Positions 1 to 64,000 of a stretch of 64,000 nt of DNA are shown piece after piece. The notes beneath the pieces are model-generated. The model was not told the origin of the DNA. It searched no databases and saw only the letters and a program-made list of their open reading frames with translations. The DNA is from Vulcanimicrobiota bacterium (GTDB lineage Bacteria > Vulcanimicrobiota > Vulcanimicrobiia > Vulcanimicrobiales > Vulcanimicrobiaceae). The stretch covers positions 1,824,001 through 1,888,000 of the forward strand of contig CAVTCS010000003.1 of the NCBI GenBank assembly GCA_963733295.1, in the 5' to 3' direction. Positions within the stretch are counted from its first letter, which is position 1; the number at the start of each line of letters is the position of its first letter. The translations under genes were made by a program, and so were the position numbers.

Positions 1-1112
1 CTGAGAAGACCGTTGAGATGGCCTTGGGGAAAGATCGTGCGCAGGACCGCGGTCTGCTCGGTCAGGTTGAAATCGAGGGACTTCTGATCGGTTTGCGAGA
101 GGTCGATGTGCTTGTAGGAGTAACCCGCTTGACCCAACGGACCGGCCAGCGCGATGTCGCTGAGGTTCTTGACGGTGCTCGTGAACTTGTCCCAATCGTC
201 GGGCTTATTGGGATCCGGCGGCGCCAGGCTCGACTGAAAGAAATTGTTCTTGACCAGCTCGTAGCATTCCGAGACAGCCCGGTCGCGGTCCGAGACGCCG
301 GTTGCTCCCAGATCCGAATCTGTCGTGTACGACGAAACCTGGATGTTGATGACCTGATCCTCGATCAGCTTATCGACCGTCTTCTCGATGTCGCTCGAGA
401 CAAAGAGAAAACCGCCACCGTATTGAGTATCGAGATAAGTCTGCACGCGGTTCCAGTCGGCGGTGAGTTGAACGTGAAAGGCAGGCCGCAGGCCCAGGAA
501 TTGCAGCGAATAGATGACGGCGACCGGCGCCATCTCACCCTGCAGCGCCGCTTCGAGAACCGTCGCGCCGTATTGGTCGAGCTGGACGGAGAAGGTCGCT
601 TGATTGTCGCCGTAGAGCGCGGGCTTCGTCGCGTTCTGCACTTTGATCACGAATTGCGGCCCGGACGCGGCCGGCGCCATCACCGCCGTCGCGGCTGCGC
701 CGCTACTCGCGCCGGCCGGTCCGCCGGACGGCGCCGCCGCACCGCCCGTGGCCGGCGGACTTGCGCTTTGCGCTCCGAGGATCAGCAGGTCGACCGAACC
801 ATCGACGAACGTCACCGGCGAGAGCCGCGGTTGCCCGGTCAGCTTCGCCTGCTGCTGGAGTTGACTGCTCACTTCGCTCAGCGCGTCCTGATCGATCCCG
901 ATGTTGACGTCGAAATTGAGGAATCCGCCGGTTCCGGCAGCTCCCTCGTACTCGATCAGTTGCAGCTGTGGCGTGGCGACGTTCGTCTTCGGGTCGGTCA
1001 CCATCGTCAGGTGCGGCATCATCGGGAGGTAGTAGAACTGCAACGGATCTTTGTCGTCGGGGAAGACCGAGACTCCGTTGATCACAAAATACGGCGAGTT
1101 GAGGTACAGCAT
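1..1112 (-). CDS. Large uncharacterised protein, paralog 4 of the left-end operon (partial, runs off window)
   Basis: Absent from the ORF track because it is truncated. My translation from ATG 1112 gives MLYLNSPYFVINGVSVFPDDKDPLQFYYLPMMPHL...GGFLNFDVNIG...KPALYGDNQATFSVQLDQYGATVL, open to the window edge and collinear with the N-terminus of 1139..3436. Confidence 0.85.
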   Translation of the reverse strand, partial: MLYLNSPYFVINGVSVFPDDKDPLQFYYLPMMPHLTMVTDPKTNVATPQLQLIEYEGAAGTGGFLNFDVNIGIDQDALSEVSSQLQQQAKLTGQPRLSPVTFVDGSVDLLILGAQSASPPATGGAAAPSGGPAGASSGAAATAVMAPAASGPQFVIKVQNATKPALYGDNQATFSVQLDQYGATVLEAALQGEMAPVAVIYSLQFLGLRPAFHVQLTADWNRVQTYLDTQYGGGFLFVSSDIEKTVDKLIEDQVINIQVSSYTTDSDLGATGVSDRDRAVSECYELVKNNFFQSSLAPPDPNKPDDWDKFTSTVKNLSDIALAGPLGQAGYSYKHIDLSQTDQKSLDFNLTEQTAVLRTIFPQGHLNGLL

Positions 1113-1138
1113 AACGGTGCTCCGATCGCGAGCGGCGC

Positions 1139-3436
1139 TTAGGGTCCGGTGAGGACGAGGTCGGTGTCGCTCGACGTGACCGGCGCCTGCTTTACCACCT
1201 GCGGCGGCGTCGTCGCTAAGTAGTAGGTCGCCGTATACGTGTAGGCGGTCTTCGTCGGATCCTTCGTATAGAAGGTCCAGGTCGCCGGGGTTGCGCCGGT
1301 CGGCTTGAGCACGATCTCCTGCGCGAGCGAGAGATTGTTGGCGGTATCGGTGTATTGAAACTCGATCTGGGCCAGCTTGATCTTCGTGAAATCGAGCAGC
1401 GCCGGATCGGGCGTGACGGTGACGATCTTCTGGTTAGGCGGCCCGAAGGTGACGAGGCTCGCCGTCGTCGTCGTGCTCGGAATGTCCAGCGTCGTGTTGT
1501 CGGTGTTCGTTACGACGCCCGAGTAGCTGAGCTGCCCGTTGCTGCCGGGGATCACGAGGAACGTCCAGTCGTGGCTGCGGTTGGCGGAGCTGAACTGGTA
1601 TTCGGAAGCCTGCTGATAGTTGTAGGTGGTGTCGGCGTAGGTCATCTTCAGGAAGATGTTGTTGATTTCGTTCGTGAAGTCGCCCTCGGCGAGGAAGCTC
1701 ACCGTCTTCGGAATGAACAGATTGTTGATGAACAGCTCGCGCGTGTTGTCGGACTGCCAGGGCTTGACGACTTGCGTGCCGTCGGCTAAAACGTAGGTGA
1801 CCTGGTATTGGTACTGCTTGTCGACCGTCTTGAGCATGACGACGGCCATCGACGCCGTCCGATTGTTGGTATCGAACGAGAACTGACGGCTCACTGCCGC
1901 GCCGCTCGGATCGGGATCGGGATATTTGAGCGCGACTTGAACCTGCGGAACCTTCGTGAAGTCGACGTTGCTGACGGTGATGTTCACGAAAAGGACGCCC
2001 AAGGTTCCGACGTCGATCGTCGTCACGAGATCCTGCGTCGTGTAGACCGGCGAGGCATACGGCTGATTCTCGTCGACGTAATTGACCTTGAACGAGTAGC
2101 CGTAGTGCATGTCGCCGCCGGTCGTGTCTGAGTCGAACTTGAGAACGTCGTCCGGCCCGGTGAAGTGGAAACCTTCGACCGTGGGCGGCGTGCTCTTCGG
2201 ATAGGTGCAGTTGAGGTCGACGCTCTGAATGAGGAACTTCTGGTAGTCGGCGTTGACCATCAGCGTCGCGTGGATTTGCGCGAAGAAGGGGTCGTTCGCG
2301 TTGATCGTCTCGATATAGTTGCTGAAGTTGGGCACGTTCGGCAGCGTGCCTTGCTGGACGGTTTCGTAAACGATGCTGTCGTCTTGTTCATAGTATTCGT
2401 TGAAGTTGAACACAGCTAGGCTCGACTCGTTACGGCTGACGTTCTTCATCCCGTCGTCGCTGCGGTCCGATCCGAGGTCCGCGCCGGTGTTGCTGCCGGT
2501 CACGCCTCCGCTCGAGCTTCCCGAGGACGAGCCGGAAGAACCGTTGCTCGTCGAGCCGGTCGAACTCGCCGGGGTGCTGCTCGAACTCGAAGTTTGGCCA
2601 CTCGCACCGAGCACGTTCTGCGCTGCGATGTTGAGCTGTTGGAAACCCCAGTTCGTAAGGTCGCTTTGCATCTTGGCGACGTTGGGATCGGTCATGTCCA
2701 TGCCGGTGAAGTCGAACTTCACGCCGCCCGAATCCGATTGGATGAAAGCCTCGCGCATCGTCTCGTTCTCGGTGTTGTCGCCGCTGTCCCAACTGCCGCC
2801 GCTCTTGTTGATCGTCTGATAGAACGAGGCGAACTTGACGGCGTCGAACCAGACGTTTCCGGTGACGGGCGGCAGCGCCGCCGCGTAGCTGAGATCGTAC
2901 GCGATCTGGATGACGCCGCCCTGACCGCTGAGCGCCCCTTTCACGACCGCTGCACCTTCGGGTGAAAGCTCGGCCGTGAACGAGCAGATCAGCGAACCGA
3001 GCAGCGAAGGCTTGCCCGCGCTCTCGATCTTCGTGACGAGCGCTCCGCCGCTGTCGAGCAGCGTCAGCGAAGAGGTGCCCTTGATGAAGCTCGGCAGGGA
3101 GATCTTCGCGGTGGCGGGATTGCCTTGTCCGTCCTTGACGTTGTTGGTTTTGAGCATCGCGTCGAGTTGGTTTTGGAGCGCGCTCCTGGTCGTGTTCGAA
3201 AGGACGAAACACGAGTCGAAGATGAGGAAACCGCCGCCCTTGCTGCCGTCGGGACGGTCGACCGGCATCAAGTACTCGATGAAGTTGACGACCGGCTTGT
3301 TGGTCTTCGGGTCGATGCGGATGCTCGGCTCGTTGGGCATGACGTAGAAGATCGTCTGATCGACGGTATCGGCATAGGCCGTGACGGTCGAGCCGGCGCC
3401 GTCGCTGAGGTTGAGTGCGGGATAGAGCTTGAGCAT
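1139..3436 (-). CDS. Large uncharacterised protein (765 aa), paralog 3. Conserved N-terminal domain, Ser/Gly linker and about four C-terminal beta-sandwich-like repeats
   Basis: AAGGAG RBS. Motifs YADTVDQTIFYVMP, GGGFLIFD and KPSLLGS. Repeated Y-x-Y-x-x-x-Y/V units. No signal peptide. Confidence 0.9.
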   Translation of the reverse strand: MLKLYPALNLSDGAGSTVTAYADTVDQTIFYVMPNEPSIRIDPKTNKPVVNFIEYLMPVDRPDGSKGGGFLIFDSCFVLSNTTRSALQNQLDAMLKTNNVKDGQGNPATAKISLPSFIKGTSSLTLLDSGGALVTKIESAGKPSLLGSLICSFTAELSPEGAAVVKGALSGQGGVIQIAYDLSYAAALPPVTGNVWFDAVKFASFYQTINKSGGSWDSGDNTENETMREAFIQSDSGGVKFDFTGMDMTDPNVAKMQSDLTNWGFQQLNIAAQNVLGASGQTSSSSSTPASSTGSTSNGSSGSSSGSSSGGVTGSNTGADLGSDRSDDGMKNVSRNESSLAVFNFNEYYEQDDSIVYETVQQGTLPNVPNFSNYIETINANDPFFAQIHATLMVNADYQKFLIQSVDLNCTYPKSTPPTVEGFHFTGPDDVLKFDSDTTGGDMHYGYSFKVNYVDENQPYASPVYTTQDLVTTIDVGTLGVLFVNITVSNVDFTKVPQVQVALKYPDPDPSGAAVSRQFSFDTNNRTASMAVVMLKTVDKQYQYQVTYVLADGTQVVKPWQSDNTRELFINNLFIPKTVSFLAEGDFTNEINNIFLKMTYADTTYNYQQASEYQFSSANRSHDWTFLVIPGSNGQLSYSGVVTNTDNTTLDIPSTTTTASLVTFGPPNQKIVTVTPDPALLDFTKIKLAQIEFQYTDTANNLSLAQEIVLKPTGATPATWTFYTKDPTKTAYTYTATYYLATTPPQVVKQAPVTSSDTDLVLTGP

Positions 3437-3451
3437 GTCGTCTCCTTAGAG

Positions 3452-5290
3452 TTAAGAGCTTGCCGCGATCGGAACGGGAGCGGAAGCCGGCATCGTGCCG
3501 TCCGCGCCGAGCAACAATGGTTGGAACGGGGATAAAATCGGCGACCAGGCCGCGGCCGGCGCCGGCGGCGCCGCCGAACGGCGGTAGCGATAACCGGGAT
3601 GAAACGGTGACGCGGCGACGTAACCCCAGGTCGAGCTCGGCTGCATCGCGGTGAGCATCAAGAGATCCGGCGTGGCAGCGGCGTCCGCACTTTGTGCTTC
3701 GCTTTGCAGTTCGAGGACGAGCGCGCCGTCCGCGCTGCCCAGATCGGCCCGGACCTCGATCGTGTGCGGACCGTACTCGCGAAAGAGCGGCAGGTCGACG
3801 TTGATGCGGCCGGGTTGCGTCGGCGCAAGCGCGAGCGGCGCGCCGCCGTCGTTCGGCTGCGCGCTGAGTTGCAGCGAAGCATCGACGGCTTCGCGCGGGA
3901 TCCCGACCGAGAGACTCGGCGTCGCCGGCGTGAGCGTGAACTGTTGCGCCGCGATGCGGCCGCCGTACGTGTATTGCAGCGCAACGGTCAGCGTGGCGAG
4001 CGCGAGCAACCGATCCGCTGCGGTGACGTGCGCGAAGGTTACCAGAAAATCGTCCGCCGTCAGCGTGACCCACGCGTCGCTGCACGGACGGGCTGCAGGC
4101 GCGTCGAGTTCGACCGGCAGCGCACCCGGCACGGCAAGCAATGCGAAACTTCGCACGCCGTAGCCGAACGCTTCGCCGGGGCTCAAATGCAGAACGGCCG
4201 AAGCGCGGTCCGAGGGCTCCGCGAGCACGACTTGCACGCTCGAGCTCGCGGGGCGGAAGGGCGGGTTTGCGGCCAACTCAATGTTCGCGCCGATCGCCGG
4301 AACGCCGTTTCGATTGGGCGGCAGATTGGCCGTGACGTCGATGCTGTAGACGCCGGCCTCGAGCGGCGGCGCCACGATCTCTTTGACGAAGAAGTCGAGC
4401 CCGTTCTTGGCAACCGCGGCCCGCAGATCGCTCGTCGCGTCCAGCTCGAGCACCCATTGTCGATACGCGAGCGCGGGCAGGCTCAGATCCCACGCGATCG
4501 TGCCCGGCGTCAACTGCGCGACGTCGACGAAGGCGACGGTCGCGGGATCGCTGAGTCCGGGCGCCGCGGTCAGCGACGCGAACGCGGCGATGACGCGATC
4601 GGCCATGGCCTGCGCGAATTCGGCTGCGATCGTTCCGCTGGTTTTCAGCGGCAGAGCGGTGGCTTGCGTAAACGCTGCGAGCACGTCGGCGACCGCCATC
4701 GTGCGCGACGTCTTCCCTGCCAACAGCGCCGTCAGCAGTGCGACCGGGTCGAACTGGACCGAAGCCTGAGTGCGCTGCGCGACGCCTGCCGCGTCGAATT
4801 CGAGCCGCACGCCGAGGAGCAGCGAACCGCCCGCGAGCGAACCTTTGACCAACTCGCCCGCATCGGCCGAGAGCCGCGGCGTCCAGCGTGCGCCGTCCGG
4901 GCTGAGCCAGCCCAGCGGAACCGGTGTCAGGAGATCCGCCGCCGGCACGACTTGCGTCGTCGTCGGATAGAGGCGTGCGAAACCCGAATGAATCGAGAGC
5001 GGCTGCACGGTCGCGTCAGCGACGCTGGAGCGCACCGCAGCGAGCGCCGCATCGAGCGGAAAGTCCCAGCCGACCGTCAGGTCGAGCACCGCGTGCGAAC
5101 CGCTCGCCGTCAAGTCGCCCATTTGTTCGAACAGCTCGAGCAACACTTTGGGATTACCGTTCGCGTCGCTCGCGAGCGTCGCGCGCTGCGGTACCACGGC
5201 GTAGCTTCCGCCGGAGAACGGCGCAAACGTGGTGGCGGCGTCGCTCGACGCGAGCGTTGCAAAATCGGGCAAACCCGCGAGCGCCTCCAT
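3452..5290 (-). CDS. Large uncharacterised protein (612 aa), paralog 2
   Basis: Start directly abuts the upstream stop. Divergent version of the shared N-terminal motif (SYAVVPQRATLASDANGNPKVLLEL...AVLDLTVG) and C-terminal GYRYR. Confidence 0.85.
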   Translation of the reverse strand: MEALAGLPDFATLASSDAATTFAPFSGGSYAVVPQRATLASDANGNPKVLLELFEQMGDLTASGSHAVLDLTVGWDFPLDAALAAVRSSVADATVQPLSIHSGFARLYPTTTQVVPAADLLTPVPLGWLSPDGARWTPRLSADAGELVKGSLAGGSLLLGVRLEFDAAGVAQRTQASVQFDPVALLTALLAGKTSRTMAVADVLAAFTQATALPLKTSGTIAAEFAQAMADRVIAAFASLTAAPGLSDPATVAFVDVAQLTPGTIAWDLSLPALAYRQWVLELDATSDLRAAVAKNGLDFFVKEIVAPPLEAGVYSIDVTANLPPNRNGVPAIGANIELAANPPFRPASSSVQVVLAEPSDRASAVLHLSPGEAFGYGVRSFALLAVPGALPVELDAPAARPCSDAWVTLTADDFLVTFAHVTAADRLLALATLTVALQYTYGGRIAAQQFTLTPATPSLSVGIPREAVDASLQLSAQPNDGGAPLALAPTQPGRINVDLPLFREYGPHTIEVRADLGSADGALVLELQSEAQSADAAATPDLLMLTAMQPSSTWGYVAASPFHPGYRYRRSAAPPAPAAAWSPILSPFQPLLLGADGTMPASAPVPIAASS

Positions 5291-7428
5291 CTACGAGCCG
5301 GCCTGCACGTAAAACGAATCCTGATTCGAGGTGACCGGAGTGCCTTGCGTCGTTCCGGCACCGGTGATGACGTCGACGCGGTACGTGTAGTTCGACGTAT
5401 CGCCGGACTGCAGTACGTACGCTTCGACCGGCACCGAAAGCGAGATCGTCTGCGTCATCACGCCGTTCACGGCCGGAATCGACGGGTCGAAGTTCGCGGT
5501 TTGTCCGTCGGCGAAGACGACCTGCACCGCCATGATCGGCGGCGACGTGGCCGGCGCGGGAGCGCTGCTCGCCGCAGGAGCGGTGCCGGCGCCTACCGGC
5601 GCGGCGGTTGCGGCCGCAGCGAAGACCGAACTGAAGAGGATGACTTTGATGTCGCGCTTGACCGGTGCAACGACCTGGTTCTGCATGATCGCTTCCCAAA
5701 TCGCAGCCGGATCCGGCTCGACCTGAGTGTTGCTGTAGTCGAACTGCACCGAACACGAGCTGTCGATCGCCTGTCCCGCAGCCAGCTGCATGACGATCGT
5801 CAACGTATCCGGCGCGGGCGCGGCGCTCCCCGACGCGGCCGGTGCGCTTGAGACCGGCTTCAGATCGAGCGGCGGCGCAGGCTTGGTCTGTTGGGTCACG
5901 CTCGTCACCGGCACGCCGCCTTTGAGCAGCACGGCGGGCAAAGCGTCAACGTGAATCGGGCTCTCGATGCCGTTCTCCAGAACGACGGTCAGTTGGTTCT
6001 TGAGCGGATCGAACGAGGTCGTCGAGGCGAAGATGTCGCCGGCAAAATCGGAAGCGCTCGACTCGAACGGAATCTGTTCGACGTCCGAGCCGACCGTCAC
6101 GCTCACGACGCCGGAGAGCAGCTGCGTGACCTTTTCGAACAGCGCGGCGTAGACTTGACGGAACTGTGCCATCGAGAGCGCGAGCGAACACTTGATGCCG
6201 GCGGCGATGTCGATCTGAGCGCCGGCTTGCGCGACGAGGCCGGGCGCAGCCGACGGGTCGCTCGGAGGCACCGTCAGCGAAAGCGCCGTCGTGGTCGCTT
6301 CGAATAGACTGAGCGTGGGAAGCGCCGCCAGCCCGAGCGTCGTCTGAAGCGATTGCGCGGCGGCAGTCAGCCGGTTGGGGTCCCACACGGGAACCGCAAG
6401 AAAGGTCAGCGTGAAGGTGAGCGAGTTCGGATCGTCGCCGTTGGTGCTGACGACGATGCTCGGCGCGTGGGGCGGGGCGGGTTGCCGGCTGATCTTGAAC
6501 GAGTCCGGCAAGAAATATATCTGATTCGGTTGGTTGAGGTCTTGATAGTACGGATAGGAGCGCCCTTGCCAGCTGACTTGCTGGATGTTCCAGGATGGCG
6601 CTCCGCTTCCGATGTCGCTCAAACCGGCAAACACGTTCTTGTCGAGCACCGGATCGAAGCTGAACGGCAGCGTCGAATCGATGGCCGTGACCGCGGCACG
6701 ATAGAGCGGCTGCGCCGGCGGCGGCCCGGATGCCGGCGGAGGCACGGGAGTCGCCACACTGAACGAACGCCGCAGAATTAGTTTCGCTTGCGCCGCTTGA
6801 TCGGTCATCGCGTGATAGATCTGATCGCGGACCGCGGGATCGGTGACGACGAGCGAGAGGACGAGGTCGCCGGCCTCAGTCGTAGCCGTCCCGAAATCCC
6901 AGCTAGCGGCTTGTCCTTGCAGGTTCGCCGTCAACATGTAGCGTGTCGCGCTCGGAACGATCGCCGCGTTCCCTTGCGCGAGCGTCGTGGGACTGACGTC
7001 GGCGAGGTGTACCATCAGCGTGAAGCCCGCGGCGGTGGGCGCGAAGGTGACCCAGCGCTGCGAGGAGCCGCCGCTGCCTCGGGTCGCGACCGCGTACTGC
7101 TGCAGATAGTGTTTCTTCGTCGCGTCTTGCGGCTCTTCGAAAAGCGTCGAATCGACGGGCGGCGCGACGGGTGAAATCAAAGTCGGCAGCGCGAAACCGC
7201 TGCGCGGCTGCGGCGTGCCGAGGAACCACCCGAAGGACGGGTTGCGCATGTAGATGAGCGAGGGATTGAACGTGCTGCGCGTGGCCGAGGTCGCAACCGC
7301 GGTCGGAAACATCACGGGCCGCATAACGGCAGTCGGCGCCGTCACCGGCGCGGCTTGGGTAACCGGCCGTGGCGCGAACGTATGAAGCGTCATGAAGTTC
7401 GGCATGCTCAGTACCGCCCGTGGGCCAT
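5291..7428 (-). CDS. Large uncharacterised protein, paralog 1 (first gene of operon). Probable start 7428 with a frameshift, or 7405
   Basis: Internal YYQDLNQPNQIYFLPDSFKI motif and C-terminal NYTYRVDV. The GGAGG RBS (7435-7439) serves ATG 7428, which is out of frame with ATG 7405. Confidence 0.8.
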
Positions 7429-7469
7429 GTTCTGCCTCCGAGATTCGAGGAAGGACTGCTTCTGGGGTG

Positions 7470-7501
7470 ATGCTAGGCGACGGGGCGTCCTCAAAACGTC
7501 C
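7470..7501 (-). promoter_or_regulatory. Shared promoter motif copy 1: GGACG-ttttga-GGAC-N11-TAGCAT
   Basis: 11-bp-period direct repeat followed by a -10-like hexamer upstream of the paralog operon. Matches three other copies. Confidence 0.75.
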
Positions 7502-7652
7502 CGCAGCAAACAGCGCGACTGCGGCAGCATTGCCGGTCCCGCAACTTGAATTTGCGCCGATCGAAAATCCGGCCTTATCAGGAATCGCACACTTGCCTGA
7601 GGCGCACTCATGCGGAACGCCTGACGCGGATGTTGCAAGTGTTGACGGCGGA

Positions 7653-7668
7653 TGTGATCTGGAACACA
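7653..7668. promoter_or_regulatory. CRP/FNR-family-like operator TGTGA-tctgga-ACACA
   Basis: One mismatch to the TGTGA-N6-TCACA core, located in the divergent intergenic region. Confidence 0.55.
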
Positions 7669-7721
7669 ATTTTGCGCGACCACGCGCAGTAGGGCATCCG
7701 TCGCGGCGGGGTACTTCGTGA

Positions 7722-7761
7722 GAAAGCGCCGCGCGCGAAGTCGCACGCGGCGGGCGTTTTT
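7722..7761. terminator. GC-rich hairpin with flanking T tracts (terminator-like)
   Basis: Minus strand CGCCGCGTGCGA-CT-TCGCGCGCGGCG followed by CTTTCT. Plus strand followed by TTTTT. The transcript it would terminate is unclear. Confidence 0.35.
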
Positions 7762-7858
7762 AAATAGGCCGAGAGTGCAGCTCGTCCGACGTGCTCCTCG
7801 ATTGCGTGATCGCGCCTTGCGAGTCCGAAAGCGCGTGCAGCGATCCTAGCGCAGCATT

Positions 7859-7897
7859 GTCAAGGAATGGTGAAGAGATCGTCAAGGAATTTTCAAC
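7859..7897 (+). promoter_or_regulatory. 11-bp-period direct-repeat array GTCAAG/GTGAAG/GTCAAG/TTCAAC (OmpR-type box)
   Basis: Hexamers start at 7859, 7870, 7881 and 7892. Confidence 0.55.
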
Positions 7898-7956
7898 GTC
7901 GCTTTCGCGCGCGTGTTTCCGCTTGGAATGAATGCGAGCAAGCGACGAAACGGCGA

Positions 7957-7987
7957 GGACGTTTTCAGGACACTTGCGGTGTAGGAT
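7957..7987 (+). promoter_or_regulatory. Shared promoter motif copy 2: GGACG-ttttca-GGAC-N10-TAGGAT
   Basis: Upstream of the AGGAGG RBS of SLT-A. Confidence 0.75.
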
Positions 7988-8010
7988 GAGCGGGCAGGAG
8001 GTAAACCGCA

Positions 8011-8574
8011 ATGGCTTTATTGAGCGTCGCTCAAGTTGCTGCCAAGGGCGCACAGCAGCGCCCGGACTTTAAGATTTCGTGGCGCCCGGCGCTAGCCGCG
8101 TATGCGGCACAATATACGGCTGCAGCGAAGGCAACCGATCTCGTGCAGCCGTGCATGCTGGCCGCGATCGTCTGCCGGGAAACCGGCGGACAGAATATTT
8201 TGCAGATCGGCATGCCGCCCGGCGCCGGCTGCGGGGTCGGCTTGACCCAGATTACGAGCGGCGTCGACTGGAGCGTCTCGAGCGCTCCAACCTATCCGGG
8301 CTACGGACCGCTGCTCGACCCGCAAACGAACCTTAAGGTCTGCGCGGTCGAGTTTCTCGAACCGCTTCTCAACATGTTTTCCGACAATCACATCGCGGCA
8401 TTTGCCGCGTACAACGTCGGTGCGGGCAACGTGCAAGAGGAGCTCAAGGAAGGGGTCAGTCCCGACGCCTGGACGACGGGGCACGACTATGGGACGTCGG
8501 TCTTCGAGTCGTGGATCAACTTCACCGCGGCCTCGTGCGGCGACAACGTCGACTGGGCCAGCTACAAACCCTAA
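8011..8574 (+). CDS. Lytic transglycosylase, SLT/GH23 family (copy A)
   Basis: AAIVCRETGG (catalytic Glu), GVGLTQI, DPQTNL and AAYNVGAGNV motifs. AGGAGG RBS. No signal peptide. Confidence 0.85.
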   Translation: MALLSVAQVAAKGAQQRPDFKISWRPALAAYAAQYTAAAKATDLVQPCMLAAIVCRETGGQNILQIGMPPGAGCGVGLTQITSGVDWSVSSAPTYPGYGPLLDPQTNLKVCAVEFLEPLLNMFSDNHIAAFAAYNVGAGNVQEELKEGVSPDAWTTGHDYGTSVFESWINFTAASCGDNVDWASYKP

Positions 8575-8588
8575 TCCCGGAGGTCGGC

Positions 8589-9530
8589 ATGACCGGACAG
8601 ATCGGAAGCATTCTCGACGCCGCGCTCGTCCTCTCCGCGCTCTTTGTCGCCCTGAGTTGCGTTTGCTCGTTCGTCAACGAGCAGATCGCCGCGCTCTTGA
8701 GTTGGCGCGGACAAAAGCTCTACCTCGGCATCTTGAATTTGGTGAGCGGGACGGTGCCGCTGGTCGACGCCGTTTTTGCACATCCCTTGCTCGATGCCTC
8801 GTCAAACGACAAGAGCGGAATCTACCGCAAGAACTCGCCCAACCGGCCGTCCTACGTCGACGCGCGCAATTTTTCGATGGCCTTCTGGCAGAGCGTGCTC
8901 GCGGGCAAAGCCGCCCTGCCTGCCGGCTCGCCGGCTGTGGGCGCGGCCGCGACGGCCATCGTTACCGAGCCCAAAGTGTTTCTCGATGCGGTCCGCCAGA
9001 ACGCCCAAGCGATTCCCGACGAATCGCTACGGGCCAGCGTCTCCTCGCTGCTCGTTACCGCCGGCGACGACTACGAGAAGTTGCTCAAGGCCACCGATGC
9101 GTGGTTCAACGCCCAGATGGATCGCGTCTCGGGCTGGTACCGCCGGCAAACCCAGTACGTGCTGATCGGCATCGCCGCGATCGTGGTCATCGGCACGGGG
9201 CTGGACAGCATCGAGATCGGCAAGCATCTCTACGCCACGCCGATTGCGCTCAGCGCGGCCGCCGCGTCGATTCAGGGCGCCTTCCCGAACGGACAAGCCG
9301 ATCCGGCGAAACTGCAAGCGGCCTACACGACGGTGCTGGCGGGTGAAAACATGCAGCAGTTCCTTCACCCGCTCTTCCAAGATTTCGGCACGCACTATCC
9401 CGGCATGATCGCAACGTTAATCGCGCTTTCGCTGGGAACGCCGTTCTGGTTCGACGCACTGGGCAAACTCGTCAACGTCCGGATGGCCGGCGCCAAGCCG
9501 CCCTCCGCCCCTTCCTCTTCATCGACATAA
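8589..9530 (+). CDS. Conserved uncharacterised membrane protein
   Basis: GGAGG RBS before ATG 8589. Hydrophobic N-terminal helix, PSYVD, WFNAQMDRVSGWYRR and SLGTPFWFD motifs, about three TM segments. Confidence 0.8.
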   Translation: MTGQIGSILDAALVLSALFVALSCVCSFVNEQIAALLSWRGQKLYLGILNLVSGTVPLVDAVFAHPLLDASSNDKSGIYRKNSPNRPSYVDARNFSMAFWQSVLAGKAALPAGSPAVGAAATAIVTEPKVFLDAVRQNAQAIPDESLRASVSSLLVTAGDDYEKLLKATDAWFNAQMDRVSGWYRRQTQYVLIGIAAIVVIGTGLDSIEIGKHLYATPIALSAAAASIQGAFPNGQADPAKLQAAYTTVLAGENMQQFLHPLFQDFGTHYPGMIATLIALSLGTPFWFDALGKLVNVRMAGAKPPSAPSSSST

Positions 9531-9547
9531 CGTCAAGGAGAACAACG

Positions 9548-10333
9548 ATGGCTCTTTTAGAAGGTTCGGGCGACGGCAGTTCCGTCGACGCCGGCACGAC
9601 TGATCCCGGTCCGAGCGACGGTGGCGCCGTCGCCGGAACGACGACCACAACGGTAGCGACCGACGGATCGAGCGACGCGGGTTCGAGCGACACGAGTTCG
9701 AGCGACGCGTCGACCACCACGCCGAGCGATGCGGGTTCCACCGACGCGTCGACCGCCACGACAAGCGACGCGGGTACGCCGGCGGCGCCCCCGATCGACT
9801 ATTCGGTCATGGTCGCGATTCCAACCGGCATCAACGACGGGCTCAGCTCGGCAGATCAGGCCACGATGCTGAACGCGCTGGGAAATCCGGGAACGCCGGA
9901 TCCTGGCTGCGGGCCGTCCTCCGCGGCACTGCAAAAACTCATGAAGACCGCGAGCGTTGGGCCGTTCCGCGTCACCGGGCTCGGCCCCGCAGTCGACGCG
10001 CTCACCCGCGTCTTCGCTGCCGTGCAGAGCGCCGAACCCGCGCTCTACAACCTGCTCGGAACGCAAGGTATGCTGTGCGTGCGCTACGTGCGCGGCTCGA
10101 CGACGAACTTCTCGAATCACTCGTGGGGAACCGCGATCGATCTCACGATCGGCGGCGTGCTCACACCGCGCGGCTCGACGACCGTCTCGCAAGGGCTGCT
10201 CAGCCTGTGTCCGTACATGCACGCCGAGCAGTTCTTCTGGGGCGCGGGCTTTAGTCCGACGCCCGACGGCATGCACTACGAAGCGTCGAACGAGCTCATC
10301 ACGCAGTGGAAAGCGAACGGGAGCATTCCATGA
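9548..10333 (+). CDS. M15-family peptidoglycan peptidase with acidic Ser/Thr/Asp-rich N-terminal tail
   Basis: R...SNHSWGTAIDL and DGMHYE Zn-binding motifs. Confidence 0.85.
   Translation: MALLEGSGDGSSVDAGTTDPGPSDGGAVAGTTTTTVATDGSSDAGSSDTSSSDASTTTPSDAGSTDASTATTSDAGTPAAPPIDYSVMVAIPTGINDGLSSADQATMLNALGNPGTPDPGCGPSSAALQKLMKTASVGPFRVTGLGPAVDALTRVFAAVQSAEPALYNLLGTQGMLCVRYVRGSTTNFSNHSWGTAIDLTIGGVLTPRGSTTVSQGLLSLCPYMHAEQFFWGAGFSPTPDGMHYEASNELITQWKANGSIP
9668..9712 (+). repeat. 3 x 15-bp tandem repeat TCGAGCGACRCGNNN (SSDxx)
   Basis: Direct inspection of the sequence. Confidence 0.7.
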
Positions 10334-11484
10334 GCGCGGACGAAACCGTCGCGAGCGACGGCGGCGTAACAACCGACACTTCCCCGAGCGACACGTCGAT
10401 ACAAGACGCCGGCGCGGCGGACCCATCCGGCGCACCGGTTTCGAGTTCGAGCGACGCCGCGTCGAGCGACGCGACGTCGAGCGACACGAGCACGAGCGAC
10501 ACGACAACCGATGCGCCGAGCGGCACACCCTCCGCAACGGCGACGATCGGCGGCTGGAGCGACGCGGTTGCGGGCGGCTGGAACGGCGCCGAACGCGGCG
10601 TCGGCAACGTGCGCCGCATTCCGCTCCAAGGGCTCAAACAAGTCAATCAGGATCCCGCGCCCAATCCCGCGACGGCCGAATCGGCGGCCGGTCGCGCCAT
10701 CCTGATCGTCCCGGCCTCGCTCGATGCGTCGCAACCGGTCGACGTGCTCTTACATCTGCACGGGCACAACATCGGCTACCGGCAGCGCGTCGCATCCAAT
10801 CTGCCCGATGCGGCCAGCGTGCGCGACGTGCTCGTCGATCAGATCGAAGATCAACTCGACCGGTCGGGGCGCGCGATGATCGCCGTGCTGCCGCAAGGCA
10901 CGCTCGTCTCCGGCTTCGCACCGAGCGGCGCTCTGTTCGACTGCGACTCGTTTCTCGATGAGGTCCTGAGCGCAGCGGTCACGGCGGGCGTGTGGTCCGC
11001 GGCGCCGACGGTTGCGCGCGTCGTGCTTTCCGGGCACAGCGGCGGCGGCAACACGATCGGGCCGATGGCGGGCCAGTCCGGGCAGCCACGCCTCCCCTCG
11101 AAGATCGAGGCGATGTTTCTGTTCGAGGCGATCAACGGAACAAACGAGCTGGCGGGGATCACGACCTACGTCACCCAAAAGCTCAATGCCGATCTAGCGG
11201 CTTTGGGAAGCGCCTCCGATCAGCTTGACTACCTCAAATCGAGCTTCCGTTTCCGCGGTGTGTACAACACGCAGGACGACTTCTACGCAACCAACTACGC
11301 GACGCTGACGCAAACGATCGCGGCGTGGTTCGCCAAGAACGCGGCTGCGCTCGGCGGAAAAGGCTCGGATGCCTACAACGCGTTCGCAGCGAACTACGTC
11401 GTCGTCAACCCGAACCCGTTCGTCGTTCACGACGGCCTCTTGGGCTCCGGGAACTTGCTCCTCGCCTTAGGGACGCTGCCATGA
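10330..11484 (+). CDS. Alpha/beta hydrolase-fold protein with acidic Ser/Thr/Asp-rich N-terminal tail
   Basis: ATGA overlap with the previous gene. LLHLHGHN, GHSGGG nucleophile elbow and C-terminal His (VVHD). Confidence 0.8.
   Translation: MSADETVASDGGVTTDTSPSDTSIQDAGAADPSGAPVSSSSDAASSDATSSDTSTSDTTTDAPSGTPSATATIGGWSDAVAGGWNGAERGVGNVRRIPLQGLKQVNQDPAPNPATAESAAGRAILIVPASLDASQPVDVLLHLHGHNIGYRQRVASNLPDAASVRDVLVDQIEDQLDRSGRAMIAVLPQGTLVSGFAPSGALFDCDSFLDEVLSAAVTAGVWSAAPTVARVVLSGHSGGGNTIGPMAGQSGQPRLPSKIEAMFLFEAINGTNELAGITTYVTQKLNADLAALGSASDQLDYLKSSFRFRGVYNTQDDFYATNYATLTQTIAAWFAKNAAALGGKGSDAYNAFAANYVVVNPNPFVVHDGLLGSGNLLLALGTLP
10447..10506 (+). repeat. 4 x 15-bp tandem repeat (T/A)CGAGCGACRCNNNN (SSDxx)
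   Basis: Same unit as 9668-9712. Confidence 0.7.
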
Positions 11485-11831
11485 GCGTGCAATCGACCCA
11501 GACTAGTGTCGAGATCGAATGGGACGACAGCGTCGTCATCATCTTCTCCTTTGCCGGTGCTGACGGCAAGATCTATTGCGGTTTTCCGCACGTCGTGCCG
11601 GCGTGGCAGAATCAGACCGGAACTCAGACGCAAGTCTCGGCAACCGTGCAGAAAATTCAGCAATCCGCGATGCAGATCAGCGGCGACCCAGGGACATGGG
11701 TCGAGACGGTCAAGCAAGGCGCCAGAAACGGAAAGATCACCGTCGTCTACGACGATTCGACCAACACGAACTACACGACGCAGACCGGGCAGCCATACCA
11801 GCTGCAGATCTTGTACAGTCTCACCGGTTGA
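11481..11831 (+). CDS. Small hypothetical Thr/Gln-rich protein (116 aa)
   Basis: ATGA overlap with the upstream stop. Composition resembles the rest of the operon. Confidence 0.75.
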   Translation: MSVQSTQTSVEIEWDDSVVIIFSFAGADGKIYCGFPHVVPAWQNQTGTQTQVSATVQKIQQSAMQISGDPGTWVETVKQGARNGKITVVYDDSTNTNYTTQTGQPYQLQILYSLTG

Positions 11832-11866
11832 CCCCCACGGGCCGGCCCGTTTCGACGCGCCGCTAA

Positions 11867-13168
11867 CTAAAGCGAATGGGGCGCAGCCCCGAGGTGCGGG
11901 CGCGTGCCCGCGGCGGGAAGACCGGCGCGATGGCTTGGGATGAGGTTGATCCCTACGAGCGTCGTGCCGTTGGGCACGAGCAGGACGCCGCTATTGCTGA
12001 ACGCCATGCCAAGGAGTGACACTCCGCCCCCGCCCGCCGCGGGATTGAAACCTAAGGGCAGTGCACCGTCAAACTTTCCCGTGTTGAGGTCATACGCATA
12101 GAGTGCGCCTGAGTAGCCGAGGATGTAGATGGTATTTCCAACGATCAACGGTTGGTACTGGGCAGTGTCTTGAATGGACAACGTGGTGTACGTCGGAAGT
12201 TTCGCTTTCCAAATCGGCAAGAAGTGCTGCAAGTCGAAACAAACGATCGCGTATCCGAAGTAGTCTATGCGCACGCCGCGATTAGCTTGGAATGCGGGTG
12301 CCGTCGAAACGAGCTCTGGCTCGCTGAACGTGCCGAAGCGCGCGTTGAGTATTGCGAGATTTCCATCATCGACATCACTATCGGTCGCGAACAACCAACC
12401 GCCGTACACGATCGGCGTGTCGTTGCCTCCTCCCGTGTCGTTTCCGGTCCCGTAGTACCAGAGCGGCTGCCCGGTTGCGGCAAGAAAGGCATACGTTTGC
12501 GGACCGGCTCCCGTGACCCACACGACGCCGCCGCCGACCGCCGGCGTCGACTCGCCACCGATGAGCCGCGCCACCGAGTCCCACACCCTCTTGCCGGTCG
12601 TTTGGCTGTAGGCGGTTAGGTGATAGCCGGACATCAGGTACACCAAACCGTACGCTGCCACCGGTCCACCGCCGTAGGGCGAGGCATTTATCGCGGCGCC
12701 CCGCCACAGCATCGCGCCGGTCTGCGCATTAAAGGCGTAGAGCACGGGGTCACCGGCTGCGTTCGCATTCGAGAGGTTGGCGAACACCCTGCCGTTGTCG
12801 TACGCGAGTCCGGTCCACGAGTGTCCGGTCCCCTGTTGCCAGAGAATCGCGCCCGTCGAAACGTTCAGCGCGATGATCGAAAAATTCGCAATGACGAACG
12901 CTTCGTTCTGGACGACGATCGGCGCGGTTTGCAGCAGGGTGAATTGGTCTTGCCAGCTCCATGACGGCAAATTGCCACCGTCCCATGCGATGCCGCCGGA
13001 GTGCATCGTGTCGACCTGAAACGAGGGCGGCATTGAGGGGGGTGGGGGCAGCTGGCGGCTAAAAACGGGCCCCCCCTGAACCTGCGCGGCAGCGGGCGCG
13101 TGCGGAAAAGCGGCAATCGAAAGCAGGAGAAAAAGCCCAATAGGCGCGCGCAGAAAAGCCTTGCCCAC
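11867..13168 (-). CDS. Secreted PQQ-like (BamB-type) beta-propeller repeat protein
   Basis: GTG start with GGAG RBS, signal peptide ending AAA-Q, repeated A(L/F)nxxTGxxxW blades. Confidence 0.85.
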   Translation of the reverse strand: MGKAFLRAPIGLFLLLSIAAFPHAPAAAQVQGGPVFSRQLPPPPSMPPSFQVDTMHSGGIAWDGGNLPSWSWQDQFTLLQTAPIVVQNEAFVIANFSIIALNVSTGAILWQQGTGHSWTGLAYDNGRVFANLSNANAAGDPVLYAFNAQTGAMLWRGAAINASPYGGGPVAAYGLVYLMSGYHLTAYSQTTGKRVWDSVARLIGGESTPAVGGGVVWVTGAGPQTYAFLAATGQPLWYYGTGNDTGGGNDTPIVYGGWLFATDSDVDDGNLAILNARFGTFSEPELVSTAPAFQANRGVRIDYFGYAIVCFDLQHFLPIWKAKLPTYTTLSIQDTAQYQPLIVGNTIYILGYSGALYAYDLNTGKFDGALPLGFNPAAGGGGVSLLGMAFSNSGVLLVPNGTTLVGINLIPSHRAGLPAAGTRPHLGAAPHSL

Positions 13169-13211
13169 GGCTCCATTGTAGCACGCGCGAGCGCGCCCTA
13201 AGACTCGGGAC

Positions 13212-13880
13212 TTAGCGCTGTCCGGCCGCCGCGGGTGAGGCTGCCGGTGTCGGGAGCGTGACGTTCGGGTTCTGCGGCATGTCGACCGATGAGCCGGGCT
13301 GTGACGTATTTGACGGACTCGCCGCGATCGGTGCCGGCGTCGCGTTCTTGGCGGCGAGGATCTCTCTGTGCAGTTGCCGAGCCTGCGGTGAAGTTCCGTA
13401 CGAGCTGAAGAGCCAGGTCGAGGTCGCGTAGGCTTTCTGCGTGCCCTGCGGCGACTGAATCTTCGCGTAGAGATGCTCGAGGAAGTAGATGTTGCGCGGG
13501 AGCTGCGGGTCGAGCGGGTACCTCTTCTGCCAATCCCTGATCGCTTTTTCGGCGAACGCGACCGAGCTGATCGTCGCATCGCCCTTGCTCGGATCGTTGT
13601 CGTACTTGAGTCCGAGGTCGCGGATCGTGTTGCGAATGCCAAGAATGCTGAGCTTCATCGGGCCGAAGTACTCGTCGGCCGGCGCGTAGTCGCTCAGCTT
13701 GAGTTTATGCACCTGCGGCTTTGAGTTCGCCTTGGTCGTCGATTTCGACGCGGGCTTGGCGGCCGCGGCATCGGCCGGCAGGGCCGCGAACCCACCCGGC
13801 GCGCCGGCGCGCTGCAGCGGCGCGCCCGCGAAAAAGGAAGCTGCAGTGAACACAAAAACAAGCCCAAAGACTCGCTTCAC
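13212..13880 (-). CDS. Secreted hypothetical protein (PADEYFG motif, helical/TPR-like)
   Basis: GTG start with GAGG RBS, signal peptide, Pro/Ala-rich tail. Confidence 0.75.
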   Translation of the reverse strand: MKRVFGLVFVFTAASFFAGAPLQRAGAPGGFAALPADAAAAKPASKSTTKANSKPQVHKLKLSDYAPADEYFGPMKLSILGIRNTIRDLGLKYDNDPSKGDATISSVAFAEKAIRDWQKRYPLDPQLPRNIYFLEHLYAKIQSPQGTQKAYATSTWLFSSYGTSPQARQLHREILAAKNATPAPIAASPSNTSQPGSSVDMPQNPNVTLPTPAASPAAAGQR

Positions 13881-13935
13881 GTTGTTATAACCCTCATAGC
13901 AAGTAGTACGCGGGTATCGTTGGAGACTAATTTCC

Positions 13936-15271
13936 GTGGCTGAGCGAAGAATACCCGTTGCCTGCGTGCAGACGCAAGCGGTTGGCCGCACAGGATTCCA
14001 AGAGGCTTGGCCCGGTTTTCTTGCACTCGTTGATTCCGCAGGAGCGAGCGGTGCGAGACTGATCGTCCTTCCCGAAGGGACGGTCCCTAGTTACGTGGTC
14101 GGCACCAGCTCCCGTGCCGGAGGAGTTGACCCGGCGCACAGAATCCGACCTCGCCGCGCTCGCGCAACGTCACGGCGCAACCATCGTCTACGGCACGGCG
14201 CGCACGCACGAAGGGCGCCAATTCAACGCCGCGAGCGTGATCGGCCCGGACGGCCGCGACCTGGGGTTCGCCGCCAAGCAGTTCCTCTGGCACTTCGACC
14301 GCAAGTGGTTCGAAGCGGGCGGGACGCTCGACCCGATCGATACGCCGGTCGGGCGTCTCGGCGTGCTGGTCTGCGCCGACAACCGCATCCCGACGATTCC
14401 GAACACGCTGGTGGAGCGCGGTGCCGAGCTGCTCGTGATGCCGACCGCGTGGGTCACGACCGGTCGCGATCCGGGCAACCTCGAGAACGCGCAAGCCGAC
14501 CTGATGATCAACGTGCGCGCTCACGAGAACGGCGTGCCGTTCATCGCGAGCAACAAGGCCGGCGTCGAGGAAGAGAGCGTCGCGTTCTGCGGCAAGAGCG
14601 CGATCGTGGCGGCCGACGGTCACTTCATCGCGCAAGCCGGCGAACGCGAAGTGACGGTGCTACGCGGTGAGGTTAAAGTGGGGGCGCGTCCGGAGCGTTC
14701 GTTCGCGACGCTCGACCCAGTCTTCGATAAGAATTTCAAGCCCGCCGAAAAAGTGCGCATCGCGTTCACGCTCGAGACCGATCCGGCAAAGCTCGAGCAG
14801 TACCGGCGCCTCGCCGAACTCGAAGACGCGAGCATCGTCATCGCGCCCGACGACGGTCCCGCCCGGATCGTCGAACGCGACGGCGTGCGTTACGGCGTCG
14901 CGGGCACGGGCCGGTTTTGCAATCCGCGCGGCCTCATCGAGGCGCGGCTCGCGGGCGTCGACCTGTTCGTGTGGGATTTCCACGGCAAGGCGGAGTGGCG
15001 CGTTTCGTACGGCCGCACGCGAGCGATGGAGCTGCGCGCGTACGTGATCGCGTTCGACCGGGATCGCAACCGCGCCGCCGCGATCGATCCCGACGGCGTC
15101 GTGCTCGCCGGGACCTACGACGATCTCAAACTGGCCGCGTTCGCCTACGATCGCAGCCGCAGCGCAAACGGCATCGTGGCGCCGTTCACCGACGTCTTCG
15201 CCGGCCTGCGCACCGCGGAAGCGATCCGGGCGCGCGGCGTGGAGCAGCCGCTGGTCGCACCGCGTGGCTGA
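13936..15271 (+). pseudogene. Carbon-nitrogen hydrolase (nitrilase family), split by an extra base near 14107
   Basis: Frame 1 has VACVQ...LIVLPEG. Frame 2 has AKQFLW and GVLVCADNR, completing the E-K-C triad. May be a sequencing error. Confidence 0.75.
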
Positions 15272-16730
15272 ACGCGACCTACGGTTCGAAGCGGCCGCGC
15301 AGCGCGCGCTCGATACCGCTGCGGCGCACGGCGCGAGCTACGCCGACGTGCGCTTCGAGGAAGATTCGAGCGAGCGGATCGAGGTTCGCAACGGCGCGGT
15401 CGCGACGCTCGAGGACGGCACGAGCACCGGCTACGGGATGCGCGCCTTCTACGAGGGTTCGTGGGGTTTCGCGGCTTCAGCCGATACGAGCGACCATGGT
15501 CTCGACGCGACCGCCGCGCGCGCCGTCGAGATCGCGAAGGCCGGGGCGACGGTCGCGACGCGCCGCTTCGGCGAAGCACCCACGGACCACTACGTCGACC
15601 GCTTCGCGACGCCGCTCGAGCGCGACCCCGCGGACGTCCCGCTCGGCGAGCGCGTCGCGCTGCTGCTCGAAGCCGAAAAAGACGTGCACGTCGGTCCGCT
15701 GGTCGCGGTCGGGCGCGCCTGGATCGATCTCTGGCACACCGAGAAAGAGTTCTATAGTTCGACCGGCTCCAAGATCGCGCAGTCGCTCTATCAGACCGGC
15801 AGCGGACTTTCGGCGCTGGCGGTGGGCGAAGGCGACGCGCAGGACCGCACCTATCCCGGCGACGTCGGGCTCTACCAAAGCGGCGGCTGGGAGATCATCG
15901 ACGAGGCGAAGCTGCGTGAGAACGCGGCGCGCATCGGCGAGGAAGCCGTCGCGCTCCTGACCGCGCCGCAGTGTCCGTCGGGAACGATGGACATCGTGCT
16001 GGGCGGCTCGCAAGTCTCGCTGCAGATCCACGAGTCGTGCGGCCACCCGGCCGAACTCGACCGCGTCATGGGCTGGGAAGCGAACTTCTCAGGCACGAGC
16101 TTCCTCGATCCGTCGGAACTCGGCAAACTGAAGTACGGCTCGGACGCCGTCACGATCGTCATCGACAACACGCTCCCGCGCGGCCTCGCCACGGTGGGCT
16201 ACGACGACGAGGGCACGAAAAGCGTGCAGTCCGACATCATCCGCAACGGCATCTTGGCAGGCTTCGAGATGTCGCGCGACACCGCGCGCACGATCGGCCG
16301 CGCGAGCAACGCCTGCGTTCGCTCCGAGAACTGGCGCGGGATCCCGATGATCCGGATGTGCAACCTCAACCTCTTGCCGGGCAACGTCCCGTTCGAAGCG
16401 CTGTTCGAGGGAATCAAACACGGGATTTATATGGAATCGAACCGCTCGTGGTCGATCGACGACCACCGCCTCAACTTCCAGTTCGGCTGCGAGATCGGCT
16501 GGGAGATCGTCGACGGCAAGCGCGGCCGGATGCTCAAGAACCCGACCTACGCCGGCGTGACCCCGCAATTCTGGAACTCCTGCGACGCGATCGCCGACAA
16601 GAACTCGTGGAGGGCGTGGGGGACACCAAACTGCGGCAAGGGCGAGCCCATGCAAGCCGGACGCACCGCGCAGTGCGCCGCACCCGCGCGCTTCCGTGAC
16701 GTACAGGTAGGAATCGGCTATAGTGGATAG
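15264..16730 (+). CDS. tldD: TldD family metalloprotease
   Basis: IHESCGHPAELD (HExxxH), YDDEG and CGKGEP motifs. Confidence 0.9.
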   Translation: MAERDLRFEAAAQRALDTAAAHGASYADVRFEEDSSERIEVRNGAVATLEDGTSTGYGMRAFYEGSWGFAASADTSDHGLDATAARAVEIAKAGATVATRRFGEAPTDHYVDRFATPLERDPADVPLGERVALLLEAEKDVHVGPLVAVGRAWIDLWHTEKEFYSSTGSKIAQSLYQTGSGLSALAVGEGDAQDRTYPGDVGLYQSGGWEIIDEAKLRENAARIGEEAVALLTAPQCPSGTMDIVLGGSQVSLQIHESCGHPAELDRVMGWEANFSGTSFLDPSELGKLKYGSDAVTIVIDNTLPRGLATVGYDDEGTKSVQSDIIRNGILAGFEMSRDTARTIGRASNACVRSENWRGIPMIRMCNLNLLPGNVPFEALFEGIKHGIYMESNRSWSIDDHRLNFQFGCEIGWEIVDGKRGRMLKNPTYAGVTPQFWNSCDAIADKNSWRAWGTPNCGKGEPMQAGRTAQCAAPARFRDVQVGIGYSG

Positions 16731-18057
16731 CGCCGCGCGGCAAGCCCTTGCCGAGCGCGTTCTCGGATTTTCGAACGCCGACGAGACCGAAGTCTCGGTC
16801 AATTTCGACGACACGCGTCTAACGCGCTTCACGCGGAATGCGATCCATCAAAACATCGCCACGCAGGACGTAACGGTGCGAATCAGGGCGATCGTCGGCG
16901 GCCGTACCGGTGTCATCGAAACCAACGATCTTCGGGAGTCGTCGCTGAAGGTCGCGGTAGAGAAAGCGACCGCGATCGCGCGCCTCGCGCCGCCGGATCC
17001 GGACTTTCCGGGACTGGTGAAAGCCGATTCCGTCGCCGCGCCGCCGCCTCACGCGTTCGACGAGCGGACAGCGAACGCGTCAGCCGAGCGCCGCGCCAGC
17101 ATCGCAGCCGAAGTGTTTGCGACAGCGGAGCGACATGATTTTTGGGCTGCGGGCTACGTCACGACGTCGCACAGCGGCATAACGATCCTCAACTCACGCG
17201 GAACGGACGCATCGTTCGACGGAACCAATGCCGGCATCAACGTCAAGCAAGTTGCGCCAGATTCGACCGGTTTTGCAGAAATGCACTCGACGAGCATCGC
17301 CTCAATCGACGGGACAACCGTTGGGACGGTCGCGGCCGACAAGGCACTCCTTTCGCGCCATCCTAAAGCCGTCGAACCCGGCTCCTGGACGGTGATCCTC
17401 GAGCCGCCGGCATTCGGAGAATTGCTCTCGTACTTACTCCACCACTTCTCAGCTGAGACGTACGACGAGGGCTCTTCCTTTCTAAGCCCTGGTCTCGATA
17501 AGCCATATGTCGGGGACGGCGTCACGATTAGCGACGACTACGCACACCCGCTATCGCCCGGTATGCCGTTCGACTTCGAAGGCCAGCCAACGCGACGGTT
17601 AGCGCTGCTCGAGCGCGGCGTCGCCAAGAACATCGTCACCGACGCATATTGGGCGGCGAAGCTCAGACGTCCGAACACCGGCCACGGGTTACCCGCGCCG
17701 AACTCGTGGGGGCCACAAGCTAGCCACGTGGTTGTTGCAGCTGGTTCTAAATCAAAGGCTCAGCTGATTTCCGAAACCGAGCGCGGGCTGCTGATCAGCC
17801 GCTTCTGGTACATTCGCCCAGTCGACGACCGGCTAACGATCATGACCGGCATGACGCGTGACGGTACGTTTCTGATCGAGGGCGGAAAGATAACCGGCGG
17901 CGTGCGGAACATGCGCTTCAACGAGAGCATCCTCAACGCTCTATCGCGAGCCGAGTTTTCGTCTGAGCCCTTCCGCACGACCGGCTATAGCTATTCGATC
18001 ATCGCGCCGACGATTAGGATTCACGACTTTCAGTTCACAAGCTTAACAGAGTTTTAG
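16723..18057 (+). CDS. pmbA: TldE/PmbA family protein
   Basis: TRFTRNAIHQN, PFDFEG and TGMTRDG motifs, lacks HExxxH, overlaps tldD. Confidence 0.85.
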   Translation: MDSAARQALAERVLGFSNADETEVSVNFDDTRLTRFTRNAIHQNIATQDVTVRIRAIVGGRTGVIETNDLRESSLKVAVEKATAIARLAPPDPDFPGLVKADSVAAPPPHAFDERTANASAERRASIAAEVFATAERHDFWAAGYVTTSHSGITILNSRGTDASFDGTNAGINVKQVAPDSTGFAEMHSTSIASIDGTTVGTVAADKALLSRHPKAVEPGSWTVILEPPAFGELLSYLLHHFSAETYDEGSSFLSPGLDKPYVGDGVTISDDYAHPLSPGMPFDFEGQPTRRLALLERGVAKNIVTDAYWAAKLRRPNTGHGLPAPNSWGPQASHVVVAAGSKSKAQLISETERGLLISRFWYIRPVDDRLTIMTGMTRDGTFLIEGGKITGGVRNMRFNESILNALSRAEFSSEPFRTTGYSYSIIAPTIRIHDFQFTSLTEF

Positions 18058-18073
18058 AAATGGGAACCGGAAC

Positions 18074-18526
18074 TTAGATGCCGGCGGGTGCCCGAGACGC
18101 GTCCGCCAAGGTCAAGGCCTTATCGCTTCGACGCGCAAGTTCGGTGAATCTTGGATTCCGTTCGACGTTGAACGAGAACTTATAGCCGAAACGTCGTAGC
18201 GTGTGCAAAAATGGTCCGCATTTTACGTCCTCCTCGATTTTCATCCGCAGGCGACGGATGTGAACATCTAATGTACGGTCACCTCCCTCGAAATCATATC
18301 CCCAAACTAGATCGAGAAGACGCTCGCGCGACATGGCTACACCAGCGTTCGAAGCGAGCGCGACCAACAGGGAAAACTCGCGCGGTTTGAGTTGAATCGC
18401 TTGACCTAACACGCGAACCTCTCTGGCTATTTCATCGATTTCGAGCGGTCCAAACTGCATAAGGAGTTGCGCGCTGTTTCGTTCAGGGCACGTCGGTAGT
18501 GACGGACGCATCAGGTATCGCTCCAT
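18074..18526 (-). CDS. Stand-alone OmpR-type winged-helix DNA-binding protein (no receiver domain)
   Basis: LKPREFSLL...SRERLLDLVWG...RTLDVHIRRLR...GYKF. Confidence 0.85.
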   Translation of the reverse strand: MERYLMRPSLPTCPERNSAQLLMQFGPLEIDEIAREVRVLGQAIQLKPREFSLLVALASNAGVAMSRERLLDLVWGYDFEGGDRTLDVHIRRLRMKIEEDVKCGPFLHTLRRFGYKFSFNVERNPRFTELARRSDKALTLADASRAPAGI

Positions 18527-18627
18527 TCTAGTCGCTTATTGAGTCGTTGACGACATGATCGATCGACGAATAAAATGATACATGAACTTAAAACGATTGT
18601 CTCTACCCACTTTTAGGTACGGAGACT

Positions 18628-21249
18628 CTAAACCAGACCGTGTTCTCGGGCGATTCGAGCCGCCTCGATTCTCCCCTTACATCCGAGTTTTCTCAAAATC
18701 GCCTTTACGTGAGTATCTACTGTGCGAGGGCTTCGGTTGAGTTCGACCGCAATCGACTTGGTAGATCGACCCCTAGTAAGCGTTTGAAGTATCCGCATTT
18801 CGGTTGGAGTCAGGCCCGAGAGTCGATGCTGCACGCCAACACGCGTGACGGCGAGACTGTCCATGAGTAATGCAAAGCCGCCTAAGCCGCTCGATCGAAG
18901 ATCGCTAAGCGCTGCTTCAAATTCGTCGTTAGTTGATCCATTCGCGTTGGCAGAGAAAATCATTGCGACACGCCAGAGAAAGTAGAGGCCTGTCGTCTTG
19001 AGCAATCGTGAGCGTTCGAGCGTTCGTAGCCGTTCGACCCCCTGTCGTGGCCGACCGATTAGCGCATAAGTGACCGATAAGAGTAGCGTTGCCTTCACGA
19101 TTCTGTTCGAAAACCGCTGCCCAACATTTAGACCCGATTCGAGGTTCTCAATCTCTAACAGTTTCAGCTTCGCCTGTTCCCACAGGCCTGCCGCAGCGGC
19201 GTAAAGAGCAATCTCTGTGCGACGCAAGAATTGTTGTTCGAGGTTCGCATGAACATATGCGCTAGCGCCAAGTAAATCGCACGCGTCTTGATATTTCCCG
19301 TGCCATGCGAGCTGCATTGCCTTGGCGGGCAAAAGCGTCTCCTGCCACCGCGGATCGGAACGCCCTTCCAAAACATCCAATTTAGCCTCTAACTCGGAAA
19401 ATGCGTGTTCGTCACCACGCTCACTAGCGAGATCGCAGAGGCCCATCAGAGCGACCCGCGCTACCGCTGGGTCCCCAGCTAACTCGGCACATTCGAGCAT
19501 TCGAAGCAGATTCTCGGTCGTTCGTTCCTGATCTCCAGCCTCGCTGGACACGTTCGCTAGCGTTGAGTATGCACGCGCGGCTAGGTTATGAAGTCCATCC
19601 TGCTGCGCGACGGCAACTGATTTTGAGGCACAAGCCCTCGCCGTGTCAAATTTCCCAGCTCGAGTTGCGACGAATGCAGCGCTGTTAAGAACTGTAACCT
19701 CGAGTGCAGTGTCGTTTAAATGACAAGCTAAGTTTAGCGCGCGATCAATAGACTGGTTGGCAAGTTTGTGTTTGCCGCTTGCGCTTTGCGCAGCTGCTAA
19801 GGTTGCTGCCACGCGGCACCTCAGTCGACGATTACAAACCGATGCAAGCGGAATTGAGCCAAGGACGCGGCAGGCCTCCAAATGTCGATATTGGTTAATA
19901 AGTGACACAGCCGATCTTTGGGCAAAATCAGCTCGCTGGTCGCCACTACATTTCTTTACAATGCTGCTGAAAATCGCGTTCGAGGCTTCGAAGCGGCCCA
20001 GTCTTGCAAGAACCTCTGCCCTAAGGCCCGATAGTTCTATCCGATCTTTTTCGCGGTTAAAGTGGTCCGAGAACAGCTGTTTTCGCACTTCTTCAAGGAA
20101 CCCACGGTCCAAAAGACGCTGACCATGCTCGATCAAGACTCGCTCGACATCGCCAAACTCGTCTGCGTCTGCGTAAATCGAGAGCGCTCGCTCCATCAAT
20201 CCGCCCGACTCCAGTATCTGAGCTGTCTTGCGGAGAGTTGCCCGATACTCACTTCCGCCACGAAGCTTTAGTTGAAACTCCAGAAACGCGCGAAACAAGT
20301 CTTTATACTGATAGATATGCTCCGAAGCGTGATCTATCAGCGCCGTCTCCTTTTGCAATCGGAGGACCGTTGCAGCCGCGTCATCGTATCCGGCTTTACT
20401 GAGCATTTCAACTTCAATGTGCGGGAGCAAAGACGTGTCGCTCAAGAAACGTTGGTCACTCTTGTCTAGAGGATCAAATACCTGCTGAGCGATGTAACTG
20501 TAAAGGAGTTCGCGGGCCGCGGTGACGGCTTCTTGGACGTTTCTAGATCTGACAAATGCCGCCAAAGCGAAGGAAGTGGCAGCGGGCCATCCATCCGAGA
20601 AAGAAAAAAGAGCCGATGAAGCTTCATCGCTCAACTCGAGACGCCAAGAGGCCGCAATTTCGTGCATCTCTCTCGTTGTCAGGCGCAGATCGTATTCGTC
20701 AATCGGCAGACCAGCTGTTCCTTGCGCGAACCACGTCGCCATCGGCAGATCAAGGGAGCTGCGCGTCGCCAACACCCACCGCACCGAGGCCGGGGCTAGT
20801 TCGACGATTTCCGAGATCAGGTCACCGACACCGCACCGCCGCATGGCTCGATGTAGATCATCGATGACAATCGTGCCGTTCGCGTCGCTTAATGTGACCG
20901 CCAACTCTTGGAGCAAGTCCCTGCGGTGGTCACCACAGCCTCCGAAGGATCGCGGATCGTTGCGCGGGGCTGCCGCACTGGACCGCGTCTTGAAGCATGC
21001 TAGGAGGTCTTCGAGGAACCTTACGTGGTTCGCGTGCTCTTTGCGCACCTTTAACACGCCGAGCAAAGCAACGTGCTGCTTCACAAACTGATCCAATACG
21101 GTGGATTTCCCGAAGCCGGCTGGTGCCGCGATTACAGTTACCCGCGATCGCGTTGCCGAAAGCAGCCGTCTCAGGAGTCGATCCCGGTCTATGGCGACAA
21201 AATATGTACTGAACTCCGGTCTAAGTCGCGAAGACACCAAGCCGTCCAT
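18628..21249 (-). CDS. MalT-like LuxR-family regulator (P-loop ATPase, TPR-like region, LuxR HTH)
   Basis: APAGFGKS Walker A, IVIDD Walker B, GWPA, C-terminal LTPTEMRIL...TVDTHVKAILRKLG. Confidence 0.9.
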   Translation of the reverse strand: MDGLVSSRLRPEFSTYFVAIDRDRLLRRLLSATRSRVTVIAAPAGFGKSTVLDQFVKQHVALLGVLKVRKEHANHVRFLEDLLACFKTRSSAAAPRNDPRSFGGCGDHRRDLLQELAVTLSDANGTIVIDDLHRAMRRCGVGDLISEIVELAPASVRWVLATRSSLDLPMATWFAQGTAGLPIDEYDLRLTTREMHEIAASWRLELSDEASSALFSFSDGWPAATSFALAAFVRSRNVQEAVTAARELLYSYIAQQVFDPLDKSDQRFLSDTSLLPHIEVEMLSKAGYDDAAATVLRLQKETALIDHASEHIYQYKDLFRAFLEFQLKLRGGSEYRATLRKTAQILESGGLMERALSIYADADEFGDVERVLIEHGQRLLDRGFLEEVRKQLFSDHFNREKDRIELSGLRAEVLARLGRFEASNAIFSSIVKKCSGDQRADFAQRSAVSLINQYRHLEACRVLGSIPLASVCNRRLRCRVAATLAAAQSASGKHKLANQSIDRALNLACHLNDTALEVTVLNSAAFVATRAGKFDTARACASKSVAVAQQDGLHNLAARAYSTLANVSSEAGDQERTTENLLRMLECAELAGDPAVARVALMGLCDLASERGDEHAFSELEAKLDVLEGRSDPRWQETLLPAKAMQLAWHGKYQDACDLLGASAYVHANLEQQFLRRTEIALYAAAAGLWEQAKLKLLEIENLESGLNVGQRFSNRIVKATLLLSVTYALIGRPRQGVERLRTLERSRLLKTTGLYFLWRVAMIFSANANGSTNDEFEAALSDLRSSGLGGFALLMDSLAVTRVGVQHRLSGLTPTEMRILQTLTRGRSTKSIAVELNRSPRTVDTHVKAILRKLGCKGRIEAARIAREHGLV

Positions 21250-21549
21250 TTGCGAAGGGGATGAATCTTTACGGCAGCGATACTGCCACGACCTACCAGC
21301 GCTGAGTGGCTGAGCATCAACGAGCGTGAACTCGCGTCCTTCGTTTCCGCGCTGTTAACAGACGCTTTCTGTCAACCTCACTGGCGAGGCACTGCCGGCC
21401 GCCGAACGGCGCCCGCGCTCCATCTATGCATTCGAGCGCGGATCGACCCTAAGCTCGAGCGAAAAATCTCTGCCGAGCCGTCGCAGAATAAGAATGGGCC
21501 GAGAAGGTTGTCTTCAACAATTCTTTCCCACGCACCGCGTCACCAGATC

Positions 21550-21852
21550 TCAAGATGATTGAGATGCTTGTAGGAGCGTGACGTTGCCCTGTAGATATCG
21601 GGTGACGGCGGTTGGCGAAATCGTCAGTGGAAGTTGTGGACATGGTCTTGGCCAGACTACGATCGAGTAGGAACCTGATAGTATCACGTCCTGCTTTTTC
21701 GATTGGGCGAAGCACGGCGCGAGCTCGTTGGGTTTCACTAAGATCCCCGTATAAGTGTAGATTTGTCCGTTCGACTTTAGCTGCACTTGAGCCGTCGACC
21801 CGATGGGTGGACTGGCGATCGCTAGGATGAGAGTCAGCGCGAGCGCGTACAT
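21550..21852 (-). CDS. Small secreted hypothetical protein
   Basis: Signal peptide. Start overlaps the upstream stop (TAATG). Confidence 0.6.
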   Translation of the reverse strand: MYALALTLILAIASPPIGSTAQVQLKSNGQIYTYTGILVKPNELAPCFAQSKKQDVILSGSYSIVVWPRPCPQLPLTISPTAVTRYLQGNVTLLQASQSS

Positions 21853-22517
21853 TACGGCGATCCACCAGGGGGCATCGAGTCGATATAGTCGACGGCAGTT
21901 TGCGGGACGACGTAGACGTGAGGATTTGGCGGCGCGTTCGGCTGACGCGGATCCGGCGGTTGTTTGTAGTAGACGAAAAGAATCGTGCTGGTTTGATCGA
22001 TGATGGTCGTCCGGCTGCCGTCACTCAAGAGATCACCGGCCACACCGGCGTACGCAGGGTTGATGTGCACGCTTGAGCCGGCTTCCGCTCCCGAGCTGAT
22101 TTCTTGAACGCGAGCGGCCGCCGTGTCACGAGCAAGGGTATCAAGACAAGGGAAAGCGAGGATCAAGAGTATCGCTGCTTCCAGTGCAACGAGCGCGCGC
22201 ACCAGCGTGAGGTGCGCTCCCTTTTGGAAGGTACTCCCCGCGAACCACGTCACCCCTAACACGAGCGCTGCCACCACAATCCCAACAACAACCTTCCCCC
22301 AGTTTTCGAGCAAGACTCGATACGCGTCGAAGATCAACGTGTTGAACGACGCGTCCATCATGTAGCTGGGGAGATTGAACTGGCCAACATACAGGTAATT
22401 GCGATACGCGAGGCCCGCGAACACCATGAAGATCGCGATCAGAAACGCGAGATCGCGCGTCGTCGATAAGACAAACGCGACACCTGTTTTCCCGCTCGAG
22501 CTCGAATCGTCTGCCAT
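21852..22517 (-). CDS. Hypothetical membrane protein (about three TM)
   Basis: AAGGA RBS before ATG 22517 (MADDSSSSGK). Hydrophobic helices. Confidence 0.7.
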   Translation of the reverse strand: MADDSSSSGKTGVAFVLSTTRDLAFLIAIFMVFAGLAYRNYLYVGQFNLPSYMMDASFNTLIFDAYRVLLENWGKVVVGIVVAALVLGVTWFAGSTFQKGAHLTLVRALVALEAAILLILAFPCLDTLARDTAAARVQEISSGAEAGSSVHINPAYAGVAGDLLSDGSRTTIIDQTSTILFVYYKQPPDPRQPNAPPNPHVYVVPQTAVDYIDSMPPGGSP

Positions 22518-22528
22518 CTCTTTCCTTT

Positions 22529-23876
22529 CTAGGGCCGGGCGAGCGCGAAGCCTTGCAAGAAGGCCCACGCGACTTGCGGGCCATCCACGTCGCCGTGACT
22601 CGAAATGAAGGCGTCGCCCTTCAGATTGCGGATGAGCTTCCCGGCGGGAAGCGCAGCATACGAAGCCGCGCCGTCGAGCAAGGTGTCGTCGAAGGCTTCG
22701 TCGGTCTGCTCGGCGCCGCTGGCGCCCATTCCGCCCCACTCGCTGTTCGAGGTATCCGGAGTATCGATCGTCGGAAGAGCCGAGGCCGAATCGCGCGCGA
22801 TGAAGGACGCGATCGGATAGGCGCCGCCGACCGCCCAGTCGTGCGAGCTGTGCGTGATCTGAATGATGTCGCGCACCTTCTTCTTCGTCACGACGTCTCG
22901 GAATGCGCCGATCGGGCGGCTCCCATCCGGGGGCGCCGGTGCAAGGCCGTAGTGCGAGTACGCCGCCTGAAGCAGCGACATCGTCCGGGCTTGCACGCCA
23001 TCCGGCAGCGCGTTCGCAAGCGAGGTGACGAGGCGCCCCCCGAAGCTATGTCCGACGAGATGCACCCGAAGCGACGGTTTTGCTTGGAGCGCTTTTGCGA
23101 TGAGCGGCGCGGCGCCGTTCTGACCGACGGTGCCGGCCCTTTCCTTCATGACGTAGTACGTCGTGAGGTTCAGGAGCATGTTCGCAGCCTGCTGCACCGC
23201 CGCGATCGGATTGAACCCCGCGGCGCCGCCGCTCGAGGTCGCGACGGCCGAAACGCCCAGCTGCGTTTGAATGTTCTGGAGGATCTGCGATCCGCTCGAG
23301 CTCGCGAGAGCGCCCGCGCCCGGGTCAAGACCACCGTCCGGTTCACCGGTAGTTTTCGGGAACAGCGCCGTCAGCGCCGCGACGTACGCGTTTTGACCCG
23401 CGGGGCTGTCCAGCAGCCGGCACTTGCTGGAGGGCCGTGTTGAGGAGTTGCTGTTCGGCCGGCCCGAACTGACCGAACGCGTCCTTGAGATTCGCAATCT
23501 GCGTCGCGATCGCTGCGCCGTAGTCAGTCGGAGCGGGATCTTGAACCGCAGCTGCGCCTCCCGGGATCAAGTCGCTCTCGTCGAACCGCTTGGATGGCCA
23601 ATACAGCGCGACGACGCCCGTGCGTTGCTGATCCGCCGAACTCAGTCCCGCGGCGCTCCACGCCTTGGCAACGCTCGTGAAGAAGCCGCTGTACAGGGCG
23701 CGCGCCTCGTCGATGTCGTTGTTCCAGCCGTGCGAGATCACGATCAGGTCGTCGATGCCCGGGAGCATCGCCGCGATCGCGGCTTCGGCTCCCGTGCCGT
23801 CGATTGCGCCGAGCGGCGTGATTGCGGCGTTCTTATCGAACGGGACCTCGACGGTCGCAAACGGATCGAAGTTCAT
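22529..23876 (-). pseudogene. Alpha/beta hydrolase, split by an extra base near 23417
   Basis: N-terminal part SHGWNND...LYWPSK. C-terminal part TYYVMKERAGTVG and HLVGHSFGGR. Frames join at CCG-G-CTG. Confidence 0.75.
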
Positions 23877-23888
23877 GTCATCCTCTCG

Positions 23889-25742
23889 CTAGACTGCCTG
23901 AATCGCGCGCATCACGTCGACCAGTCCCGAACCTTGAAACGCGCGGTCGCGCTTGAGATCCGTGGCGTTGTCGACGAACAGCGCTTTGACGGTCTCCGGC
24001 TGCCCGATGTACTCTCTGCGAATCGAAAGAAAGCTTGCGATGAGGCCCGAGACGTGCGGCGCGGCCATGCTCGTTCCCGAGTCTTCGCGGTAGGTGTAAC
24101 CGTCGGCCGGAACCGTCTTCGTCGTTCCGTCCGGATTCGAGATCGTCACGGGGAGGCGACTCTGCGCCGATGCGCACGAGATGATGCGCTCGCCCGGCGC
24201 GACAAGGTCGGGCTTCATGCGGCCGTCACCGGTCGGACCCTTCGACGAGAAGTACGAAATGCCGTACAGATGCGGCTCTTCGCGATGGGTCGAGCCGACC
24301 GTGATCGCCAGGTCCGCGTTCCCCGGATCGTTGATCGTTTGGGCGAGCGTTGCGGCCCAGCCGCCCAGATACGCACTGCTCAACGTGCCGTAGCCGGAAT
24401 TGCCGGCGGCCGTTACGACGACGACCCCGGAGCGGACGAGCCGGTTCACCTCGACGCACAGCGGACTCTGGCCGCAGGCAAACCACTTCGCGTCGAACGG
24501 ATACCCGACACTCAGGTTCACGCCCGCGATCACGATGCGGCGTCCGTACGAGTTCAGCTGTTGAATCGCTTCAAACGCGTCGATGATGGTCGAGACCTGG
24601 CCTCCACCTTGGTTGTCGAGAACCCGCATGCTCACGAGTTTGCATTTCGGGGCCATGCCGGTGATCACGGGCGGAAATTCGAGGGCGCGCTCGTCGGCGC
24701 CGGAGCCGTTGCGCGACATGCGCAGGATCGTCGCTCGCGGGGCGGGATCGGCCGCGGGCGGAGCGGTCCAGCTTCCCGCAATGATGCCGGCGACGTGCGT
24801 TCCATGTCCGAACGCATCGACGACGGCGCCCGGATCGTCCTTGGTCACGTCGGTCGACGGCGGCAGCGTTCCGCTGAAGTCGCGATGGCGTAGCGGACGC
24901 ACCGGATCGAGGACGAGGTTCCCATTTTCCTTGAAGTGCGGATGCGTGACATCGATGCCTGAATCGAGGACGGCCCAGACGATTCCGACCCCAGAGGCGC
25001 TGTAGGCGACGTGCGCCGCATCGGCTTTCACCGTTGCGATCGACTTCGTGATGAGACCCTGCACGCGACTGTCTTCCCAAATTTGGTGAATCGCGACCGG
25101 GCCGGTCCCCGGATTGCGATCCAGATCGACGAGCCCACGGATCTGTGCGCCGGTCATCGTCGCGAAGACGTACGGATGCGATGCGTCGTCGTTGGCCCGG
25201 TACCGGATCGGACTGCCCGACCGCGTGGCTAACACCTCGATGCAACGGACGACGCTTTGGCGTGCGGCCTGCGTCCCCGCCGAGTGCGCCGCGTTCAAGA
25301 CGATGATGCAGTCAAACGTGTCGTCGGGCGAGTTTCGGATCTTCGAGGCCAGCGGCTCGGAGATGATTCGCTGAACGAGCTCCTCGGGATTGAAGACGCC
25401 GGTCTCGTCCAAGATCGATTGGTCGCGACGGAACTCGACGGGCAGCCCCGCTTCGAGCTGCCCGTCGAGCGCGAGGACATGCGCGCCGGTCAGCGTTGCG
25501 TACAGATACGGAGAATCCGACTGTGCGCCGCTCCAGGTGATGCCCTCTGCCTGCGCGAGCTGGAGGGTCTGCATCGCCGATGCGACCTTCTGCAGCGTCG
25601 CACCGATATTGCCGTATCCGCTCGCCGGATCGACGTTTGCCGCCGGAACGACCCGCACCACGACCTTGAAGCACGCGGCCGGCGTCTGATGCGCGAGATC
25701 GCGAAGCGGCTGAGTGATCCGGCTTCCGTTGACGTCGTTCAT
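23889..25742 (-). CDS. S8 family subtilisin-like serine protease with N-terminal prodomain(s), no signal peptide
   Basis: Catalytic triad motifs VLDSG, HGTHVAG and GTSMAAPHV, plus AAGNSG. Confidence 0.92.
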   Translation of the reverse strand: MNDVNGSRITQPLRDLAHQTPAACFKVVVRVVPAANVDPASGYGNIGATLQKVASAMQTLQLAQAEGITWSGAQSDSPYLYATLTGAHVLALDGQLEAGLPVEFRRDQSILDETGVFNPEELVQRIISEPLASKIRNSPDDTFDCIIVLNAAHSAGTQAARQSVVRCIEVLATRSGSPIRYRANDDASHPYVFATMTGAQIRGLVDLDRNPGTGPVAIHQIWEDSRVQGLITKSIATVKADAAHVAYSASGVGIVWAVLDSGIDVTHPHFKENGNLVLDPVRPLRHRDFSGTLPPSTDVTKDDPGAVVDAFGHGTHVAGIIAGSWTAPPAADPAPRATILRMSRNGSGADERALEFPPVITGMAPKCKLVSMRVLDNQGGGQVSTIIDAFEAIQQLNSYGRRIVIAGVNLSVGYPFDAKWFACGQSPLCVEVNRLVRSGVVVVTAAGNSGYGTLSSAYLGGWAATLAQTINDPGNADLAITVGSTHREEPHLYGISYFSSKGPTGDGRMKPDLVAPGERIISCASAQSRLPVTISNPDGTTKTVPADGYTYREDSGTSMAAPHVSGLIASFLSIRREYIGQPETVKALFVDNATDLKRDRAFQGSGLVDVMRAIQAV

Positions 25743-25838
25743 GAGCAGCTGCGGCGACCCCCCGAACTCAAACGCGTAACCAGAAGCCGGTACATACCGC
25801 TCGTTTCCCCAAGGATGTACACCGGAGCCTCTCCGTGT

Positions 25839-26399
25839 CTAGAATTTGAAGTTCGTCCAATCGGCCGTGTCGCCCATCGATGCGGCCGTGAAGTCGATCC
25901 ACGATTGGAAGACGGCGGCGCCGTAATCCTGTCCTGTCGTCCAAGCGTCGGGGCTCAAGCCTTGTTTGAGCTCTTGCTGCACGTTGCCCGCGCCGACGTT
26001 GTACGCGGCAAACACCGCGAGATGATTGTCGGGGAACATGGTGAGCAGCGGCTCGACGAATTCGTGCGCGCAGACGCGGAGATTGGTTTGCGGATCCAAG
26101 AGCGGTCCGTAACCCGGATACGTCGGTGCGGACGAAACGCTCCAGTCGACGCCACTTGTGATCTGCGTCAAGCCGACACCGCAACCGGGCCCTGGCGGCA
26201 TGCCGATCTGAAGGATGTTCTGGCCGCCGGTTTCGCGAGCGACGATCGCCGCAAGCATGCAAGGTTGGACTAGGTCGGTTGCTTTCGCTGCAGCCAAATA
26301 TTGCGCGGCGTACGCTTGCAGCGCGGGGCGCCACGGAACGTTGAAAGCCGGGCGAAGCTGCGCGCCTTTCGTGGCGATTTGAGAAACGGTCAATACCAT
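25839..26399 (-). CDS. Lytic transglycosylase, SLT/GH23 family (copy B)
   Basis: About 80% identical by eye to 8011..8574, with the same motifs and the same CAGGAGGTAAACCGC leader. Confidence 0.85.
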   Translation of the reverse strand: MVLTVSQIATKGAQLRPAFNVPWRPALQAYAAQYLAAAKATDLVQPCMLAAIVARETGGQNILQIGMPPGPGCGVGLTQITSGVDWSVSSAPTYPGYGPLLDPQTNLRVCAHEFVEPLLTMFPDNHLAVFAAYNVGAGNVQQELKQGLSPDAWTTGQDYGAAVFQSWIDFTAASMGDTADWTNFKF

Positions 26400-26421
26400 G
26401 GCGGTTTACCTCCTGCCGCCG

Positions 26422-26452
26422 ATGCTAGTCCGCCCGCGTCCCAAAATCGTCC
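26422..26452 (-). promoter_or_regulatory. Shared promoter motif copy 3: GGACG-attttg-GGAC-N10-TAGCAT
   Basis: Upstream of SLT-B. Confidence 0.75.
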
Positions 26453-26476
26453 TCGCTCTGAAAACTTAACCCAGCC

Positions 26477-27889
26477 CTACGCTATTGCGGCCATACCCAA
26501 AGCAGCCTTGATCGCGATAATGGCAATCGGGACACCGACGTCCTTTGCTACGCCGAGGAGCCACGTGCCGCTCCGCTTGAGCGCCTCGAGAATCTTCGAC
26601 CGATTGTTCGAATCCGAGGCCGCCTTGGCGGCTGCAAGATCCTCGGTCGCTTCTTTCTTTTCGGGACCGTCGGGCAAAGTCGCAAGATGGCTCTGCAACT
26701 TTTCGAGTTCGCCGCTGAGCTCCGTCAGGTTGATGTTGTCGATCGTCGTGACATTGGTCTTCGAGATTGTCCCCTGATTGTCGACGTTCACCTGAACGTC
26801 GGAGGAATTTTGCAGGTTAAAGTTGTTCACGATGTCGCCTTTTCGGGAGTACAGGGCATCCGCTCTGCTTCGCAATGAGGGATCGGCCTTTTCCAGGCTT
26901 TCTAAGATTGAGTCGCGCCGACCTGGATCGATCGCGTCGCTGACCGCGAGTGAAAGATCGGCGAGCTCGCGGTCTTTTCCGGCCAACTTCCGGGTCGTAG
27001 ACTCGCTCTTCCCTATACGAACGAACGACTCAAGTAAGCAGTCCGTGAAGACCTTGGAATCACCGGAGATTCTAGCCGACGTCAGATTGTCGAGCAGTAA
27101 GCCCAGACACTCGTATTCTTCGTGGAGCCTCACGAGACTCAAGCGAAGGTGACGTGCGACGGTTCGATCGAAGCCGGGCTTTAACGTCGCAACCCACATC
27201 GGGAAGCGTGCCTTCTTCAGCGATACTTCCCGGTATTGAATCGCGAGCCCGAACTCCGCGCGCAGAGGCGGACCCGGGCGCCCGCGATAGGGGAACTCGA
27301 TCGCCTCGCCTTCGAGCCGCTCGAGATAAAGCACGGGGCGCCCGGCCTCGACCCACCAAGAAGGCGACGGGCGCGACGCAACGGCGCTTTTCTTCGTCGT
27401 TGCGCGATAGTAGAGACAACGCAGCGGATCGACGGCAGAGGCTACGTCGCAAAGAGTTCTTTTTCCGAACGCGTCGCTTATCGATAGGGGTGTGGCGAGA
27501 AAATCTTCGATGAACTTCGTGGTCGCTTCGGCGTCGAGGCTAATTGGCTCTTGCGCCGGTCCCGCGTTGGTCAGCGCAAGGCCGACTTCGAATCGCGCTG
27601 CCAAGCGTCCATCGAAATATAACCGACGAAACGCGAAATGCCGGCGCAAGGTGCTGCCGTTCTTGAACGGGCCGAGGCCGACGAAACGGATCCCTCGGTC
27701 CGCGACGCAGAAAGAGTCTTCACCCCAACCGTTGAGGCCGCCGCGCGGGCGATGCATGATCGCCCCGAGGAAGCGAACGTATTGCTTTCCCTCGAGCGGG
27801 AAAGGCCACCCTGGCCGATCGAGACGACCGGTCGGTTCATCACCCAGGTGACGAAGGTCCGCGATCGGATAGTGAATCGTGATGAGCAT
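26477..27889 (-). CDS. Hypothetical protein (470 aa) with Asn-rich linker and C-terminal helical/amphipathic domain
   Basis: Long ORF. C-terminus LKRSGTWLLGVAKDVGVPIAIIAIKAALG. Confidence 0.75.
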   Translation of the reverse strand: MLITIHYPIADLRHLGDEPTGRLDRPGWPFPLEGKQYVRFLGAIMHRPRGGLNGWGEDSFCVADRGIRFVGLGPFKNGSTLRRHFAFRRLYFDGRLAARFEVGLALTNAGPAQEPISLDAEATTKFIEDFLATPLSISDAFGKRTLCDVASAVDPLRCLYYRATTKKSAVASRPSPSWWVEAGRPVLYLERLEGEAIEFPYRGRPGPPLRAEFGLAIQYREVSLKKARFPMWVATLKPGFDRTVARHLRLSLVRLHEEYECLGLLLDNLTSARISGDSKVFTDCLLESFVRIGKSESTTRKLAGKDRELADLSLAVSDAIDPGRRDSILESLEKADPSLRSRADALYSRKGDIVNNFNLQNSSDVQVNVDNQGTISKTNVTTIDNINLTELSGELEKLQSHLATLPDGPEKKEATEDLAAAKAASDSNNRSKILEALKRSGTWLLGVAKDVGVPIAIIAIKAALGMAAIA

Positions 27890-28110
27890 CCACCACCGTC
27901 ACCCTAGTGATGAGACAAATGCCCCACGCGACCGAGCGCCATGGAGCTACCCTTCTTTTGCATAAGCTGTGCGCCACCGATGCGTTAACACCAGCGGTGG
28001 ATCCCTATCGTAGCGGCTTATTGACGGGCAGTCAACTTGGTGGAGGGGCGACCGGCGAGCAAAGCCGGTGCACGAAACGCGCCGCAAATGGCTGAGAAAA
28101 CCGCCGATGT

Positions 28111-28141
28111 GGACGATTCGAGGACGGTCGCGCGCTATCAT
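28111..28141 (+). promoter_or_regulatory. Shared promoter motif copy 4: GGACG-attcga-GGAC-N10-TATCAT
   Basis: Upstream of the metalloprotease gene. Confidence 0.7.
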
Positions 28142-28196
28142 ATGTTCGTGGGGCGCCCGGACCATGGGCGCGCCGCTCCACGTGAGGTGCTTATCC

Positions 28197-29504
28197 ATGA
28201 GCCGGATCCTAGCTCTGCTCAAGACGAACACGACGACCTTTCCGTCGGACCTTCTCGACGCGATCACGTCGGCCGGCGGATCGCCGGTGCAGATCTGGAG
28301 TAGCGACTCCGGATTCTACGGAGTTATCGCCGAAGGCGACGCGAGCGTGCAAACCGCGATGAGCGGTCATGCGGCGGTTGCTTGCGCAACGAGCGACTCC
28401 ATTCCGTCGCCGCAATCGCTCGACGTCGATCCCGGCGCGACCGAGTTAGCCGGCGCCTGGAATACGTATCTCAGCAGCGACTATCAGACGGCGGTCACCG
28501 GCTTCTACAACTCCTCGATGAACATCGACGCGATGCTTCCGCCGGGTGGCTGCAACCAAAACTCGGGCGACGACGGCGACGGGGGAAGCGGCCCGCTCGT
28601 TGCGAGCAACGGTCCGACCGGCGCGACGGACGGCGCGGTCGACACGTCGGCCGACGCGTCGGCCGACCCAGCTGGCGGTGCCGCGTCGCTCGGAACTCCG
28701 CTGCGCGGAGGCGCCGCCGGGCTCCCGACGGTCACCGTTGTCCATAAGGAACGCCGCGCGCTCGTCGGCACTGTCGGCGTGGCCATCGGTTTCGTCGGCG
28801 GTCCCACCGGCTCGACCGCGGAGCTGACACCCGACAACAACGGAACGCTCTCGCTCGCAATGATTCACGCGTTCAACGTTTACTACGATCTCGCGCCCGC
28901 GGGTGCGCACCTCGTCTTCGAAGTGAACGTGCGGCGCGCGAACTTGACGCTCGATCCGACCACCGTTCCCGTTCCCGCGAATGCGGCAGCTCCGGCCGCC
29001 GCCGATTGGGAAGCCGCCGAGGCTCCCTGGCGTGACGCCGCGCTCAAGGCGTGGGGACAGGCGGCCGGCATGGCCGGAGTCGACGCCTTCATCTCATCGG
29101 CTTCGTTCAGCACCACACCCGACTACGCGTACGCCGCCCTTCTGACGAACTATCCGGTGGCGTGGGAATCGTACACCTCAGGCGCGCGCAAAGTCGTCTA
29201 CCAGCTGACCGGCGTTCTCAACGACTGGAAGCTCGCCGGCGCGCACTTCGTCTTCGCGCACGAGACCGGCCACACGTCCGGCGCGCCCGACGAGTACGCG
29301 GCGAGCCACTGTTCGCTCACTGACAAGTCCGGCTTCTCGAATTCCGCTAACACGAATTGCGAGAACGGCAACGCAGCGAGCGTCGACTGCTTGATGCGCA
29401 ACAACACCAAGAAGCTCTGTCCCGCAACGCCCGGGCACTTCGGTTGGAACGACTCGAACGGCGACGGGGTTCTCGATCCGTTCGATTCGACGTACTCGAC
29501 CTAA
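28197..29504 (+). CDS. Zinc metalloprotease (HExxHxxGxxDEY, metzincin-like), no signal peptide
   Basis: HETGHTSGAPDEY, CLM Met-turn, C-terminal DSNGDGVLD. GAGG RBS before ATG 28197. Confidence 0.8.
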   Translation: MSRILALLKTNTTTFPSDLLDAITSAGGSPVQIWSSDSGFYGVIAEGDASVQTAMSGHAAVACATSDSIPSPQSLDVDPGATELAGAWNTYLSSDYQTAVTGFYNSSMNIDAMLPPGGCNQNSGDDGDGGSGPLVASNGPTGATDGAVDTSADASADPAGGAASLGTPLRGGAAGLPTVTVVHKERRALVGTVGVAIGFVGGPTGSTAELTPDNNGTLSLAMIHAFNVYYDLAPAGAHLVFEVNVRRANLTLDPTTVPVPANAAAPAAADWEAAEAPWRDAALKAWGQAAGMAGVDAFISSASFSTTPDYAYAALLTNYPVAWESYTSGARKVVYQLTGVLNDWKLAGAHFVFAHETGHTSGAPDEYAASHCSLTDKSGFSNSANTNCENGNAASVDCLMRNNTKKLCPATPGHFGWNDSNGDGVLDPFDSTYST

Positions 29505-29505
29505 G

Positions 29506-30099
29506 CTAAAAATTCGGGGACTGCGGACAAAGCGGCTTCGGAGTTGACGCGGGGTTGGCGCAAAGCCCAACCTCGAAATCCAGGGTAGCATTGGTTTGCC
29601 CCTTGGGCTGACCCTTGGTCATGATATTCACCCAGATTTTATGCTCGGGATTGGTCCAAGACACTACCAAATAGGGTTGGCTCGCTTGCGGTGCAAGGAC
29701 GCCCCAAAACGTATAAGTTTTCGGAATAGCGATCGCGAAATTCTTCTCAACGAAGGTTCGGAATTCGCTTTGTTTCGTAGGATAAGGGCCAATGTTCGCC
29801 CGGAAATACGCTGATTTCGTTTCGCCGACCGGCGCTAGCAGAATTCCCGATTCGGACACGCAAACGCAGTGCGCTGACCATGACGCCTTGGGGTAGAGGC
29901 TTAGACCAAACCCCGGCGCACGACGCGTTGTATCGATTATTTCACTGAAGCCGGAGGGTGCGTCAGCAATGGCCGTTGCCAACATCTCTTGCAGACAGTG
30001 GATATCTGCGGAATCCGCGCTCACAGGAAAAGTGCACGCGGAAACCAGGGAAGCAGCCAGCGAGACAGCGCGCAGGAGGAGCAGCACGCGTGTCGTCAT
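29506..30099 (-). CDS. Secreted hypothetical protein
   Basis: Signal peptide. AT-richer sequence. Confidence 0.6.
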   Translation of the reverse strand: MTTRVLLLLRAVSLAASLVSACTFPVSADSADIHCLQEMLATAIADAPSGFSEIIDTTRRAPGFGLSLYPKASWSAHCVCVSESGILLAPVGETKSAYFRANIGPYPTKQSEFRTFVEKNFAIAIPKTYTFWGVLAPQASQPYLVVSWTNPEHKIWVNIMTKGQPKGQTNATLDFEVGLCANPASTPKPLCPQSPNF

Positions 30100-30125
30100 C
30101 GACTATTCCAACGCCAACATTGCAG

Positions 30126-30632
30126 TCAGGCGGAGAGCTTTGCCGGGCGTTTTGGGGCGCCGCCCAGTCCGGCGAAGAACCAGAGCGCGGTGAAGAGCAC
30201 GACCGACAGATGCGGTCCGCGATAGAAAAGATGCAGCGTGCCCAGGTGAGCGGGTTTGACGACGAGCGGCGCCCACTGGCCGCAGGCATGACCACCCGGA
30301 CCCATGATCCACGAAAACAGCGAACCGACGAACGCACCGCTTACGAGAAAGAGAATGAGGCGCAACGCCGAGGTGCGGGCGAGCGCTCGCGGCAGCGCGA
30401 CGGCCGCGACGGCAACCAAGACGACGCCGAATGCCGCGCCGTAAGCGGCGCCATCGATACCGGCTATCGCGGATTGAATCCCGAGCGGCGCGTCGAGCGG
30501 GCAGCAGCGCGTGCAGTCGCCGATCGTGGCGGAAATATAGAACGAAACGCCGGCGACGATGAATCCGGAAATCGCGCCCGTCGCAAATCCAAGCGGAATG
30601 GCCGGAACGACCTTCTTGTTGACCGCCCTCAT
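30126..30632 (-). CDS. Hypothetical membrane protein (about four TM)
   Basis: ATGA overlap with the upstream gene. Hydrophobic helices. Confidence 0.6.
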   Translation of the reverse strand: MRAVNKKVVPAIPLGFATGAISGFIVAGVSFYISATIGDCTRCCPLDAPLGIQSAIAGIDGAAYGAAFGVVLVAVAAVALPRALARTSALRLILFLVSGAFVGSLFSWIMGPGGHACGQWAPLVVKPAHLGTLHLFYRGPHLSVVLFTALWFFAGLGGAPKRPAKLSA

Positions 30633-30952
30633 GGGTTGACGGTTCGGAACTCTCCCGAGAGCTCCGCCTTCTTTGTCTTCTTGTCGTACACGCAGACGAT
30701 CGTCGCGAGCCCAGGCGCCAGCGTCGCGCCCTTGGGCGCGGGAAGGTGCGCGTAGACGAGCGCAAAGCCGTAGCTCGCCGACCCGAATGCATCGACCACA
30801 ACCACAGCATCGGCGTAGTTCTTCTTCGCTTGAGCCGTACACGCACGTGTGACGTCGGCGCGGAACGCGGCCCAGGCATCGTCCGACGAGGCGCGAGCCG
30901 GCAGTGCGCCAGCGAGGGCGAGCAGCGAGAGCAACGACGAGAGCGTCCGCAT
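30629..30952 (-). CDS. Small secreted protein (SSDDAW...C...C)
   Basis: Signal peptide ending ARA-S, GAGG RBS, Cys pair. Confidence 0.75.
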   Translation of the reverse strand: MRTLSSLLSLLALAGALPARASSDDAWAAFRADVTRACTAQAKKNYADAVVVVDAFGSASYGFALVYAHLPAPKGATLAPGLATIVCVYDKKTKKAELSGEFRTVNP

Positions 30953-31368
30953 TAAAAGAACCTCGACGGCCGGTTCTGAGCGATTCGCCCAACGAGTTTC
31001 GGCGCATTTTCGCAGGCCCGGGTAGGCCTGCCCTTGGCGGAGAAGAACTTGGCGCTGTCTCGGAAAGAGGGGCTCCCCATGCGAAGGCTTTCGTGGCTCG
31101 CGAATTTAGCTTTCGCGATCTTTGCAATTTGCGTTGCAAGCTGTAGCTCCAATTCGAGTCCGACGTCTACTCCGGGGAGCTTCTCGAAAGTGCCCCGCCC
31201 GCGTAGTTCACCATAATCAGCGGGTCCAGATTCGATTACCGTTGGCGCAACGGGTCTTGTTCTGCTATGCTGCCGAACATGACGGGAACGCCTATCCTAT
31301 CGGCGGCCTTTTCGTTTGCGCTGCCCCCGCTTCACGTGGGCGCGATAAACCATTTGCACAAAAGGGAG

Positions 31369-31866
31369 ATGTCCTTGAGGAAGAGTTTGATTCTAGCCGC
31401 CTTGGCCGTTGCTCTAGCTACGCCGGTTGGCGCCCAGCCGACAACGGGGATGGGAGCGATGCAGTACTACGTCGGGACCTGGGCCTGTCTTGCCGGTCCG
31501 ATCGGAACTCCGCCCGTCAAAGCGTCGGCAACCTTTGCCGCTGACTCAGGCGTGTTGCGGCAATGGGTTTTCGTGCCGATACAGGGCAAGATGAAGAGGC
31601 CGTATGCCATCGCCTTCGCCATCACATACGACGCGAGTAAGCGTCGCTACGTGCAGACATTCCTCGACAGCAGCTCCGAGTGGGGCGTCTCGGTGGCCAA
31701 ACAATGGAGCGGTAACACGGAGCAGTGGACGGACCTCGCGACCAGCGACGGTAAGCTGGGTCACACGCAAATCGTTCGGTCCGGCAAAGACACCTACGTT
31801 GTCAACGGTTACGACGCGATGAGTACGAAGCCCAACTTCAAGGCGACCTGCAAGCGGTCGCCTTAG
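31369..31866 (+). CDS. Secreted beta-barrel-like hypothetical protein (DUF1579-like)
   Basis: GGGAG RBS, signal peptide, YYVGTWAC motif. Confidence 0.7.
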   Translation: MSLRKSLILAALAVALATPVGAQPTTGMGAMQYYVGTWACLAGPIGTPPVKASATFAADSGVLRQWVFVPIQGKMKRPYAIAFAITYDASKRRYVQTFLDSSSEWGVSVAKQWSGNTEQWTDLATSDGKLGHTQIVRSGKDTYVVNGYDAMSTKPNFKATCKRSP

Positions 31867-31879
31867 ACGGCGCGCGAGT

Positions 31880-33037
31880 TCAGTATCCTCGGGGCCAGGG
31901 AGCGGCGATCGTGAAATAGCCTCCATACGTCGGAGCTGCACCCGAGAGATTGTTTCGGCGTTCGAGGATGACCCTGGAGTGCCGCGCGACCATTATGCCG
32001 ACGTATTCGATCAGATCCCGAGTGAGCGTCGGATTCGCTGCTGCGTCGTAGCGAACCGCGGCGTAGAAGTGCGGCGTGATGAAGTATTTGAGCCGCACGT
32101 AGCCGCCGCTCGAGTTGACGGGGGCGCCGGGACCGTTCGCGTCGTTGTCGCGCCCGAACCACTGCTGAGCCTCAAACTCCAGCTTGTCGCCGCGGAGGAA
32201 CGCCGTTTGGAAGCCGAAGCCTTCGCGCGTGTAGGGGTCATCGAACGGTGCTAGCCCGGGTAAGTGAATCCCCCGTTGGCCTTCGAAAACCTCAGCGTTG
32301 AGCGTCACATGGTTGTTGAGGATCGGGCCCTGCGCGAACAGTTCGATCTCGGGATGCGCCGCGACCGTTTCGGTTCCGGTGTCGACCGGCTTCCCGCCGT
32401 ACGCCGAACCCTTGAATTCTCCCAGGGCGAAGCTGAACTCCAGCCGCATCGCGCCCACGACGCGTTCGCCTTCGAGCCCGAGCCGCGGCGCGCTCAGCGC
32501 GAGGTCGTTTTGACCGACGGTCGTTCCCATATAGCCGTACTGGGTGATCGAATCGATTCGCTGAGCGAACGACTGCGTCAGTGGCAGCTCGTAGAGACCC
32601 AGACGGTAGATCGTCTGCGTATGCTCGTTGTACGTTGCGAGATAACCGAGGAAGACGTTGGCGGGCGCGCCGTCAGATCCGAGACTGTAGTGAATGTAGG
32701 CGGCGATGTCCCCGATGTTGGCTGCGCCGAGAATCGACGCCGCCGGCGAGAACCGGCGCGTACCGGATGCGGGGTCGTTCTCCCAGTCGAGGTTGTAACG
32801 AATGGCAGCGATCGTCGTTCCGTAGGTTCGCACGCTCTTTGGAAGACGATAGCCGTGGTTGCGAAAGTACGTGCCGAACGCATTGAGCTCGGGCAGAGCC
32901 GTATGACACTGCGTGCAGACGAAGTGATAGCGCTGTGCGAAGATCGGCATCGCATTCAGCGGCGCGCAAAGCGCCGCGAACGCGAGCAAAGCGAGGGCCG
33001 CTGTCTTCACGCTGCGCGCGAACGTTCTATTGAACAA
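31880..33037 (-). CDS. Cyc2-like fused monoheme cytochrome c / outer-membrane porin (copy 1)
   Basis: After the signal peptide: AMPIFAQRY-HFV-CTQCH-TALPELNAFG..F...GY, followed by about 320 aa of amphipathic beta strands. Start may be GTG 33010. Confidence 0.75.
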   Translation of the reverse strand: MFNRTFARSVKTAALALLAFAALCAPLNAMPIFAQRYHFVCTQCHTALPELNAFGTYFRNHGYRLPKSVRTYGTTIAAIRYNLDWENDPASGTRRFSPAASILGAANIGDIAAYIHYSLGSDGAPANVFLGYLATYNEHTQTIYRLGLYELPLTQSFAQRIDSITQYGYMGTTVGQNDLALSAPRLGLEGERVVGAMRLEFSFALGEFKGSAYGGKPVDTGTETVAAHPEIELFAQGPILNNHVTLNAEVFEGQRGIHLPGLAPFDDPYTREGFGFQTAFLRGDKLEFEAQQWFGRDNDANGPGAPVNSSGGYVRLKYFITPHFYAAVRYDAAANPTLTRDLIEYVGIMVARHSRVILERRNNLSGAAPTYGGYFTIAAPWPRGY

Positions 33038-33479
33038 CGATCACCGCTCTCATGGGCGTTCCGTAGTGGAAGAAACAGCCGAACATATACGTCCCCGCTT
33101 TGTCGGCGAGCAAGGTCTGGGACGTCGCGCCCGGCTCGATGATTCCGCTGGAGAATCCGCCCGAAATCGTCGTACCGCTTTGATTCGCGGCGCTGGAATC
33201 GAATGGGTAGGCCGTCGGGAAGGTCGAGCCCACGATGGAACTCGCCGTATGGCGAAAACCGTCGCTGTTCGTAAAGCGCACCGAGGTCCCGACCGCAATG
33301 GTCGTAACGAGTGGCTTGTAGCCTGCGCCGGCACCGGCGGGGGTCGGGCCGCCCGGATCGTTCGTGAGATTCACGTCGATCGTCGTGGCCGGACCCGAGC
33401 CCCCGCCTGTCACCGACGACGCGCCAGGGGTGCAACCGGCGCTAACGACGAGGACGCAGCAAAGCAAGGCTTTGAGCAT
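33027..33479 (-). CDS. Cupredoxin (plastocyanin/azurin-like) lipoprotein
   Basis: Lipobox SAGC. Type 1 Cu ligands His (RHTA) and CFFHYGTPM. Confidence 0.85.
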   Translation of the reverse strand: MLKALLCCVLVVSAGCTPGASSVTGGGSGPATTIDVNLTNDPGGPTPAGAGAGYKPLVTTIAVGTSVRFTNSDGFRHTASSIVGSTFPTAYPFDSSAANQSGTTISGGFSSGIIEPGATSQTLLADKAGTYMFGCFFHYGTPMRAVIVVQ

Positions 33480-33608
33480 GTTCGCAGACTAATTGGCCCG
33501 CGTTAGAAAAGTCTGAAGACCGGCGCGGAACTGTGACAGTCCGCACGACTGCCGGGGCCGCGGGACACTGCATCGATCTCGTGAATTAATCGCCTCGGAG
33601 GTCGATGC

Positions 33609-34757
33609 GTGAACCGTCTTGCAACCCTGGTCGTTTTCAGCGGCGTGTGTTCGACATTGTTGGCGTGCAGCGGCGGAGGCGGCACCCCGAGCGGGGGCGG
33701 TCCGACGCCTACGCCAAGGCCGACGTCGACCTCGTCATCGGGTCCGACGAGCACGCCCACGGGTCAGCCTTCGCCGACCTCGCACCCGAGCACGACGCCG
33801 TCCACGACACCGACGCCGTCCACGTCGGCGACGCCACTGCCGCCCGCAACGATTACGGAATATCCGCTCGCTTCGGTGACGGCGGATCCATATCAGATAA
33901 CGGGAGGCCCGGACGGCAATCTCTGGTTCACGTCGTTCTCCGCACACGGGCAAGTCGGCAAGTTCACGCCCTCGGGTGTCGAGACGGAGTATCCTTCGAC
34001 GACCAACGCTTTCGCGCAGCTCTCCGGTATCTCGGCGGGTCCCGCGGGCGACTCGAACCTTTGGTTTGCAACCTTTAGCCCGCCGAGCATCTCGAAGATG
34101 AGTACGAGCGGTGCGGTTACGACCTATTTGATTCCGACGCCGAGTCAGCCGGCGTTCGTCACGAAAGGTCCGGACGGGAACGTGTGGTTCACCGACAGCG
34201 ACGGTTTTGTCGGCAAGATCACGACGAGCGGCACGATCACGCGTTACGCCGTCAAATCGCCGAACGGGGAGACGGCGAACCCTGCCGGGATCGTTGCCGG
34301 CCGGGATGGCAATCTCTGGTTCGCCGACGAGAACGGCGCCATCGGCAAAGAATCGACGGGCGGCGTCGAGCTCGCAACGTACGCCACAGGTTCGCCTGGG
34401 AAAACGGAACCGCAAGGGATCGCGCTCGGACCCGACGGGAACCTGTGGTTCACCGACGCGTATGCAAACGCGATCGGAAAGATCACGACCGGCGGAACGA
34501 TCACCGATTACACGCTAACGCCGCCCCGCGGAATGACCACGAATCAGCCCGCTTCAATCGTGAATGGTCCCGACGGAAACGTCTGGTTTACCGAAGTGAC
34601 AGCCAACCGCATCGGCGTCATCACGCCTTCCGGGACAATCGCCGAATACGCCATCCCGACTCCCGTCAGCGGACCGTTCGGCATCGCGCTCGGGTCCGAT
34701 AACAACCTCTGGTTCACCGAGTTCAACTCGAGTCAGATCGGAAAGGTCGTTCCCTAG
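33609..34757 (+). CDS. Vgb-like (virginiamycin B lyase fold) beta-propeller lipoprotein
   Basis: Lipobox LLAC, Pro/Thr linker, seven GPDGNLWF repeats. Confidence 0.85.
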   Translation: MNRLATLVVFSGVCSTLLACSGGGGTPSGGGPTPTPRPTSTSSSGPTSTPTGQPSPTSHPSTTPSTTPTPSTSATPLPPATITEYPLASVTADPYQITGGPDGNLWFTSFSAHGQVGKFTPSGVETEYPSTTNAFAQLSGISAGPAGDSNLWFATFSPPSISKMSTSGAVTTYLIPTPSQPAFVTKGPDGNVWFTDSDGFVGKITTSGTITRYAVKSPNGETANPAGIVAGRDGNLWFADENGAIGKESTGGVELATYATGSPGKTEPQGIALGPDGNLWFTDAYANAIGKITTGGTITDYTLTPPRGMTTNQPASIVNGPDGNVWFTEVTANRIGVITPSGTIAEYAIPTPVSGPFGIALGSDNNLWFTEFNSSQIGKVVP

Positions 34758-34779
34758 CCCGAGGCTGAAGCGCACTCCG

Positions 34780-35559
34780 ATGGTCTTCGCGGCTGAAGTT
34801 ATCCTCGCCGGGTTTTTGGTCGGTGTGCTGGTCGGAATGACCGGCGTCGGCGGAGGGGCGCTGATGGCTCCCGTTCTTCTCCTGCTGTTCAAGTTGAATC
34901 CGCTGATCGTGGTGGGTACGGACTTGTTCTATAACGCACCGACGAAAATCGTCGGCGCGATCGCGCATGCTCGACAGGGAACCCTCGATCGCCCCGTGGC
35001 GGTCAACCTGGCCTGCGGAGGCATCGCCGGCGTGCTCTTCGCCGTGGCCGGCCTGCAGTATGTGGGGCGCCACGCCGGATTCGATGGGCTCGCGGCGCTC
35101 GCGCGTCACTGGATCGGCTTAGCGATTTGCCTCTCGGCGATCCTGACGGTGCTGCCCATCTTCTGGCGAAACGCGCTCGAAAACCAACCGGAACGCGCAC
35201 CGCATCGCGGCATGCTCGTCGGACTCGGTGCGCTGGTGGGAGCCATCGTAACGGCCACCTCGGTCGGAGCGGGCGCGATAACGATGCCGCTGCTCTGCCT
35301 GATGCTGCGGCGCTCGAAAATCGCGACGCTAGTCGGAAGCGACCTGGCCTTTTCCGCAGTCATATCCGCCGCCGGCGCCGTGTTCTATTTCTCCGCGGGC
35401 CTGATCGCGCTGAAGATCGGCCTGCTTCTACTCGTAGGCTCGACTGCGGGCGTACTCCTCGGAAGCCGGCTAAGCTTCCGCATCGGCGATCTCTATCTCA
35501 GGCCGGTCGTCGGCGCAATGCTCTTCTTCGTCGGCGCCCGCCTTTATCTCACGGCGTAG
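34780..35559 (+). CDS. Sulfite exporter TauE/SafE family permease
   Basis: GMTGVGGGALM..P, VGTDL, SVGAG and VGSDL motifs. Confidence 0.88.
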   Translation: MVFAAEVILAGFLVGVLVGMTGVGGGALMAPVLLLLFKLNPLIVVGTDLFYNAPTKIVGAIAHARQGTLDRPVAVNLACGGIAGVLFAVAGLQYVGRHAGFDGLAALARHWIGLAICLSAILTVLPIFWRNALENQPERAPHRGMLVGLGALVGAIVTATSVGAGAITMPLLCLMLRRSKIATLVGSDLAFSAVISAAGAVFYFSAGLIALKIGLLLLVGSTAGVLLGSRLSFRIGDLYLRPVVGAMLFFVGARLYLTA

Positions 35560-36718
35560 AATCGCCAGCGAGCCGATCGCGGTACGCATCGCGTTCTTCC
35601 GACGGGCGTTTTGCCAAAAGTGCGCCGCGCAAGCGGTTGCCTTCACGATATTCGACGACGAAGGAACCGCTTTGGAGCGTCCCTTGGACGATCTTCGATT
35701 CCGGGGTCGGATCGCCGACGAATTCAAAGCTGAGCTCGAAGACGTCCGACCAAAAGAAGGGGACGTAGCGATAGGGCTGATCGGCGCCGGCCATGTTGGA
35801 ACCGGCAGCCGCGCCGGACGAATAGGCATTGTCGAAGTGCTCGACGCGGATGAGGTGTCCCTCGATGCCGGGGAATCGCGCGACGTCGCCCGCGGCATAG
35901 ATGCCGGATGCCGAGGTGCGCAAACGATCGTCGACCACGATGCCATCGTCGACCCGCAGTCCGGCTGTTTGCGCGAGTGCGGTGTCGGCCGTCACGCCGA
36001 TACCAATGACGACCGCGCCCGCCTCGATCCGTCGACCGTTGCTGAGGTTCACGTACCGCACGCGCTCGTTGCCCTCGATCGAGGTGACCGTCGTGTGGAA
36101 GATTATCGACACGCCGTGCTCATCGAAGAGCGACTTCGCATACCCAGAAACCTCTGCGCCGAAGCGGCTATATAACGTACCCGTTCTCTCCACCACGGTT
36201 ACCTCGCAGCCGCCGCTGCGCAGCGACGCCGCAACCTCCATCCCGATGAAACCGCTGCCGACCAACACGACGCGCTCCGCGCTCGACCGCACGCCGCGCA
36301 GACGTTCCGCATCCAAGTAGGTGCGCAGCGTGTAGACGCCGTCCAGATCGACGCCCGGAATCTCGAGCGCACGCGGAATCGCGCCCGTTGCCAGCAGCAA
36401 ATGCCGGTACGCCACCTCGCCGGCCTTGGTCTCGAGAACCTTGCGCGCCGGATCGATCCGCAGGATCTCTACGCCGGAGTGCAGCTCGACGTTTTTCTCG
36501 AGATACCAAGAGGCTGGAAACATCAAGGCGTCAGCGAGCGGAGCGTGGTTCTGCAGAAACTCTTTGGACAGCGGCGGGCGCTGGTACGGCGGCGCCCACT
36601 CCCGCGTGAAGATCGCAACCGACGCGCTTGGATCGCGCCCGCGTATCGCCTCGGCCGCCGTCGCCGTAGCCGCACCACCGCCGACGATCGCATACTCGAA
36701 CGTGTGCGGCATTCTCAT
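35549..36718 (-). CDS. FAD/NAD(P)-dependent oxidoreductase (ferredoxin reductase-like)
   Basis: PYQRPPLSK, LLLATG, VGSGFIGME, YAAGDVA, RVEH and PFFWSD motifs. Confidence 0.9.
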   Translation of the reverse strand: MRMPHTFEYAIVGGGAATATAAEAIRGRDPSASVAIFTREWAPPYQRPPLSKEFLQNHAPLADALMFPASWYLEKNVELHSGVEILRIDPARKVLETKAGEVAYRHLLLATGAIPRALEIPGVDLDGVYTLRTYLDAERLRGVRSSAERVVLVGSGFIGMEVAASLRSGGCEVTVVERTGTLYSRFGAEVSGYAKSLFDEHGVSIIFHTTVTSIEGNERVRYVNLSNGRRIEAGAVVIGIGVTADTALAQTAGLRVDDGIVVDDRLRTSASGIYAAGDVARFPGIEGHLIRVEHFDNAYSSGAAAGSNMAGADQPYRYVPFFWSDVFELSFEFVGDPTPESKIVQGTLQSGSFVVEYREGNRLRGALLAKRPSEERDAYRDRLAGDSTP

Positions 36719-36736
36719 CTACTCCTTAGGCCGGAA

Positions 36737-37465
36737 CTAGGCGACGTCGGTGAGGCCCATGAGGGTGCCGATGCGCGCTTTGTCCGCGAGGAGCTGCTCG
36801 GCCGGTCCTTCGTACACGACGCGGCCGTCGTCGATAACGTAGGCGCGCTGCGAGACCTTGAGCGCGAGCAACGCGTTTTGCTCGACGAGCAGAATGGAGA
36901 CGCCGCTGTCGCGCAACTCTTCGATCGTCTTGTAGAGCTCGATGACGATGATCGGAGCAAGCCCTTGCGAGGGTTCATCGACCAAGAGCAGATCCGGATT
37001 TCCGACGAGGGCGCGAGCGATCGCGAGCATTTCTTGCTCGCCGCCCGAGAGTTTGCCGGACTTGCGGCCGCGTAACTCGGCGAGTTTTGGGAAGCGTTCG
37101 AGCGCGCGGTCGATCGTCCAACCGCCTGCGACCTGACCGCGTTCGGCAAGTTGCAACGACTCGAGCGTCGTGAGCGCGCCGAACATCTGTCGCCCCTCGG
37201 GCACGTAGCCGATTCCCATTTGGGATACGCGGTGCGTCGGCATCCCACGCGTCTCGGTTCCCTTAAAGCGAATCGAACCGGAACGTGCCTGCGTCAGGCC
37301 GAGGATGCTGCGAAGCGTCGTCGTCTTGCCTGCACCGTTGAGGCCGAGCAGCGCGACGATCTCGCCCGGCGCGACCTTGAGCGAGACCCCCCGCAGGATG
37401 TGGCTCTTGCCGTAGTACGTGTGGACACCCTCGACGTCGAGCAGCGGCATCGCGTTCTCAGACAT
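36737..37465 (-). CDS. livF: Branched-chain amino acid-type ABC ATPase
   Basis: GLNGAGKTT, LSGGEQEM, DEPSQGLAP. Confidence 0.9.
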   Translation of the reverse strand: MSENAMPLLDVEGVHTYYGKSHILRGVSLKVAPGEIVALLGLNGAGKTTTLRSILGLTQARSGSIRFKGTETRGMPTHRVSQMGIGYVPEGRQMFGALTTLESLQLAERGQVAGGWTIDRALERFPKLAELRGRKSGKLSGGEQEMLAIARALVGNPDLLLVDEPSQGLAPIIVIELYKTIEELRDSGVSILLVEQNALLALKVSQRAYVIDDGRVVYEGPAEQLLADKARIGTLMGLTDVA

Positions 37466-38237
37466 TCGCGACTTCCTCCGCGCCGAGATAGGCGTCGCGA
37501 ACTTCCCGATCGCTCAAGACTTCAGCCGGCGTGCCTCGCCGCAACACGCTTCCGCGGTTCATGACCATCACCATTTGCGCGAGAGCCGAGACGAAACGCA
37601 TGTTGTGCTCGACGAATACCACCGTCAACCCGAGGCGCGCGTGCAGGTCGCGCACGACCTCCATCACCCGGCTCGTATCCGCTTGTGCGAGGCCCGCAGT
37701 CGGTTCGTCGAGCAGAATCAGTTCCGGCGAAGCGGAAAGGCACATCGCGATCTCGCACAAACGTTGACTGCCGTGCGAGAGCGCGGCGACCTGCCGGTTC
37801 TTCACGCGCTGCAGATTCACGAACCCGAGCAGCTCGTCGACGCGCTCGTCCACGCGAGCTCGCAGCGATTTGCCGAGAACCCGCGCGCGCCCGGCGAGCG
37901 ACATTTGACTGTGCACGCCGACGAGGACGTTTTCCTCGACCGTGAGCTCCGGGAAGACGCTCGGCGTTTGAAAAGTACGGCTCATTCCAAGACGAACGCG
38001 CGCGTAGTTCGGTATGCGCGTGATCTCCTCACCGCGAAACGAAACGCGCCCCGCGTCCGGATAGAAATATCCGCTGAGCGCGTTGAAGAAGCTCGTCTTT
38101 CCCGCCCCGTTGGGACCGATGATGGCGTAGATCTCGCGCTCGTGAACGGTGATGTCGACGCCTACCACGGCGTGCACGCCGCCGAACGAGAGCGAGACGT
38201 TCTCGGCCGACAGCATCACCGGCGCGGCTTCGCCCAT
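37458..38237 (-). CDS. livG: Branched-chain amino acid-type ABC ATPase
   Basis: GPNGAGKT, RTFQ, LSHG, DEPTAG, AYLG. Confidence 0.9.
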   Translation of the reverse strand: MGEAAPVMLSAENVSLSFGGVHAVVGVDITVHEREIYAIIGPNGAGKTSFFNALSGYFYPDAGRVSFRGEEITRIPNYARVRLGMSRTFQTPSVFPELTVEENVLVGVHSQMSLAGRARVLGKSLRARVDERVDELLGFVNLQRVKNRQVAALSHGSQRLCEIAMCLSASPELILLDEPTAGLAQADTSRVMEVVRDLHARLGLTVVFVEHNMRFVSALAQMVMVMNRGSVLRRGTPAEVLSDREVRDAYLGAEEVANV

Positions 38238-39256
38238 TAGCCTTGGCGCTCCACAAGGACGGCCGGTTCGCGCCGCTCGATCGCCTCCTCAGGAATATCC
38301 TCGACGTCTTCAACTTGCGCCGAGCGCAGCATCGCCCCGATGCCGAGGATGCCCTTGGGGAAGAACAGCACGCAGAGCACGAAGGTCGCGCCGATGATGA
38401 TCTGCCAGGTCTGCGTCCAGCTGCTCAGCACGTTTGCCGCGAGCGTGTAGATGACCGCACCCAAGAACGGGCCCCAGAGCGTTCCTGATCCGCCCAAAAT
38501 CACCATCATCACGAAGTCGCCCGATTGGTGCCAGTCGAGCAACAGCGGATAGGCGAAGTTGATCGACATCGAGTAGAGCGAACCCGCAACCCCCGCGATC
38601 AGGCCAGAAATTCCGAGCGCCCGGAGGATCATCCGGTCGCTGTTGATCGCGAGATAACGGACTCGGATTTCGTTTTGGCTGATCGCGCGGAGGGTGAGCC
38701 CGAACGGCGAGCGCACCAGGTACCAGAGGAGAACCATCACGATCACAAACGCGACCAGGACGTAGTAGTAGTACGCGATGCCGTCGAGGCTCACGCCGTG
38801 CGCGCCGAAGAGGTTCGGCCGCGTGATCGAAAAACCGTCCTCGCCGCCCGTCACGTCGCTCCAGCGATATGCGATGAAATAGTAGACCTGGCCGAACGCG
38901 ACCGTCAACAAAGCGAAGTAGATTCCCCGGCGGCGAATCAAGAACGGTCCCAAGATGAGCGCCGAAGCCAGTCCTGCGAGCGCGCCGACGGCCGTCGCGA
39001 CGAGCATGTTGTCGGGCATGATGTAGTGCGAGAACAGAGCCGACCCGTACGCACCGACGCCGAAGAACGCCGCGTTGCCGAATGCCATCATGCCCGTGTA
39101 GCCGACCAGAACGTTGACGCTGGCGGCGGCGAGCCCGAAAAGCAGCAGCGTCGTTCCAAGCGAAATGTTCAGTTTGATCGCCGGCATGATCGCCGGGAGC
39201 GCCAGCAACCCGATCGCGAGCAGCGACATTCCCACGGCGTTCATGGCCCTGGTCAT
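38237..39256 (-). CDS. livM: Branched-chain amino acid-type ABC permease
   Basis: GYTGMMAFG, YFALLT, TGGEDG, SPFG, ILGGSG. Confidence 0.88.
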   Translation of the reverse strand: MTRAMNAVGMSLLAIGLLALPAIMPAIKLNISLGTTLLLFGLAAASVNVLVGYTGMMAFGNAAFFGVGAYGSALFSHYIMPDNMLVATAVGALAGLASALILGPFLIRRRGIYFALLTVAFGQVYYFIAYRWSDVTGGEDGFSITRPNLFGAHGVSLDGIAYYYYVLVAFVIVMVLLWYLVRSPFGLTLRAISQNEIRVRYLAINSDRMILRALGISGLIAGVAGSLYSMSINFAYPLLLDWHQSGDFVMMVILGGSGTLWGPFLGAVIYTLAANVLSSWTQTWQIIIGATFVLCVLFFPKGILGIGAMLRSAQVEDVEDIPEEAIERREPAVLVERQG

Positions 39257-40125
39257 CCGAAGATGCCCTCTTCGCCGAACAGGCCGCGTGGTCGCACGAA
39301 CAACACCGCCGCCATGAGGACGTACATGACAATCTCGGAAAACGCCGGCAAGTAGAGCGTCGTCACGCTGATCCCGAGCCCGAGCAACAAGCCGCCTACG
39401 ACGCAGCCCGCCAGGCTACCCATGCCTCCGATGACGACCGTAATGAAGGCCGGCATCAGCAGCGCGTTGCCCATCGTCGGCGAGAGTCCGAGTAACCCGG
39501 CCGCGAGGATGCCGGCAATCGCGGCCAGCAAGATCCCGATCCCGAAGTTCGTCATGTAGAGCAGTTGGGTGTTGATTCCGAGCGCCGCCATCATCTCGGC
39601 GTTCTGAACCGCACCGCGAAGGCGCAGACCCGTACGCGTCCTATACAGGAAGAGCAAGAGCAGCACCATGACGATCGCGAGTGCCGCCATGATCATGAGA
39701 CGATACGTCGGGAGAAAAATGTCACCGATCTGCGTCGACCCCTGCATATAGGCGGGCGGCGAGAACGGCACCGACTGCGGACCCCAGATAAGTCGAAACG
39801 ATTCTTCCGCAATCAGGGCCAGCCCGAACGTCAGCAAGAGACTGTAGAGCGGAATGCGTTTGTAGAGCGGCGAGATCAGCATTCGCTCGACGACGAGGCC
39901 GACGATGACCGTGAGAATCGCCGCGATGCCGAGCGCCAGCCAGAAATTCATCCCGCGTGAGAGAAGCGCAAACGCGAAGTAGCCGGCTAGCGTCAGGAAC
40001 GACCCGTGGGCGAGATTGATGGTCCCTGTGAGGTTCATGATAAGCGAGAGCCCGATCGCGACGATCGCGTAGAAGGCCCCGAGGACGATGCCGTTCACGA
40101 GCTCCGGAACGAGGCGCTCTAGCAT
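39253..40125 (-). CDS. livH: Branched-chain amino acid-type ABC permease
   Basis: NLAHG, RTRTG, VVIGGMGS, RPRGLFG. Confidence 0.88.
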   Translation of the reverse strand: MLERLVPELVNGIVLGAFYAIVAIGLSLIMNLTGTINLAHGSFLTLAGYFAFALLSRGMNFWLALGIAAILTVIVGLVVERMLISPLYKRIPLYSLLLTFGLALIAEESFRLIWGPQSVPFSPPAYMQGSTQIGDIFLPTYRLMIMAALAIVMVLLLLFLYRTRTGLRLRGAVQNAEMMAALGINTQLLYMTNFGIGILLAAIAGILAAGLLGLSPTMGNALLMPAFITVVIGGMGSLAGCVVGGLLLGLGISVTTLYLPAFSEIVMYVLMAAVLFVRPRGLFGEEGIFG

Positions 40126-40142
40126 GCGGGCTCCTTGATCAT

Positions 40143-40176
40143 CCTGCCGGACGGCGACCCTTCGCCGCCCGGCAGG
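40143..40176 (-). other. Strong intercistronic hairpin after the substrate-binding protein gene
   Basis: CCTGCCGG...CGGCGA-ccct-TCGCCG...CCGGCAGG inverted repeat with no U tract, typical of an mRNA-stabilising stem. Confidence 0.55.
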
Positions 40177-40182
40177 TGGAAT

Positions 40183-41454
40183 TTACGAAGGATAGCCGAG
40201 GTTGCAGATCTTCGCCTGATCCTCGGCAGACTTTTCGATTTTCTCGCCGTCCTGAGCGTCGAGTACGTTGAAGATGTCCTTGGGATCGCTGGCGGTCCCT
40301 CCGGCGCGAACGTTTCCAAACCACATCGGCCAGATCAGCTGGTGATCGACCGAACGATAGTACGCCGTGCCCTCACAGAGCGCATCGAAGTGCTTGTCTT
40401 CGAGCGCTTTGCAGATTTTGACCGCGTCGGTGCCCTTGGCTTGATCGATTGCATCCATCATGCGGCTGGCGGTGATGTAGCCGAAGGCGCTGCGCGCGGT
40501 CGGCGGTTCGCCAAACCTCACCGTGTAGTCGTGAACGAATGCGTGCGCAGGCGAGTTCGCCTTCCCGAGCACCATGTCGCTCTTGTAGTACCACTCGAAA
40601 CCCCAATAGCCGACCTGCGCCTCCTTGGGAAGCGACCAGAAGACTTCGAGTTCGCCTTGCGGGCCGGCGACCGGAATGCGCTTGAGCAGTCCAAACGAGT
40701 TGGCTTGTTTGAGGCAGTTGATCAAGTCGTCGCCCTGCACCATCGCGATAAGACAGTCCGGCTTCGCATTGAGCACTTTCGTGAGATAGGCGCTAAAGTC
40801 GCTCGTCCCGAGCGGGGTCAGATCGTCGCCGACGATTTGGATGCCGAGTTTTGACTCGAGATCCTTGTAACCGGTCTCGAGCGAGTGGCCGAACGCATAG
40901 TCCGGGGTGATAAAGTACCACTTCTTGCCGAACCTTTTCGCGATGGACAGTCCGGTCGCGTGTGTCTCCATCCACGTACTGTGGCACGTTCGAAACGTCG
41001 TCCAGTGACATTGCGAGCCCGTCACCGTATCGGTATGACCGCCCGAGTCGATGTACGGCTTGCGGGCTTCGAAGGCAACGTTGCTCGTCGCTTGCGAGAC
41101 GGCGCTGTTGAGAGTTCCGATCAACGCATCGACTTTGTCCACTTGAAAGAGCTTGCGGGCTTTCTCGACTGCGGTTCCCGGATTGTTTTGGTTATCTTCG
41201 ATGATCAGCCTGACCTGACGGCCGCCCAGGAGGCCGCCCTTCGCGTTCCGTGCGTCGACGGCCATCTGCATTCCGCGAACTTCGTTCTTCGCCGGATACG
41301 CGTAGACGCCGGTTAGTTCTTCACTTACACCGAGGTTGATCGCTTCCGCAGCAGCGCTGCGTTTAGGAATGAAAACGGGGACGCCGGCAACCAGTCCGGC
41401 CGTTGCTGCAGCCGATACTTTGATGAACCGGCGGCGTGACTGAGATCGCTGCAC
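40183..41454 (-). CDS. LivK-like ABC substrate-binding protein with Tat signal
   Basis: SRRRFIK twin-arginine motif, periplasmic binding protein type 1 motifs (DYAFG), GGAGG RBS. Confidence 0.88.
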   Translation of the reverse strand: MQRSQSRRRFIKVSAAATAGLVAGVPVFIPKRSAAAEAINLGVSEELTGVYAYPAKNEVRGMQMAVDARNAKGGLLGGRQVRLIIEDNQNNPGTAVEKARKLFQVDKVDALIGTLNSAVSQATSNVAFEARKPYIDSGGHTDTVTGSQCHWTTFRTCHSTWMETHATGLSIAKRFGKKWYFITPDYAFGHSLETGYKDLESKLGIQIVGDDLTPLGTSDFSAYLTKVLNAKPDCLIAMVQGDDLINCLKQANSFGLLKRIPVAGPQGELEVFWSLPKEAQVGYWGFEWYYKSDMVLGKANSPAHAFVHDYTVRFGEPPTARSAFGYITASRMMDAIDQAKGTDAVKICKALEDKHFDALCEGTAYYRSVDHQLIWPMWFGNVRAGGTASDPKDIFNVLDAQDGEKIEKSAEDQAKICNLGYPS

Positions 41455-41480
41455 GTGAACCTCCGAAAATCACGAAAAGG

Positions 41481-41666
41481 ACGAGAGCAACCTGTTGCCC
41501 CTAAGCTTGCGCCGGAGCGACCGGAAGTTTCCTCTGGACCTAGATTCCCAGGTCACCGGGCGATTACTCCGCCCAGACGGCCCGTCCGGCGCTTCCAATG
41601 GTCCCGTTTCACTAGGTGAAAACCGCCGAAGCAGCGTTCCCGGGGCAACCCCCTGCGGTTGCTCGT
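41481..41666 (-). ncRNA. Candidate structured cis-regulatory RNA (riboswitch-like) in the 5' leader of the ABC operon
   Basis: Nested stems, cUUCGg and GAAA tetraloops, G-U pairs that work only on the minus strand, and an alternative 3' hairpin. No family recognised. Confidence 0.6.
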
Positions 41667-41735
41667 ACAAAGCGCGCAGAACCGGCGTGTACAGGCCGGT
41701 ATCGAAGGCGAAGATGCCGTTTTGCACGGACGCTA

Positions 41736-42995
41736 CTAGCGGGTCGTCAGTAGCACGCTGAGGACGGCGAGCGCGAGCGCGGGCGGCATCACCAGCACGC
41801 CGGCGCGCAGGAACGTCCAAGCGGTGATGTCGATCTTCTCGCGGCGCAGCGCTATCAGCCAGAGGACCGTCGCAAGCGAACCAGTTACCGACAGATTTGG
41901 TCCCAGGTCGATGCCGATTGCGAGCGCCGCGCGCAGCGCGTCGTGGCCGTGTAGCGTTGCGGCACTCGTCCCGGCGATGAGCCCCGCGGGCAGGTTGTTC
42001 ATGAGATTCGATGCGACGGTAGTTGCGGCGCCAGCGCTCAGCACCGCAGGCACCGGCGGCCACGCGGCGAGCGCCTTGATGCCCGCGCGCGTCAGCTCGA
42101 GCAGTCCCGTTGAGTCGAGGCCTTGGATCATAACGAACAGCCCCGCGACGAACGCGAGAACCGACCACGAGACGGAGCCGAGCACGTCGCCGATTGCGGG
42201 ACGGTCGCGGAGGCAAACGATCGCGAAGATAAGTATCCCGCAAACGAACGTCGCTGCGCCGAGCGGCGCTCCGAGAGCAGAGGCCGTCAGGAGCGCGGCC
42301 GCAGTAAGCCCGACTCCGGTCAGTGTCAAGCGGCCGGCTGCGTGCAGTCGTTCGGCGTCGATGCCGCTCGTAAGCGGTCCGCGCAGAGCGCGCCGCGAGA
42401 TCAAGCCGAGAACGATAAAGGTCGTGGCGATCGCGAGCAGCGACGGCAGCGCGAATGTGGCGATCCAGCGCGGGAGCTGCGGAATCGCCCCGGCGAAGAC
42501 GACGAGATTCGCCGGGTTGGAAATTGGCAGCACGAAGCTCGCGGCGTTCGCGATGAACGCGCAGGCGAGAAGATGGGGCAATGGGTCGGCTTTCGCTTTG
42601 CGGACGGCGGCCGCGACGGCCGGCGTCAAGACAACAGCGGTAGCGTCATTTGAAAGCACGACCGTAACGACGAAGCCGACGGCGTAGACGAGTCCGAAGA
42701 GGCGGACGCGCGATCCGCCGGCCGCACGCACAGCGTGACTCGCGGCCCAGTCGAAGACACCTTCGCGTCGGGCGAGTTCCGCGAGCACCATCATGCCAGC
42801 GAGGAAAAGGTAGAGGTCGGTGCCGCGCTGGACCGCGTTGGCGACGGCGCCCAGCGGCACCAGCCCGAACACCGCGAGAAGCGCCGCGCCAAGAACAGCC
42901 CAGACCCATTCTGGAATACCGCGGGGACGTGCGAGTACACCGCCGATGCTCGCGGCGCAGAGTGCCCAAATGGCGACTTGTGCGGTCGTCGTAAT
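41736..42995 (-). CDS. ArsB/NhaD-family (arsenic-type) transporter, probable ATT start
   Basis: LSNDATAVVLTP, NAASFVLPISNPANL, NNLPA and GPNLSVTGSLAT motifs. The first TM (AIWALC...RPRGIPEW) lies in frame upstream of the ORF-track start. Confidence 0.8.
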   Translation of the reverse strand: MTTTAQVAIWALCAASIGGVLARPRGIPEWVWAVLGAALLAVFGLVPLGAVANAVQRGTDLYLFLAGMMVLAELARREGVFDWAASHAVRAAGGSRVRLFGLVYAVGFVVTVVLSNDATAVVLTPAVAAAVRKAKADPLPHLLACAFIANAASFVLPISNPANLVVFAGAIPQLPRWIATFALPSLLAIATTFIVLGLISRRALRGPLTSGIDAERLHAAGRLTLTGVGLTAAALLTASALGAPLGAATFVCGILIFAIVCLRDRPAIGDVLGSVSWSVLAFVAGLFVMIQGLDSTGLLELTRAGIKALAAWPPVPAVLSAGAATTVASNLMNNLPAGLIAGTSAATLHGHDALRAALAIGIDLGPNLSVTGSLATVLWLIALRREKIDITAWTFLRAGVLVMPPALALAVLSVLLTTR

Positions 42996-43070
42996 TCTAA
43001 GCGGCCGGTGCAGTTCGGAATGGCGAAGGTCGCGCAGACATAAAGCGAGTGTTCCGCCTCATCGCTGCAA

Positions 43071-45662
43071 CTAACCGGGCCCGTACGACCAATCGGCGAT
43101 GTTCCATAAGTCCGAGCCGACCGGTACGGGCCGGACGCCTTTGAGGTCGACGTTCGAAGCGGTAATCTCGGGGAGCCAGTCGAGCACGTATTCCGGAACC
43201 TGATCGATCAGCACGTGCTGGATCTTGTAGTAGAGCGCGCGACGGGCCGGCACGTCGTAGGTCAGCAGGGCCGCTCGTTGCCACTTGCCGATATCGGCGT
43301 TCTGGTAGAACGATACGTTTTGACCGGCCGGCGGCACGTTAGCCGGCGAAATGTAGGGTTCGTCATCGGGGTCCGGGTCAGTGTTCTGCCACGTGAAGAG
43401 CGCGACGTCGATTTTGCCGGTATAGAGCAAGCCGCCGGCTCCAAAGGGTGCGAAGAACGTAGCAGCGGGATAGTTCTTCACGCTAAGATCGACGCCGGCT
43501 TCGCGCCACTCACTCTGCAAGAGCACCTCGATCGCTTCGCGATTCTTCACGCCGGCCACCGTCGAGATGGAGAATGCGAGCGGCGCGCCGGCTTTCCGGC
43601 GGATCCCGTCGGGGCCCGCTTTCCAACCGTCGGAATCGAGGAGCGCGGCCGCTTTCGCGACGTCGTGCGGATAGTACCGGATCGCCGGATCGGCCCAACC
43701 GAAATCCGGATTGAAGTGCACGGGTCCGAGCGTTCCGAGTCCGCGATAGATTTTCCTATAAATCGTGTTGATGTCCGTCGCGTAGGCGAGCGCAAGTCGA
43801 ACCGTACGATCGTCGAGCGGCGGGCGTCGCGTGTTGAAAGTGAGATGTTCCCAGTGCAACGTCGAGACGTTCGCGAGCTTGATTCCATCGAAGCTCTTCA
43901 TTTGCTCGGCCTGCAGTGCGGGAACGCCGTAGTCGACGTCGATCTCGTGCGTCCGGAGTGCGTCGAGCAGCGTGTTCTGATCGGGGATAAAGCGCACGAG
44001 GACGTGTGGGATCCTCGGTTTACCGGCGAAGTATGAGGGGTTCGCGTCGAAGCGCATTTCGCTCCCGTGCGCCCACGCGCGAAAGCGATACGGCCCGGTA
44101 CCGACCGGATGGGTATTGAAGGCGATCTTATTGATATCGCGATACCCGGCTAAGATGTGTTCGGGCACGATGGCGCCGCCGTTGAGATCCCGGAAGAGAT
44201 AGACCGCGGGCGGATACGGTTGACGCAGCTTGACGCGCACGGTGTACTTGTCGGGCGTATCGATCGTGACGATCTTGTCGTATCCCGCGCGCGAGGTCAC
44301 GTTGTTGTTCGGGTTCATCATGGCGCGCCACGTGAACGCGACGTCGGCTGAGGTAAACGGCACGCCGTCGTGCCAGCGAGCGTTACGCACGAGATGGTAG
44401 GTCAGCGTCTTCCCGTCACGCGATATGCCGCCGTTTGCTTGCGTCGGTATTTCGCGCGCGAGATCTGGGATGGGCCGCGCTTTGTCGTCGTAGCGGATCA
44501 ATCCGTCGAAGACGAGCTGATAGATGTCGCTCGCGAAGGCCATGCTGCCGAGCACCGGATCGAGCGTATCCGGCTCTTCGTAAAGCCCGATGCGAACCGT
44601 GTCGGGTTTCGTCCACGCGTGAAGTTGCGCCGGACCGGTTCCGGCGGTGCCCAGGCGCGTGCACCCAGTGATTCCGCTCCCTGCCAGAGCGCAGACGAGC
44701 GCGACGACCGCGGGTGCCAGCGAACGGCCTCGCCCCCACGGCGCGTATGCAAAGATCAAACCGCCGAGAAAACACAGCCCGCCGAGCCACAGCGCGAGGG
44801 GTGCGGGGATCGCCGAAATGACGAGCGTCGGATACGTTCCGATCGTCGCGCGCAAGCGCACGCCACCGAGCTCCAGCGCCGTGTCGCCTTGAACGAATCC
44901 GATGCCGCCGGGCACGAGGTCGCCGCTATCGTTGTCCACCGCGAACAAGACCGCCGGCAAACCCGGGTCCACGCCGTGGAACTTCGAGTTCTTCGTCGCC
45001 GCCGCACTGAAAAGGAAGGCTTTGATTTGGCGATGCACCGCCGGCGTGTTGAACGTGTCGGCCGGGAGCATCCGGTTCGCGATTTCGAGGTTCTGGGGAA
45101 AGAACAAGATAGGCGAGAGGAACGCGGGGTTCGTCGGCTGCGTGATCGTGAGGTGATTGCCTTGCAGGTCGGTCGCATCGATATAGGCGACCGTTTGCGG
45201 GCGTTGCTCGATCGCGGTCGTTCCGAAAAAGCGCGGCGCACCCGGAGCCAGTTCGACGTTCGAGCCGTTGCGGCGGCGCAGCACGACTCGCGCGTCCCCG
45301 CGCTGGATCGTGGCAGCATCCGCATTCGGAAAGAACGCCGCGGCCTTGACGTCGGGCAGCGGCGCGACGGTCGCCGGCGCGCGCGAGACCGTTTCGCTGT
45401 CCGGACCGAGCAGACCCGACGCGATCCCTGCGCCGATCGTCACGAGCGCTCCGATCATCGTGACGATCAGGCGATTACCGGTTTCACCATCTTGCCTTTT
45501 GCGGGCGGCGTTGATGTATCCAAACAACCCGATGGCGCAGAGAGCGAGCGCCGCCGCGTATTGCCACGTGTGGAAACCCGCCCAGCTCGGAACGAAGAGT
45601 TGCGCAAAGACCAGGGCCATCGCGATCGTTGCGACCGAGATCGCGAAGGCGCGATGACTCAC
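43071..45662 (-). CDS. Fusion of an N-terminal membrane (ResB-like) region and an OppA/DppA-family peptide-binding domain
   Basis: GTG start overlapping the tlpA stop. SBP family 5 motifs (YHLVRNARWHDGVPFTSADV, GTGPY). Internal lipobox-like ITGC. Confidence 0.75.
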   Translation of the reverse strand: MSHRAFAISVATIAMALVFAQLFVPSWAGFHTWQYAAALALCAIGLFGYINAARKRQDGETGNRLIVTMIGALVTIGAGIASGLLGPDSETVSRAPATVAPLPDVKAAAFFPNADAATIQRGDARVVLRRRNGSNVELAPGAPRFFGTTAIEQRPQTVAYIDATDLQGNHLTITQPTNPAFLSPILFFPQNLEIANRMLPADTFNTPAVHRQIKAFLFSAAATKNSKFHGVDPGLPAVLFAVDNDSGDLVPGGIGFVQGDTALELGGVRLRATIGTYPTLVISAIPAPLALWLGGLCFLGGLIFAYAPWGRGRSLAPAVVALVCALAGSGITGCTRLGTAGTGPAQLHAWTKPDTVRIGLYEEPDTLDPVLGSMAFASDIYQLVFDGLIRYDDKARPIPDLAREIPTQANGGISRDGKTLTYHLVRNARWHDGVPFTSADVAFTWRAMMNPNNNVTSRAGYDKIVTIDTPDKYTVRVKLRQPYPPAVYLFRDLNGGAIVPEHILAGYRDINKIAFNTHPVGTGPYRFRAWAHGSEMRFDANPSYFAGKPRIPHVLVRFIPDQNTLLDALRTHEIDVDYGVPALQAEQMKSFDGIKLANVSTLHWEHLTFNTRRPPLDDRTVRLALAYATDINTIYRKIYRGLGTLGPVHFNPDFGWADPAIRYYPHDVAKAAALLDSDGWKAGPDGIRRKAGAPLAFSISTVAGVKNREAIEVLLQSEWREAGVDLSVKNYPAATFFAPFGAGGLLYTGKIDVALFTWQNTDPDPDDEPYISPANVPPAGQNVSFYQNADIGKWQRAALLTYDVPARRALYYKIQHVLIDQVPEYVLDWLPEITASNVDLKGVRPVPVGSDLWNIADWSYGPG

Positions 45663-46198
45663 TGCGCTTTGAGCACCGGATCGACGAGAGCTTGAAACTC
45701 GGCGAGCGTCCGTTCGCCGTCGACGCCGTGAACGATATGACCGGTGCGATCGACGAGCACCGAAGTCGGCAATCCGATCGCCCCATAAGCGCGACCGTAG
45801 CGCTGCTCGGTGTCGATCAAGATCGGGTAAGTCAAGTTCAACTCGCGTGCGAACTTGCTCGCGGCGCTTCGCGATTCGCCCTGATCGACGCCGAGCACGA
45901 CCAGACCGCGCCCCTGGTCCTTGCGATAAAGCTGTTCGAGCGCCGGCGTCTCGCTGCGGCAAGGCGCGCACCACGTCGCCCAGAGATTTACCAAAACGAC
46001 CTTGCCGCGATAGTCGTTGAGCGCCGAGGTGCCACCCTCAAGGGTTTGGAGAGCAAAGCTTTGCGCAGGTGCTCCGGCTAACATCGATGGTCCCGCCGGC
46101 GGCCCTGCTCCTCCGGCACCGCTGAAGTATGCCGAAATAGTCAACACGACCGCAATGAGGCCCACTGCCGTCAGAGCGAGAAAGAGACCATTGCGCAT
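45659..46198 (-). CDS. TlpA/ResA-family thiol-disulfide reductase
   Basis: N-terminal anchor, LWATWCAPC, GLPTS. Confidence 0.9.
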   Translation of the reverse strand: MRNGLFLALTAVGLIAVVLTISAYFSGAGGAGPPAGPSMLAGAPAQSFALQTLEGGTSALNDYRGKVVLVNLWATWCAPCRSETPALEQLYRKDQGRGLVVLGVDQGESRSAASKFARELNLTYPILIDTEQRYGRAYGAIGLPTSVLVDRTGHIVHGVDGERTLAEFQALVDPVLKAQ

Positions 46199-47090
46199 GG
46201 ATGCCACTTCGGAGGAATTCCCAGAGCCCCCCGCAGCCGCGCGGCGCCACGTAACTTGGCGAAGGCGCAACGTTCCTGTCGACGCACAGACCAACGTAGC
46301 GGTCTTCGAAGCCGGCTGCTCCGACTCGAACGCGCCGACAATTCTTCTCGTGCACGGACTCGGACACTGGACGCAGGCTGCCTGGGACTTCGTTGCAGCC
46401 GAGCTTGAAGGGACGCACCGTCTCGTCGGTTTCGATCTTCCTGGTTTCGGCGAGTCGTCCAAACCCGATGTGGTTTACGATCTCGCGTATTTCACGCGCG
46501 CGGCGCGCGCCGTCGTCGAGGCGCTCGAATTGCGCGGATTCGTTCTCATCGGACACTCGCTGGGCGGTTTGATCGCGGCGAACTACGCGGCGACGTATCC
46601 CGGCGACGTTCGCCGGCTCGTGCTAATCGCTCCCGCAGGCTTCATGCGTACGCCGAAATTGCTCGTTCGCGTCTTCGGCAGCCGCATCATAACGGGCGTA
46701 GCTGACGGCGTGCGGCCTTCGCGTGCTTGGGTGCGGCATACGCTCGAAACCACCGTCTTCGATCCGGCGAACATCGACGAAGACTTGCACGCGCAGATGT
46801 ACGCCCTCTCGCGCGACCGCACGATGGTGCGAGCTTTCTGGCGCGTCTACCGCGACGCGCTCAAGGATTTCCTCGATCTATCCGCTTTGCACGCGAAGCT
46901 GGCCGAGTATCGTGGACCGGCCTTGCTCGTGTGGGGGCGGCAGGACCGCCTCGTTCCGATTAAATCGCTCGACAGCGCTCGACGCGTGTATCCGCAGGCC
47001 GAAGTCGAGATCTTCGAGCGTTGCGGACACTGCCCGAGTTTCGAATTTCCCGAAAAGCTAGTCGAGCGGCTTCTCGTCGCCGGTGCGTGA
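46197..47090 (+). CDS. Alpha/beta fold hydrolase
   Basis: LVHGLG, DLPGFGES, GHSLGG, WGRQD, CGH. Start uncertain. Confidence 0.85.
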   Translation: MDATSEEFPEPPAAARRHVTWRRRNVPVDAQTNVAVFEAGCSDSNAPTILLVHGLGHWTQAAWDFVAAELEGTHRLVGFDLPGFGESSKPDVVYDLAYFTRAARAVVEALELRGFVLIGHSLGGLIAANYAATYPGDVRRLVLIAPAGFMRTPKLLVRVFGSRIITGVADGVRPSRAWVRHTLETTVFDPANIDEDLHAQMYALSRDRTMVRAFWRVYRDALKDFLDLSALHAKLAEYRGPALLVWGRQDRLVPIKSLDSARRVYPQAEVEIFERCGHCPSFEFPEKLVERLLVAGA

Positions 47091-47438
47091 ACCCCTGGGC
47101 GTCGTTTGCTCGGGCAGTTCCGTGACGGTCGCACTCGTTGTTTCCCCGGGGACGAGCGTGCCGTATTTCGCTTGGTAGTAGGTGTCGCGCAGCGTGCCGA
47201 GTTGGATGTCGGATTTCACCACCGACCCATCACCCCGTAGCACGGCGATTTCGCGGATGAACGGAACGTACGCGCGGAGCCGGACGGTTTTCCAATCCGA
47301 GATCCGCCATTTTTGCGGCGACATCACGAGAAAATCGTACGAAGGCAACTTCTTATCCGCGACCTTCAACGGCGTGAGCCGGACGCGAAACCCTTCGCAC
47401 GCGTAGATCTGCTCCTCGAGTTGAACCGGCGTCGGCAA
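47058..47438 (-). CDS. Hypothetical protein
   Basis: TTG start with AGGAGG RBS. Confidence 0.65.
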   Translation of the reverse strand: MPTPVQLEEQIYACEGFRVRLTPLKVADKKLPSYDFLVMSPQKWRISDWKTVRLRAYVPFIREIAVLRGDGSVVKSDIQLGTLRDTYYQAKYGTLVPGETTSATVTELPEQTTPRGSRTGDEKPLD

Positions 47439-47555
47439 TTGAGAACTTCCTCCTGACGTTGCGTTGTTGTTCCCAGAGGCGCAGGTTCCGCGTTCTCAAG
47501 AGCAACCTCCTAGGACTTTACCCGCCCGCGTAGCATCTCCGGCGAACACCGCACC

Positions 47556-48713
47556 GTGAATCCGAAATTCGCGCTCCTCTGGATCACCGGGCTCGATCTG
47601 CGCATCACGCTGCTCGCGCTGCCGCCCGTGCTTCCGCTCATCCATCGCGACCTAGGACTCTCGGAATCGGGCGTGGCCGCGCTCTCGAACCTGCCGGTCC
47701 TCATGCTCGCGCTCTCGTCGATCTTCGGTTCGCTCTCGGTCGCCAAGCTCGGACCGCGGCACGCTCTCGTAATCGGAATTTGGACGATCGCGATTTCGTC
47801 GGCGCTGCGAGGAGCCGGACATTCGGTTTTCGCTCTCTTTGCGGCGACGTTCGTGATGGGACTCGGCATCGCGCTCATTCAGCCGGCATTCCCGGCGCTC
47901 TCGCGCGACTGGTTCCCGACGCGCGTGCCGCAGGCGACGGCGGTCTGGGCGAACGGGCTCGTCGCGGGTGAAGCGCTGGGGGCGTCGCTCACCTTGCCGC
48001 TCGTCCTGCCGCTCGTCGCATATCGCTGGGATTGGAGCTTCGTCGTGTGGGGCGCGTTCGTTGCGCTGACCGCTCTGCTGTTGATGGCTACGACGCGAGG
48101 CGAACCGCCGCACGATCCACTCCCCGGGACGCGCTGGTTCCCGGATTTTCGAAGCCCGCTGCAGTGGCAACTCGGCATCCTGCAGGGCGCGGCCAGCATC
48201 GCGTACTTCGGCGCAAACGCTTTCGTGCCCGACTACCTTCACGCGACGAATGCTGGAAATCTCGTCGGGCCCGCACTCTCGGCGCTCAACATCGCGCAGC
48301 TGCCCGCTTCGTTCGTGGTGGGACTCGTGCCGCTTCGGATCTTGGCCCTGCCCGCATCGTCGTTCGGCGTCGCAGGGTTGTTGGCGCTCGCCATTCTCGC
48401 CTTTCTGGCGGGGGGCGCTTGGACGGTCGTGGGCGCCGCGTTGGTAGGGTTCGGCGCCGCCTACGTTTTGATCGTGACCTTCGCCTTGCCGCCGCTCATC
48501 GCAGGCCCGCGCGACGTCGCCCGCCTCTCCGCGGGAACGTTCACGATCGCGTACGCGGGCGCGTTCCTCGTTTCGCTCGGCGCCGGCGCGCTGTGGGACG
48601 CAACGCATCACCCCGTGCTGGCTCTTCTTCCGATCGCATGCGCGCCGATTATCGTCGTCGCGCTTGGCCCCGCGCTAAGCCGCGCCGCCCTCACGGCTGA
48701 AGGTCACCGATGA
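47556..48713 (+). CDS. MFS transporter (CynX/NimT-like)
   Basis: About 12 TM, GLDLR..PPVLPLIHRDLGLS, GALWDAT. Confidence 0.85.
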   Translation: MNPKFALLWITGLDLRITLLALPPVLPLIHRDLGLSESGVAALSNLPVLMLALSSIFGSLSVAKLGPRHALVIGIWTIAISSALRGAGHSVFALFAATFVMGLGIALIQPAFPALSRDWFPTRVPQATAVWANGLVAGEALGASLTLPLVLPLVAYRWDWSFVVWGAFVALTALLLMATTRGEPPHDPLPGTRWFPDFRSPLQWQLGILQGAASIAYFGANAFVPDYLHATNAGNLVGPALSALNIAQLPASFVVGLVPLRILALPASSFGVAGLLALAILAFLAGGAWTVVGAALVGFGAAYVLIVTFALPPLIAGPRDVARLSAGTFTIAYAGAFLVSLGAGALWDATHHPVLALLPIACAPIIVVALGPALSRAALTAEGHR

Positions 48714-49216
48714 TTTTGAGACTGCTGAGGCGCGGGAGTGTGGAGGCGCAGATCGATGTACGGCGTTCGCGGCTCGCGGCTCGCCGGGACGTCTTCAGGA
48801 ACGCGTGCGCTGCTTGGACCAATGCTGCGGACAAAGCGGTAGATCGCGCGCTGATCGTCGAGCGTAAGGTGACGCAGGTCGTGCCACTGCATCCGCCCGC
48901 CACGAGTTCGCACGGAGAAAAGCCACTGGTCCTCGGTAATTTCGTGGAACCATTGGCGCACGTTGATGGGGTACTCGGTGCCCCAGGCTTGGCGCAGGCC
49001 AATTTGGCTACCGATCATCCAGGAGCTTAGCGCGACGTTCCCGTCGGAGTCGCGCCACATCGGTGTGTGGCAGTCGTTGCAGGCGCCGATGACCACAAGG
49101 TAGCGCCCCCTGGCAAGCAACGGATCCAGGTCCGGCGTCGTCCGTTCGGCGCTCGCCGGATCGAAGCAGAGGCCGGCTGCTATGAGGAGTAGGCTCCCGA
49201 GCAGAGCGGTGCGCAT
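48704..49216 (-). CDS. Periplasmic cytochrome c
   Basis: Signal peptide, RGRYLV..GACNDCHTP. Confidence 0.8.
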   Translation of the reverse strand: MRTALLGSLLLIAAGLCFDPASAERTTPDLDPLLARGRYLVVIGACNDCHTPMWRDSDGNVALSSWMIGSQIGLRQAWGTEYPINVRQWFHEITEDQWLFSVRTRGGRMQWHDLRHLTLDDQRAIYRFVRSIGPSSARVPEDVPASREPRTPYIDLRLHTPAPQQSQNHR

Positions 49217-49226
49217 AGTGTTCCCT

Positions 49227-51176
49227 CTATTTTCCGGAAGGACTGTACCACTTGTGTAGCATTTCATTGATGCTCTTGAGGCGCACGGGTTTCGAAAGAT
49301 AATCGTCCATCCCGGCCACAAGACAGGCGTCACGGTCCTCTTTGAAAGCGTTCGCAGTCATCGCGACGATGGGTATATGCCGCGCGCTTCCCTTTTCGGC
49401 GTTACGAATGAGGCGCGTTGCTTCAAAACCATCGACGCTGGGCATCTGACAATCCATAAAGACGAGATCGAAGGTTCCGCGTTCGACAGCCGCAACAGCC
49501 TGCGCGCCATCGCCTACAATCGTCACGCCAACCCCGAGCTGCTCAAACTGATTGATCAAAACTTCATGCATGGCAGTGCTATCTTCGGCGACCAACACGG
49601 TTGGCGGATTCTCCCACGCCGTCTGGCGCTGGGCTCCTTCGTTCCTTTCTTGGCCGGCGCCGTCCACTCGCGAGACGGTCTCAACGATTCGATCAAAGAA
49701 GCGGGAAGCGCGCACGGGTCGGCGGAGCGCCTCATCCGGCCCAATAGTGATAACTCGCCCGGGCTCGAGACCGCATGGCCCGGCGAATGCGTCGCTAAGC
49801 GCTGCAGACCCGTTCCCCGGTACCTCGACGATTGCGATGTAGCTTGCAGCTATGCGCCCCGCATCAAGGATCTTGAGCGCGTCTTCAACGCTCCGTACTT
49901 TGACGCTCGGAATAGCCCAAGAGCTGAGGTAGGACTCCAGTATCTCCGCCAGCATTTCATCTTCGGTCGCGACGAGGGCAGAAATGCCGAAGATGTGCGG
50001 GACGGGTGAGGAACCTGGGGCAACGTCAAAACGCACGGTGAAGCTGAATCGTGAGCCCACGGCGACCTCGCTTGTCACGGCGATCGTTCCGCCCATGAGT
50101 TCCACGAGACGCCTTGAGATCGAGAGACCCAAGCCCGTACCGCCGAACCGGCGCGACGCTGAATCGTCGGCTTGCACAAATGGTTCAAAAAGTTTTGGCA
50201 GGACGTCGCTCGCAATTCCGATGCCTGTGTCATCGATCTCGAAGCGGACAGTCACACTCGAGCCGATGCTCCCCTCAGCCAAGGCGCGAACGACAACTCG
50301 CCCAGCGGTGGTGAATTTTACCGCATTGCCGATCAGGTTGAGCAAAATCTGACGCAGGCGATCCGCATCACCTTCAAGCACGGGCGGAACCGCCGGGTCA
50401 ATGAAGCAGTGAAGCCGCAGTCCCTTTTGACGAGCCGTCTGCGCGAGAACGTCCACCGCACCGCAGACGATACTTTCGAGCTCAAAGCGACGCACGTCCA
50501 GGTGCACCTTGCCGGCTTCGATCTTTGAGAAGTCAAGGATGTTGCTGATGATTCCAAGGAGCGCTTCGGCCGACTCGTTGATCTTTTCCACGTAATTACG
50601 TTGGCGATCCGTCAATTCGTTTCCCGAAAGGAGCTCGGATATGCCGATAATCGCATTGAGCGGGGTGCGTAGCTCATGACTCATCGCCGCGACAAATTGC
50701 GATTTGAGCTGCGATGCATCGAGCGCGCGATCACGGTCCGCTTCGGCATCGATACGGCGCCGTCGCTCGCCAACGGTTTGCAAGCGAAGCTCCTCGGCGC
50801 GTTTTCGTTCGGTGATGTCGATGATCGTCGCAAGAACGAAGTGACCTTGCGACGTGGAAATTGGACTGAGGCCGATTTCAACCGGCATCTCCGTGCCGTC
50901 GCACCGTAGAGCGTAGAGGTCGCGTCCGGCTCCCATCGATCGCGCCGCGGGCGCCGCATCGTAGCTCGCTCGTAAGGCGGGATGTGCGCCGCGAAAGCGC
51001 TCTGGGACCAGGTCTTCGACCGGCATACCCAGCAAATCGGCCCGATCGTAACCGAACAGCCGCTCGACCTGCGCGTTCGAATGAACGATCCGGCCGGCTT
51101 CATCGACCGCAACAATCGCAACGGGAGCTGCATCGAGGAGCAGACTTAGGTGCTCGGGTTGGCCGACAGAGGACAT
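49227..51176 (-). CDS. Hybrid PAS sensor histidine kinase / response regulator
   Basis: PAS domain, MSHELRTPLN, NLIGNAVKFT, GGTGLGL, C-terminal receiver (MDCQMP). Confidence 0.92.
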   Translation of the reverse strand: MSSVGQPEHLSLLLDAAPVAIVAVDEAGRIVHSNAQVERLFGYDRADLLGMPVEDLVPERFRGAHPALRASYDAAPAARSMGAGRDLYALRCDGTEMPVEIGLSPISTSQGHFVLATIIDITERKRAEELRLQTVGERRRRIDAEADRDRALDASQLKSQFVAAMSHELRTPLNAIIGISELLSGNELTDRQRNYVEKINESAEALLGIISNILDFSKIEAGKVHLDVRRFELESIVCGAVDVLAQTARQKGLRLHCFIDPAVPPVLEGDADRLRQILLNLIGNAVKFTTAGRVVVRALAEGSIGSSVTVRFEIDDTGIGIASDVLPKLFEPFVQADDSASRRFGGTGLGLSISRRLVELMGGTIAVTSEVAVGSRFSFTVRFDVAPGSSPVPHIFGISALVATEDEMLAEILESYLSSWAIPSVKVRSVEDALKILDAGRIAASYIAIVEVPGNGSAALSDAFAGPCGLEPGRVITIGPDEALRRPVRASRFFDRIVETVSRVDGAGQERNEGAQRQTAWENPPTVLVAEDSTAMHEVLINQFEQLGVGVTIVGDGAQAVAAVERGTFDLVFMDCQMPSVDGFEATRLIRNAEKGSARHIPIVAMTANAFKEDRDACLVAGMDDYLSKPVRLKSINEMLHKWYSPSGK

Positions 51177-51296
51177 CGCTTCGTTACCCACAGTTCGGCC
51201 GTTCGCGCAATCTGGCTGCAACCTGCCTTTTCACTAAGCTAGCGAGCTGGCCTTGTGATGGAACTGAGGGTGAGTCGGCGCGAGCGGGGATTGCGT

Positions 51297-52496
51297 TTAG
51301 TGCGGTGCCGGCGGGTAGAGCACGAGCGGGAAGGTCAACCAAAGCATGCCCTTCCACTGCGGCCCACCGGTGCCGCCGTATAGCGCCGAGTTTCCACCCA
51401 GATTTGTCTCGAGATAACCGTGAAGGTACGGTGTCCAGGGAAGATTGAAGGACGCGTTGATCGAGTTGCCGTTGATCGTACCGCCTGTAACCGACATGTC
51501 GTTGAAGTCGTGGCGGAACGTGAAGAGCAAATTTCCGCGGAAAACCTCTTCCATGACCTCGGCACTAAAGCCACGGCTGCTCGTCCACGGATATGCAGTG
51601 TTCGTGGCCGGGTTGAGGCCCGGGTTCGTGTCGGTTTGACCCTGGTAGGCGAGAAAGAAACCGGGACGTCCTTGCGGCGTCGGATCGAGCTGCATGTAAC
51701 CCGCCATCGATGAGTAGCTGTCGAGGCCCGTGCTCACCGGCGTACTGCCGACGCTTCCAAACACTCCGAAATCGAAGGGACTTCGCGGCGTCGCGTACGC
51801 GATCTTATACTGGAACGTCTTGTCATTGGGACCGAAGTCGGTGGCACCGTTCAGATCTTCACCGCTCAGCAGATAGGCAGCTTCGACGTCGAGGCCTTTG
51901 TTGATCCAAGCGTACTTCGTTCCCCAACGGTTATCATAGGTTGCGCCCCAGTCGTGTTCACCCACGACCGTACTTGAAGCAAGCGGTCCGTCAAGATCGG
52001 AGTCCTGACTGTAGATCGACGGCGCCGGATTCTCGACTTTGCCGACAAATAAGTGCGAGTTTTCAGACCCGAGATGATTGTACGCGGCCCACATCGTGTC
52101 GACGCCACCCGGCTCGCTGCCTTGCACGACCCAAACCTGCACGTGGTACGTGACATCGGGAAGCGCGTACCCGATCGCGTGGATCGCCAAGTTGCCGAAG
52201 TCGTAGCGCGGCGTCCCCGTGCCCGCGCCGGCCGCCGAGTCGTAGTTCATCGCCTCGTCGATCCAGATCGGAAACGTCTTATCCATCTGATCACGGGGGA
52301 TGGCGGAGTACCCGGTTCGTTGGACGTAGCGTCCGTACGCATTGAGCAGCGGGACCAGGGTGTGGCACGCGCTACATTTGAGGCCGGTGGCTTGGGCGAA
52401 CTCGGGCATCGCCTGGGATTCGCGCGGCGCAATGAAGATGCTCGCCAGCAAGACCAAAAGCGCCGCAGCCATGAGGACAAGCGTTCTTGCGTTCAT
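51297..52496 (-). CDS. Cyc2-like fused monoheme cytochrome c / outer-membrane porin (copy 2)
   Basis: After the signal peptide: AMPEFAQATGLK-CSACH-TLVPLLNAYGRYVQRTGY, followed by a beta-strand-rich region. Confidence 0.78.
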   Translation of the reverse strand: MNARTLVLMAAALLVLLASIFIAPRESQAMPEFAQATGLKCSACHTLVPLLNAYGRYVQRTGYSAIPRDQMDKTFPIWIDEAMNYDSAAGAGTGTPRYDFGNLAIHAIGYALPDVTYHVQVWVVQGSEPGGVDTMWAAYNHLGSENSHLFVGKVENPAPSIYSQDSDLDGPLASSTVVGEHDWGATYDNRWGTKYAWINKGLDVEAAYLLSGEDLNGATDFGPNDKTFQYKIAYATPRSPFDFGVFGSVGSTPVSTGLDSYSSMAGYMQLDPTPQGRPGFFLAYQGQTDTNPGLNPATNTAYPWTSSRGFSAEVMEEVFRGNLLFTFRHDFNDMSVTGGTINGNSINASFNLPWTPYLHGYLETNLGGNSALYGGTGGPQWKGMLWLTFPLVLYPPAPH

Positions 52497-52571
52497 AGTG
52501 CTTAACCTAAAGTCCGAATGCGAAGAAGGTGCGAATACGCCCCTTCACATCCGCGAAGAAGCGCGGGTGCG

Positions 52572-53603
52572 TCACTTTATGGCGGCGACGTCTTGCTCGC
52601 TGACCGGGCCGGCGCTGTTGCCCCAAGCGGAGCGAATGTACGTCGCGACGGCCGCGATCTCGGCCGCCGACAACTGCCCTTTCCACGACGGCATCACGTT
52701 CTTGCCGTGAACGATCGTTCCCAGCATCGACGCCGGGTCGGCTGCCGTCACGTGCGCGTTCCCGGCGAGGGCCGGGAAGAGTCCCCCGCCCCCACCCTGG
52801 CCGTTGGCCGAGTGGCAGGTCGCACATCGCTTACCGAAGATCGACGAGCCTACCGCAGTCGCAACCTGCTTTCCGGCGCTTGCGACCTGCGCCTCGGTGA
52901 CGCCCGGAGCGTTGTTACCCCACGAACTGCGAACGAAGGTCGCGACCGCGGCGATATCCGCGTTGGAGAGTTGACCTTTCCAGGTCGGCATCGTCCCATT
53001 GTACGTCTTCCCGTTCACCGTAAGCGGTCCGCTGCGGCCGTTGACGATTATGGCGATCATTGCCTTCGCGTCGGAGGCGACCACTTCGGGGTTTCCCGCG
53101 AGCGGCGGGTATTGTGCAGTTCCCTGTCCTGAGGGTTGATGACATGTCGCGCACTTTTGCGCAAACAGTTGGCCTCCGCTCGACGCGATCGGGGCCCGCG
53201 CAGCGGCGACCTGGTCCTCAGATACGGCGGCGCCTTTGTTGTTCCAGGTACTGCGCACGTACGTCAGTACCGCGGCGATTTCGGCATTCGAAAGCCTGCT
53301 TTCCCAGGCTGGCATCGTGCCGCTATACGTCCTGCCGTTGATCTGGATCGGACCCGTGCGTCCGTGCAAGACCGTGTTGATCAAACTCGCGGTGTCGGCG
53401 GCGCTTAAATCAGAATTGCCGGCGAGCGGCGGGTAAGGTCCGTTCCCCAGGCCGGTTGCCGAATGGCACGCCGAACAGTGCTGCATGAAGATCGCTGCAC
53501 CATTTGATTCTGCAGCCGTTGCGGCTACGACGGCGCGAGGCGACGGCAGAAATGATGCCGCGAACACCGCAAAGGCACAGAGAACAAGTCCGCGCAGAAT
53601 CAT
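52572..53603 (-). CDS. Triheme periplasmic cytochrome c (three tandem class I domains)
   Basis: CSACH, CATCH and CATCH, each followed by PxLAGN and MPxW. Confidence 0.9.
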   Translation of the reverse strand: MILRGLVLCAFAVFAASFLPSPRAVVAATAAESNGAAIFMQHCSACHSATGLGNGPYPPLAGNSDLSAADTASLINTVLHGRTGPIQINGRTYSGTMPAWESRLSNAEIAAVLTYVRSTWNNKGAAVSEDQVAAARAPIASSGGQLFAQKCATCHQPSGQGTAQYPPLAGNPEVVASDAKAMIAIIVNGRSGPLTVNGKTYNGTMPTWKGQLSNADIAAVATFVRSSWGNNAPGVTEAQVASAGKQVATAVGSSIFGKRCATCHSANGQGGGGGLFPALAGNAHVTAADPASMLGTIVHGKNVMPSWKGQLSAAEIAAVATYIRSAWGNSAGPVSEQDVAAIK

Positions 53604-53722
53604 CGACGACCCCCTCGAAGAGCGGACGTGCCTAAGACGTTATGTTCCTCATCTGCGCATTCCTACGCGACAAAGGCGGTCGAGGCGCGCCGGGAGCGGA
53701 CTCCCGCGAGGCACCGGACGAT

Positions 53723-53749
53723 GCGAAGGGCCGGTGAAGAATGTTGAAG
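53723..53749 (+). promoter_or_regulatory. Direct-repeat array GCGAAG/GTGAAG/TTGAAG (11- and 10-bp spacing)
   Basis: Divergent intergenic region. Resembles the arrays at 56393 and 62025. Confidence 0.45.
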
Positions 53750-53829
53750 CTTCCCTTCCTACAGCCTGGCTGCGGAAGCGCTACAACTGATCTATGTCGC
53801 TCGCAGCGCCGTCTATACTTGGAGGAACC

Positions 53830-54348
53830 ATGCAAAGTAAGATCCAGCAACGCACGCTCGTGCAATGCCCCGTCGCCCAAGCTTCGAGGCGCCTCTCCGA
53901 CTTTTTCCGCGCCCACGGCAACGCCGACGGCGATACTGCGCAACTCGCGCTGCGCGTGGATGCGCGGATCCCCGGACTGTCGACGCCCGTTCGCCTTGAA
54001 CGCTCGGTCATTGTAACGATTGCGCCACATCGCCGTGAAGGCGCGATGACGCCTGAATACAACGTTGCTTGGGCGCCGACGGAAGAGGGGCCGTTTCCAC
54101 TCTTTGCGGGAACGATACGAGTGGACGCAACCGATGACTACAATTCGTTTTTCTTAGTGCTGGAAGGTTCGTACGAACCCCCGCTCGGCGCCGTCGGCGC
54201 AGCATTCGACGTCCTGATCGGTGCCCGCATCGCGGCCGTCTGCGCGCGCAACCTACTATCGCGCATCGGCGACGAGACCGAAGCGCTCTATTTAGCCGAT
54301 GAGGCGAAGAAAACGGCCTCCCTGCAAGGCCTCGTCCTGCCGGCCTAA
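53830..54348 (+). CDS. Hypothetical protein (SRPBCC-like)
   Basis: GGAGG RBS, PFPLFAG and LEGSYEPPLG motifs. Confidence 0.75.
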   Translation: MQSKIQQRTLVQCPVAQASRRLSDFFRAHGNADGDTAQLALRVDARIPGLSTPVRLERSVIVTIAPHRREGAMTPEYNVAWAPTEEGPFPLFAGTIRVDATDDYNSFFLVLEGSYEPPLGAVGAAFDVLIGARIAAVCARNLLSRIGDETEALYLADEAKKTASLQGLVLPA

Positions 54349-54362
54349 GCCCGGCTTAGCAC

Positions 54363-55076
54363 CTACGGCACAGGCATCTTATAGCCGACACCGAGGACCG
54401 TCACAATCCGTTGGGGGTGGCTGGGATCGTCCTCAATCTTGCGGCGTAGGTTCGCGATGTGGCGATCGAGCGTGCGATCGAATATTTCACTGTCGGTTCC
54501 GACTTTGTCAAGGAGCTGATCGCGTGAAAGAACGAGCCCCACATTTGTTGTGAACGTGTGCAACAAGCGGTATTCCATCGGCGTCAACGCTACGAGCGCG
54601 CCGTTCAAGCGCACTTCATGTGCTCCCGGATCGATGTGAATTGCGCCGACGCGAAGGACGACGCGATCGGTCGTTTCTCCCTGCTTGGCACTTGATGGGC
54701 CGCGCGCTCGTCGCAAAACCGTCTTCGCTCGCGCAACGACCTCGCGCGGGCTAAAAGGTTTCCCGATGTAGTCGTCCGCCCCGATCTCAAGGCCGACCAC
54801 TCGGTCCACTTCGTCAACCCGCGAGGTCAGCATAATGATCGGAGCGTCGTACACGGCGCGGATGCGGCGAAGTACTTCGCTTCCATGGAGGCCGGGCAGG
54901 TTGAGGTCCAGGACGATTAGGTCGGGTCGCTCGTGAAGCGCAACCTTGACCGCTTCGTTACCTTCGCTCGCCGTAGAAACGACGAAGCCGTCATCGCGCA
55001 GGTATCGTGCGACGACGTCGACGATGGCGGCTTCGTCGTCGACAACGAGGACGCGAGGGGGGCGATCGTGTTCCAT
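54363..55076 (-). CDS. OmpR-family response regulator
   Basis: VLVVDDE, LIVLDLNLPG, GADDYIGKPFS and a winged-helix C-terminus. Confidence 0.92.
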   Translation of the reverse strand: MEHDRPPRVLVVDDEAAIVDVVARYLRDDGFVVSTASEGNEAVKVALHERPDLIVLDLNLPGLHGSEVLRRIRAVYDAPIIMLTSRVDEVDRVVGLEIGADDYIGKPFSPREVVARAKTVLRRARGPSSAKQGETTDRVVLRVGAIHIDPGAHEVRLNGALVALTPMEYRLLHTFTTNVGLVLSRDQLLDKVGTDSEIFDRTLDRHIANLRRKIEDDPSHPQRIVTVLGVGYKMPVP

Positions 55077-55210
55077 ATTAGGTCAAACGCGCTCCGAGGC
55101 ACCCGCGTGTATTCCCTCGTCGGTCGAGGCAACCTGCTCGCTCGGTCTCGCGCTCGCCACGTTATTCGAGGAAGTAGGACTTGGCTTGGATTGTGGTTTA
55201 CCACTCGACG

Positions 55211-55405
55211 ATGAGCGACCGGCCCGATGCGCGCGCGATCGTCCACGACATGCGCAATCAACTTGCAATCGCCGTTGCACACCTTGAGAGTTGGCGCGAT
55301 GGAAAACTTGCGCCAACCCCGCCGCGCATTACCGTCGTTCTCGATGCGCTCGCGCAACTCGATGTGCTAATCGAAATGCTCTACGCGGCACCGCGCAGCG
55401 ATTAG
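55211..55405 (+). CDS. Stand-alone HisKA/DHp-like small protein (64 aa)
   Basis: VHDMRNQLAIAVAHLESWRDGKLAPTPPRI resembles the H-box helix pair of BaeS-like kinases. Confidence 0.65.
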   Translation: MSDRPDARAIVHDMRNQLAIAVAHLESWRDGKLAPTPPRITVVLDALAQLDVLIEMLYAAPRSD

Positions 55406-56370
55406 GAAGGGACGAGCTGTGGTTGCGCAGCGTGCTTCTGGTGTTCGGTCACGCTGGGAGCTACCATCCGCCTCCGCACAACGGCAACGGGCACCGGAGC
55501 CTCTCGCGCTACCTCCTCGGCCACGCTGCCCAGGAAGAGTCGGCGAATGCCGCGACGGCCATGCGTTCCGATCACGATCAAGCTGGCGCGCTCCGTCCTT
55601 GCGAGTTTGAGAATCTCTTCGACCGGCGCACCCTCGAATAGCCTGACCTCTGTTGCAATGCCGCATGCCGTGGTGCGTTCCGCGGCTGCGGAGAGCAGCT
55701 TACGCGCATCGGCTTTCTCTTCCGCAAATGCGTCCTTGACCGCGTAGCGCTGCGCATTTGCCATTTGGTGAAGCGTTTGCAGATGGAGGACGTGCAGCAA
55801 GACAATCGTCGTCGCCTTCGGGTGCGCGAGAGACAGCGCGAACTCTAAAGCCGCATCTGCCGGATCGGAGTCGTCGATCGCGACCAAAATACGTGAGAGC
55901 GGATCCGCCGGTAGCGCCCTCTCTGCTTGCGAGACGATCAGAACCGGAATATCGGTCCGCCTAAGAACGCCCTCGGCCGTACTTCCGAGGAAGAGCCGGC
56001 TAGCGCCGTGGCGCCCGTGGCTTCCCATCACGATTGCCGAAACCCCGCGCTCGTGCGCAGCCTCTGCGATCGCGCCAGCGGGGGGCCCGGCAAGCTCGAA
56101 ACCGTGAGCCGTGACGCCCAGCGCCTTCGCTTTTTGTTGCGCGGCGTGCACGAGCGCTTTGCACTCGTCTTCGAGCGCGTTAAGAATCGGGGTTAGGTCG
56201 GTCGCGACGTATGGAGACGAGCACTCTGCGATCGTTCCCGTGATATCGACCGCATTGCAGAACGTCAGCTCGGCGCCCTCGCCCTGCGCCAGGCGCAGCG
56301 CGTAGTCGACGGCCGGCGCTGAAGCCTCAGAGCCGTCGATCGGAACCAGAAGATGCTTGAGAATGCTCAT
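55402..56370 (-). CDS. Tandem-domain universal stress protein
   Basis: LLVPIDGS / ILVAIDDS, MGSHGR / IGTHGR, LGS(T/V)AE twice. Confidence 0.92.
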   Translation of the reverse strand: MSILKHLLVPIDGSEASAPAVDYALRLAQGEGAELTFCNAVDITGTIAECSSPYVATDLTPILNALEDECKALVHAAQQKAKALGVTAHGFELAGPPAGAIAEAAHERGVSAIVMGSHGRHGASRLFLGSTAEGVLRRTDIPVLIVSQAERALPADPLSRILVAIDDSDPADAALEFALSLAHPKATTIVLLHVLHLQTLHQMANAQRYAVKDAFAEEKADARKLLSAAAERTTACGIATEVRLFEGAPVEEILKLARTERASLIVIGTHGRRGIRRLFLGSVAEEVAREAPVPVAVVRRRMVAPSVTEHQKHAAQPQLVPS

Positions 56371-56392
56371 GGGACTACCATAAGTTCCTCTC

Positions 56393-56420
56393 ATGAAGAC
56401 CGGGCGAAGGGGATGCGAAG
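56393..56420 (+). promoter_or_regulatory. 11-bp-period array ATGAAG/GCGAAG/GCGAAG
   Basis: Lies between the divergent usp and xfp genes. Confidence 0.5.
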
Positions 56421-56496
56421 AGCGTTCATGCGGGACGCGTCGCAGCGTGAGAGGATGGCGCTGTTCAGCACCGTCTCCCAAGAGGATAGCCTTATC

Positions 56497-58896
56497 GTGA
56501 TCGCTCAGCGGAAGCCCACGAACCGCCCCGTCAACGTCAGCGCCACGAGCCTGGATGCATATTGGCGCGCGGCGAATTACCTCGGCGCCGCGCAACTCTA
56601 CCTACGGGACAATGTCCTGTTGGAAGAGCCTCTCTCGCCCGCTCACATCAAGCCGCGAATTCTCGGCCATTGGGGCACGCAGCCCGGAATCAACCTCATC
56701 TATGCGCACCTCAATCGCTTGATCAGCGACACCGGCGCTCAAGCGATGCTCGTCGTCGGGCCGGGCCATGGTGCGCCGGCGGTGCTTGCGAATCTATTCC
56801 TCGAGGGGACGCTCCACAGATTTGAACCGAACTTGACGTCCGATCGCGCAGGTCTGACGGCATTCGTGCGGCGTTTCTCGTGGCCCGAGGGCGCGCCAAG
56901 CCACATCACGGCGGGAACGCCTGGTGCGATTCACGAGGGCGGCGAACTGGGCTACAGTCTCTCACATGCCTTTGGCGCCGCATTCGATCATCCCGAGCTC
57001 ATCGTCGCCTGCATTGTCGGTGACGGAGAAGCGGAAACGGGACCGCTGTCAGCGTCGTGGCAATCGAACAAGTTTCTCAATCCAGCAACGTCGGGCGCGG
57101 TACTACCGATTCTGCACCTCAATGGGGTCAAACTCTCGGCGCCGACGATTATGGGCGCGATGAGCAACACCGAACTCGATCAGTACTTTCGCGGTCTAGG
57201 ATACGAGCCGTATTTCGTTAGCGTCGACGATGACGTCGCTCCGCATGCGGAACTAATTACGACCTTTGACCGGGCATATGCCGCGATCCGTGGGATCCAG
57301 CTGCGTGCTCGCGCCGCCTCGCCCGCCACCGCGCCAAAGTGGCCGATCGTCATATTGCGCAGTCCAAAAGGAATGACGGGCCCCAAGTGGCTCGACGGCG
57401 AGCGAGTCGAGGGCACTTTCCGCTCCCACGGCATTCCGATCGCGGACCCAGCCCAGAATCCGACGCATCTGCAGGCGCTCGAAACCTGGCTCCGGAGCTA
57501 CCGGCCGCACGAACTCTTCGACGACGGAATGCCTCGCCGGTGGGTCGTCGACTCGTTGCCGCCCGTACACCTGCGCATGGGTCGGAATCGCATCGCGAAT
57601 TTGGTCGACCCGATCCGCGAGCTTGCGCTCCCGAAGATCGATTCGTATGCCGTTCCGCTCGATCGGCCGGGCGCTGTGAACGCCGAAGCGACGAGCGTCT
57701 TCGGGACCTACCTGCGCGACGTGATGAAGATGAACGCGGAAGAGGCTAATTTTCGGCTCTTCAGTCCCGATGAGACGAACTCAAACAAACTCGGCGCCGT
57801 CTTCGAGGCGACCGGACGCGCCTTCGTCTGGCCGACGGATGCACCCGACTCAGGCTTTGCGCGCGATGGCCGCGTCATGGAGATCTTGAGCGAGCACACC
57901 TGCCAAGGATGGCTCGAGGGATATCTTCTCTCAGGGCGCCATGGCATCTTCACCTCATACGAAGCGTTCATCACGATCGTCGATTCCATGGCTGCGCAAT
58001 TTGCGAAGTGGCTCAAGATGAGTCGCGAAGTATCGTGGCGCCGGCTTCCCGCTTCACTAAACTATCTACTCACCTCGCATTTATGGCGACAGGACCATAA
58101 TGGCTTCTCCCATCAGAGTCCGGCGTTCATCGATGCACTGCTCAACAAGAAGAGCTCGATCGTACGAATCTATTTCCCGCCCGATGCCAACTCATTGCTT
58201 TCGGTCGGAGAGCACTGCCTGCGAAGCCACGGATACATCAACGTCATCGTCGCGCCAAAAAACCCGACGCCCCAGTGGCTGAGTCTGGAGGCCGCAAGGG
58301 TCCACTGTACGCTTGGTGCCTCGATCTGGCCTTGGGCGAGCAATGATGAATCCGGTGCTCCCCAGGTTGTGTTCGCTGCCGCGGGTGACGTACCGACGGT
58401 CGAGGCGCTTGCAGCCGTGCAGCTGTTGCGCGAGCATACGCCGGAGCTGCGCGTTCGATTTGCCAACGTGGTCGATCTGTTCACGCTCGCCGCTCCACAG
58501 GACCATCCGCATGGCCTCGATGCAACGGCGTTCGAGACCATCTTTACCGCCGATTGCCCCGTCGTCTTCGCGTACCACGGCTATCCGCGCATGGTTCACG
58601 AATTGCTGCATCACCGGCCGGCACCCGAACGATTCCATGTCCGCGGATATGAAGAAGAAGGCACGACGAGCACGCCTTTCGACGTTGTCGTGCGCAATCA
58701 CGCGAGCCGCTACCATCTCGCGATCGAGGCGCTTCGGCGGGCGACGGAGTCGCACCATGCGTCGATTCAGCCCCAGCGCTTCGATCGCGCGATCGCTCAT
58801 TTCGAAGAGATGCTCGCACGACACCGCTCGTACATCGTCGAGCATGGTGTCGATCTGCCGGAGATAGCGCAATGGCGCTGGACGCTCAGCCCGTAA
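56497..58896 (+). CDS. xfp: Phosphoketolase (xylulose-5-P/fructose-6-P)
   Basis: YWRAANYL, GHWGT, HEGGELGY, GDGEAETG, SPDET, RQDHNGFSHQ. Confidence 0.95.
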   Translation: MIAQRKPTNRPVNVSATSLDAYWRAANYLGAAQLYLRDNVLLEEPLSPAHIKPRILGHWGTQPGINLIYAHLNRLISDTGAQAMLVVGPGHGAPAVLANLFLEGTLHRFEPNLTSDRAGLTAFVRRFSWPEGAPSHITAGTPGAIHEGGELGYSLSHAFGAAFDHPELIVACIVGDGEAETGPLSASWQSNKFLNPATSGAVLPILHLNGVKLSAPTIMGAMSNTELDQYFRGLGYEPYFVSVDDDVAPHAELITTFDRAYAAIRGIQLRARAASPATAPKWPIVILRSPKGMTGPKWLDGERVEGTFRSHGIPIADPAQNPTHLQALETWLRSYRPHELFDDGMPRRWVVDSLPPVHLRMGRNRIANLVDPIRELALPKIDSYAVPLDRPGAVNAEATSVFGTYLRDVMKMNAEEANFRLFSPDETNSNKLGAVFEATGRAFVWPTDAPDSGFARDGRVMEILSEHTCQGWLEGYLLSGRHGIFTSYEAFITIVDSMAAQFAKWLKMSREVSWRRLPASLNYLLTSHLWRQDHNGFSHQSPAFIDALLNKKSSIVRIYFPPDANSLLSVGEHCLRSHGYINVIVAPKNPTPQWLSLEAARVHCTLGASIWPWASNDESGAPQVVFAAAGDVPTVEALAAVQLLREHTPELRVRFANVVDLFTLAAPQDHPHGLDATAFETIFTADCPVVFAYHGYPRMVHELLHHRPAPERFHVRGYEEEGTTSTPFDVVVRNHASRYHLAIEALRRATESHHASIQPQRFDRAIAHFEEMLARHRSYIVEHGVDLPEIAQWRWTLSP

Positions 58897-59003
58897 AGCC
58901 GCCGGGCGGCGAAGGGAATAGCTCGTCGGCGCAAGGTCGCGTCGTGCAAGTTACGACAAGCCGTTTCCCGCTGGAGATTCGCCCCGCATCGCGCAGCGGT
59001 GCG

Positions 59004-60272
59004 ATGGTCGCCAAGGGCAGGCGCGGCGTGCGCCGCTGGATGCGCACGCTCGGCCCCGGAGTCATCACGGGTGCTGCGGACGACGATCCTTCGGGCATCT
59101 CGACGTATGCAATGGCGGGCGCAGCCGCCGGCTATTCGCTACTATGGACAGCCGTCCTCACGGCACCCATGATGGCGGTGGTCGAAGGCATGTGCGCACG
59201 GATCGCGATCGTTACGCGGAAGGGTCTAACCACGGTCCTCCGCCAGCGCTTCCCACGTCCCGTCGTCGCAGGCCTCGTCCTCATTGTGGTGGTTGCCAAC
59301 ACCGCCAATCTCGGCGCCGATCTCGCCGGCATGGGGGCAGCAGCCGCACTCATCATGCCGCGCTTACCGCAGGCGATCTGGGCGCCGCTCTTCTGCGCAG
59401 CGATTCTGCTCGTTGAAACGTTTTCTTCCTATGCAGCATTTTCTCGCATCGTCAAGTGGCTCTGCTTTGCCCTCTTCGCCTACGTCGCAACGGCGCTCGT
59501 CGTGCACGTCGACTGGGGTAGCGTTCTTTTGCACGCCGTCGTTCCGCACATCGAATTCTCGCCGAGCTGGATCGCGTTACTACTTGGAGTTTTAGGAACC
59601 ACGATTACGCCATATCTGTTTTTTTGGCAATCCGCGCTCGAGGTCGAAGAGCAACAACGGGCCGCGAAGCGTGGGCTCGCGATCCGACCGCTCAAAGACG
59701 CACTGGCGGACGCGACACTCGATGTCAACACTGGGGCGGTCTACTCGAACGTCATCATGTTTTTCATCATCGTCACGACGGCCGCGACCCTGGGCGCTCA
59801 CGGCCTCACCAAGATCGCCACCGCCGCCGACGCTGCCTCGGCGCTAACGCCTCTGGCTGGGCGATTTGCCGGCGCACTGTTCGCACTTGGCTTGATCGGA
59901 GCTGGACTACTCGCCGTGCCGGTGCTTGCGGGATCCTCAGCGTATGCCCTCGTCGAGGTACTTGGTTGGAACGAAGGCCTCGACGCACGGCCGAGCGACG
60001 CGCGCGGCTTCTACGGTATTCTCGCGCTCGGTGTCGTACTTGGCCTAGCCATGCCGACGGTGTTCCACATCGATCCGATCCAGGCGCTCTTCTGGTGCGC
60101 CGTCGGCAACGGAATCGCCGCGGTACCACTTCTCGTTGCAATCACGCTCGTCGCAAACGATCGCGGCATCATGGGTCCCTTCGGCAACTCGCTTGTGGCG
60201 AACATGTGGGCTTGGTTGACGATCGCCCTCATGGGCGCATCGGCCATCGCCCTATTTATCACAAGCGTCTAG
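59004..60272 (+). CDS. NRAMP-family divalent metal transporter
   Basis: GPGVITGAADDDPSGI and GTTITPYLFFWQ motifs. Confidence 0.88.
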   Translation: MVAKGRRGVRRWMRTLGPGVITGAADDDPSGISTYAMAGAAAGYSLLWTAVLTAPMMAVVEGMCARIAIVTRKGLTTVLRQRFPRPVVAGLVLIVVVANTANLGADLAGMGAAAALIMPRLPQAIWAPLFCAAILLVETFSSYAAFSRIVKWLCFALFAYVATALVVHVDWGSVLLHAVVPHIEFSPSWIALLLGVLGTTITPYLFFWQSALEVEEQQRAAKRGLAIRPLKDALADATLDVNTGAVYSNVIMFFIIVTTAATLGAHGLTKIATAADAASALTPLAGRFAGALFALGLIGAGLLAVPVLAGSSAYALVEVLGWNEGLDARPSDARGFYGILALGVVLGLAMPTVFHIDPIQALFWCAVGNGIAAVPLLVAITLVANDRGIMGPFGNSLVANMWAWLTIALMGASAIALFITSV

Positions 60273-60317
60273 AAGATTGGGCCCTTGATGCCGCGTCGCA
60301 ATCCGTGTTTCCCGAAG

Positions 60318-61574
60318 TCAGGGCGTTCGCGGCGTGCCCTGCGCGGGGGAACTCGGTGCACGGGCCAGGCGGAGTGAGTGCTCAGCTATCATCAGTTCCT
60401 CGTCGGTTGGAATGACGGCGACGGCCACCGAACTGCTCGGGCTACTAATGAATGGTGCATTCTCGGCGTTTGCGGCGGCATCCAATTGGACGCCAAGCCA
60501 TGCCGCCCGCTCGCAGATGCGCGCGCGAACGAGCGGCGCGTTCTCTCCGATGCCGGCAGTAAAAACGAGCGCATCGAGGCCACCGGCCGCAGCGGCAAGA
60601 GATCCAAGTTCACGCTCGATGCGGTAGATGAAGAGCTCGACGGCCTCCTCGGCGGCCGCCCCTCTGCTGGCGAGAAGCTCGCGCATATCACTGCTCGAGC
60701 CACTAACGCCGAAGAGTCCGGATTCTTTCCAAAGAAGCTTCGAGATCTGCTGCGCGGTCCAACCCTGTTCGAGCAGATACAACAGCACCCCGGGGTCGAT
60801 TGTGCCGCATCGTGTCCCCATCACCAAACCGTCGAGGGAGCTAAAACCCATGGTGGTCGCGACGCTCTTGCGCCTTACCATAGCGCACATGCTCGCACCC
60901 GAGCCAAGGTGGGCAACGATAACGCGGCCCTCTGCGGCGGCTCCGATTGCGTTCGGAAGACAGCGTGCTATGTATTCGTAGGAAATGCCGTGAAAGCCGT
61001 AGCGCCGTACACCCTTTTCCCTTAACGACGCCGGCAGCGCAAACACCGTTGCAACCGAAGGCTGGTCGGCATGAAAGGCGGTGTCAAGACACGCCACTTG
61101 TGCGAGATTCGGATACAGCGTTCGGACGACGTCGATCAGCGCGAGGCTTCGCGGCTGATGCAAAGGGTCCAGCGGGACGAGACGTGTGAGTTCCTGGAAT
61201 ACGGCCGGATCGATCAGAACTGGCCGCGTGAATCGGTCGCCTCCGTGAACCACGCGATGTCCGACGACGCAAAGCGACGGAGTACGGTAAAGCTTCTCGA
61301 GACGTTTCAACGCTTCTTCCATCGCATCGCCGTGCCTCCCGCATGTGGCAAGTGGCTCATCTACGAGTCTGACGCCGCGTTCACCAACGATCGTTAGGTG
61401 TGCAGTTGCACCGATGCGCTCGATTCGTCCACGGAAGCGAGCTACGAGCGTTTCATCGTGGCTTACGTCGAAGATCGCAAACTTAACGCTCGCAGAGCCG
61501 GCATTGATCGCCATAACGCCCGAAACGGAACGCCCTGAGCGCAGGGTGTGTCGCGGCGATTCCTTCGACGGCAT
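60318..61574 (-). CDS. ackA: Acetate/propionate kinase
   Basis: INAGSASVKF, GHRVVHGG, DTAFH, YGFHGISY, FTAGIGEN, PTDEE. Confidence 0.93.
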   Translation of the reverse strand: MPSKESPRHTLRSGRSVSGVMAINAGSASVKFAIFDVSHDETLVARFRGRIERIGATAHLTIVGERGVRLVDEPLATCGRHGDAMEEALKRLEKLYRTPSLCVVGHRVVHGGDRFTRPVLIDPAVFQELTRLVPLDPLHQPRSLALIDVVRTLYPNLAQVACLDTAFHADQPSVATVFALPASLREKGVRRYGFHGISYEYIARCLPNAIGAAAEGRVIVAHLGSGASMCAMVRRKSVATTMGFSSLDGLVMGTRCGTIDPGVLLYLLEQGWTAQQISKLLWKESGLFGVSGSSSDMRELLASRGAAAEEAVELFIYRIERELGSLAAAAGGLDALVFTAGIGENAPLVRARICERAAWLGVQLDAAANAENAPFISSPSSSVAVAVIPTDEELMIAEHSLRLARAPSSPAQGTPRTP

Positions 61575-61670
61575 TCAGCCGAGGTGACTGGTTGCGATGG
61601 GTTTTTGCAGGGCTAACCTTTGCATTGTTTTGATAACACTATCAGGGTTGAGGCTGATCGAGTCGATGCG
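61575..61670 (-). pseudogene. Remnant of the PEP synthase (ppsA) 3' end
   Basis: Encodes RIDSISLNPDSVIKT, matching the PpsA C-terminal GIDSISLNPD motif. Stop abuts the ackA start. Confidence 0.5.
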
Positions 61671-62429
61671 AAAATCCCAAGAACGCCGATGCCATGAATC
61701 CGTCGCCAATCTGAACCGCAATTTCGGTTTTGGCGGTCCGCAGCTGAGAACATCTCCACTCCCTTGACTCACGATATTTGCCGGACGAGAAAGCCTTGAA
61801 AAGCCTTCGCGTCGTGACGGCCGAAGTCTTGGACTCAGTATTCAACGACGGGAGAGAGGCGCATGCGCGTGATCTTTTTGGGCGTCAATGAGGTTGCTGA
61901 TTTCGGCTTGCGTGAGAGGTTCGTCCGCGTAGGCACCTTTCGCACGACGCTGGTAGATCGCGGTCAAGGTGTCCAAGGGAAGGCTCCTTTAGGCACGATC
62001 CTACGTCGCAGTTATCTGGAACGTGAGAAGAGACCGTGAAGAACGTCCCGCCACGCCAGTGCGGAAGCAACCTCCAAGGGCTTTTTCTTATATTGCCGGT
62101 CCGTCCGTCGAGCGCGAGATATATCACGCGAAACCTTCACCGTGATCTGATCGCGCGGCACCGCAATCGGACCGGCCGCTTGAGAACGTCTGTACCGTTA
62201 GGCTCGCTCACAGGTTCTTCCTTAAGCCTTCTTCTCGCGGCGATATGCTCGCCCGAGGTGCAGCGGATTCGCGGCACCCGTCAGCTGGCGCTCCTGCCGG
62301 CCGACATGGAAGACAGTGGTACGAACGATGACGACGATTTCCGAACACATGGTTGTTGACTGCCCTCCGTCGCTTGCGCTAGGTGCGCTCGAGCGCTATA
62401 TCGATGTCACGAGGAGTTAGTGCTTTCTC

Positions 62430-63635
62430 ATGATCACGCCACGTAACGAACGCTCGGCTACTTTGGCCCTGGTCCTCTCGACCATTGCGTTCACGGTGTG
62501 CTTCTACGGTTGGACGCTCTTCGGACCACTCGCACCTAGTCTGCAGAAGTCACTCGGACTCAGCGAACTGCAGATCGGATGGCTCGTGGCGATCCCAGTT
62601 GTCCTCGGATCGCTTATGCGCATCCCACTAGGTTTCTTGAGTCAGCGCTTCGGAGGCCGCGTGGTCTTCATCGGGCTGATGGCAGTCGTCGTCTTGCCGC
62701 TGCTTGCGATCGCTGTCTGGCACGCATCGTATGCAGCGCTGCTGACGTTCGGGTTCTTGATCGGCGTCTCCGGCGCGTCGTTCGCCGTGGGCGTTCCTTT
62801 CGTAAACGACTGGTATCCGCCGGAACGCCGGGGCTTTGCGCTCGGTATCTACGGTATGGGCACGGGCGGCACGGTCATCGCCGGACTGACGGCACCGCTG
62901 CTCGCAAGCACGTACGGAATTGCGGCGCCGTTCATCTTGGCCGCCGTGCTGATCGGCGCGATGGCCGTCGTTTTCGCACTCGTTGGACGTAACGCTCCAA
63001 ACTTTGTGCCTTCGACGGGGGGTATCTTCGCTGCCTTCGATGTCTTTCGCACGAGCTTCCGCGCGTGGGCGCTGACGCTGATGTACTTCGTGACGTTTGG
63101 CGGCTTCGTTGCAATGTTCTTATACCTACCGCGCATTTTAGCGAGCGTTTACGAGCTCTCGAAACCGGATGCCGGTGCCCGCGCGGCCGGCTTCGCGCTC
63201 CTCGCCGTCGTCGCGCGCCCGATCGGCGGCATGCTCGCCGATCGCTATGGGGCAGAGCGGGTGCTGGGTTTCTCCCTGGTATGGGTAGCGGCCACAGGCG
63301 CGCTGCTCAGCGCCACCTACACGTACATGATACCCTTCACGATATGCTGCTTGACGCTGGCCGTCGCGCTGGGCGCCGGCTCCGGCGCGATTTTCAAGAT
63401 CGTCGGAACCGAATTCCCGACGAGCGTCGGTGCCGTCACGGGCGTCGTCGGTGCCGCGGGGGGTCTCGGCGGCTTCTTTCCGCCGATCGTTATGGGCGTT
63501 ACAAAGACGCTTACGGGGGCTTATTCCCTCGGCTTCGCCTTGCTCGGCGTCGTAGCCGCGGCGAGTTTGGCGTTGCTCTTACCGGGGCGCTCCGAGCGAT
63601 CGAGCAAGATCGAGGGGCGGGGGCACGCGTCATAG
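62430..63635 (+). CDS. narK: NarK/NasA-family nitrate/nitrite MFS transporter
   Basis: PVVLGSLMRIPLG, GASFAVG, WYP, YFVTFGGF, GVVGAAGGLGGFFPP. Confidence 0.85.
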   Translation: MITPRNERSATLALVLSTIAFTVCFYGWTLFGPLAPSLQKSLGLSELQIGWLVAIPVVLGSLMRIPLGFLSQRFGGRVVFIGLMAVVVLPLLAIAVWHASYAALLTFGFLIGVSGASFAVGVPFVNDWYPPERRGFALGIYGMGTGGTVIAGLTAPLLASTYGIAAPFILAAVLIGAMAVVFALVGRNAPNFVPSTGGIFAAFDVFRTSFRAWALTLMYFVTFGGFVAMFLYLPRILASVYELSKPDAGARAAGFALLAVVARPIGGMLADRYGAERVLGFSLVWVAATGALLSATYTYMIPFTICCLTLAVALGAGSGAIFKIVGTEFPTSVGAVTGVVGAAGGLGGFFPPIVMGVTKTLTGAYSLGFALLGVVAAASLALLLPGRSERSSKIEGRGHAS

Positions 63636-63719
63636 CGATCCCTTTTTCCGGGACCTTAGGTCCGACCTCGCACCCTTGCAGCACGCCGAGGCGCTCGCAG
63701 TTCCTTGGTCCACCCGATT

Positions 63720-64000
63720 TTACCGCTGGACATCGCTCGCCTGTCGCCCACTCTTGTGAACGATTCGAATGCGATACGCCAGACCGGGCCCTCCAACGCG
63801 TGAGACGTACGTTTGCTCCGCGGCATCGCTCAGCTCGTCAGCGCGCGCGATGGTGCGAAGACGATCTCCAATTCGCCCTACCGCATCGATGGCGCGCGCC
63901 CCCTCCAAAAGCTCGAAGTCGCCCAAAGCGACGGCGCAAATCCAGTTTGTCGCGTTTGATATGCGATCAACTTCGACACAGACGCGTGGATGGACGCCCA
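63720..64000 (-). CDS. Pyridoxamine 5'-phosphate oxidase-family (flavin-binding) protein, 3' part
   Basis: Manual in-frame extension gives HPRVCVEVDRISNATNW...GDFELL...YRIRIVHKSGR. Confidence 0.7.
   Translation of the reverse strand, partial: GVHPRVCVEVDRISNATNWICAVALGDFELLEGARAIDAVGRIGDRLRTIARADELSDAAEQTYVSRVGGPGLAYRIRIVHKSGRQASDVQR

Follow-up and report, generated by a model that had tools for sequence, protein, structure and literature searches.

Characterised DMATS-type enzymes such as CymD are named for acting on free tryptophan-type substrates. NctPC, which is placed in a peptide prenyltransferase context, carries an ABBA prenyltransferase domain and an MstE-like cyclase domain; according to the cited part of the source, it geranylgeranylates Trp and then cyclises the prenyl group (PMC13290415). 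MstE uses a DxD motif, as stated in the section cited (PMC12414744). For the bacterial gasdermins, the cited portion of the report gives 43 of 50 as encoded next to proteases and describes lipid modification as needed for toxicity (bioRxiv 10.1101/2021.06.07.447441).

Here, we describe a cassette in which large paralogous proteins are encoded together with a prenyltransferase and a terpene cyclase. It overlaps the start of the window, the whole stretch of DNA analysed (64,000 nucleotides from a Vulcanimicrobiota bacterium). A sequence-only reading, made from the window itself, had seen at least four genes and could not see the prenyltransferase and the cyclase, which lie left of the window. 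Since both enzymes are conserved and other lineages add proteases, the likely mechanism changes with respect to that reading. With a probability of about 0.4, we favour an ordered hetero-oligomer that would be lipidated with a terpenoid (in other lineages, proteolysed) and would act on membranes or the cell envelope.

The operon and its large proteins

The four tightly spaced, co-oriented genes noticed initially are the minus-strand open reading frames D, C, B and A, separated by 26, 15 and 0 nt. They had been called an operon of at least four genes. The four genes are real and the operon is larger: retrieval of the sequence left of position 1, which had been proposed, gave the rest of D as well as E, F and G. 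The minus-strand operon A-B-C-D-E-F-G therefore comprises at least seven genes, with intergenic gaps of at most 30 nt from A to G. Its features, in window coordinates except for gene D as a whole, are as follows.

3..1112, minus strand: gene D, its first 370 codons, the rest lying beyond the window edge (open reading frame and translation)
G000:C3:1822770-1825112, minus strand: gene D as a whole, 780 aa (P0001), N-module followed by four Ig-like domains
1139..3436, minus strand: gene C, 765 aa, paralog of D and E
3452..5290, minus strand: gene B, 612 aa, remote paralog
5291..7405, minus strand: gene A, 704 aa, length matching database record P0126
Left of position 1, minus strand: genes E (756 aa), F (329 aa) and G (312 aa)
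7856..7885, minus strand: promoter-like site, consensus match only, about 450 nt upstream of A

Gene A starts at 7405, and position 7428 is out of frame. Two promoter-like sites occur in the region compared with 0.1 expected from shuffled sequences, counting consensus matches only.

The shared motifs quoted earlier are found in the translations, and the proposed four-way paralogy holds in part. By sequence comparison C, D and E are clear paralogs: in BLASTP, D matches E at 1e-37 and C at 1e-12 in its N part and 3e-12 in its C part. B is a remote paralog. BLASTP shows no similarity between D and B, and hhalign of the two families gives 94.5% (E 7.7e-8, 440 columns). A is linked weakly, at about 50%, with its family scoring 53% against B, 51% against H, 50% against E (last domain), 12.7% against D and 12% against C. 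The module described as N-terminal in all four is internal in A (about residues 282-500), where about 280 N-terminal residues particular to this family come first, followed by what is probably the shared module and by a beta domain at the end. Apart from this weaker link to A, A-E form a set of related acidic proteins, 600-800 aa long and apparently without signal peptides, in which a decorated beta-sandwich module with an FYYLP-type motif (a probable copy in A) is followed by Ig-like domains.

The earlier impression that these proteins belong to no named family is borne out. None of A-E has a match in Pfam, NCBIfam, PADLOC or the PDB sequences, and no profile in Pfam or NCBIfam assigns any of them to a characterised system. 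The 355 homologs of D in the protein collection are all unnamed or 'hypothetical', and the core family is nameless in RefSeq annotation as in Pfam, NCBIfam and PADLOC. The Foldseek search on AlphaFold models that had been suggested was run for D and its N-module, and returned generic beta-sandwiches and Ig-like arrays. The AlphaFold2 model of D (mean pLDDT 77, above 90 in the C-terminal half) has an N-terminal decorated beta-sandwich and then four Ig-like domains. Its Foldseek matches are tandem Ig-like arrays (CnaB repeats, PitA, T-antigen pilins), and its N part has no clear match among solved folds. Modelled separately at a pLDDT of 65, the N-module matches generic beta-sandwiches only (Foldseek best E 0.26; VIA best Z 5.6-5.8). 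At this pLDDT of only 65, no pore-former fold appears among its structure matches, and gasdermin is absent from the Foldseek and VIA matches listed.

Predicted subunit packing and conserved gene order

The idea that the subunits form a hetero-oligomer gains support from the constant gene order in 80 loci and from the predicted binding of the N-modules of D and E. The complex prediction, also proposed beforehand and run for D-E, gave a median ipSAE of 0.67 over three runs (0.72, 0.67 and 0.10), compared with 0.00 for the best of three controls; paralogs may score well from mere resemblance, and one of the three runs reached only 0.10. Contact agreement was at least 33% and partner pLDDT at least 52. 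The ipSAE mark used is reached by 116 of 157 solved complexes and by 2 of 215 mismatched pairs. In the prediction, the N-modules pack side by side via two different faces, with an edge strand conserved in D facing the K-P-x-L-x-G strand region, likewise conserved, of E. Such packing would allow an ordered hetero-oligomeric row or ring.

The predicted side-by-side packing of the N-modules, and an operon in which several paralogous structural subunits precede an enzyme gene that varies between loci (prenyltransferase and cyclase, proteases, patatin or PLD), would also suit a protein shell or lattice that houses the adjoining enzymes or serves as their scaffold, as in encapsulins or microcompartments, where a shell gene precedes variable cargo. 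We consider this very improbable: sequence and fold searches show no likeness to known shell proteins, and closed shells do not typically contain Ig-like arrays and long disordered linkers.

The order A-B-(H)-C-D-E-F is constant in the 80 loci examined, which come from many bacterial phyla and from Methanosarcinales; monoderm bacteria, diderm bacteria and archaea are all among the hosts. C, D and E have homologs in 80 of 80 loci each, B in 60, A in 56 and F in 47. Because none of 40 relatives of the source genome carries a homolog of D, the cassette appears accessory and transferred, and it looks like a horizontally spread element that has escaped annotation. The identity of D is 61-66% in three loci of Acidobacteriota (Acidobacteriaceae and Acidobacteriota MAGs) and 51-57% in loci of Alphaproteobacteria. 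A complete Pararhizobium plasmid holds a divergent copy annotated as seven consecutive 'hypothetical protein' genes, and culturable hosts include Lysobacter enzymogenes, Paenibacillus, Cohnella, Microbacterium and Larkinella. Filamentous or socially living taxa are frequent among the hosts.

Prenyltransferase, terpene cyclase and adjoining hydrolases

By its family profile, F is a divergent DMATS/ABBA aromatic (indole-type) prenyltransferase. The profile matches CymD at E 4.5e-6 and tryptophan dimethylallyltransferase at 1.1e-3, with DMATS-type entries much weaker (0.5), and 14 of 35 family members match Pfam Trp_DMAT (best 2e-5). The assignment depends on this family profile, as the F of this cassette alone gives no Pfam match. 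Residues G64, P66, E68, K145, Y147, E184 and Y186 are invariant or nearly so, and the conserved D-G-x-P-x-E and K-x-Y stretches presumably resemble catalytic and diphosphate-binding motifs. The family has 784 representative clusters; in the loci examined it is linked to the A-E cassette. An overlap of 4 nt between F and the stop codon of E is frequent, and F is often translationally coupled to E.

G is likewise assigned by profile as an MstE-like monodomain class II terpene cyclase. Its family profile matches 8paj (2.3e-34), 8pak (3e-33), 6ij1 (4e-26) and MstE (1e-22) over positions 5-310 of 316, and D92 and D94 are invariant in seven of seven sequences. In other phyla a second cyclase type follows F, with a DADDT motif invariant in nine of nine sequences. 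Where sequence extends for 1 kb or more past F (43 F-bearing loci), the gene adjoining F is a cyclase in 23 loci, and BLAST finds no cyclase in the other 20. Fusions of F and cyclase account for 4 of the best 150 F-family representatives and are stand-alone proteins of about 640-700 aa.

The presence of F was counted in the 55 loci that reach at least 2.5 kb beyond E. It was found in 44 of them, or 45 with L009, where a frameshift merges the frames; the remaining 10 cassettes lack it, and five of five such genomes searched have no F elsewhere. Since F is missing from some cassettes and genomes, lipidation cannot be essential to the core. No Trp column separates F-bearing from F-less cassettes free of phylogenetic confounding.

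Do F and G act on the large proteins at all? They might instead make a prenylated, cyclised indole or tryptophan meroterpenoid, with A-E as non-enzymatic partners (carrier, storage or export scaffold, self-protection) and not as substrate. The best PDB match, CymD, and its DMATS kin are named for free tryptophan-type substrates, the F-cyclase fusions stand alone, and the substrate of MstE is, in the cited part of its description, a small aromatic C20 meroterpenoid (PMC12414744). Nevertheless, such a pathway would spend about 3,600 codons on five proteins that are not enzymes; the cassette has no prenyl-diphosphate synthase, tailoring oxidase or transporter as a conserved partner; A-E are intact in cassettes without F or G; and proteases, which act on proteins, take the same slot elsewhere (the E-F gap or directly after E). 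We judge a small-molecule pathway to be distinctly improbable.

A terpenoid-lipidated protein complex would have to be reconciled with the properties of A-E themselves. They are acidic, Arg-poor, rich in Ser/Thr/Asn/Gln and Cys-poor, unlike F, G and the neighbouring enzymes. Arg makes up 1.3-4.1% of A-E compared with 7-10.6% in the neighbouring and operon enzymes (10.6% in F and G), and the count of about 10 Arg previously given for C is exactly 10 in 765 aa. Long low-complexity Ser/Thr/Pro/Gly linkers run within A-E. In agreement with the sequence-only reading, no Sec/Tat signal or transmembrane helix is seen, the Kyte-Doolittle maximum being 1.83 per 19 residues and the N-termini, which are conserved and structured, not resembling signal peptides by eye. 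Likewise by eye, D and E show no C-terminal sorting motif. Upstream of A, a cluster is transcribed divergently.

8011..8574, plus strand: SLT-domain protein (Pfam SLT 3.9e-9), first gene of the divergent cluster
8511..9530, plus strand, probable start near 8589: membrane protein, no Pfam family, three 19-mers with Kyte-Doolittle values of at least 1.6
9548..10333, plus strand: Peptidase_M15_4 protein (Pfam 9.9e-9), Ser/Thr/Asp-rich N-terminal region
10306..11484, plus strand: protein of no Pfam family, with a G-H-S-G-G stretch that resembles a serine-hydrolase elbow by eye only

The SLT protein has no obvious signal peptide. This cluster had been read as a wall-hydrolase operon divergent from the large proteins. 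The orientation of the SLT and M15_4 genes is as described, but the link is lineage-specific, and the co-occurrence that was to be checked among homologs is rare: SLT homologs are found in 1 of 80 loci, and homologs of M15 (directly after G, on the same strand), of U392, of the membrane protein and of the 10306..11484 protein in 2 of 80 each, with the SLT, M15 and U392 occurrences all in Eremiobacterota relatives. In two of these relatives, M15 and U392 lie directly behind G on the same strand, and the divergent pairing seen here would follow from a single inversion of the cassette.

These observations bear on a released extracellular complex, in which A-E would assemble in the cytoplasm, leave by wall breaching with the SLT, membrane and M15 proteins or by lysis, and then play a toxin-like, adhesive or surface role, with F/G, proteases and phospholipases as cargo or independent accessories. 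The composition and linkers of A-E are consistent with it, as are the M15 and U392 genes behind G in the two relatives, an M15 D-Ala-D-Ala dipeptidase upstream of A in two cyanobacterial loci, the A-like paralog fused to two PG_binding_1 domains in the Mycobacterium locus L083, and the variable enzymes after E in single loci (patatin in L014, PLD in L083). However, the cassette has no conserved association with a secretion signal, secretion ATPase or translocon, a single export route is hard to picture for monoderm, diderm and archaeal hosts, and the SLT/M15 homologs occur in just 1-2 of 80 loci. None of 50,697 phage records matches the cassette, and so it is not a lysis module carried by a prophage. 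F and G, with their cytoplasmic-type composition and coupling to E, are unlike cargo toxins. Release from the cell thus appears unlikely as the main explanation. The extracellular-type composition and the PG_binding fusion also fit poorly with the cytoplasmic lipidation that we prefer, unless export or lysis follows.

Of the 80 loci, 20 have protease genes within the cassette or immediately next to it (C14 in 9, S1 in 6, S8 in 4 and M48 in 1); in other lineages proteases take the position between E and F or directly after E. The cassette of the window has no adjoining protease, the source genome has no Peptidase_C14 match, and its nearest S8 gene is 16 kb off and unrelated to the cassette-linked S8 genes. 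The association with caspase-, trypsin- and subtilisin-like proteases, as for bacterial gasdermins, speaks for an anti-phage or other conflict system acting by cell suicide: an idle cytoplasmic complex would be processed upon a trigger and permeabilise the cell's own membrane. The patchy, transfer-like spread of D, the patatin or PLD neighbours in single loci and the frequency of filamentous or socially living hosts point the same way. In PADLOC-DB 2.0.0 (a database from 2023, with newer systems outside its scope), however, A-G have no match at E<=0.01; the best match of D, to a TIR effector model (E 0.029, 11.6 bits), is at chance level, and the other six proteins have none. The 143 flanking ORFs from 31 loci give a few scattered generic PADLOC matches and no defence island, the cassette loci share no conserved sensor NTPase or repeat domain, and the composition of A-E is untypical of cytoplasmic proteins. 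A suicide system of this kind is decidedly unlikely in our view.

Proposed maturation and comparison with known systems

For the lipidated, membrane- or envelope-acting hetero-oligomer, we infer the substrate of F and G, the location of the complex and its activity as follows. The A-E subunits would be made in the cytoplasm as soluble precursors. F would attach a long prenyl group to an aromatic residue, tryptophan or another, in at least one of the subunits, and G would cyclise it to a polycyclic terpenoid lipid; free tryptophan, indole or another small molecule could be the substrate instead. A dedicated protease (caspase-like, trypsin-like, subtilisin-like or M48) may add to or replace lipid maturation in other lineages. 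Maturation would turn the complex into a form that binds and perturbs the membrane or envelope, a control that can be likened, without relatedness, to that of lipid- and protease-controlled pore formers such as gasdermins. Where the complex has to pass or breach the wall, it may be aided in this lineage by the neighbouring cluster of SLT, membrane-protein and M15 genes. A more specific version, which we hold to be doubtful, is that the large proteins are the substrates of the prenyltransferase and cyclase and receive in the cytoplasm a Trp-borne polycyclic terpenoid as a sterol- or hopanoid-like anchor, with this lipid and the proteases of other lineages gating a multi-paralog membrane-attacking complex of bacteria and archaea.

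If this is true, the cassette would be an unrecognised, widely transferred multi-subunit machine with a new kind of prokaryotic protein lipid anchor, and membrane-active assemblies under lipid and protease control would gain a second, unrelated example. The reading is testable, as culturable genera carry the cassette. Even without lipidation, the F family with its 784 clusters and the associated cyclases would still represent untapped terpenoid enzymes.

Several known systems share parts of this anatomy. Ig-like heteropolymeric pili and adhesins also have several paralogous Ig-like subunits encoded in a fixed order, and the subunit contact predicted here is by edge-strand pairing. The cassette differs in lacking signal peptides (by hydropathy and by eye), sortase, usher and chaperone genes and, as judged by eye in D and E, a sorting motif, and its subunits are three to four times larger. 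Among the enzymes, F resembles DMATS-type CymD (PDB 6os3) and Trp_DMAT at the profile level over its C-terminal half, but it is very distant and forms a family of its own. The G family matches MstE (PDB 6sbb), 8paj, 8pak and 6ij1 over its whole length (about 310-370 aa), including the DxD acid motif. MstE, in the cited part of its source, belongs to a cyanobacterial natural-product pathway and acts on a small molecule (PMC12414744), whereas G follows a DMATS-like enzyme within a structural-protein operon.

The pairing of gasdermins and proteases offers a likeness in organisation. As far as the cited portion of the source describes them, gasdermins are signal-less proteins beside dedicated proteases of interchangeable classes, with a lipid tied to activity and a patchy taxonomic spread. 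The adjacent protease is absent from the cassette of the window and occurs in 20 of 80 related loci. Fold and sequence likeness to the cassette proteins is lacking among the matches listed (N-module pLDDT 65). In the same source a gasdermin is one protein of about 250-300 aa with a self-added palmitoyl, whereas the cassette has five to seven large paralogs and its lipid would be an enzyme-added terpenoid.

NctPC and ChrPC are the closest in enzyme arrangement, compared here with F by the arrangement described in the cited part of the source and not by sequence: an ABBA-type prenyltransferase with an MstE-like class II cyclase, adjacent or fused, both of which the F family shows (PMC13290415). 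Their substrates, as described there, are short precursor peptides, whereas the cassette has five proteins of 600-800 aa, and between A and G the gaps of at most 30 nt leave no room for an NctPC-type precursor peptide gene (in other loci, ORFs of at least 60 aa were listed). The combination of prenyltransferase and terpene cyclase has so far been described for small peptides only; if our reading is true, Trp prenylation and cyclisation would extend from small ribosomal peptides to whole proteins.

A seven-gene operon that includes five large proteins

The minus strand of window 1-7700 carries four long open reading frames.

Gene D, 3..1112, minus strand, long open reading frame cut by the left window edge
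Gene C, 1139..3436, minus strand, long open reading frame of 765 aa
Gene B, 3452..5290, minus strand, long open reading frame of 612 aa
Gene A, 5291..7405, minus strand, long open reading frame; database record of 704 aa

The intergenic gaps D/C, C/B and B/A are 26, 15 and 0 nt, respectively. The longest open frame of A extends to 7669, and its start was placed at 7405 because the database record has 704 aa; position 7428, given for A by the sequence-only reading, is out of frame. The operon of at least four genes which that reading described consists of real genes, and with the left flank it has seven. In this flank (18 kb, examined as locus L003) D attains its full length of 780 aa (P0001) and is followed by E (756 aa, P0002), by F (329 aa, P0003), whose start overlaps the E stop codon, and by G (312 aa, P0004), which overlaps F by 16 nt; the next gene is convergent. 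Since the gene row extends into the flank, the operon comprises seven genes, A-B-C-D-E-F-G. Some 450 nt upstream of A there is a promoter-like site, and Rfam at gathering thresholds gave no matches in window 1-12000. The GC content is 59-60% over C/D and 64-68% over B/A, and the contrast between window 1001-3000 and 3001-7000 tracks the Asn/Lys/Thr-rich, Arg-poor composition of C and D.

The large proteins A-E contain 1.3-4.1% Arg, compared with 10.6% in F and G of the same operon and 7-10% in nearby enzymes; C, for which about ten Arg residues had been estimated, has exactly 10. Their net charge is -16 to -32 and Ser plus Thr make up 14-21%. No 19-residue window of A-E attains membrane-helix hydropathy (maximum 1.83), in agreement with the earlier statement that they have no TM helix. 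The motifs quoted in the sequence-only reading are all present in the translations, and its proposal of four-way paralogy was examined by BLASTP and by hhalign, the latter with profiles from family alignments built from related loci.

Relations among the large proteins, including H, an additional gene of the A-E type in other lineages
D and E, BLASTP: 1e-37 (33% identity in the first 300 aa), with 4e-18 for the C-terminal half
D and C, BLASTP: 1e-12 and 3e-12
D and B, hhalign: 94.5%, E 7.7e-8, 440 columns
H and D, hhalign: 97.7%, E 1.6e-12
A and B, hhalign: 53%, E 1.4e-4, 348 columns
A and H, hhalign: 51%, E 1.5e-4
A and E, hhalign: 50%, last domain only
A and D, hhalign: 12.7%
A and C, hhalign: 12%

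Paralogy thus holds for D with C and E by BLASTP and for D with B by profile, whereas A is linked weakly (~50%); BLASTP gave no match of D to B or A. In A, the shared module is matched by residues ~282 to 500 and the terminal beta domain by the last 80 residues. Since its three weak matches agree in register, A is probably a distant paralog whose N-terminal ~280 aa form an extension of its own. A search with the A-family profile for domain fusions returned close relatives only, none with Pfam domains.

As the sequence-only reading had supposed, A-E belong to no named family: Pfam and NCBIfam gave nothing above chance, PADLOC gave nothing significant and the D-family profile had no matches at E<=10 among PDB sequences. 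A D homolog in the ESM Atlas matched 'hypothetical' or 'Ig-like' clusters only. The AlphaFold2 model of D (mean pLDDT 77) comprises four beta-sandwich domains at 395-780 with pLDDT above 90, whose Foldseek matches are Ig-like domains in tandem from adhesins, pilins and macroglobulin-type proteins, and a mixed module at 1-370 with pLDDT 60-85, in which residues 117-169 and 296-329 are disordered loops of low complexity. Generic Ig-like arrays dominate the Foldseek list for whole D. Modelled alone, the shared N-terminal module (N-module) reached pLDDT 65 and a best Foldseek E of 0.26 against the PDB; its best VIA Z values, 5.6 and 5.8, were to generic sandwiches, with ~100 residues aligned each, scattered across model residues 27-367. 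We interpret the model as an Ig-like core into which large helical and strand elements are inserted. The sole BFVD match of the N-module (D 1-375) at Foldseek E<=0.001 is a 417 aa protein of Medusavirus stheno (A0A7S7YF07; E 4.7e-6, TM 0.34 and 0.31), which is uncharacterised and so provides no functional lead.

One complex prediction, D 1-375 with E 1-470, each with its own alignment, gave ipSAE values of 0.72, 0.67 and 0.10 (median 0.67), compared with 0.00 for the best of three controls. Of 157 solved complexes 116 attain this mark, as do 2 of 215 mismatched pairs, counts that are only roughly valid here because own alignments were supplied; moreover, paralogs may score high through mutual likeness alone. 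The runs share at least 33% of contacts, with partner pLDDT of at least 52. The predicted interface is asymmetric, formed by D residues 4-15, 108-115, 181-200, 258-267 and the conserved strand 358-365, and by E residues 19-69, 97-105, the conserved 136-156 region and 425-458. The prediction supports binding of D to E, and two different N-module faces would allow rows or rings, a side-by-side assembly that is so far a matter of modelling. The hetero-oligomer envisaged by the sequence-only reading gains from this result for the D-E pair. Rows or rings could also be imagined as the wall of a shell enclosing the enzymes; the arrays that D resembles are those of adhesins, pilins and macroglobulin-type proteins, and we regard such a shell as very improbable.

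Distribution and gene neighbourhood of the cassette

The protein collection holds 355 D homologs, all unnamed or 'hypothetical'. Scanning one genome per species yielded 181 stretches that encode relatives, of which the best 80 loci were kept. Their hosts are Eremiobacterota (Cybelea, Tumulicola), Acidobacteriota, Alpha-, Beta- and Gammaproteobacteria (several Lysobacter), Paenibacillus, Cohnella, Microbacterium, Mycobacterium, many filamentous cyanobacteria, Bacteroidota, Chloroflexota, Verrucomicrobiota, Nitrospira, Myxococcaceae and two Methanosarcinales archaea. By BLAST of the window proteins against all ORFs, C, D and E each have homologs in 80/80 loci, compared with 60 for B, 56 for A, 47 for F and 8 for G; all are minimum numbers, since many loci end at contig ends. 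The order A-B-C-D-E-F is identical in all loci. In many of them H (~455-500 aa), which starts with the shared module, lies between B and C; it is absent from the window's clade.

Of 40 relatives of the window genome, 1 shares its genus, 23 its family, 5 its order and 11 its class; none has a D homolog at E<=1e-20. D identity is 61-66% in L008, L010 and L014 and 64% in L030, all four from Acidobacteriota; in Alphaproteobacteria it is 51-57%. Distant copies lie on three plasmid records; the one on Pararhizobium qamdonense plasmid p2 (L084; 900 kb, record 821721-836324) is a divergent copy with 27% identity to D, consisting of seven consecutive genes each labelled 'hypothetical protein', among which no F homolog was noticed. 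No record of the phage collection matches D. The cassette is conserved and patchily spread, and it looks transferred.

The sequence-only reading had linked the operon to wall hydrolases, and a divergent cluster is indeed present at window 8011-11484. It encodes four proteins, the SLT protein first:

Window 8011-11484, divergent, SLT protein without an obvious signal peptide
Window 8011-11484, divergent, multi-pass membrane protein (U339)
Window 8011-11484, divergent, M15_4 peptidase
Window 8011-11484, divergent, protein with a G-H-S-G-G stretch (U392, possible serine hydrolase)

The cluster resembles a lysis or wall-breaching module, and the M15 protein and U392 have long Ser/Thr/Asp-rich N-terminal regions. 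The link is nevertheless lineage-specific: SLT homologs occur in 1/80 loci and those of M15, U392 and U339 in 2/80 each (BLAST). Homologs of the cluster accompany the cassette in close Eremiobacterota relatives only, two of which have M15 and U392 after G on the same strand, and a single inversion of the cassette would convert that arrangement to the window's; the linkage is therefore inherited rather than recurrent. Independent hints of wall contact come from other lineages, namely, in a Mycobacterium locus, the fusion of an A-like paralog to two PG_binding_1 domains, and an M15 dipeptidase upstream of A in two cyanobacterial loci.

Several further features of the surroundings were observed. 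Actinobacterial cassettes (L083:1-6456 of Mycobacterium sp.; L066, L070, L074 and L081 of Microbacterium) form two divergent operons, the second with extra paralogs, one of which is A-like and has two PG_binding_1 domains at its C-terminus; BLAST detected neither A nor B as such in these loci. Downstream of G, left of the window (L003:9877-12563 and L003:6079-9081), are two paralogous proteins with Cu_amine_oxidN1 domains, followed by genes for a membrane-fusion protein of the HlyD type and an efflux protein of the outer membrane; in L025 and L027, too, ABC parts of the MacB/FtsX type lie beside the cassette. Window 14114-21249 holds a CN_hydrolase gene and then a TldD/PmbA peptidase pair; the opposite strand carries a small Trans_reg_C regulator and an AAA/TPR/LuxR-type regulator of 873 aa.

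Terpenoid enzymes and proteases

F is present in 44 of the 55 loci that reach at least 2.5 kb past E (45 counting L009, where an apparent E-F fusion is an artefact of a frameshift that merges the two frames), and in many loci it overlaps the E stop codon by 4 nt. About one-fifth of complete cassettes lack F, and none of five genomes with such a cassette has F elsewhere. A profile from a 35-sequence F alignment matches the CymD prenyltransferase (E 4.5e-6) and a tryptophan dimethylallyltransferase (1.1e-3), while DMATS-type entries reach no better than E 0.5; Pfam Trp_DMAT is matched by 14 of the 35 members (best 2e-5), and the window's own F has no match to it. The G profile, from seven sequences, matches over its full length the monodomain class II cyclases 8paj (2.3e-34), 8pak (3e-33) and 6ij1 (4e-26), as well as MstE (1e-22). 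D92 and D94 of G are invariant in this alignment; MstE is reported to use DxD in place of DxDD, and the phyla reported for its clade closely resemble those of the cassette (PMC12414744). In other phyla a second cyclase type, a ~290-aa gene with an invariant DADDT motif, follows F; seen among 380 flanking ORFs compared by BLAST, it is a remote relative of G (hhalign 86%, E 4.9e-6). By BLAST, a cyclase of either type adjoins F in 23 of 43 F-bearing loci in which 1 kb or more of sequence follows F. Searched exhaustively by profile, the F family has 784 representative clusters at E<=1e-3, and the best 150 include four F-cyclase fusions of 634-702 aa, two with a G-type and two with a DxDD-type cyclase. 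These profiles, fusions and overlaps identify F as a prenyltransferase and G as a cyclase by family, coupled to each other and to E.

The pair might instead make a small molecule, with A-E as protein partners of the pathway; the family assignments would suit this, F is missing from some cassettes that keep the large proteins, and we hold such a pathway to be improbable. A released extracellular complex with F and G as unrelated accessory enzymes agrees with the composition of A-E; set beside the recurrent position of F behind E, it appears unlikely, if somewhat less so.

A tryptophan column confined to F-bearing cassettes was sought, and one column of C stood out. Residue 216 (window ~2789-2791), just before a conserved E-D-S-Y-x-E stretch, is Trp in 70% of F-bearing cassettes vs 1/11 F-less ones and is the sole qualifying column; three caspase-type Bacteroidota cassettes have Cys there. 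It was rejected as evidence and is at most a lead, as the pattern follows phylogeny and neighbouring tryptophans blur the column.

Protease genes of four catalytic classes lie in or directly beside the cassette in 20/80 loci.

Peptidase_C14 as a single gene that separates E from F: six loci (Roseobacter, Paenibacillus, Flavitalea, Cohnella, Nitrospira, Mycobacterium)
Peptidase_C14 as two genes immediately behind E, F being absent: three loci of Bacteroidota
Trypsin-like protease, in some cases accompanied by a small CarboxypepD_reg protein, in the E/F or the B/H interval: six loci
Subtilase, three times shortly upstream of A and once downstream of G: four loci, of which three are alphaproteobacterial and one acidobacterial
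M48 protein, after E: one myxobacterial locus

No protease adjoins the window's own cassette, and Peptidase_C14 has no match in the window genome; its nearest S8 gene (23889..25742, 16 kb from the cassette) was rejected as a cassette protease, being unrelated to the cassette-linked S8 genes. Single-locus accessories are a patatin (L014) and a PLD protein (L083). In Leptolyngbya sp. AN10 (L022:15205-18889), GPW_gp25, Baseplate_J and Tail_P2_I directly follow E on the same strand, with no F; this phage-baseplate-wedge trio is succeeded by a DUF4159 protein, and no sheath or tube gene was seen across 23 kb. Caspase-type genes would fit a suicide-type defence system, the mechanism of which overlaps with that of our preferred reading; PADLOC on 143 flanking ORFs found no defence-island pattern, and we rate it as improbable as the small-molecule pathway.

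Proposed maturation and comparison with known systems

We propose that F and G would lipidate subunits among A-E, and that lipidation, together with proteolysis in other lineages, may mature a soluble precursor into a complex acting on the membrane or envelope. To a terpenoid-lipidated, elsewhere proteolysed A-E complex of this kind we assign a probability of roughly 0.4. Weak points of this reading are the F-less cassettes, the extracellular-looking composition of A-E with no evident export route, and the modest confidence of the N-module model.

F and G are new members of known families, while the A-E(H) core family is without counterpart in the libraries searched, where the pairing of a Trp-type prenyltransferase and a cyclase with large structural proteins is also without precedent. 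No description of such a cassette was found in the literature searched, which did not extend to most subscription-journal papers. A likeness for the enzyme pair is provided by NctPC, in which an ABBA prenyltransferase domain is fused to an MstE-like cyclase domain. According to a review (PMC13290415), NctPC geranylgeranylates tryptophan and then cyclises the prenyl group, ChrPC achieves the same outcome with a different prenyltransferase fold, and both are placed in ribosomal peptide lipidation.

What the first reader, a model, noticed from the sequence alone, without database searches (positions are those of the whole stretch)
7470..28141. One promoter motif links four dispersed transcription units into a single candidate regulon
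Seen: GGACG-N6-GGAC-N10/11-TAnnAT lies immediately upstream of, and in the sense orientation of, the four-paralog operon (7470-7501 -), SLT operon A (7957-7987 +), SLT operon B (26422-26452 -) and the metalloprotease (28111-28141 +). Two copies sit before genes unrelated to SLT, so the SLT duplication alone does not explain it. Established: 11-bp-period direct repeats ending about 8 bp before the -10 hexamer is the geometry used by SARP/AfsR-type OmpR-like winged-helix activators. Inference: paralogs, wall hydrolases and proteases form one co-induced, undescribed system. In-window candidate activators are 18074..18526 and 18628..21249.
Basis: partly seen in the sequence, partly recalled or inferred. 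Interest (0 to 1): 0.88.

Follow-up and report, generated by a model that had tools for sequence, protein, structure and literature searches.

The report
Shared activator-type promoter links hydrolase island
Four gene groups in an uncultured soil bacterium (cell-wall hydrolases, proteases and large unknown proteins) carry the same unusual promoter, built like the activator-dependent promoters of Streptomyces antibiotic clusters, so they are probably switched on together.

Summary
GGACG-N6-GGAC-N10/11-TAnnAT occurs four times in the window (0 expected). These are its only occurrences in the 3.44-Mb genome, and each faces a gene start.

The motif is under selection. It is kept before the orthologous SLT, metalloprotease and MbnB-like genes of the sister genome G001. 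A metagenome contig with a different gene order keeps it before three units.

The housekeeping -35 here is a normal TTG. The repeats therefore look like a binding site for a tandem winged-helix activator that stands in for the -35. The geometry is that of SARP boxes (PMC10936776).

The activator is not identified. In relatives, 16 of 120 motif sites lie within 4 kb of AfsR-like SARP genes, against 1.5 expected. This favours a SARP encoded elsewhere (C3:1358234-1361692) over the in-window receiver-less wHTH and LuxR-STAND pair.

"Four paralogs" is only partly right: 765, 780 and 756 aa are paralogs, 704 and 612 aa are not detectably so. That operon occurs in many phyla, in some of the loci examined next to caspase-like or S8 proteases. 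Its function is unknown.

No expression data could be obtained.

The parts
7470..7501 (-). Promoter P1: GGACGTTTTGA-GGACG-N10-TAGCAT, before the large-protein operon (704 aa first)
   Evidence: A matching site lies before the 704-aa orthologue in metagenome locus L177.
7957..7987 (+). Promoter P2: GGACGTTTTCA-GGACA-N9-TAGGAT, before SLT operon A
   Evidence: Conserved in G001 and L175/L177.
26422..26452 (-). Promoter P3: GGACGATTTTG-GGACG-N9-TAGCAT, before SLT-B and the S8 operon. It is a duplicate of P2 that includes the ribosome-binding site.
28111..28141 (+). Promoter P4: GGACGATTCGA-GGACG-N9-TATCAT, before the metalloprotease
   Evidence: Conserved in G001 and L177 while the upstream flank is unrelated.
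7858..7901 (+). Second array with 11-bp period (TGTCAAGGAAT / GGTGAAGAGAT / CGTCAAGGAAT / TTTCAACGTCG), starting 99 bp upstream of P2. Possible second operator.
   Evidence: A similar AGTCAAGnAAT array lies upstream of SLT in L177. The two-unit pattern is unique in the genome.
5291..7405 (-). 704-aa protein, first gene of the large-protein operon; no known family
   Evidence: Homologue present in 56 of 78 related loci.
3452..5290 (-). 612-aa protein; no known family
   Evidence: Homologue present in 59 of 78 loci.
1139..3436 (-). 765-aa protein: N-terminal domain of about 280 aa with no match in the PDB, then a low-complexity linker and C-terminal beta-sandwich repeats
1..1112 (-). 5' part of a 780-aa paralogue of the 765-aa protein. 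The gene runs past the window start. A 756-aa paralogue and 329- and 312-aa genes follow outside the window.
8011..8574 (+). SLT-A lytic transglycosylase, 187 aa
   Evidence: Pfam SLT 3.9e-09
8586..9530 (+). 314-aa membrane protein. Homologues lie just upstream of the 704 operon in other Eremiobacterota loci.
   Evidence: L046, L048, L056
9548..10333 (+). Peptidase_M15_4 (D-Ala-D-Ala carboxypeptidase-like) with a low-complexity N-terminus
10306..11484 (+). 392-aa protein with a low-complexity N-terminus and a GHSGGG motif (esterase-like by inspection; no family hit)
25839..26399 (-). SLT-B, 81% identical to SLT-A
23889..25742 (-). Peptidase_S8 subtilase, 617 aa
   Evidence: Pfam 1.5e-43
22529..23876 (-). 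alpha/beta-hydrolase gene split over two frames (177 + 322 aa). It is intact (463 aa) in metagenome locus L176.
28197..29504 (+). 435-aa zinc metalloprotease-like protein (HETGH). The Pfam Reprolysin_5 and NCBIfam M6 hits are both weak and below their cut-offs.
18074..18526 (-). Stand-alone OmpR-type winged helix, 150 aa, no receiver domain. Candidate activator, unproven.
   Evidence: Trans_reg_C 2.6e-25. 51-62% identical to the DNA-binding domain of a conserved response regulator.
18628..21249 (-). LuxR-family STAND ATPase (AAA_16/AAA_22, TPR, GerE), 873 aa, MalT-like. Candidate sensor or regulator, unproven.

Best explanation
The four sites are real sigma-70-type promoters that depend on an activator. 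Two 11-bp direct repeats (GGACG + W-T-T-Y-N-R) fill the space where a -35 would be. They end 9-10 bp (counting the 5-base GGACG; 10-11 bp counting GGAC) before a TAnnAT -10. A winged-helix activator of the SARP/OmpR kind would bind them head to tail as a dimer and recruit RNA polymerase, as AfsR does at the afs box. All units that carry the box would then be induced together: the large-protein operon, the SLT / membrane protein / M15 / esterase-like operon, the SLT-B / S8 / lipase-like operon and the metalloprotease. Outside the window the same box precedes an MbnB-like enzyme and two small hydrophobic ORFs. Shown: the specificity, position and conservation of the box, and the genomic linkage of the gene sets. 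Inferred: binding, activation and co-expression. The activator is most likely an AfsR-like large SARP encoded elsewhere (best candidate G000:C3:1358234-1361692), about 0.4 within this reading. The in-window receiver-less wHTH is second, about 0.25.
For: Specificity:
- 4 hits against 0 expected in the window, and these are the only 4 in the genome.
- The relaxed box GGACGNTTNNNGGAC gives 8 hits against 1 control in G000.
- The genome's ordinary -35 is cTTG at -24 from TAnnAT (8 observed, 0.8 expected). GGACG is therefore not the general -35.

Conservation:
- The box is kept before G001 orthologues of SLT, the metalloprotease and the MbnB-like gene. For the metalloprotease the flanks are unrelated.
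- In metagenome locus L177, three boxes precede SLT, the metalloprotease and the 704-aa gene, in a different gene order.

Real promoters:
- In relatives the strict pattern gives 27 hits (the 4 in G000 included) against 1 control in 41 genomes.
- 10 of the 23 hits outside G000 have a start codon of a long ORF 5-7 nt after the -10, which points to leaderless mRNAs.

Geometry:
- The spacing equals the published SARP rule: repeats 11 bp apart, 3' repeat 8 bp from the -10 (PMC10936776 Introduction).

SARP link:
- 16 of 120 boxes lie within 4 kb of a BTAD hit against 1.5 expected, in 9 genomes. Without the unpublished G009 and G020 this is 11 of 107.
- In G010 four boxes flank a 1190-aa SARP, and one of them precedes a 63-aa ORF, an arrangement like AfsR/AfsS.
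- All 5 box-adjacent SARPs tested hit G000 C3:1358234 best, at 38-49% identity.

Functional linkage independent of the box:
- M15 and esterase-like homologues lie within 10 kb of the large-protein operon in L044 and L045.
- The membrane-protein homologue lies just upstream of the operon in L046, L048 and L056.
Against: - There is no RNA or transcription-start evidence of any kind.
- No box lies near any SARP gene, the conserved response regulator, or the in-window regulators in G000 or G001. No autoregulatory link therefore names the activator in this genome.
- G000's AfsR-like protein is only 38-49% identical to the box-adjacent SARPs. Its recognition helix (NLRRNIYLL) differs from most of theirs (NLRRHLYRL).
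- Adjacency in relatives could mean that SARP genes are targets of the factor and are not the factor itself.
- In G001 and in locus L176 the S8 operon has no box. Its membership in the regulon rests on the SLT-B duplication in G000 and on assumed co-transcription.
- Other Eremiobacterota drive the 704 operon from a TTGGCA-N17-TAnnCT promoter without the box. The regulon as described is therefore confined to this genus-level lineage.
Confidence: 0.6

Rival explanations
1. The in-window pair is the control module. The LuxR-STAND ATPase (18628-21249) senses a signal. The receiver-less wHTH (18074-18526), which would be constitutively active like an isolated PhoB effector domain, binds the GGACG repeats and activates the four promoters.
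For: The pair lies between the units in G000 and next to the S8 operon in G001, with both genes conserved at 57% and 53-54% identity. OmpR-family domains bind direct repeats with a 10-11 bp period (established knowledge). Its closest curated families are the cell-envelope regulators MtrA, CseB and WalR/YycF, which fits wall-hydrolase targets. wHTH-type and LAL-type regulators are known to work together as fused SARP-LAL proteins (PMC5930380, title and abstract seen in the listing).
Against: The same box is abundant in G005, G010 and G015 (10-11 each), where only paralogues of the STAND protein at about 30% identity, or none, are found and no receiver-less orthologue was seen. There is no box upstream of the pair. 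The composite metagenome cluster L176/L177 shows no regulator between or beside the units as far as the contigs reach. The recognition helix is of response-regulator type and unlike that of the box-adjacent SARPs. The pair has atypical GC (52-56% against 64%), which suggests a history separate from the family-wide box.
Confidence: 0.25
2. A classical two-component response regulator binds the box. The candidate is the conserved MtrA/WalR-like regulator from which the in-window wHTH derives (G000 C3:1023507-1024187, with an adjacent kinase-like gene). The regulon would then be an envelope-remodelling response.
For: This regulator is present in every relative examined and is 60-74% identical between genomes. 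WalR and MtrA control peptidoglycan hydrolases through direct repeats (established knowledge, recalled, not from a call).
Against: No box was found within the roughly 3.3-kb loci around this regulator in the 10 relatives examined (L003-L012), nor within about 2-3 kb of it in G000. The regulator is universal, but the box is abundant in only six of the 41 genomes. The box associates with SARP genes instead.
Confidence: 0.1
3. The motif is the promoter of an alternative or ECF sigma factor and is not an activator site.
For: GGAC resembles the GGAAC -35 of ECF promoters (recalled).
Against: The first GGACG ends 20-21 bp before the -10, which is too far for a -35/-10 pair. The second repeat is as conserved as the first. 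The -10 is sigma-70-like TAnnAT, not CGTC-like.
Confidence: 0.03
4. The similarity is historical only. A promoter cassette was copied during the rearrangement that duplicated SLT, and there is no shared regulation.
For: P2 and P3 are clearly duplicates, down to the ribosome-binding site.
Against: P1 and P4 share only the motif positions with P2 and P3. The motif positions are kept while spacers diverge in G001 and L177. Further copies lie at unlinked loci.
Confidence: 0.02

Closest known systems
SARP boxes of Streptomyces (for example the afs box bound by AfsR at the afsS promoter)
   Same: Two direct repeats with an 11-bp period overlap and replace the -35. The 3' repeat lies close to the -10: 14-15 bp from repeat start to the -10 here, 15 bp for a heptamer plus 8 bp. 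The -35 is poor. The boxes drive clustered accessory genes. In relatives the box flanks large wHTH-BTAD-NTPase-TPR genes and small adjacent ORFs, as with afsR and afsS.
   Different: The conserved core is GGACG, not the Streptomyces repeat sequences. The organism belongs to Eremiobacterota, not Actinomycetota. The targets are hydrolases, proteases and unknown large proteins, not antibiotic synthesis genes. No SARP gene lies in this cluster, and binding is untested.
Pho boxes bound by PhoB/PhoP (OmpR family)
   Same: Tandem direct repeats with an A/T-rich spacer and an 11-bp period replace the -35 just upstream of the -10 (established knowledge, recalled).
   Different: None of the 8 G000 boxes precedes a phosphate-related gene. 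The distance to the -10 fits the SARP rule slightly better.
SARP-LAL / LAL cascades of polyene clusters (PimR-type)
   Same: A wHTH regulator and a large ATP-binding LuxR-family regulator occur together beside the genes they might control (listing, PMC5930380, title and abstract only).
   Different: Here they are two separate genes. The wHTH has no BTAD domain, and the LAL keeps its LuxR HTH. No evidence connects them to the box.
Holin-endolysin cassettes and type 10 secretion
   Same: Peptidoglycan hydrolases (SLT, M15) with no evident signal peptide are encoded beside membrane proteins and co-regulated with large cargo proteins. A 61-aa ORF with two hydrophobic segments (judged by eye) carries the same box elsewhere in the genome.
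   Different: No holin or spanin family was detected. No phage genes are nearby: the only PHROG lysis hit is a weak endolysin match for SLT. Signal peptides were judged by eye only.

Membership tests
SARP-dependent promoter (SARP box) | Direct repeats spaced by 11 bp (or 22 bp) | tested here: met
   GGACG starts are 11 bp apart in all 4 window sites and in the orthologous sites of G001 and L177. Rule as quoted in PMC10936776 Introduction.
SARP-dependent promoter (SARP box) | The 3' repeat lies 8 bp from the -10 element | tested here: met
   From the start of the second repeat to TAnnAT is 14-15 bp, which equals a 7-bp repeat plus 7-8 bp.
SARP-dependent promoter (SARP box) | Weak or absent -35 | tested here: met
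   At 17 bp upstream of the -10 lie the T-rich spacer and the first repeat, with no TTG, by inspection. The genome's ordinary promoters show cTTG at -24.
SARP-dependent promoter (SARP box) | Bound and activated by a protein with a SARP domain (wHTH + BTAD) | not testable with these tools
   Indirect only. 16 of 120 boxes in relatives lie within 4 kb of BTAD genes against 1.5 expected. None does so in G000 or G001.
OmpR/PhoB-family response regulator (for ORF 18074-18526) | Trans_reg_C winged-helix DNA-binding domain | tested here: met
   PF00486, 2.6e-25, residues 41-117
OmpR/PhoB-family response regulator (for ORF 18074-18526) | N-terminal receiver domain | tested here: not met
   The ORF is 150 aa with only about 20-40 residues before the DNA-binding region (homology starts near residue 20, the Pfam domain at residue 41). 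Only 101 bp separate it from the upstream gene. The G001 orthologue has a 145-aa open frame.
SARP (for ORF 18074-18526) | BTAD domain after the wHTH | tested here: not met
   No BTAD hit. The 7 BTAD hits of G000 all lie elsewhere. The recognition helix is of response-regulator type.
LAL / MalT-like STAND regulator (for ORF 18628-21249) | N-terminal P-loop NTPase, TPR-like sensor region, C-terminal LuxR (GerE) HTH | tested here: met
   AAA_22/AAA_16, TPR_12 and GerE 8.4e-16. The MalT equivalog scores 128.8 bits against a cut-off of 537, so it is MalT-like but not MalT.
Pho regulon | Boxes precede phosphate uptake or scavenging genes | tested here: not met
   Genes downstream of the 8 G000 boxes are hydrolases, proteases, unknown proteins, an MbnB-like enzyme and small ORFs.
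Bacterial gasdermin or other known pore-former (for the 765-aa paralogues) | Fold similarity of the N-terminal domain to a solved pore-forming domain | tested here: inconclusive
   Model pLDDT 81.8. Foldseek against the PDB gave no match at E<=0.001. VIA-align wide gave a best Z of 4.7.

The most novel reading that the evidence does not exclude
The box marks a previously undescribed cellular system. It would be an inducible island in which signal-peptide-less wall hydrolases and small membrane proteins open the envelope. Proteases (S8 and metalloprotease here, caspase-like C14 or S8 in some loci of other phyla) would process a set of large beta-sandwich proteins whose N-terminal domain has no solved relative. 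These would act as a multi-component toxin or pore-like cargo released by controlled lysis or a type-10-like route. The cargo would be exchangeable: G001 carries two unrelated large proteins, with a weak MACPF/CDC lead, under the same box at the same position. The core operon is spread over more than ten phyla, including Methanosarcinales.
Probability: 0.2. Interest if true: 0.8.

Novelty: new member of a known kind. Interest (0 to 1): 0.55.

Why it matters
Nothing is known about gene regulation in Eremiobacterota, a widespread and almost wholly uncultured soil phylum. This would be a concrete activator box, conserved across a family, with a defined small regulon. It suggests that SARP-type 'sigma adaptation' promoters operate well outside Actinomycetota.

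The box also acts as a functional label. It ties cell-wall hydrolases and proteases to a seven-gene operon of unknown large proteins that recurs from Paenibacillus to cyanobacteria and archaea. That operon thereby gains its first testable context: protease-linked, inducible and envelope-directed.

Tried and rejected
Searches that found nothing:
- RNA evidence: no RNA holder was listed for window:3000-12000.
- Earlier findings of this scan: none for this genome.
- Rfam: no family reaches its gathering score anywhere in the window.
- Metagenome scan with the LuxR-STAND protein: 198 pattern matches, none a relative. The second scan, with an SLT alignment, gave 3 loci.
- Literature: full-text search for 'Eremiobacterota' plus 'promoter' gave 11 papers (8 listed), none on such a motif judging by title and abstract.

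Function of the large proteins:
- No hit in Pfam, NCBIfam, PADLOC or PHROGs.
- No PDB sequence hit with E below 0.1.
- ESM Atlas returned only unnamed clusters.
- The whole-protein fold matches only generic Ig/macroglobulin-type repeat proteins, with TM-scores of 0.13 or less.
- The N-terminal domain has no clear fold match.
- For the G001 cargo protein, the Atlas gave MACPF and Thiol_cytolysin clusters at 0.85. That is a lead only.

Looking for the activator:
- No box near the in-window regulators.
- No box near G000's seven BTAD genes or its conserved response regulator.
- No box near that regulator in 10 relatives.
- A four-repeat array at C3:1352715 lies inside a nitrilase-type gene and was set aside as chance.

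Other points:
- One-mismatch scans of the genome are dominated by noise: 1329 hits, 182 with A/T-rich spacers.
- The 704-aa protein was not found in the 40 species-representative relatives at E<=1e-10, although metagenome and genome-collection loci hold it.
- My own crude gene caller missed the low-GC regulator genes, so 'intergenic' labels are rough.


Full report
**1. The observation**

The pattern GGACG-N6-GGAC-N10/11-TAnnAT matches four times in the window, at 7470-7501 (-), 7957-7987 (+), 26422-26452 (-) and 28111-28141 (+). None of 100 dinucleotide-preserving shuffles gave a match.

The window is G000:C3:1824001-1888000 of a 3.44-Mb, 64% GC assembly. Over all 17 contigs the full pattern matches only these four places. 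Each site points at a gene start:
- P2 and P3 lie 22-23 nt before the two SLT genes, with AGGAGG between.
- P4 lies 55 nt before the ATG at 28197.
- P1 lies 64 nt before the ATG at 7405.

With exact repeats and a looser -10 (TAnnnT) the genome has 6 hits against 0 for the backwards control. With one mismatch allowed it has 17 against 5, so degenerate copies are mostly noise.

**2. Not the ordinary promoter**

I took 177 TAnnAT hexamers from 1051 upstream regions, using my own rough gene calls. The only strongly placed upstream word is CTTG at -24 (8 observed, 0.8 expected). That is a normal TTGnnn -35 with a 17-18 bp spacer. GGAC is not generally enriched, so the repeats are a specific signal.

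The first GGACG ends 20-21 bp before the -10. This is too far for a -35, which argues against an alternative-sigma reading.

**3. More copies in the same genome**

The relaxed box GGACGNTTNNNGGAC gives 8 hits against 1 control in G000. The four outside the window are:
- C3:874785 (+), 5 nt after whose TCCCAT starts a 486-aa MbnB/TglH/ChrH-family protein (Pfam 3.2e-30).
- C3:647387 (+), before a 61-aa ORF with two hydrophobic segments judged by eye.
- C3:27190-27226 (-), which counts twice. It is an array of four GGACG units at 11-bp period before a 35-aa hydrophobic ORF.

**4. Conservation**

G001, of the same genus, has a syntenic region. It holds the wHTH (57% identity) and the LuxR-STAND gene (53%). 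These are followed by S8 and the alpha/beta-hydrolase, one SLT operon, and the metalloprotease.

Boxes precede the SLT operon and, 63 bp away on the other strand, the metalloprotease. A third box, directly after the metalloprotease, precedes two large proteins (594 and 449 aa) that have no homologue in G000.

In pairwise alignments the box and the -10 are kept. For the metalloprotease the upstream flank is unrelated. The MbnB-like gene of G001 also keeps its box.

A metagenome contig, L177 (proteins 81-94% identical to G000), has a different order: 765<-612<-704<-[box] metalloprotease<-[box] [box]->SLT. Three units there each have their own box. The box therefore travels with each unit.

Two limits on this:
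- The S8 operon has no box in G001 or in locus L176. In G000 it gained one through the SLT-B duplication.
- In other Eremiobacterota loci (L044-L046, L056) the 704 operon has a TTGGCA-N17-TAnnCT promoter and no box.

**5. The box in relatives**

In 41 genomes of the class, the strict pattern gives 27 hits (the 4 in G000 included) against 1 for the backwards control. Of the 23 hits outside G000, 10 have the start codon of a long ORF 5-7 nt after the -10 (L015, L016, L018, L019, L021, L025, L027, L030, L032, L036). This is the signature of leaderless transcripts, so the -10 is genuine.

The relaxed box gives 108 hits against 21 controls. Six genomes hold 58 of these hits: G000 8, G001 11, G005 10, G009 8, G010 11, G015 10. 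G009, G020, G022 and G036 are flagged unpublished. The counts for G009 (8 relaxed, 2 strict) and G020 (4) rest on them.

**6. Which factor?**

The geometry is that given for SARPs: direct repeats 11 bp apart, with the 3' repeat 8 bp from the -10. AfsR binds two 11-bp repeats at -40 to -19 that overlap a poor -35 (PMC10936776, passages of Abstract and Introduction read). Here the second repeat starts 14-15 bp before the -10.

BTAD (SARP) genes are common in these genomes, with 7 hits in G000. Of 120 box sites (relaxed plus strict), 16 lie within 4 kb of a listed BTAD hit, against 1.5 expected from random placement. These fall in 9 genomes: G005, G009, G010, G015, G017, G018, G020, G032 and G040. 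The BTAD coordinates were typed from the 150 listed rows; 16 further rows were not listed. Without G009 and G020 the figure is 11 of 107 in 7 genomes.

In G010 a 1190-aa wHTH-BTAD-NTPase protein is flanked by four boxes, and one precedes a 63-aa ORF. G040 has box, then a 69-aa ORF, then a SARP. This recalls afsR and afsS.

All five box-adjacent SARPs tested find their best G000 match at C3:1358234-1361692 (1152 aa; 38-49% identity over the SARP domain). This gene has the same neighbours as the G010 gene, an M16 peptidase and a membrane protein.

Against this reading:
- No box lies near that gene or any other BTAD gene in G000.
- Its recognition helix differs somewhat from the others.
- Adjacency could mean that SARP genes are targets and not the binder.

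**7. The in-window candidates**

ORF 18074-18526 is a 150-aa Trans_reg_C protein without a receiver domain. Its nearest relatives are the DNA-binding domains of a response regulator conserved in all relatives: 55-62% identity to the regulators of other genomes and 51% to G000's own copy at C3:1023507-1024187. L003, L006 and L009 come from unpublished genomes. Its best curated families are MtrA, CseB and YycF.

ORF 18628-21249 is an AAA/TPR/GerE STAND protein and is MalT-like below the cut-off. Only G001 has an orthologue (54%). Other genomes have paralogues at about 30% identity, and G015, which has 10 boxes, has none at E<=1e-20.

Both genes have low GC, 52-56%. No box precedes them. Their position makes them reasonable candidates, but the family-wide box does not depend on them. 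I rate this reading at 0.25.

**8. What the regulon encodes**

The products are as follows:
- SLT (twice, 81% identical).
- A 314-aa membrane protein.
- Peptidase_M15_4.
- A 392-aa esterase-like protein.
- Peptidase_S8.
- A split alpha/beta-hydrolase.
- An HExxH metalloprotease.

By inspection none has a signal peptide. This was not run through a predictor.

The large-protein operon runs from 7405 past the window start. It encodes proteins of 704, 612, 765, 780 and 756 aa, then 329 aa, then 312 aa. The last has a weak SQHop_cyclase_N match: the full-sequence score is above the Pfam cut-off, but no single stretch passes on its own.

A profile of the 765-aa family scores the 780-aa protein at 2e-71 and the 756-aa protein at 2e-57. 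The 704- and 612-aa proteins score only 0.5-0.8. There are therefore three paralogues and two unrelated large proteins.

The 765-aa model (pLDDT 80) has C-terminal beta-sandwich repeats that match only generic Ig/macroglobulin-repeat proteins. Its 285-aa N-terminal domain (pLDDT 82, with two 20-residue hairpin strands) has no PDB match: no Foldseek hit at E<=0.001, and a best VIA Z of 4.7.

**9. The operon elsewhere**

The 765-aa family has 118 database relatives and 78 loci in species genomes. These come from Eremiobacterota, Acidobacteriota, Alphaproteobacteria, Paenibacillus/Cohnella, cyanobacteria, Actinomycetota, Bacteroidota and Methanosarcinales. Of the 78 loci, 56 also hold the 704-aa homologue and 59 the 612-aa homologue, in the same order.

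I annotated seven loci for neighbouring genes:
- A Peptidase_C14 gene follows the paralogues in Paenibacillus L070.
- Three C14 domains flank them in Saprospiraceae L107.
- A Peptidase_S8 gene precedes them in Sphingomonadales L049.
- The other four (L062, L079, L117, L068) showed no protease family.

M15 and esterase-like homologues (81% and 70% identical) lie within 10 kb in L044 and L045. The membrane-protein homologue lies directly upstream of the operon in L046, L048 and L056. The link between large proteins, hydrolases and proteases therefore has support that is independent of the box.

**10. Mechanism proposed**

Shown: a specific, conserved box in promoter position, and genomic linkage of the gene sets.

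Inferred: a winged-helix activator binds the two repeats as a tandem dimer, substitutes for the -35 and induces all units together.

More speculative: the products act together on the cell envelope. The wall hydrolases and small membrane proteins would open it. The proteases would process the large proteins. The large proteins would be an exchangeable cargo, since G001 carries different ones under the same box. The only lead on these is a weak Atlas similarity to MACPF/CDC clusters at 0.85.

**11. Verdict**

The regulon idea and the SARP-like architecture are supported by conservation and by comparison with relatives. The proposed in-window activators are neither confirmed nor excluded, and they are less likely than a SARP acting in trans.

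This is a new member of a known kind of promoter and regulon, in a phylum where none has been described. A full-text search for 'Eremiobacterota' plus 'promoter' found 11 papers (8 listed), none relevant by title or abstract. It controls an island whose main cargo is of unknown function.

Noticed in passing
window 7858-7901 (+); L177 6982-7025: A second direct-repeat array with an 11-bp period (nGTCAAGGAAt, 3-4 units) starts 99 bp upstream of the SLT-A box, in helical phase with it in G000. A similar array precedes SLT in metagenome locus L177. G001 has none. It may be an operator for a different winged-helix protein.
   Followed up: partly
window 22529-23876 (-): The alpha/beta-hydrolase after the S8 gene is split over two reading frames (177 + 322 aa) in G000, and likewise in G001. 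It is one 463-aa ORF in metagenome locus L176. This could be a shared frameshift, a pseudogene or recoding.
   Followed up: partly
window 7408-7428 (-): A six-codon mini-ORF (MAHGRY) with a strong GGAGG lies between promoter P1 and the 704-aa gene and ends 2 nt before that gene's ATG, which has no good ribosome-binding site of its own. This may be translational coupling or a leader peptide.
   Followed up: no
window 18000-22000: The wHTH and LuxR-STAND genes and their upstream region have 52-56% GC against about 64% for the genome. My codon-usage gene caller skipped them.
   Followed up: partly
G000:C3:874785-876282; G001 L131: A fused MbnB/TglH/ChrH-family (DUF692) protein of 486 aa carries the same box, with its ATG 5 nt after the -10 (leaderless). 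This is conserved in G001. A RiPP-type modifying enzyme may belong to the regulon.
   Followed up: partly
G000:C3:27190-27226 (-) and C3:647387-647648 (+): A four-unit GGACG array precedes a 35-aa hydrophobic ORF. A single box precedes a 61-aa ORF with two hydrophobic segments (by eye). These are possible holin-like or peptide products.
   Followed up: no
L153 (G010:C1:4117300-4121453); L015 (G040); L148 (G005): AfsR-like large SARP genes are flanked by GGACG boxes, with small ORFs of 63-80 aa directly under a box. This is an afsR/afsS-like arrangement outside Actinomycetota.
   Followed up: partly
L044, L045, L046, L056 (about 100-170 nt upstream of the 704-aa homologue): Other Eremiobacterota drive the same operon from a conserved cCTTGGCAA-N16/17-TAnnCT sigma-70-like promoter and not from the GGACG box. 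The promoter has been replaced within one phylum.
   Followed up: partly
L042:1547-5333 (G001): Under the third G001 box lie proteins of 594, 449 and 214 aa that are absent from G000. The first two share an RPWLxxD(x6-7)WY motif. The only lead is a weak Atlas similarity to MACPF/Thiol_cytolysin clusters (0.85).
   Followed up: partly
window 26477-27889 (-): A 470-aa protein with no family hit and a hydrophobic C-terminus lies between P3 and P4 in G000 only. In G001 the two promoters are 63 bp apart.
   Followed up: no
window 11506-11943: The 145-aa + strand ORF after the SLT-A operon is probably spurious. Its matches in locus L176 fall on the strand opposite to the operon, where a 116-aa ORF is open.
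   Followed up: partly
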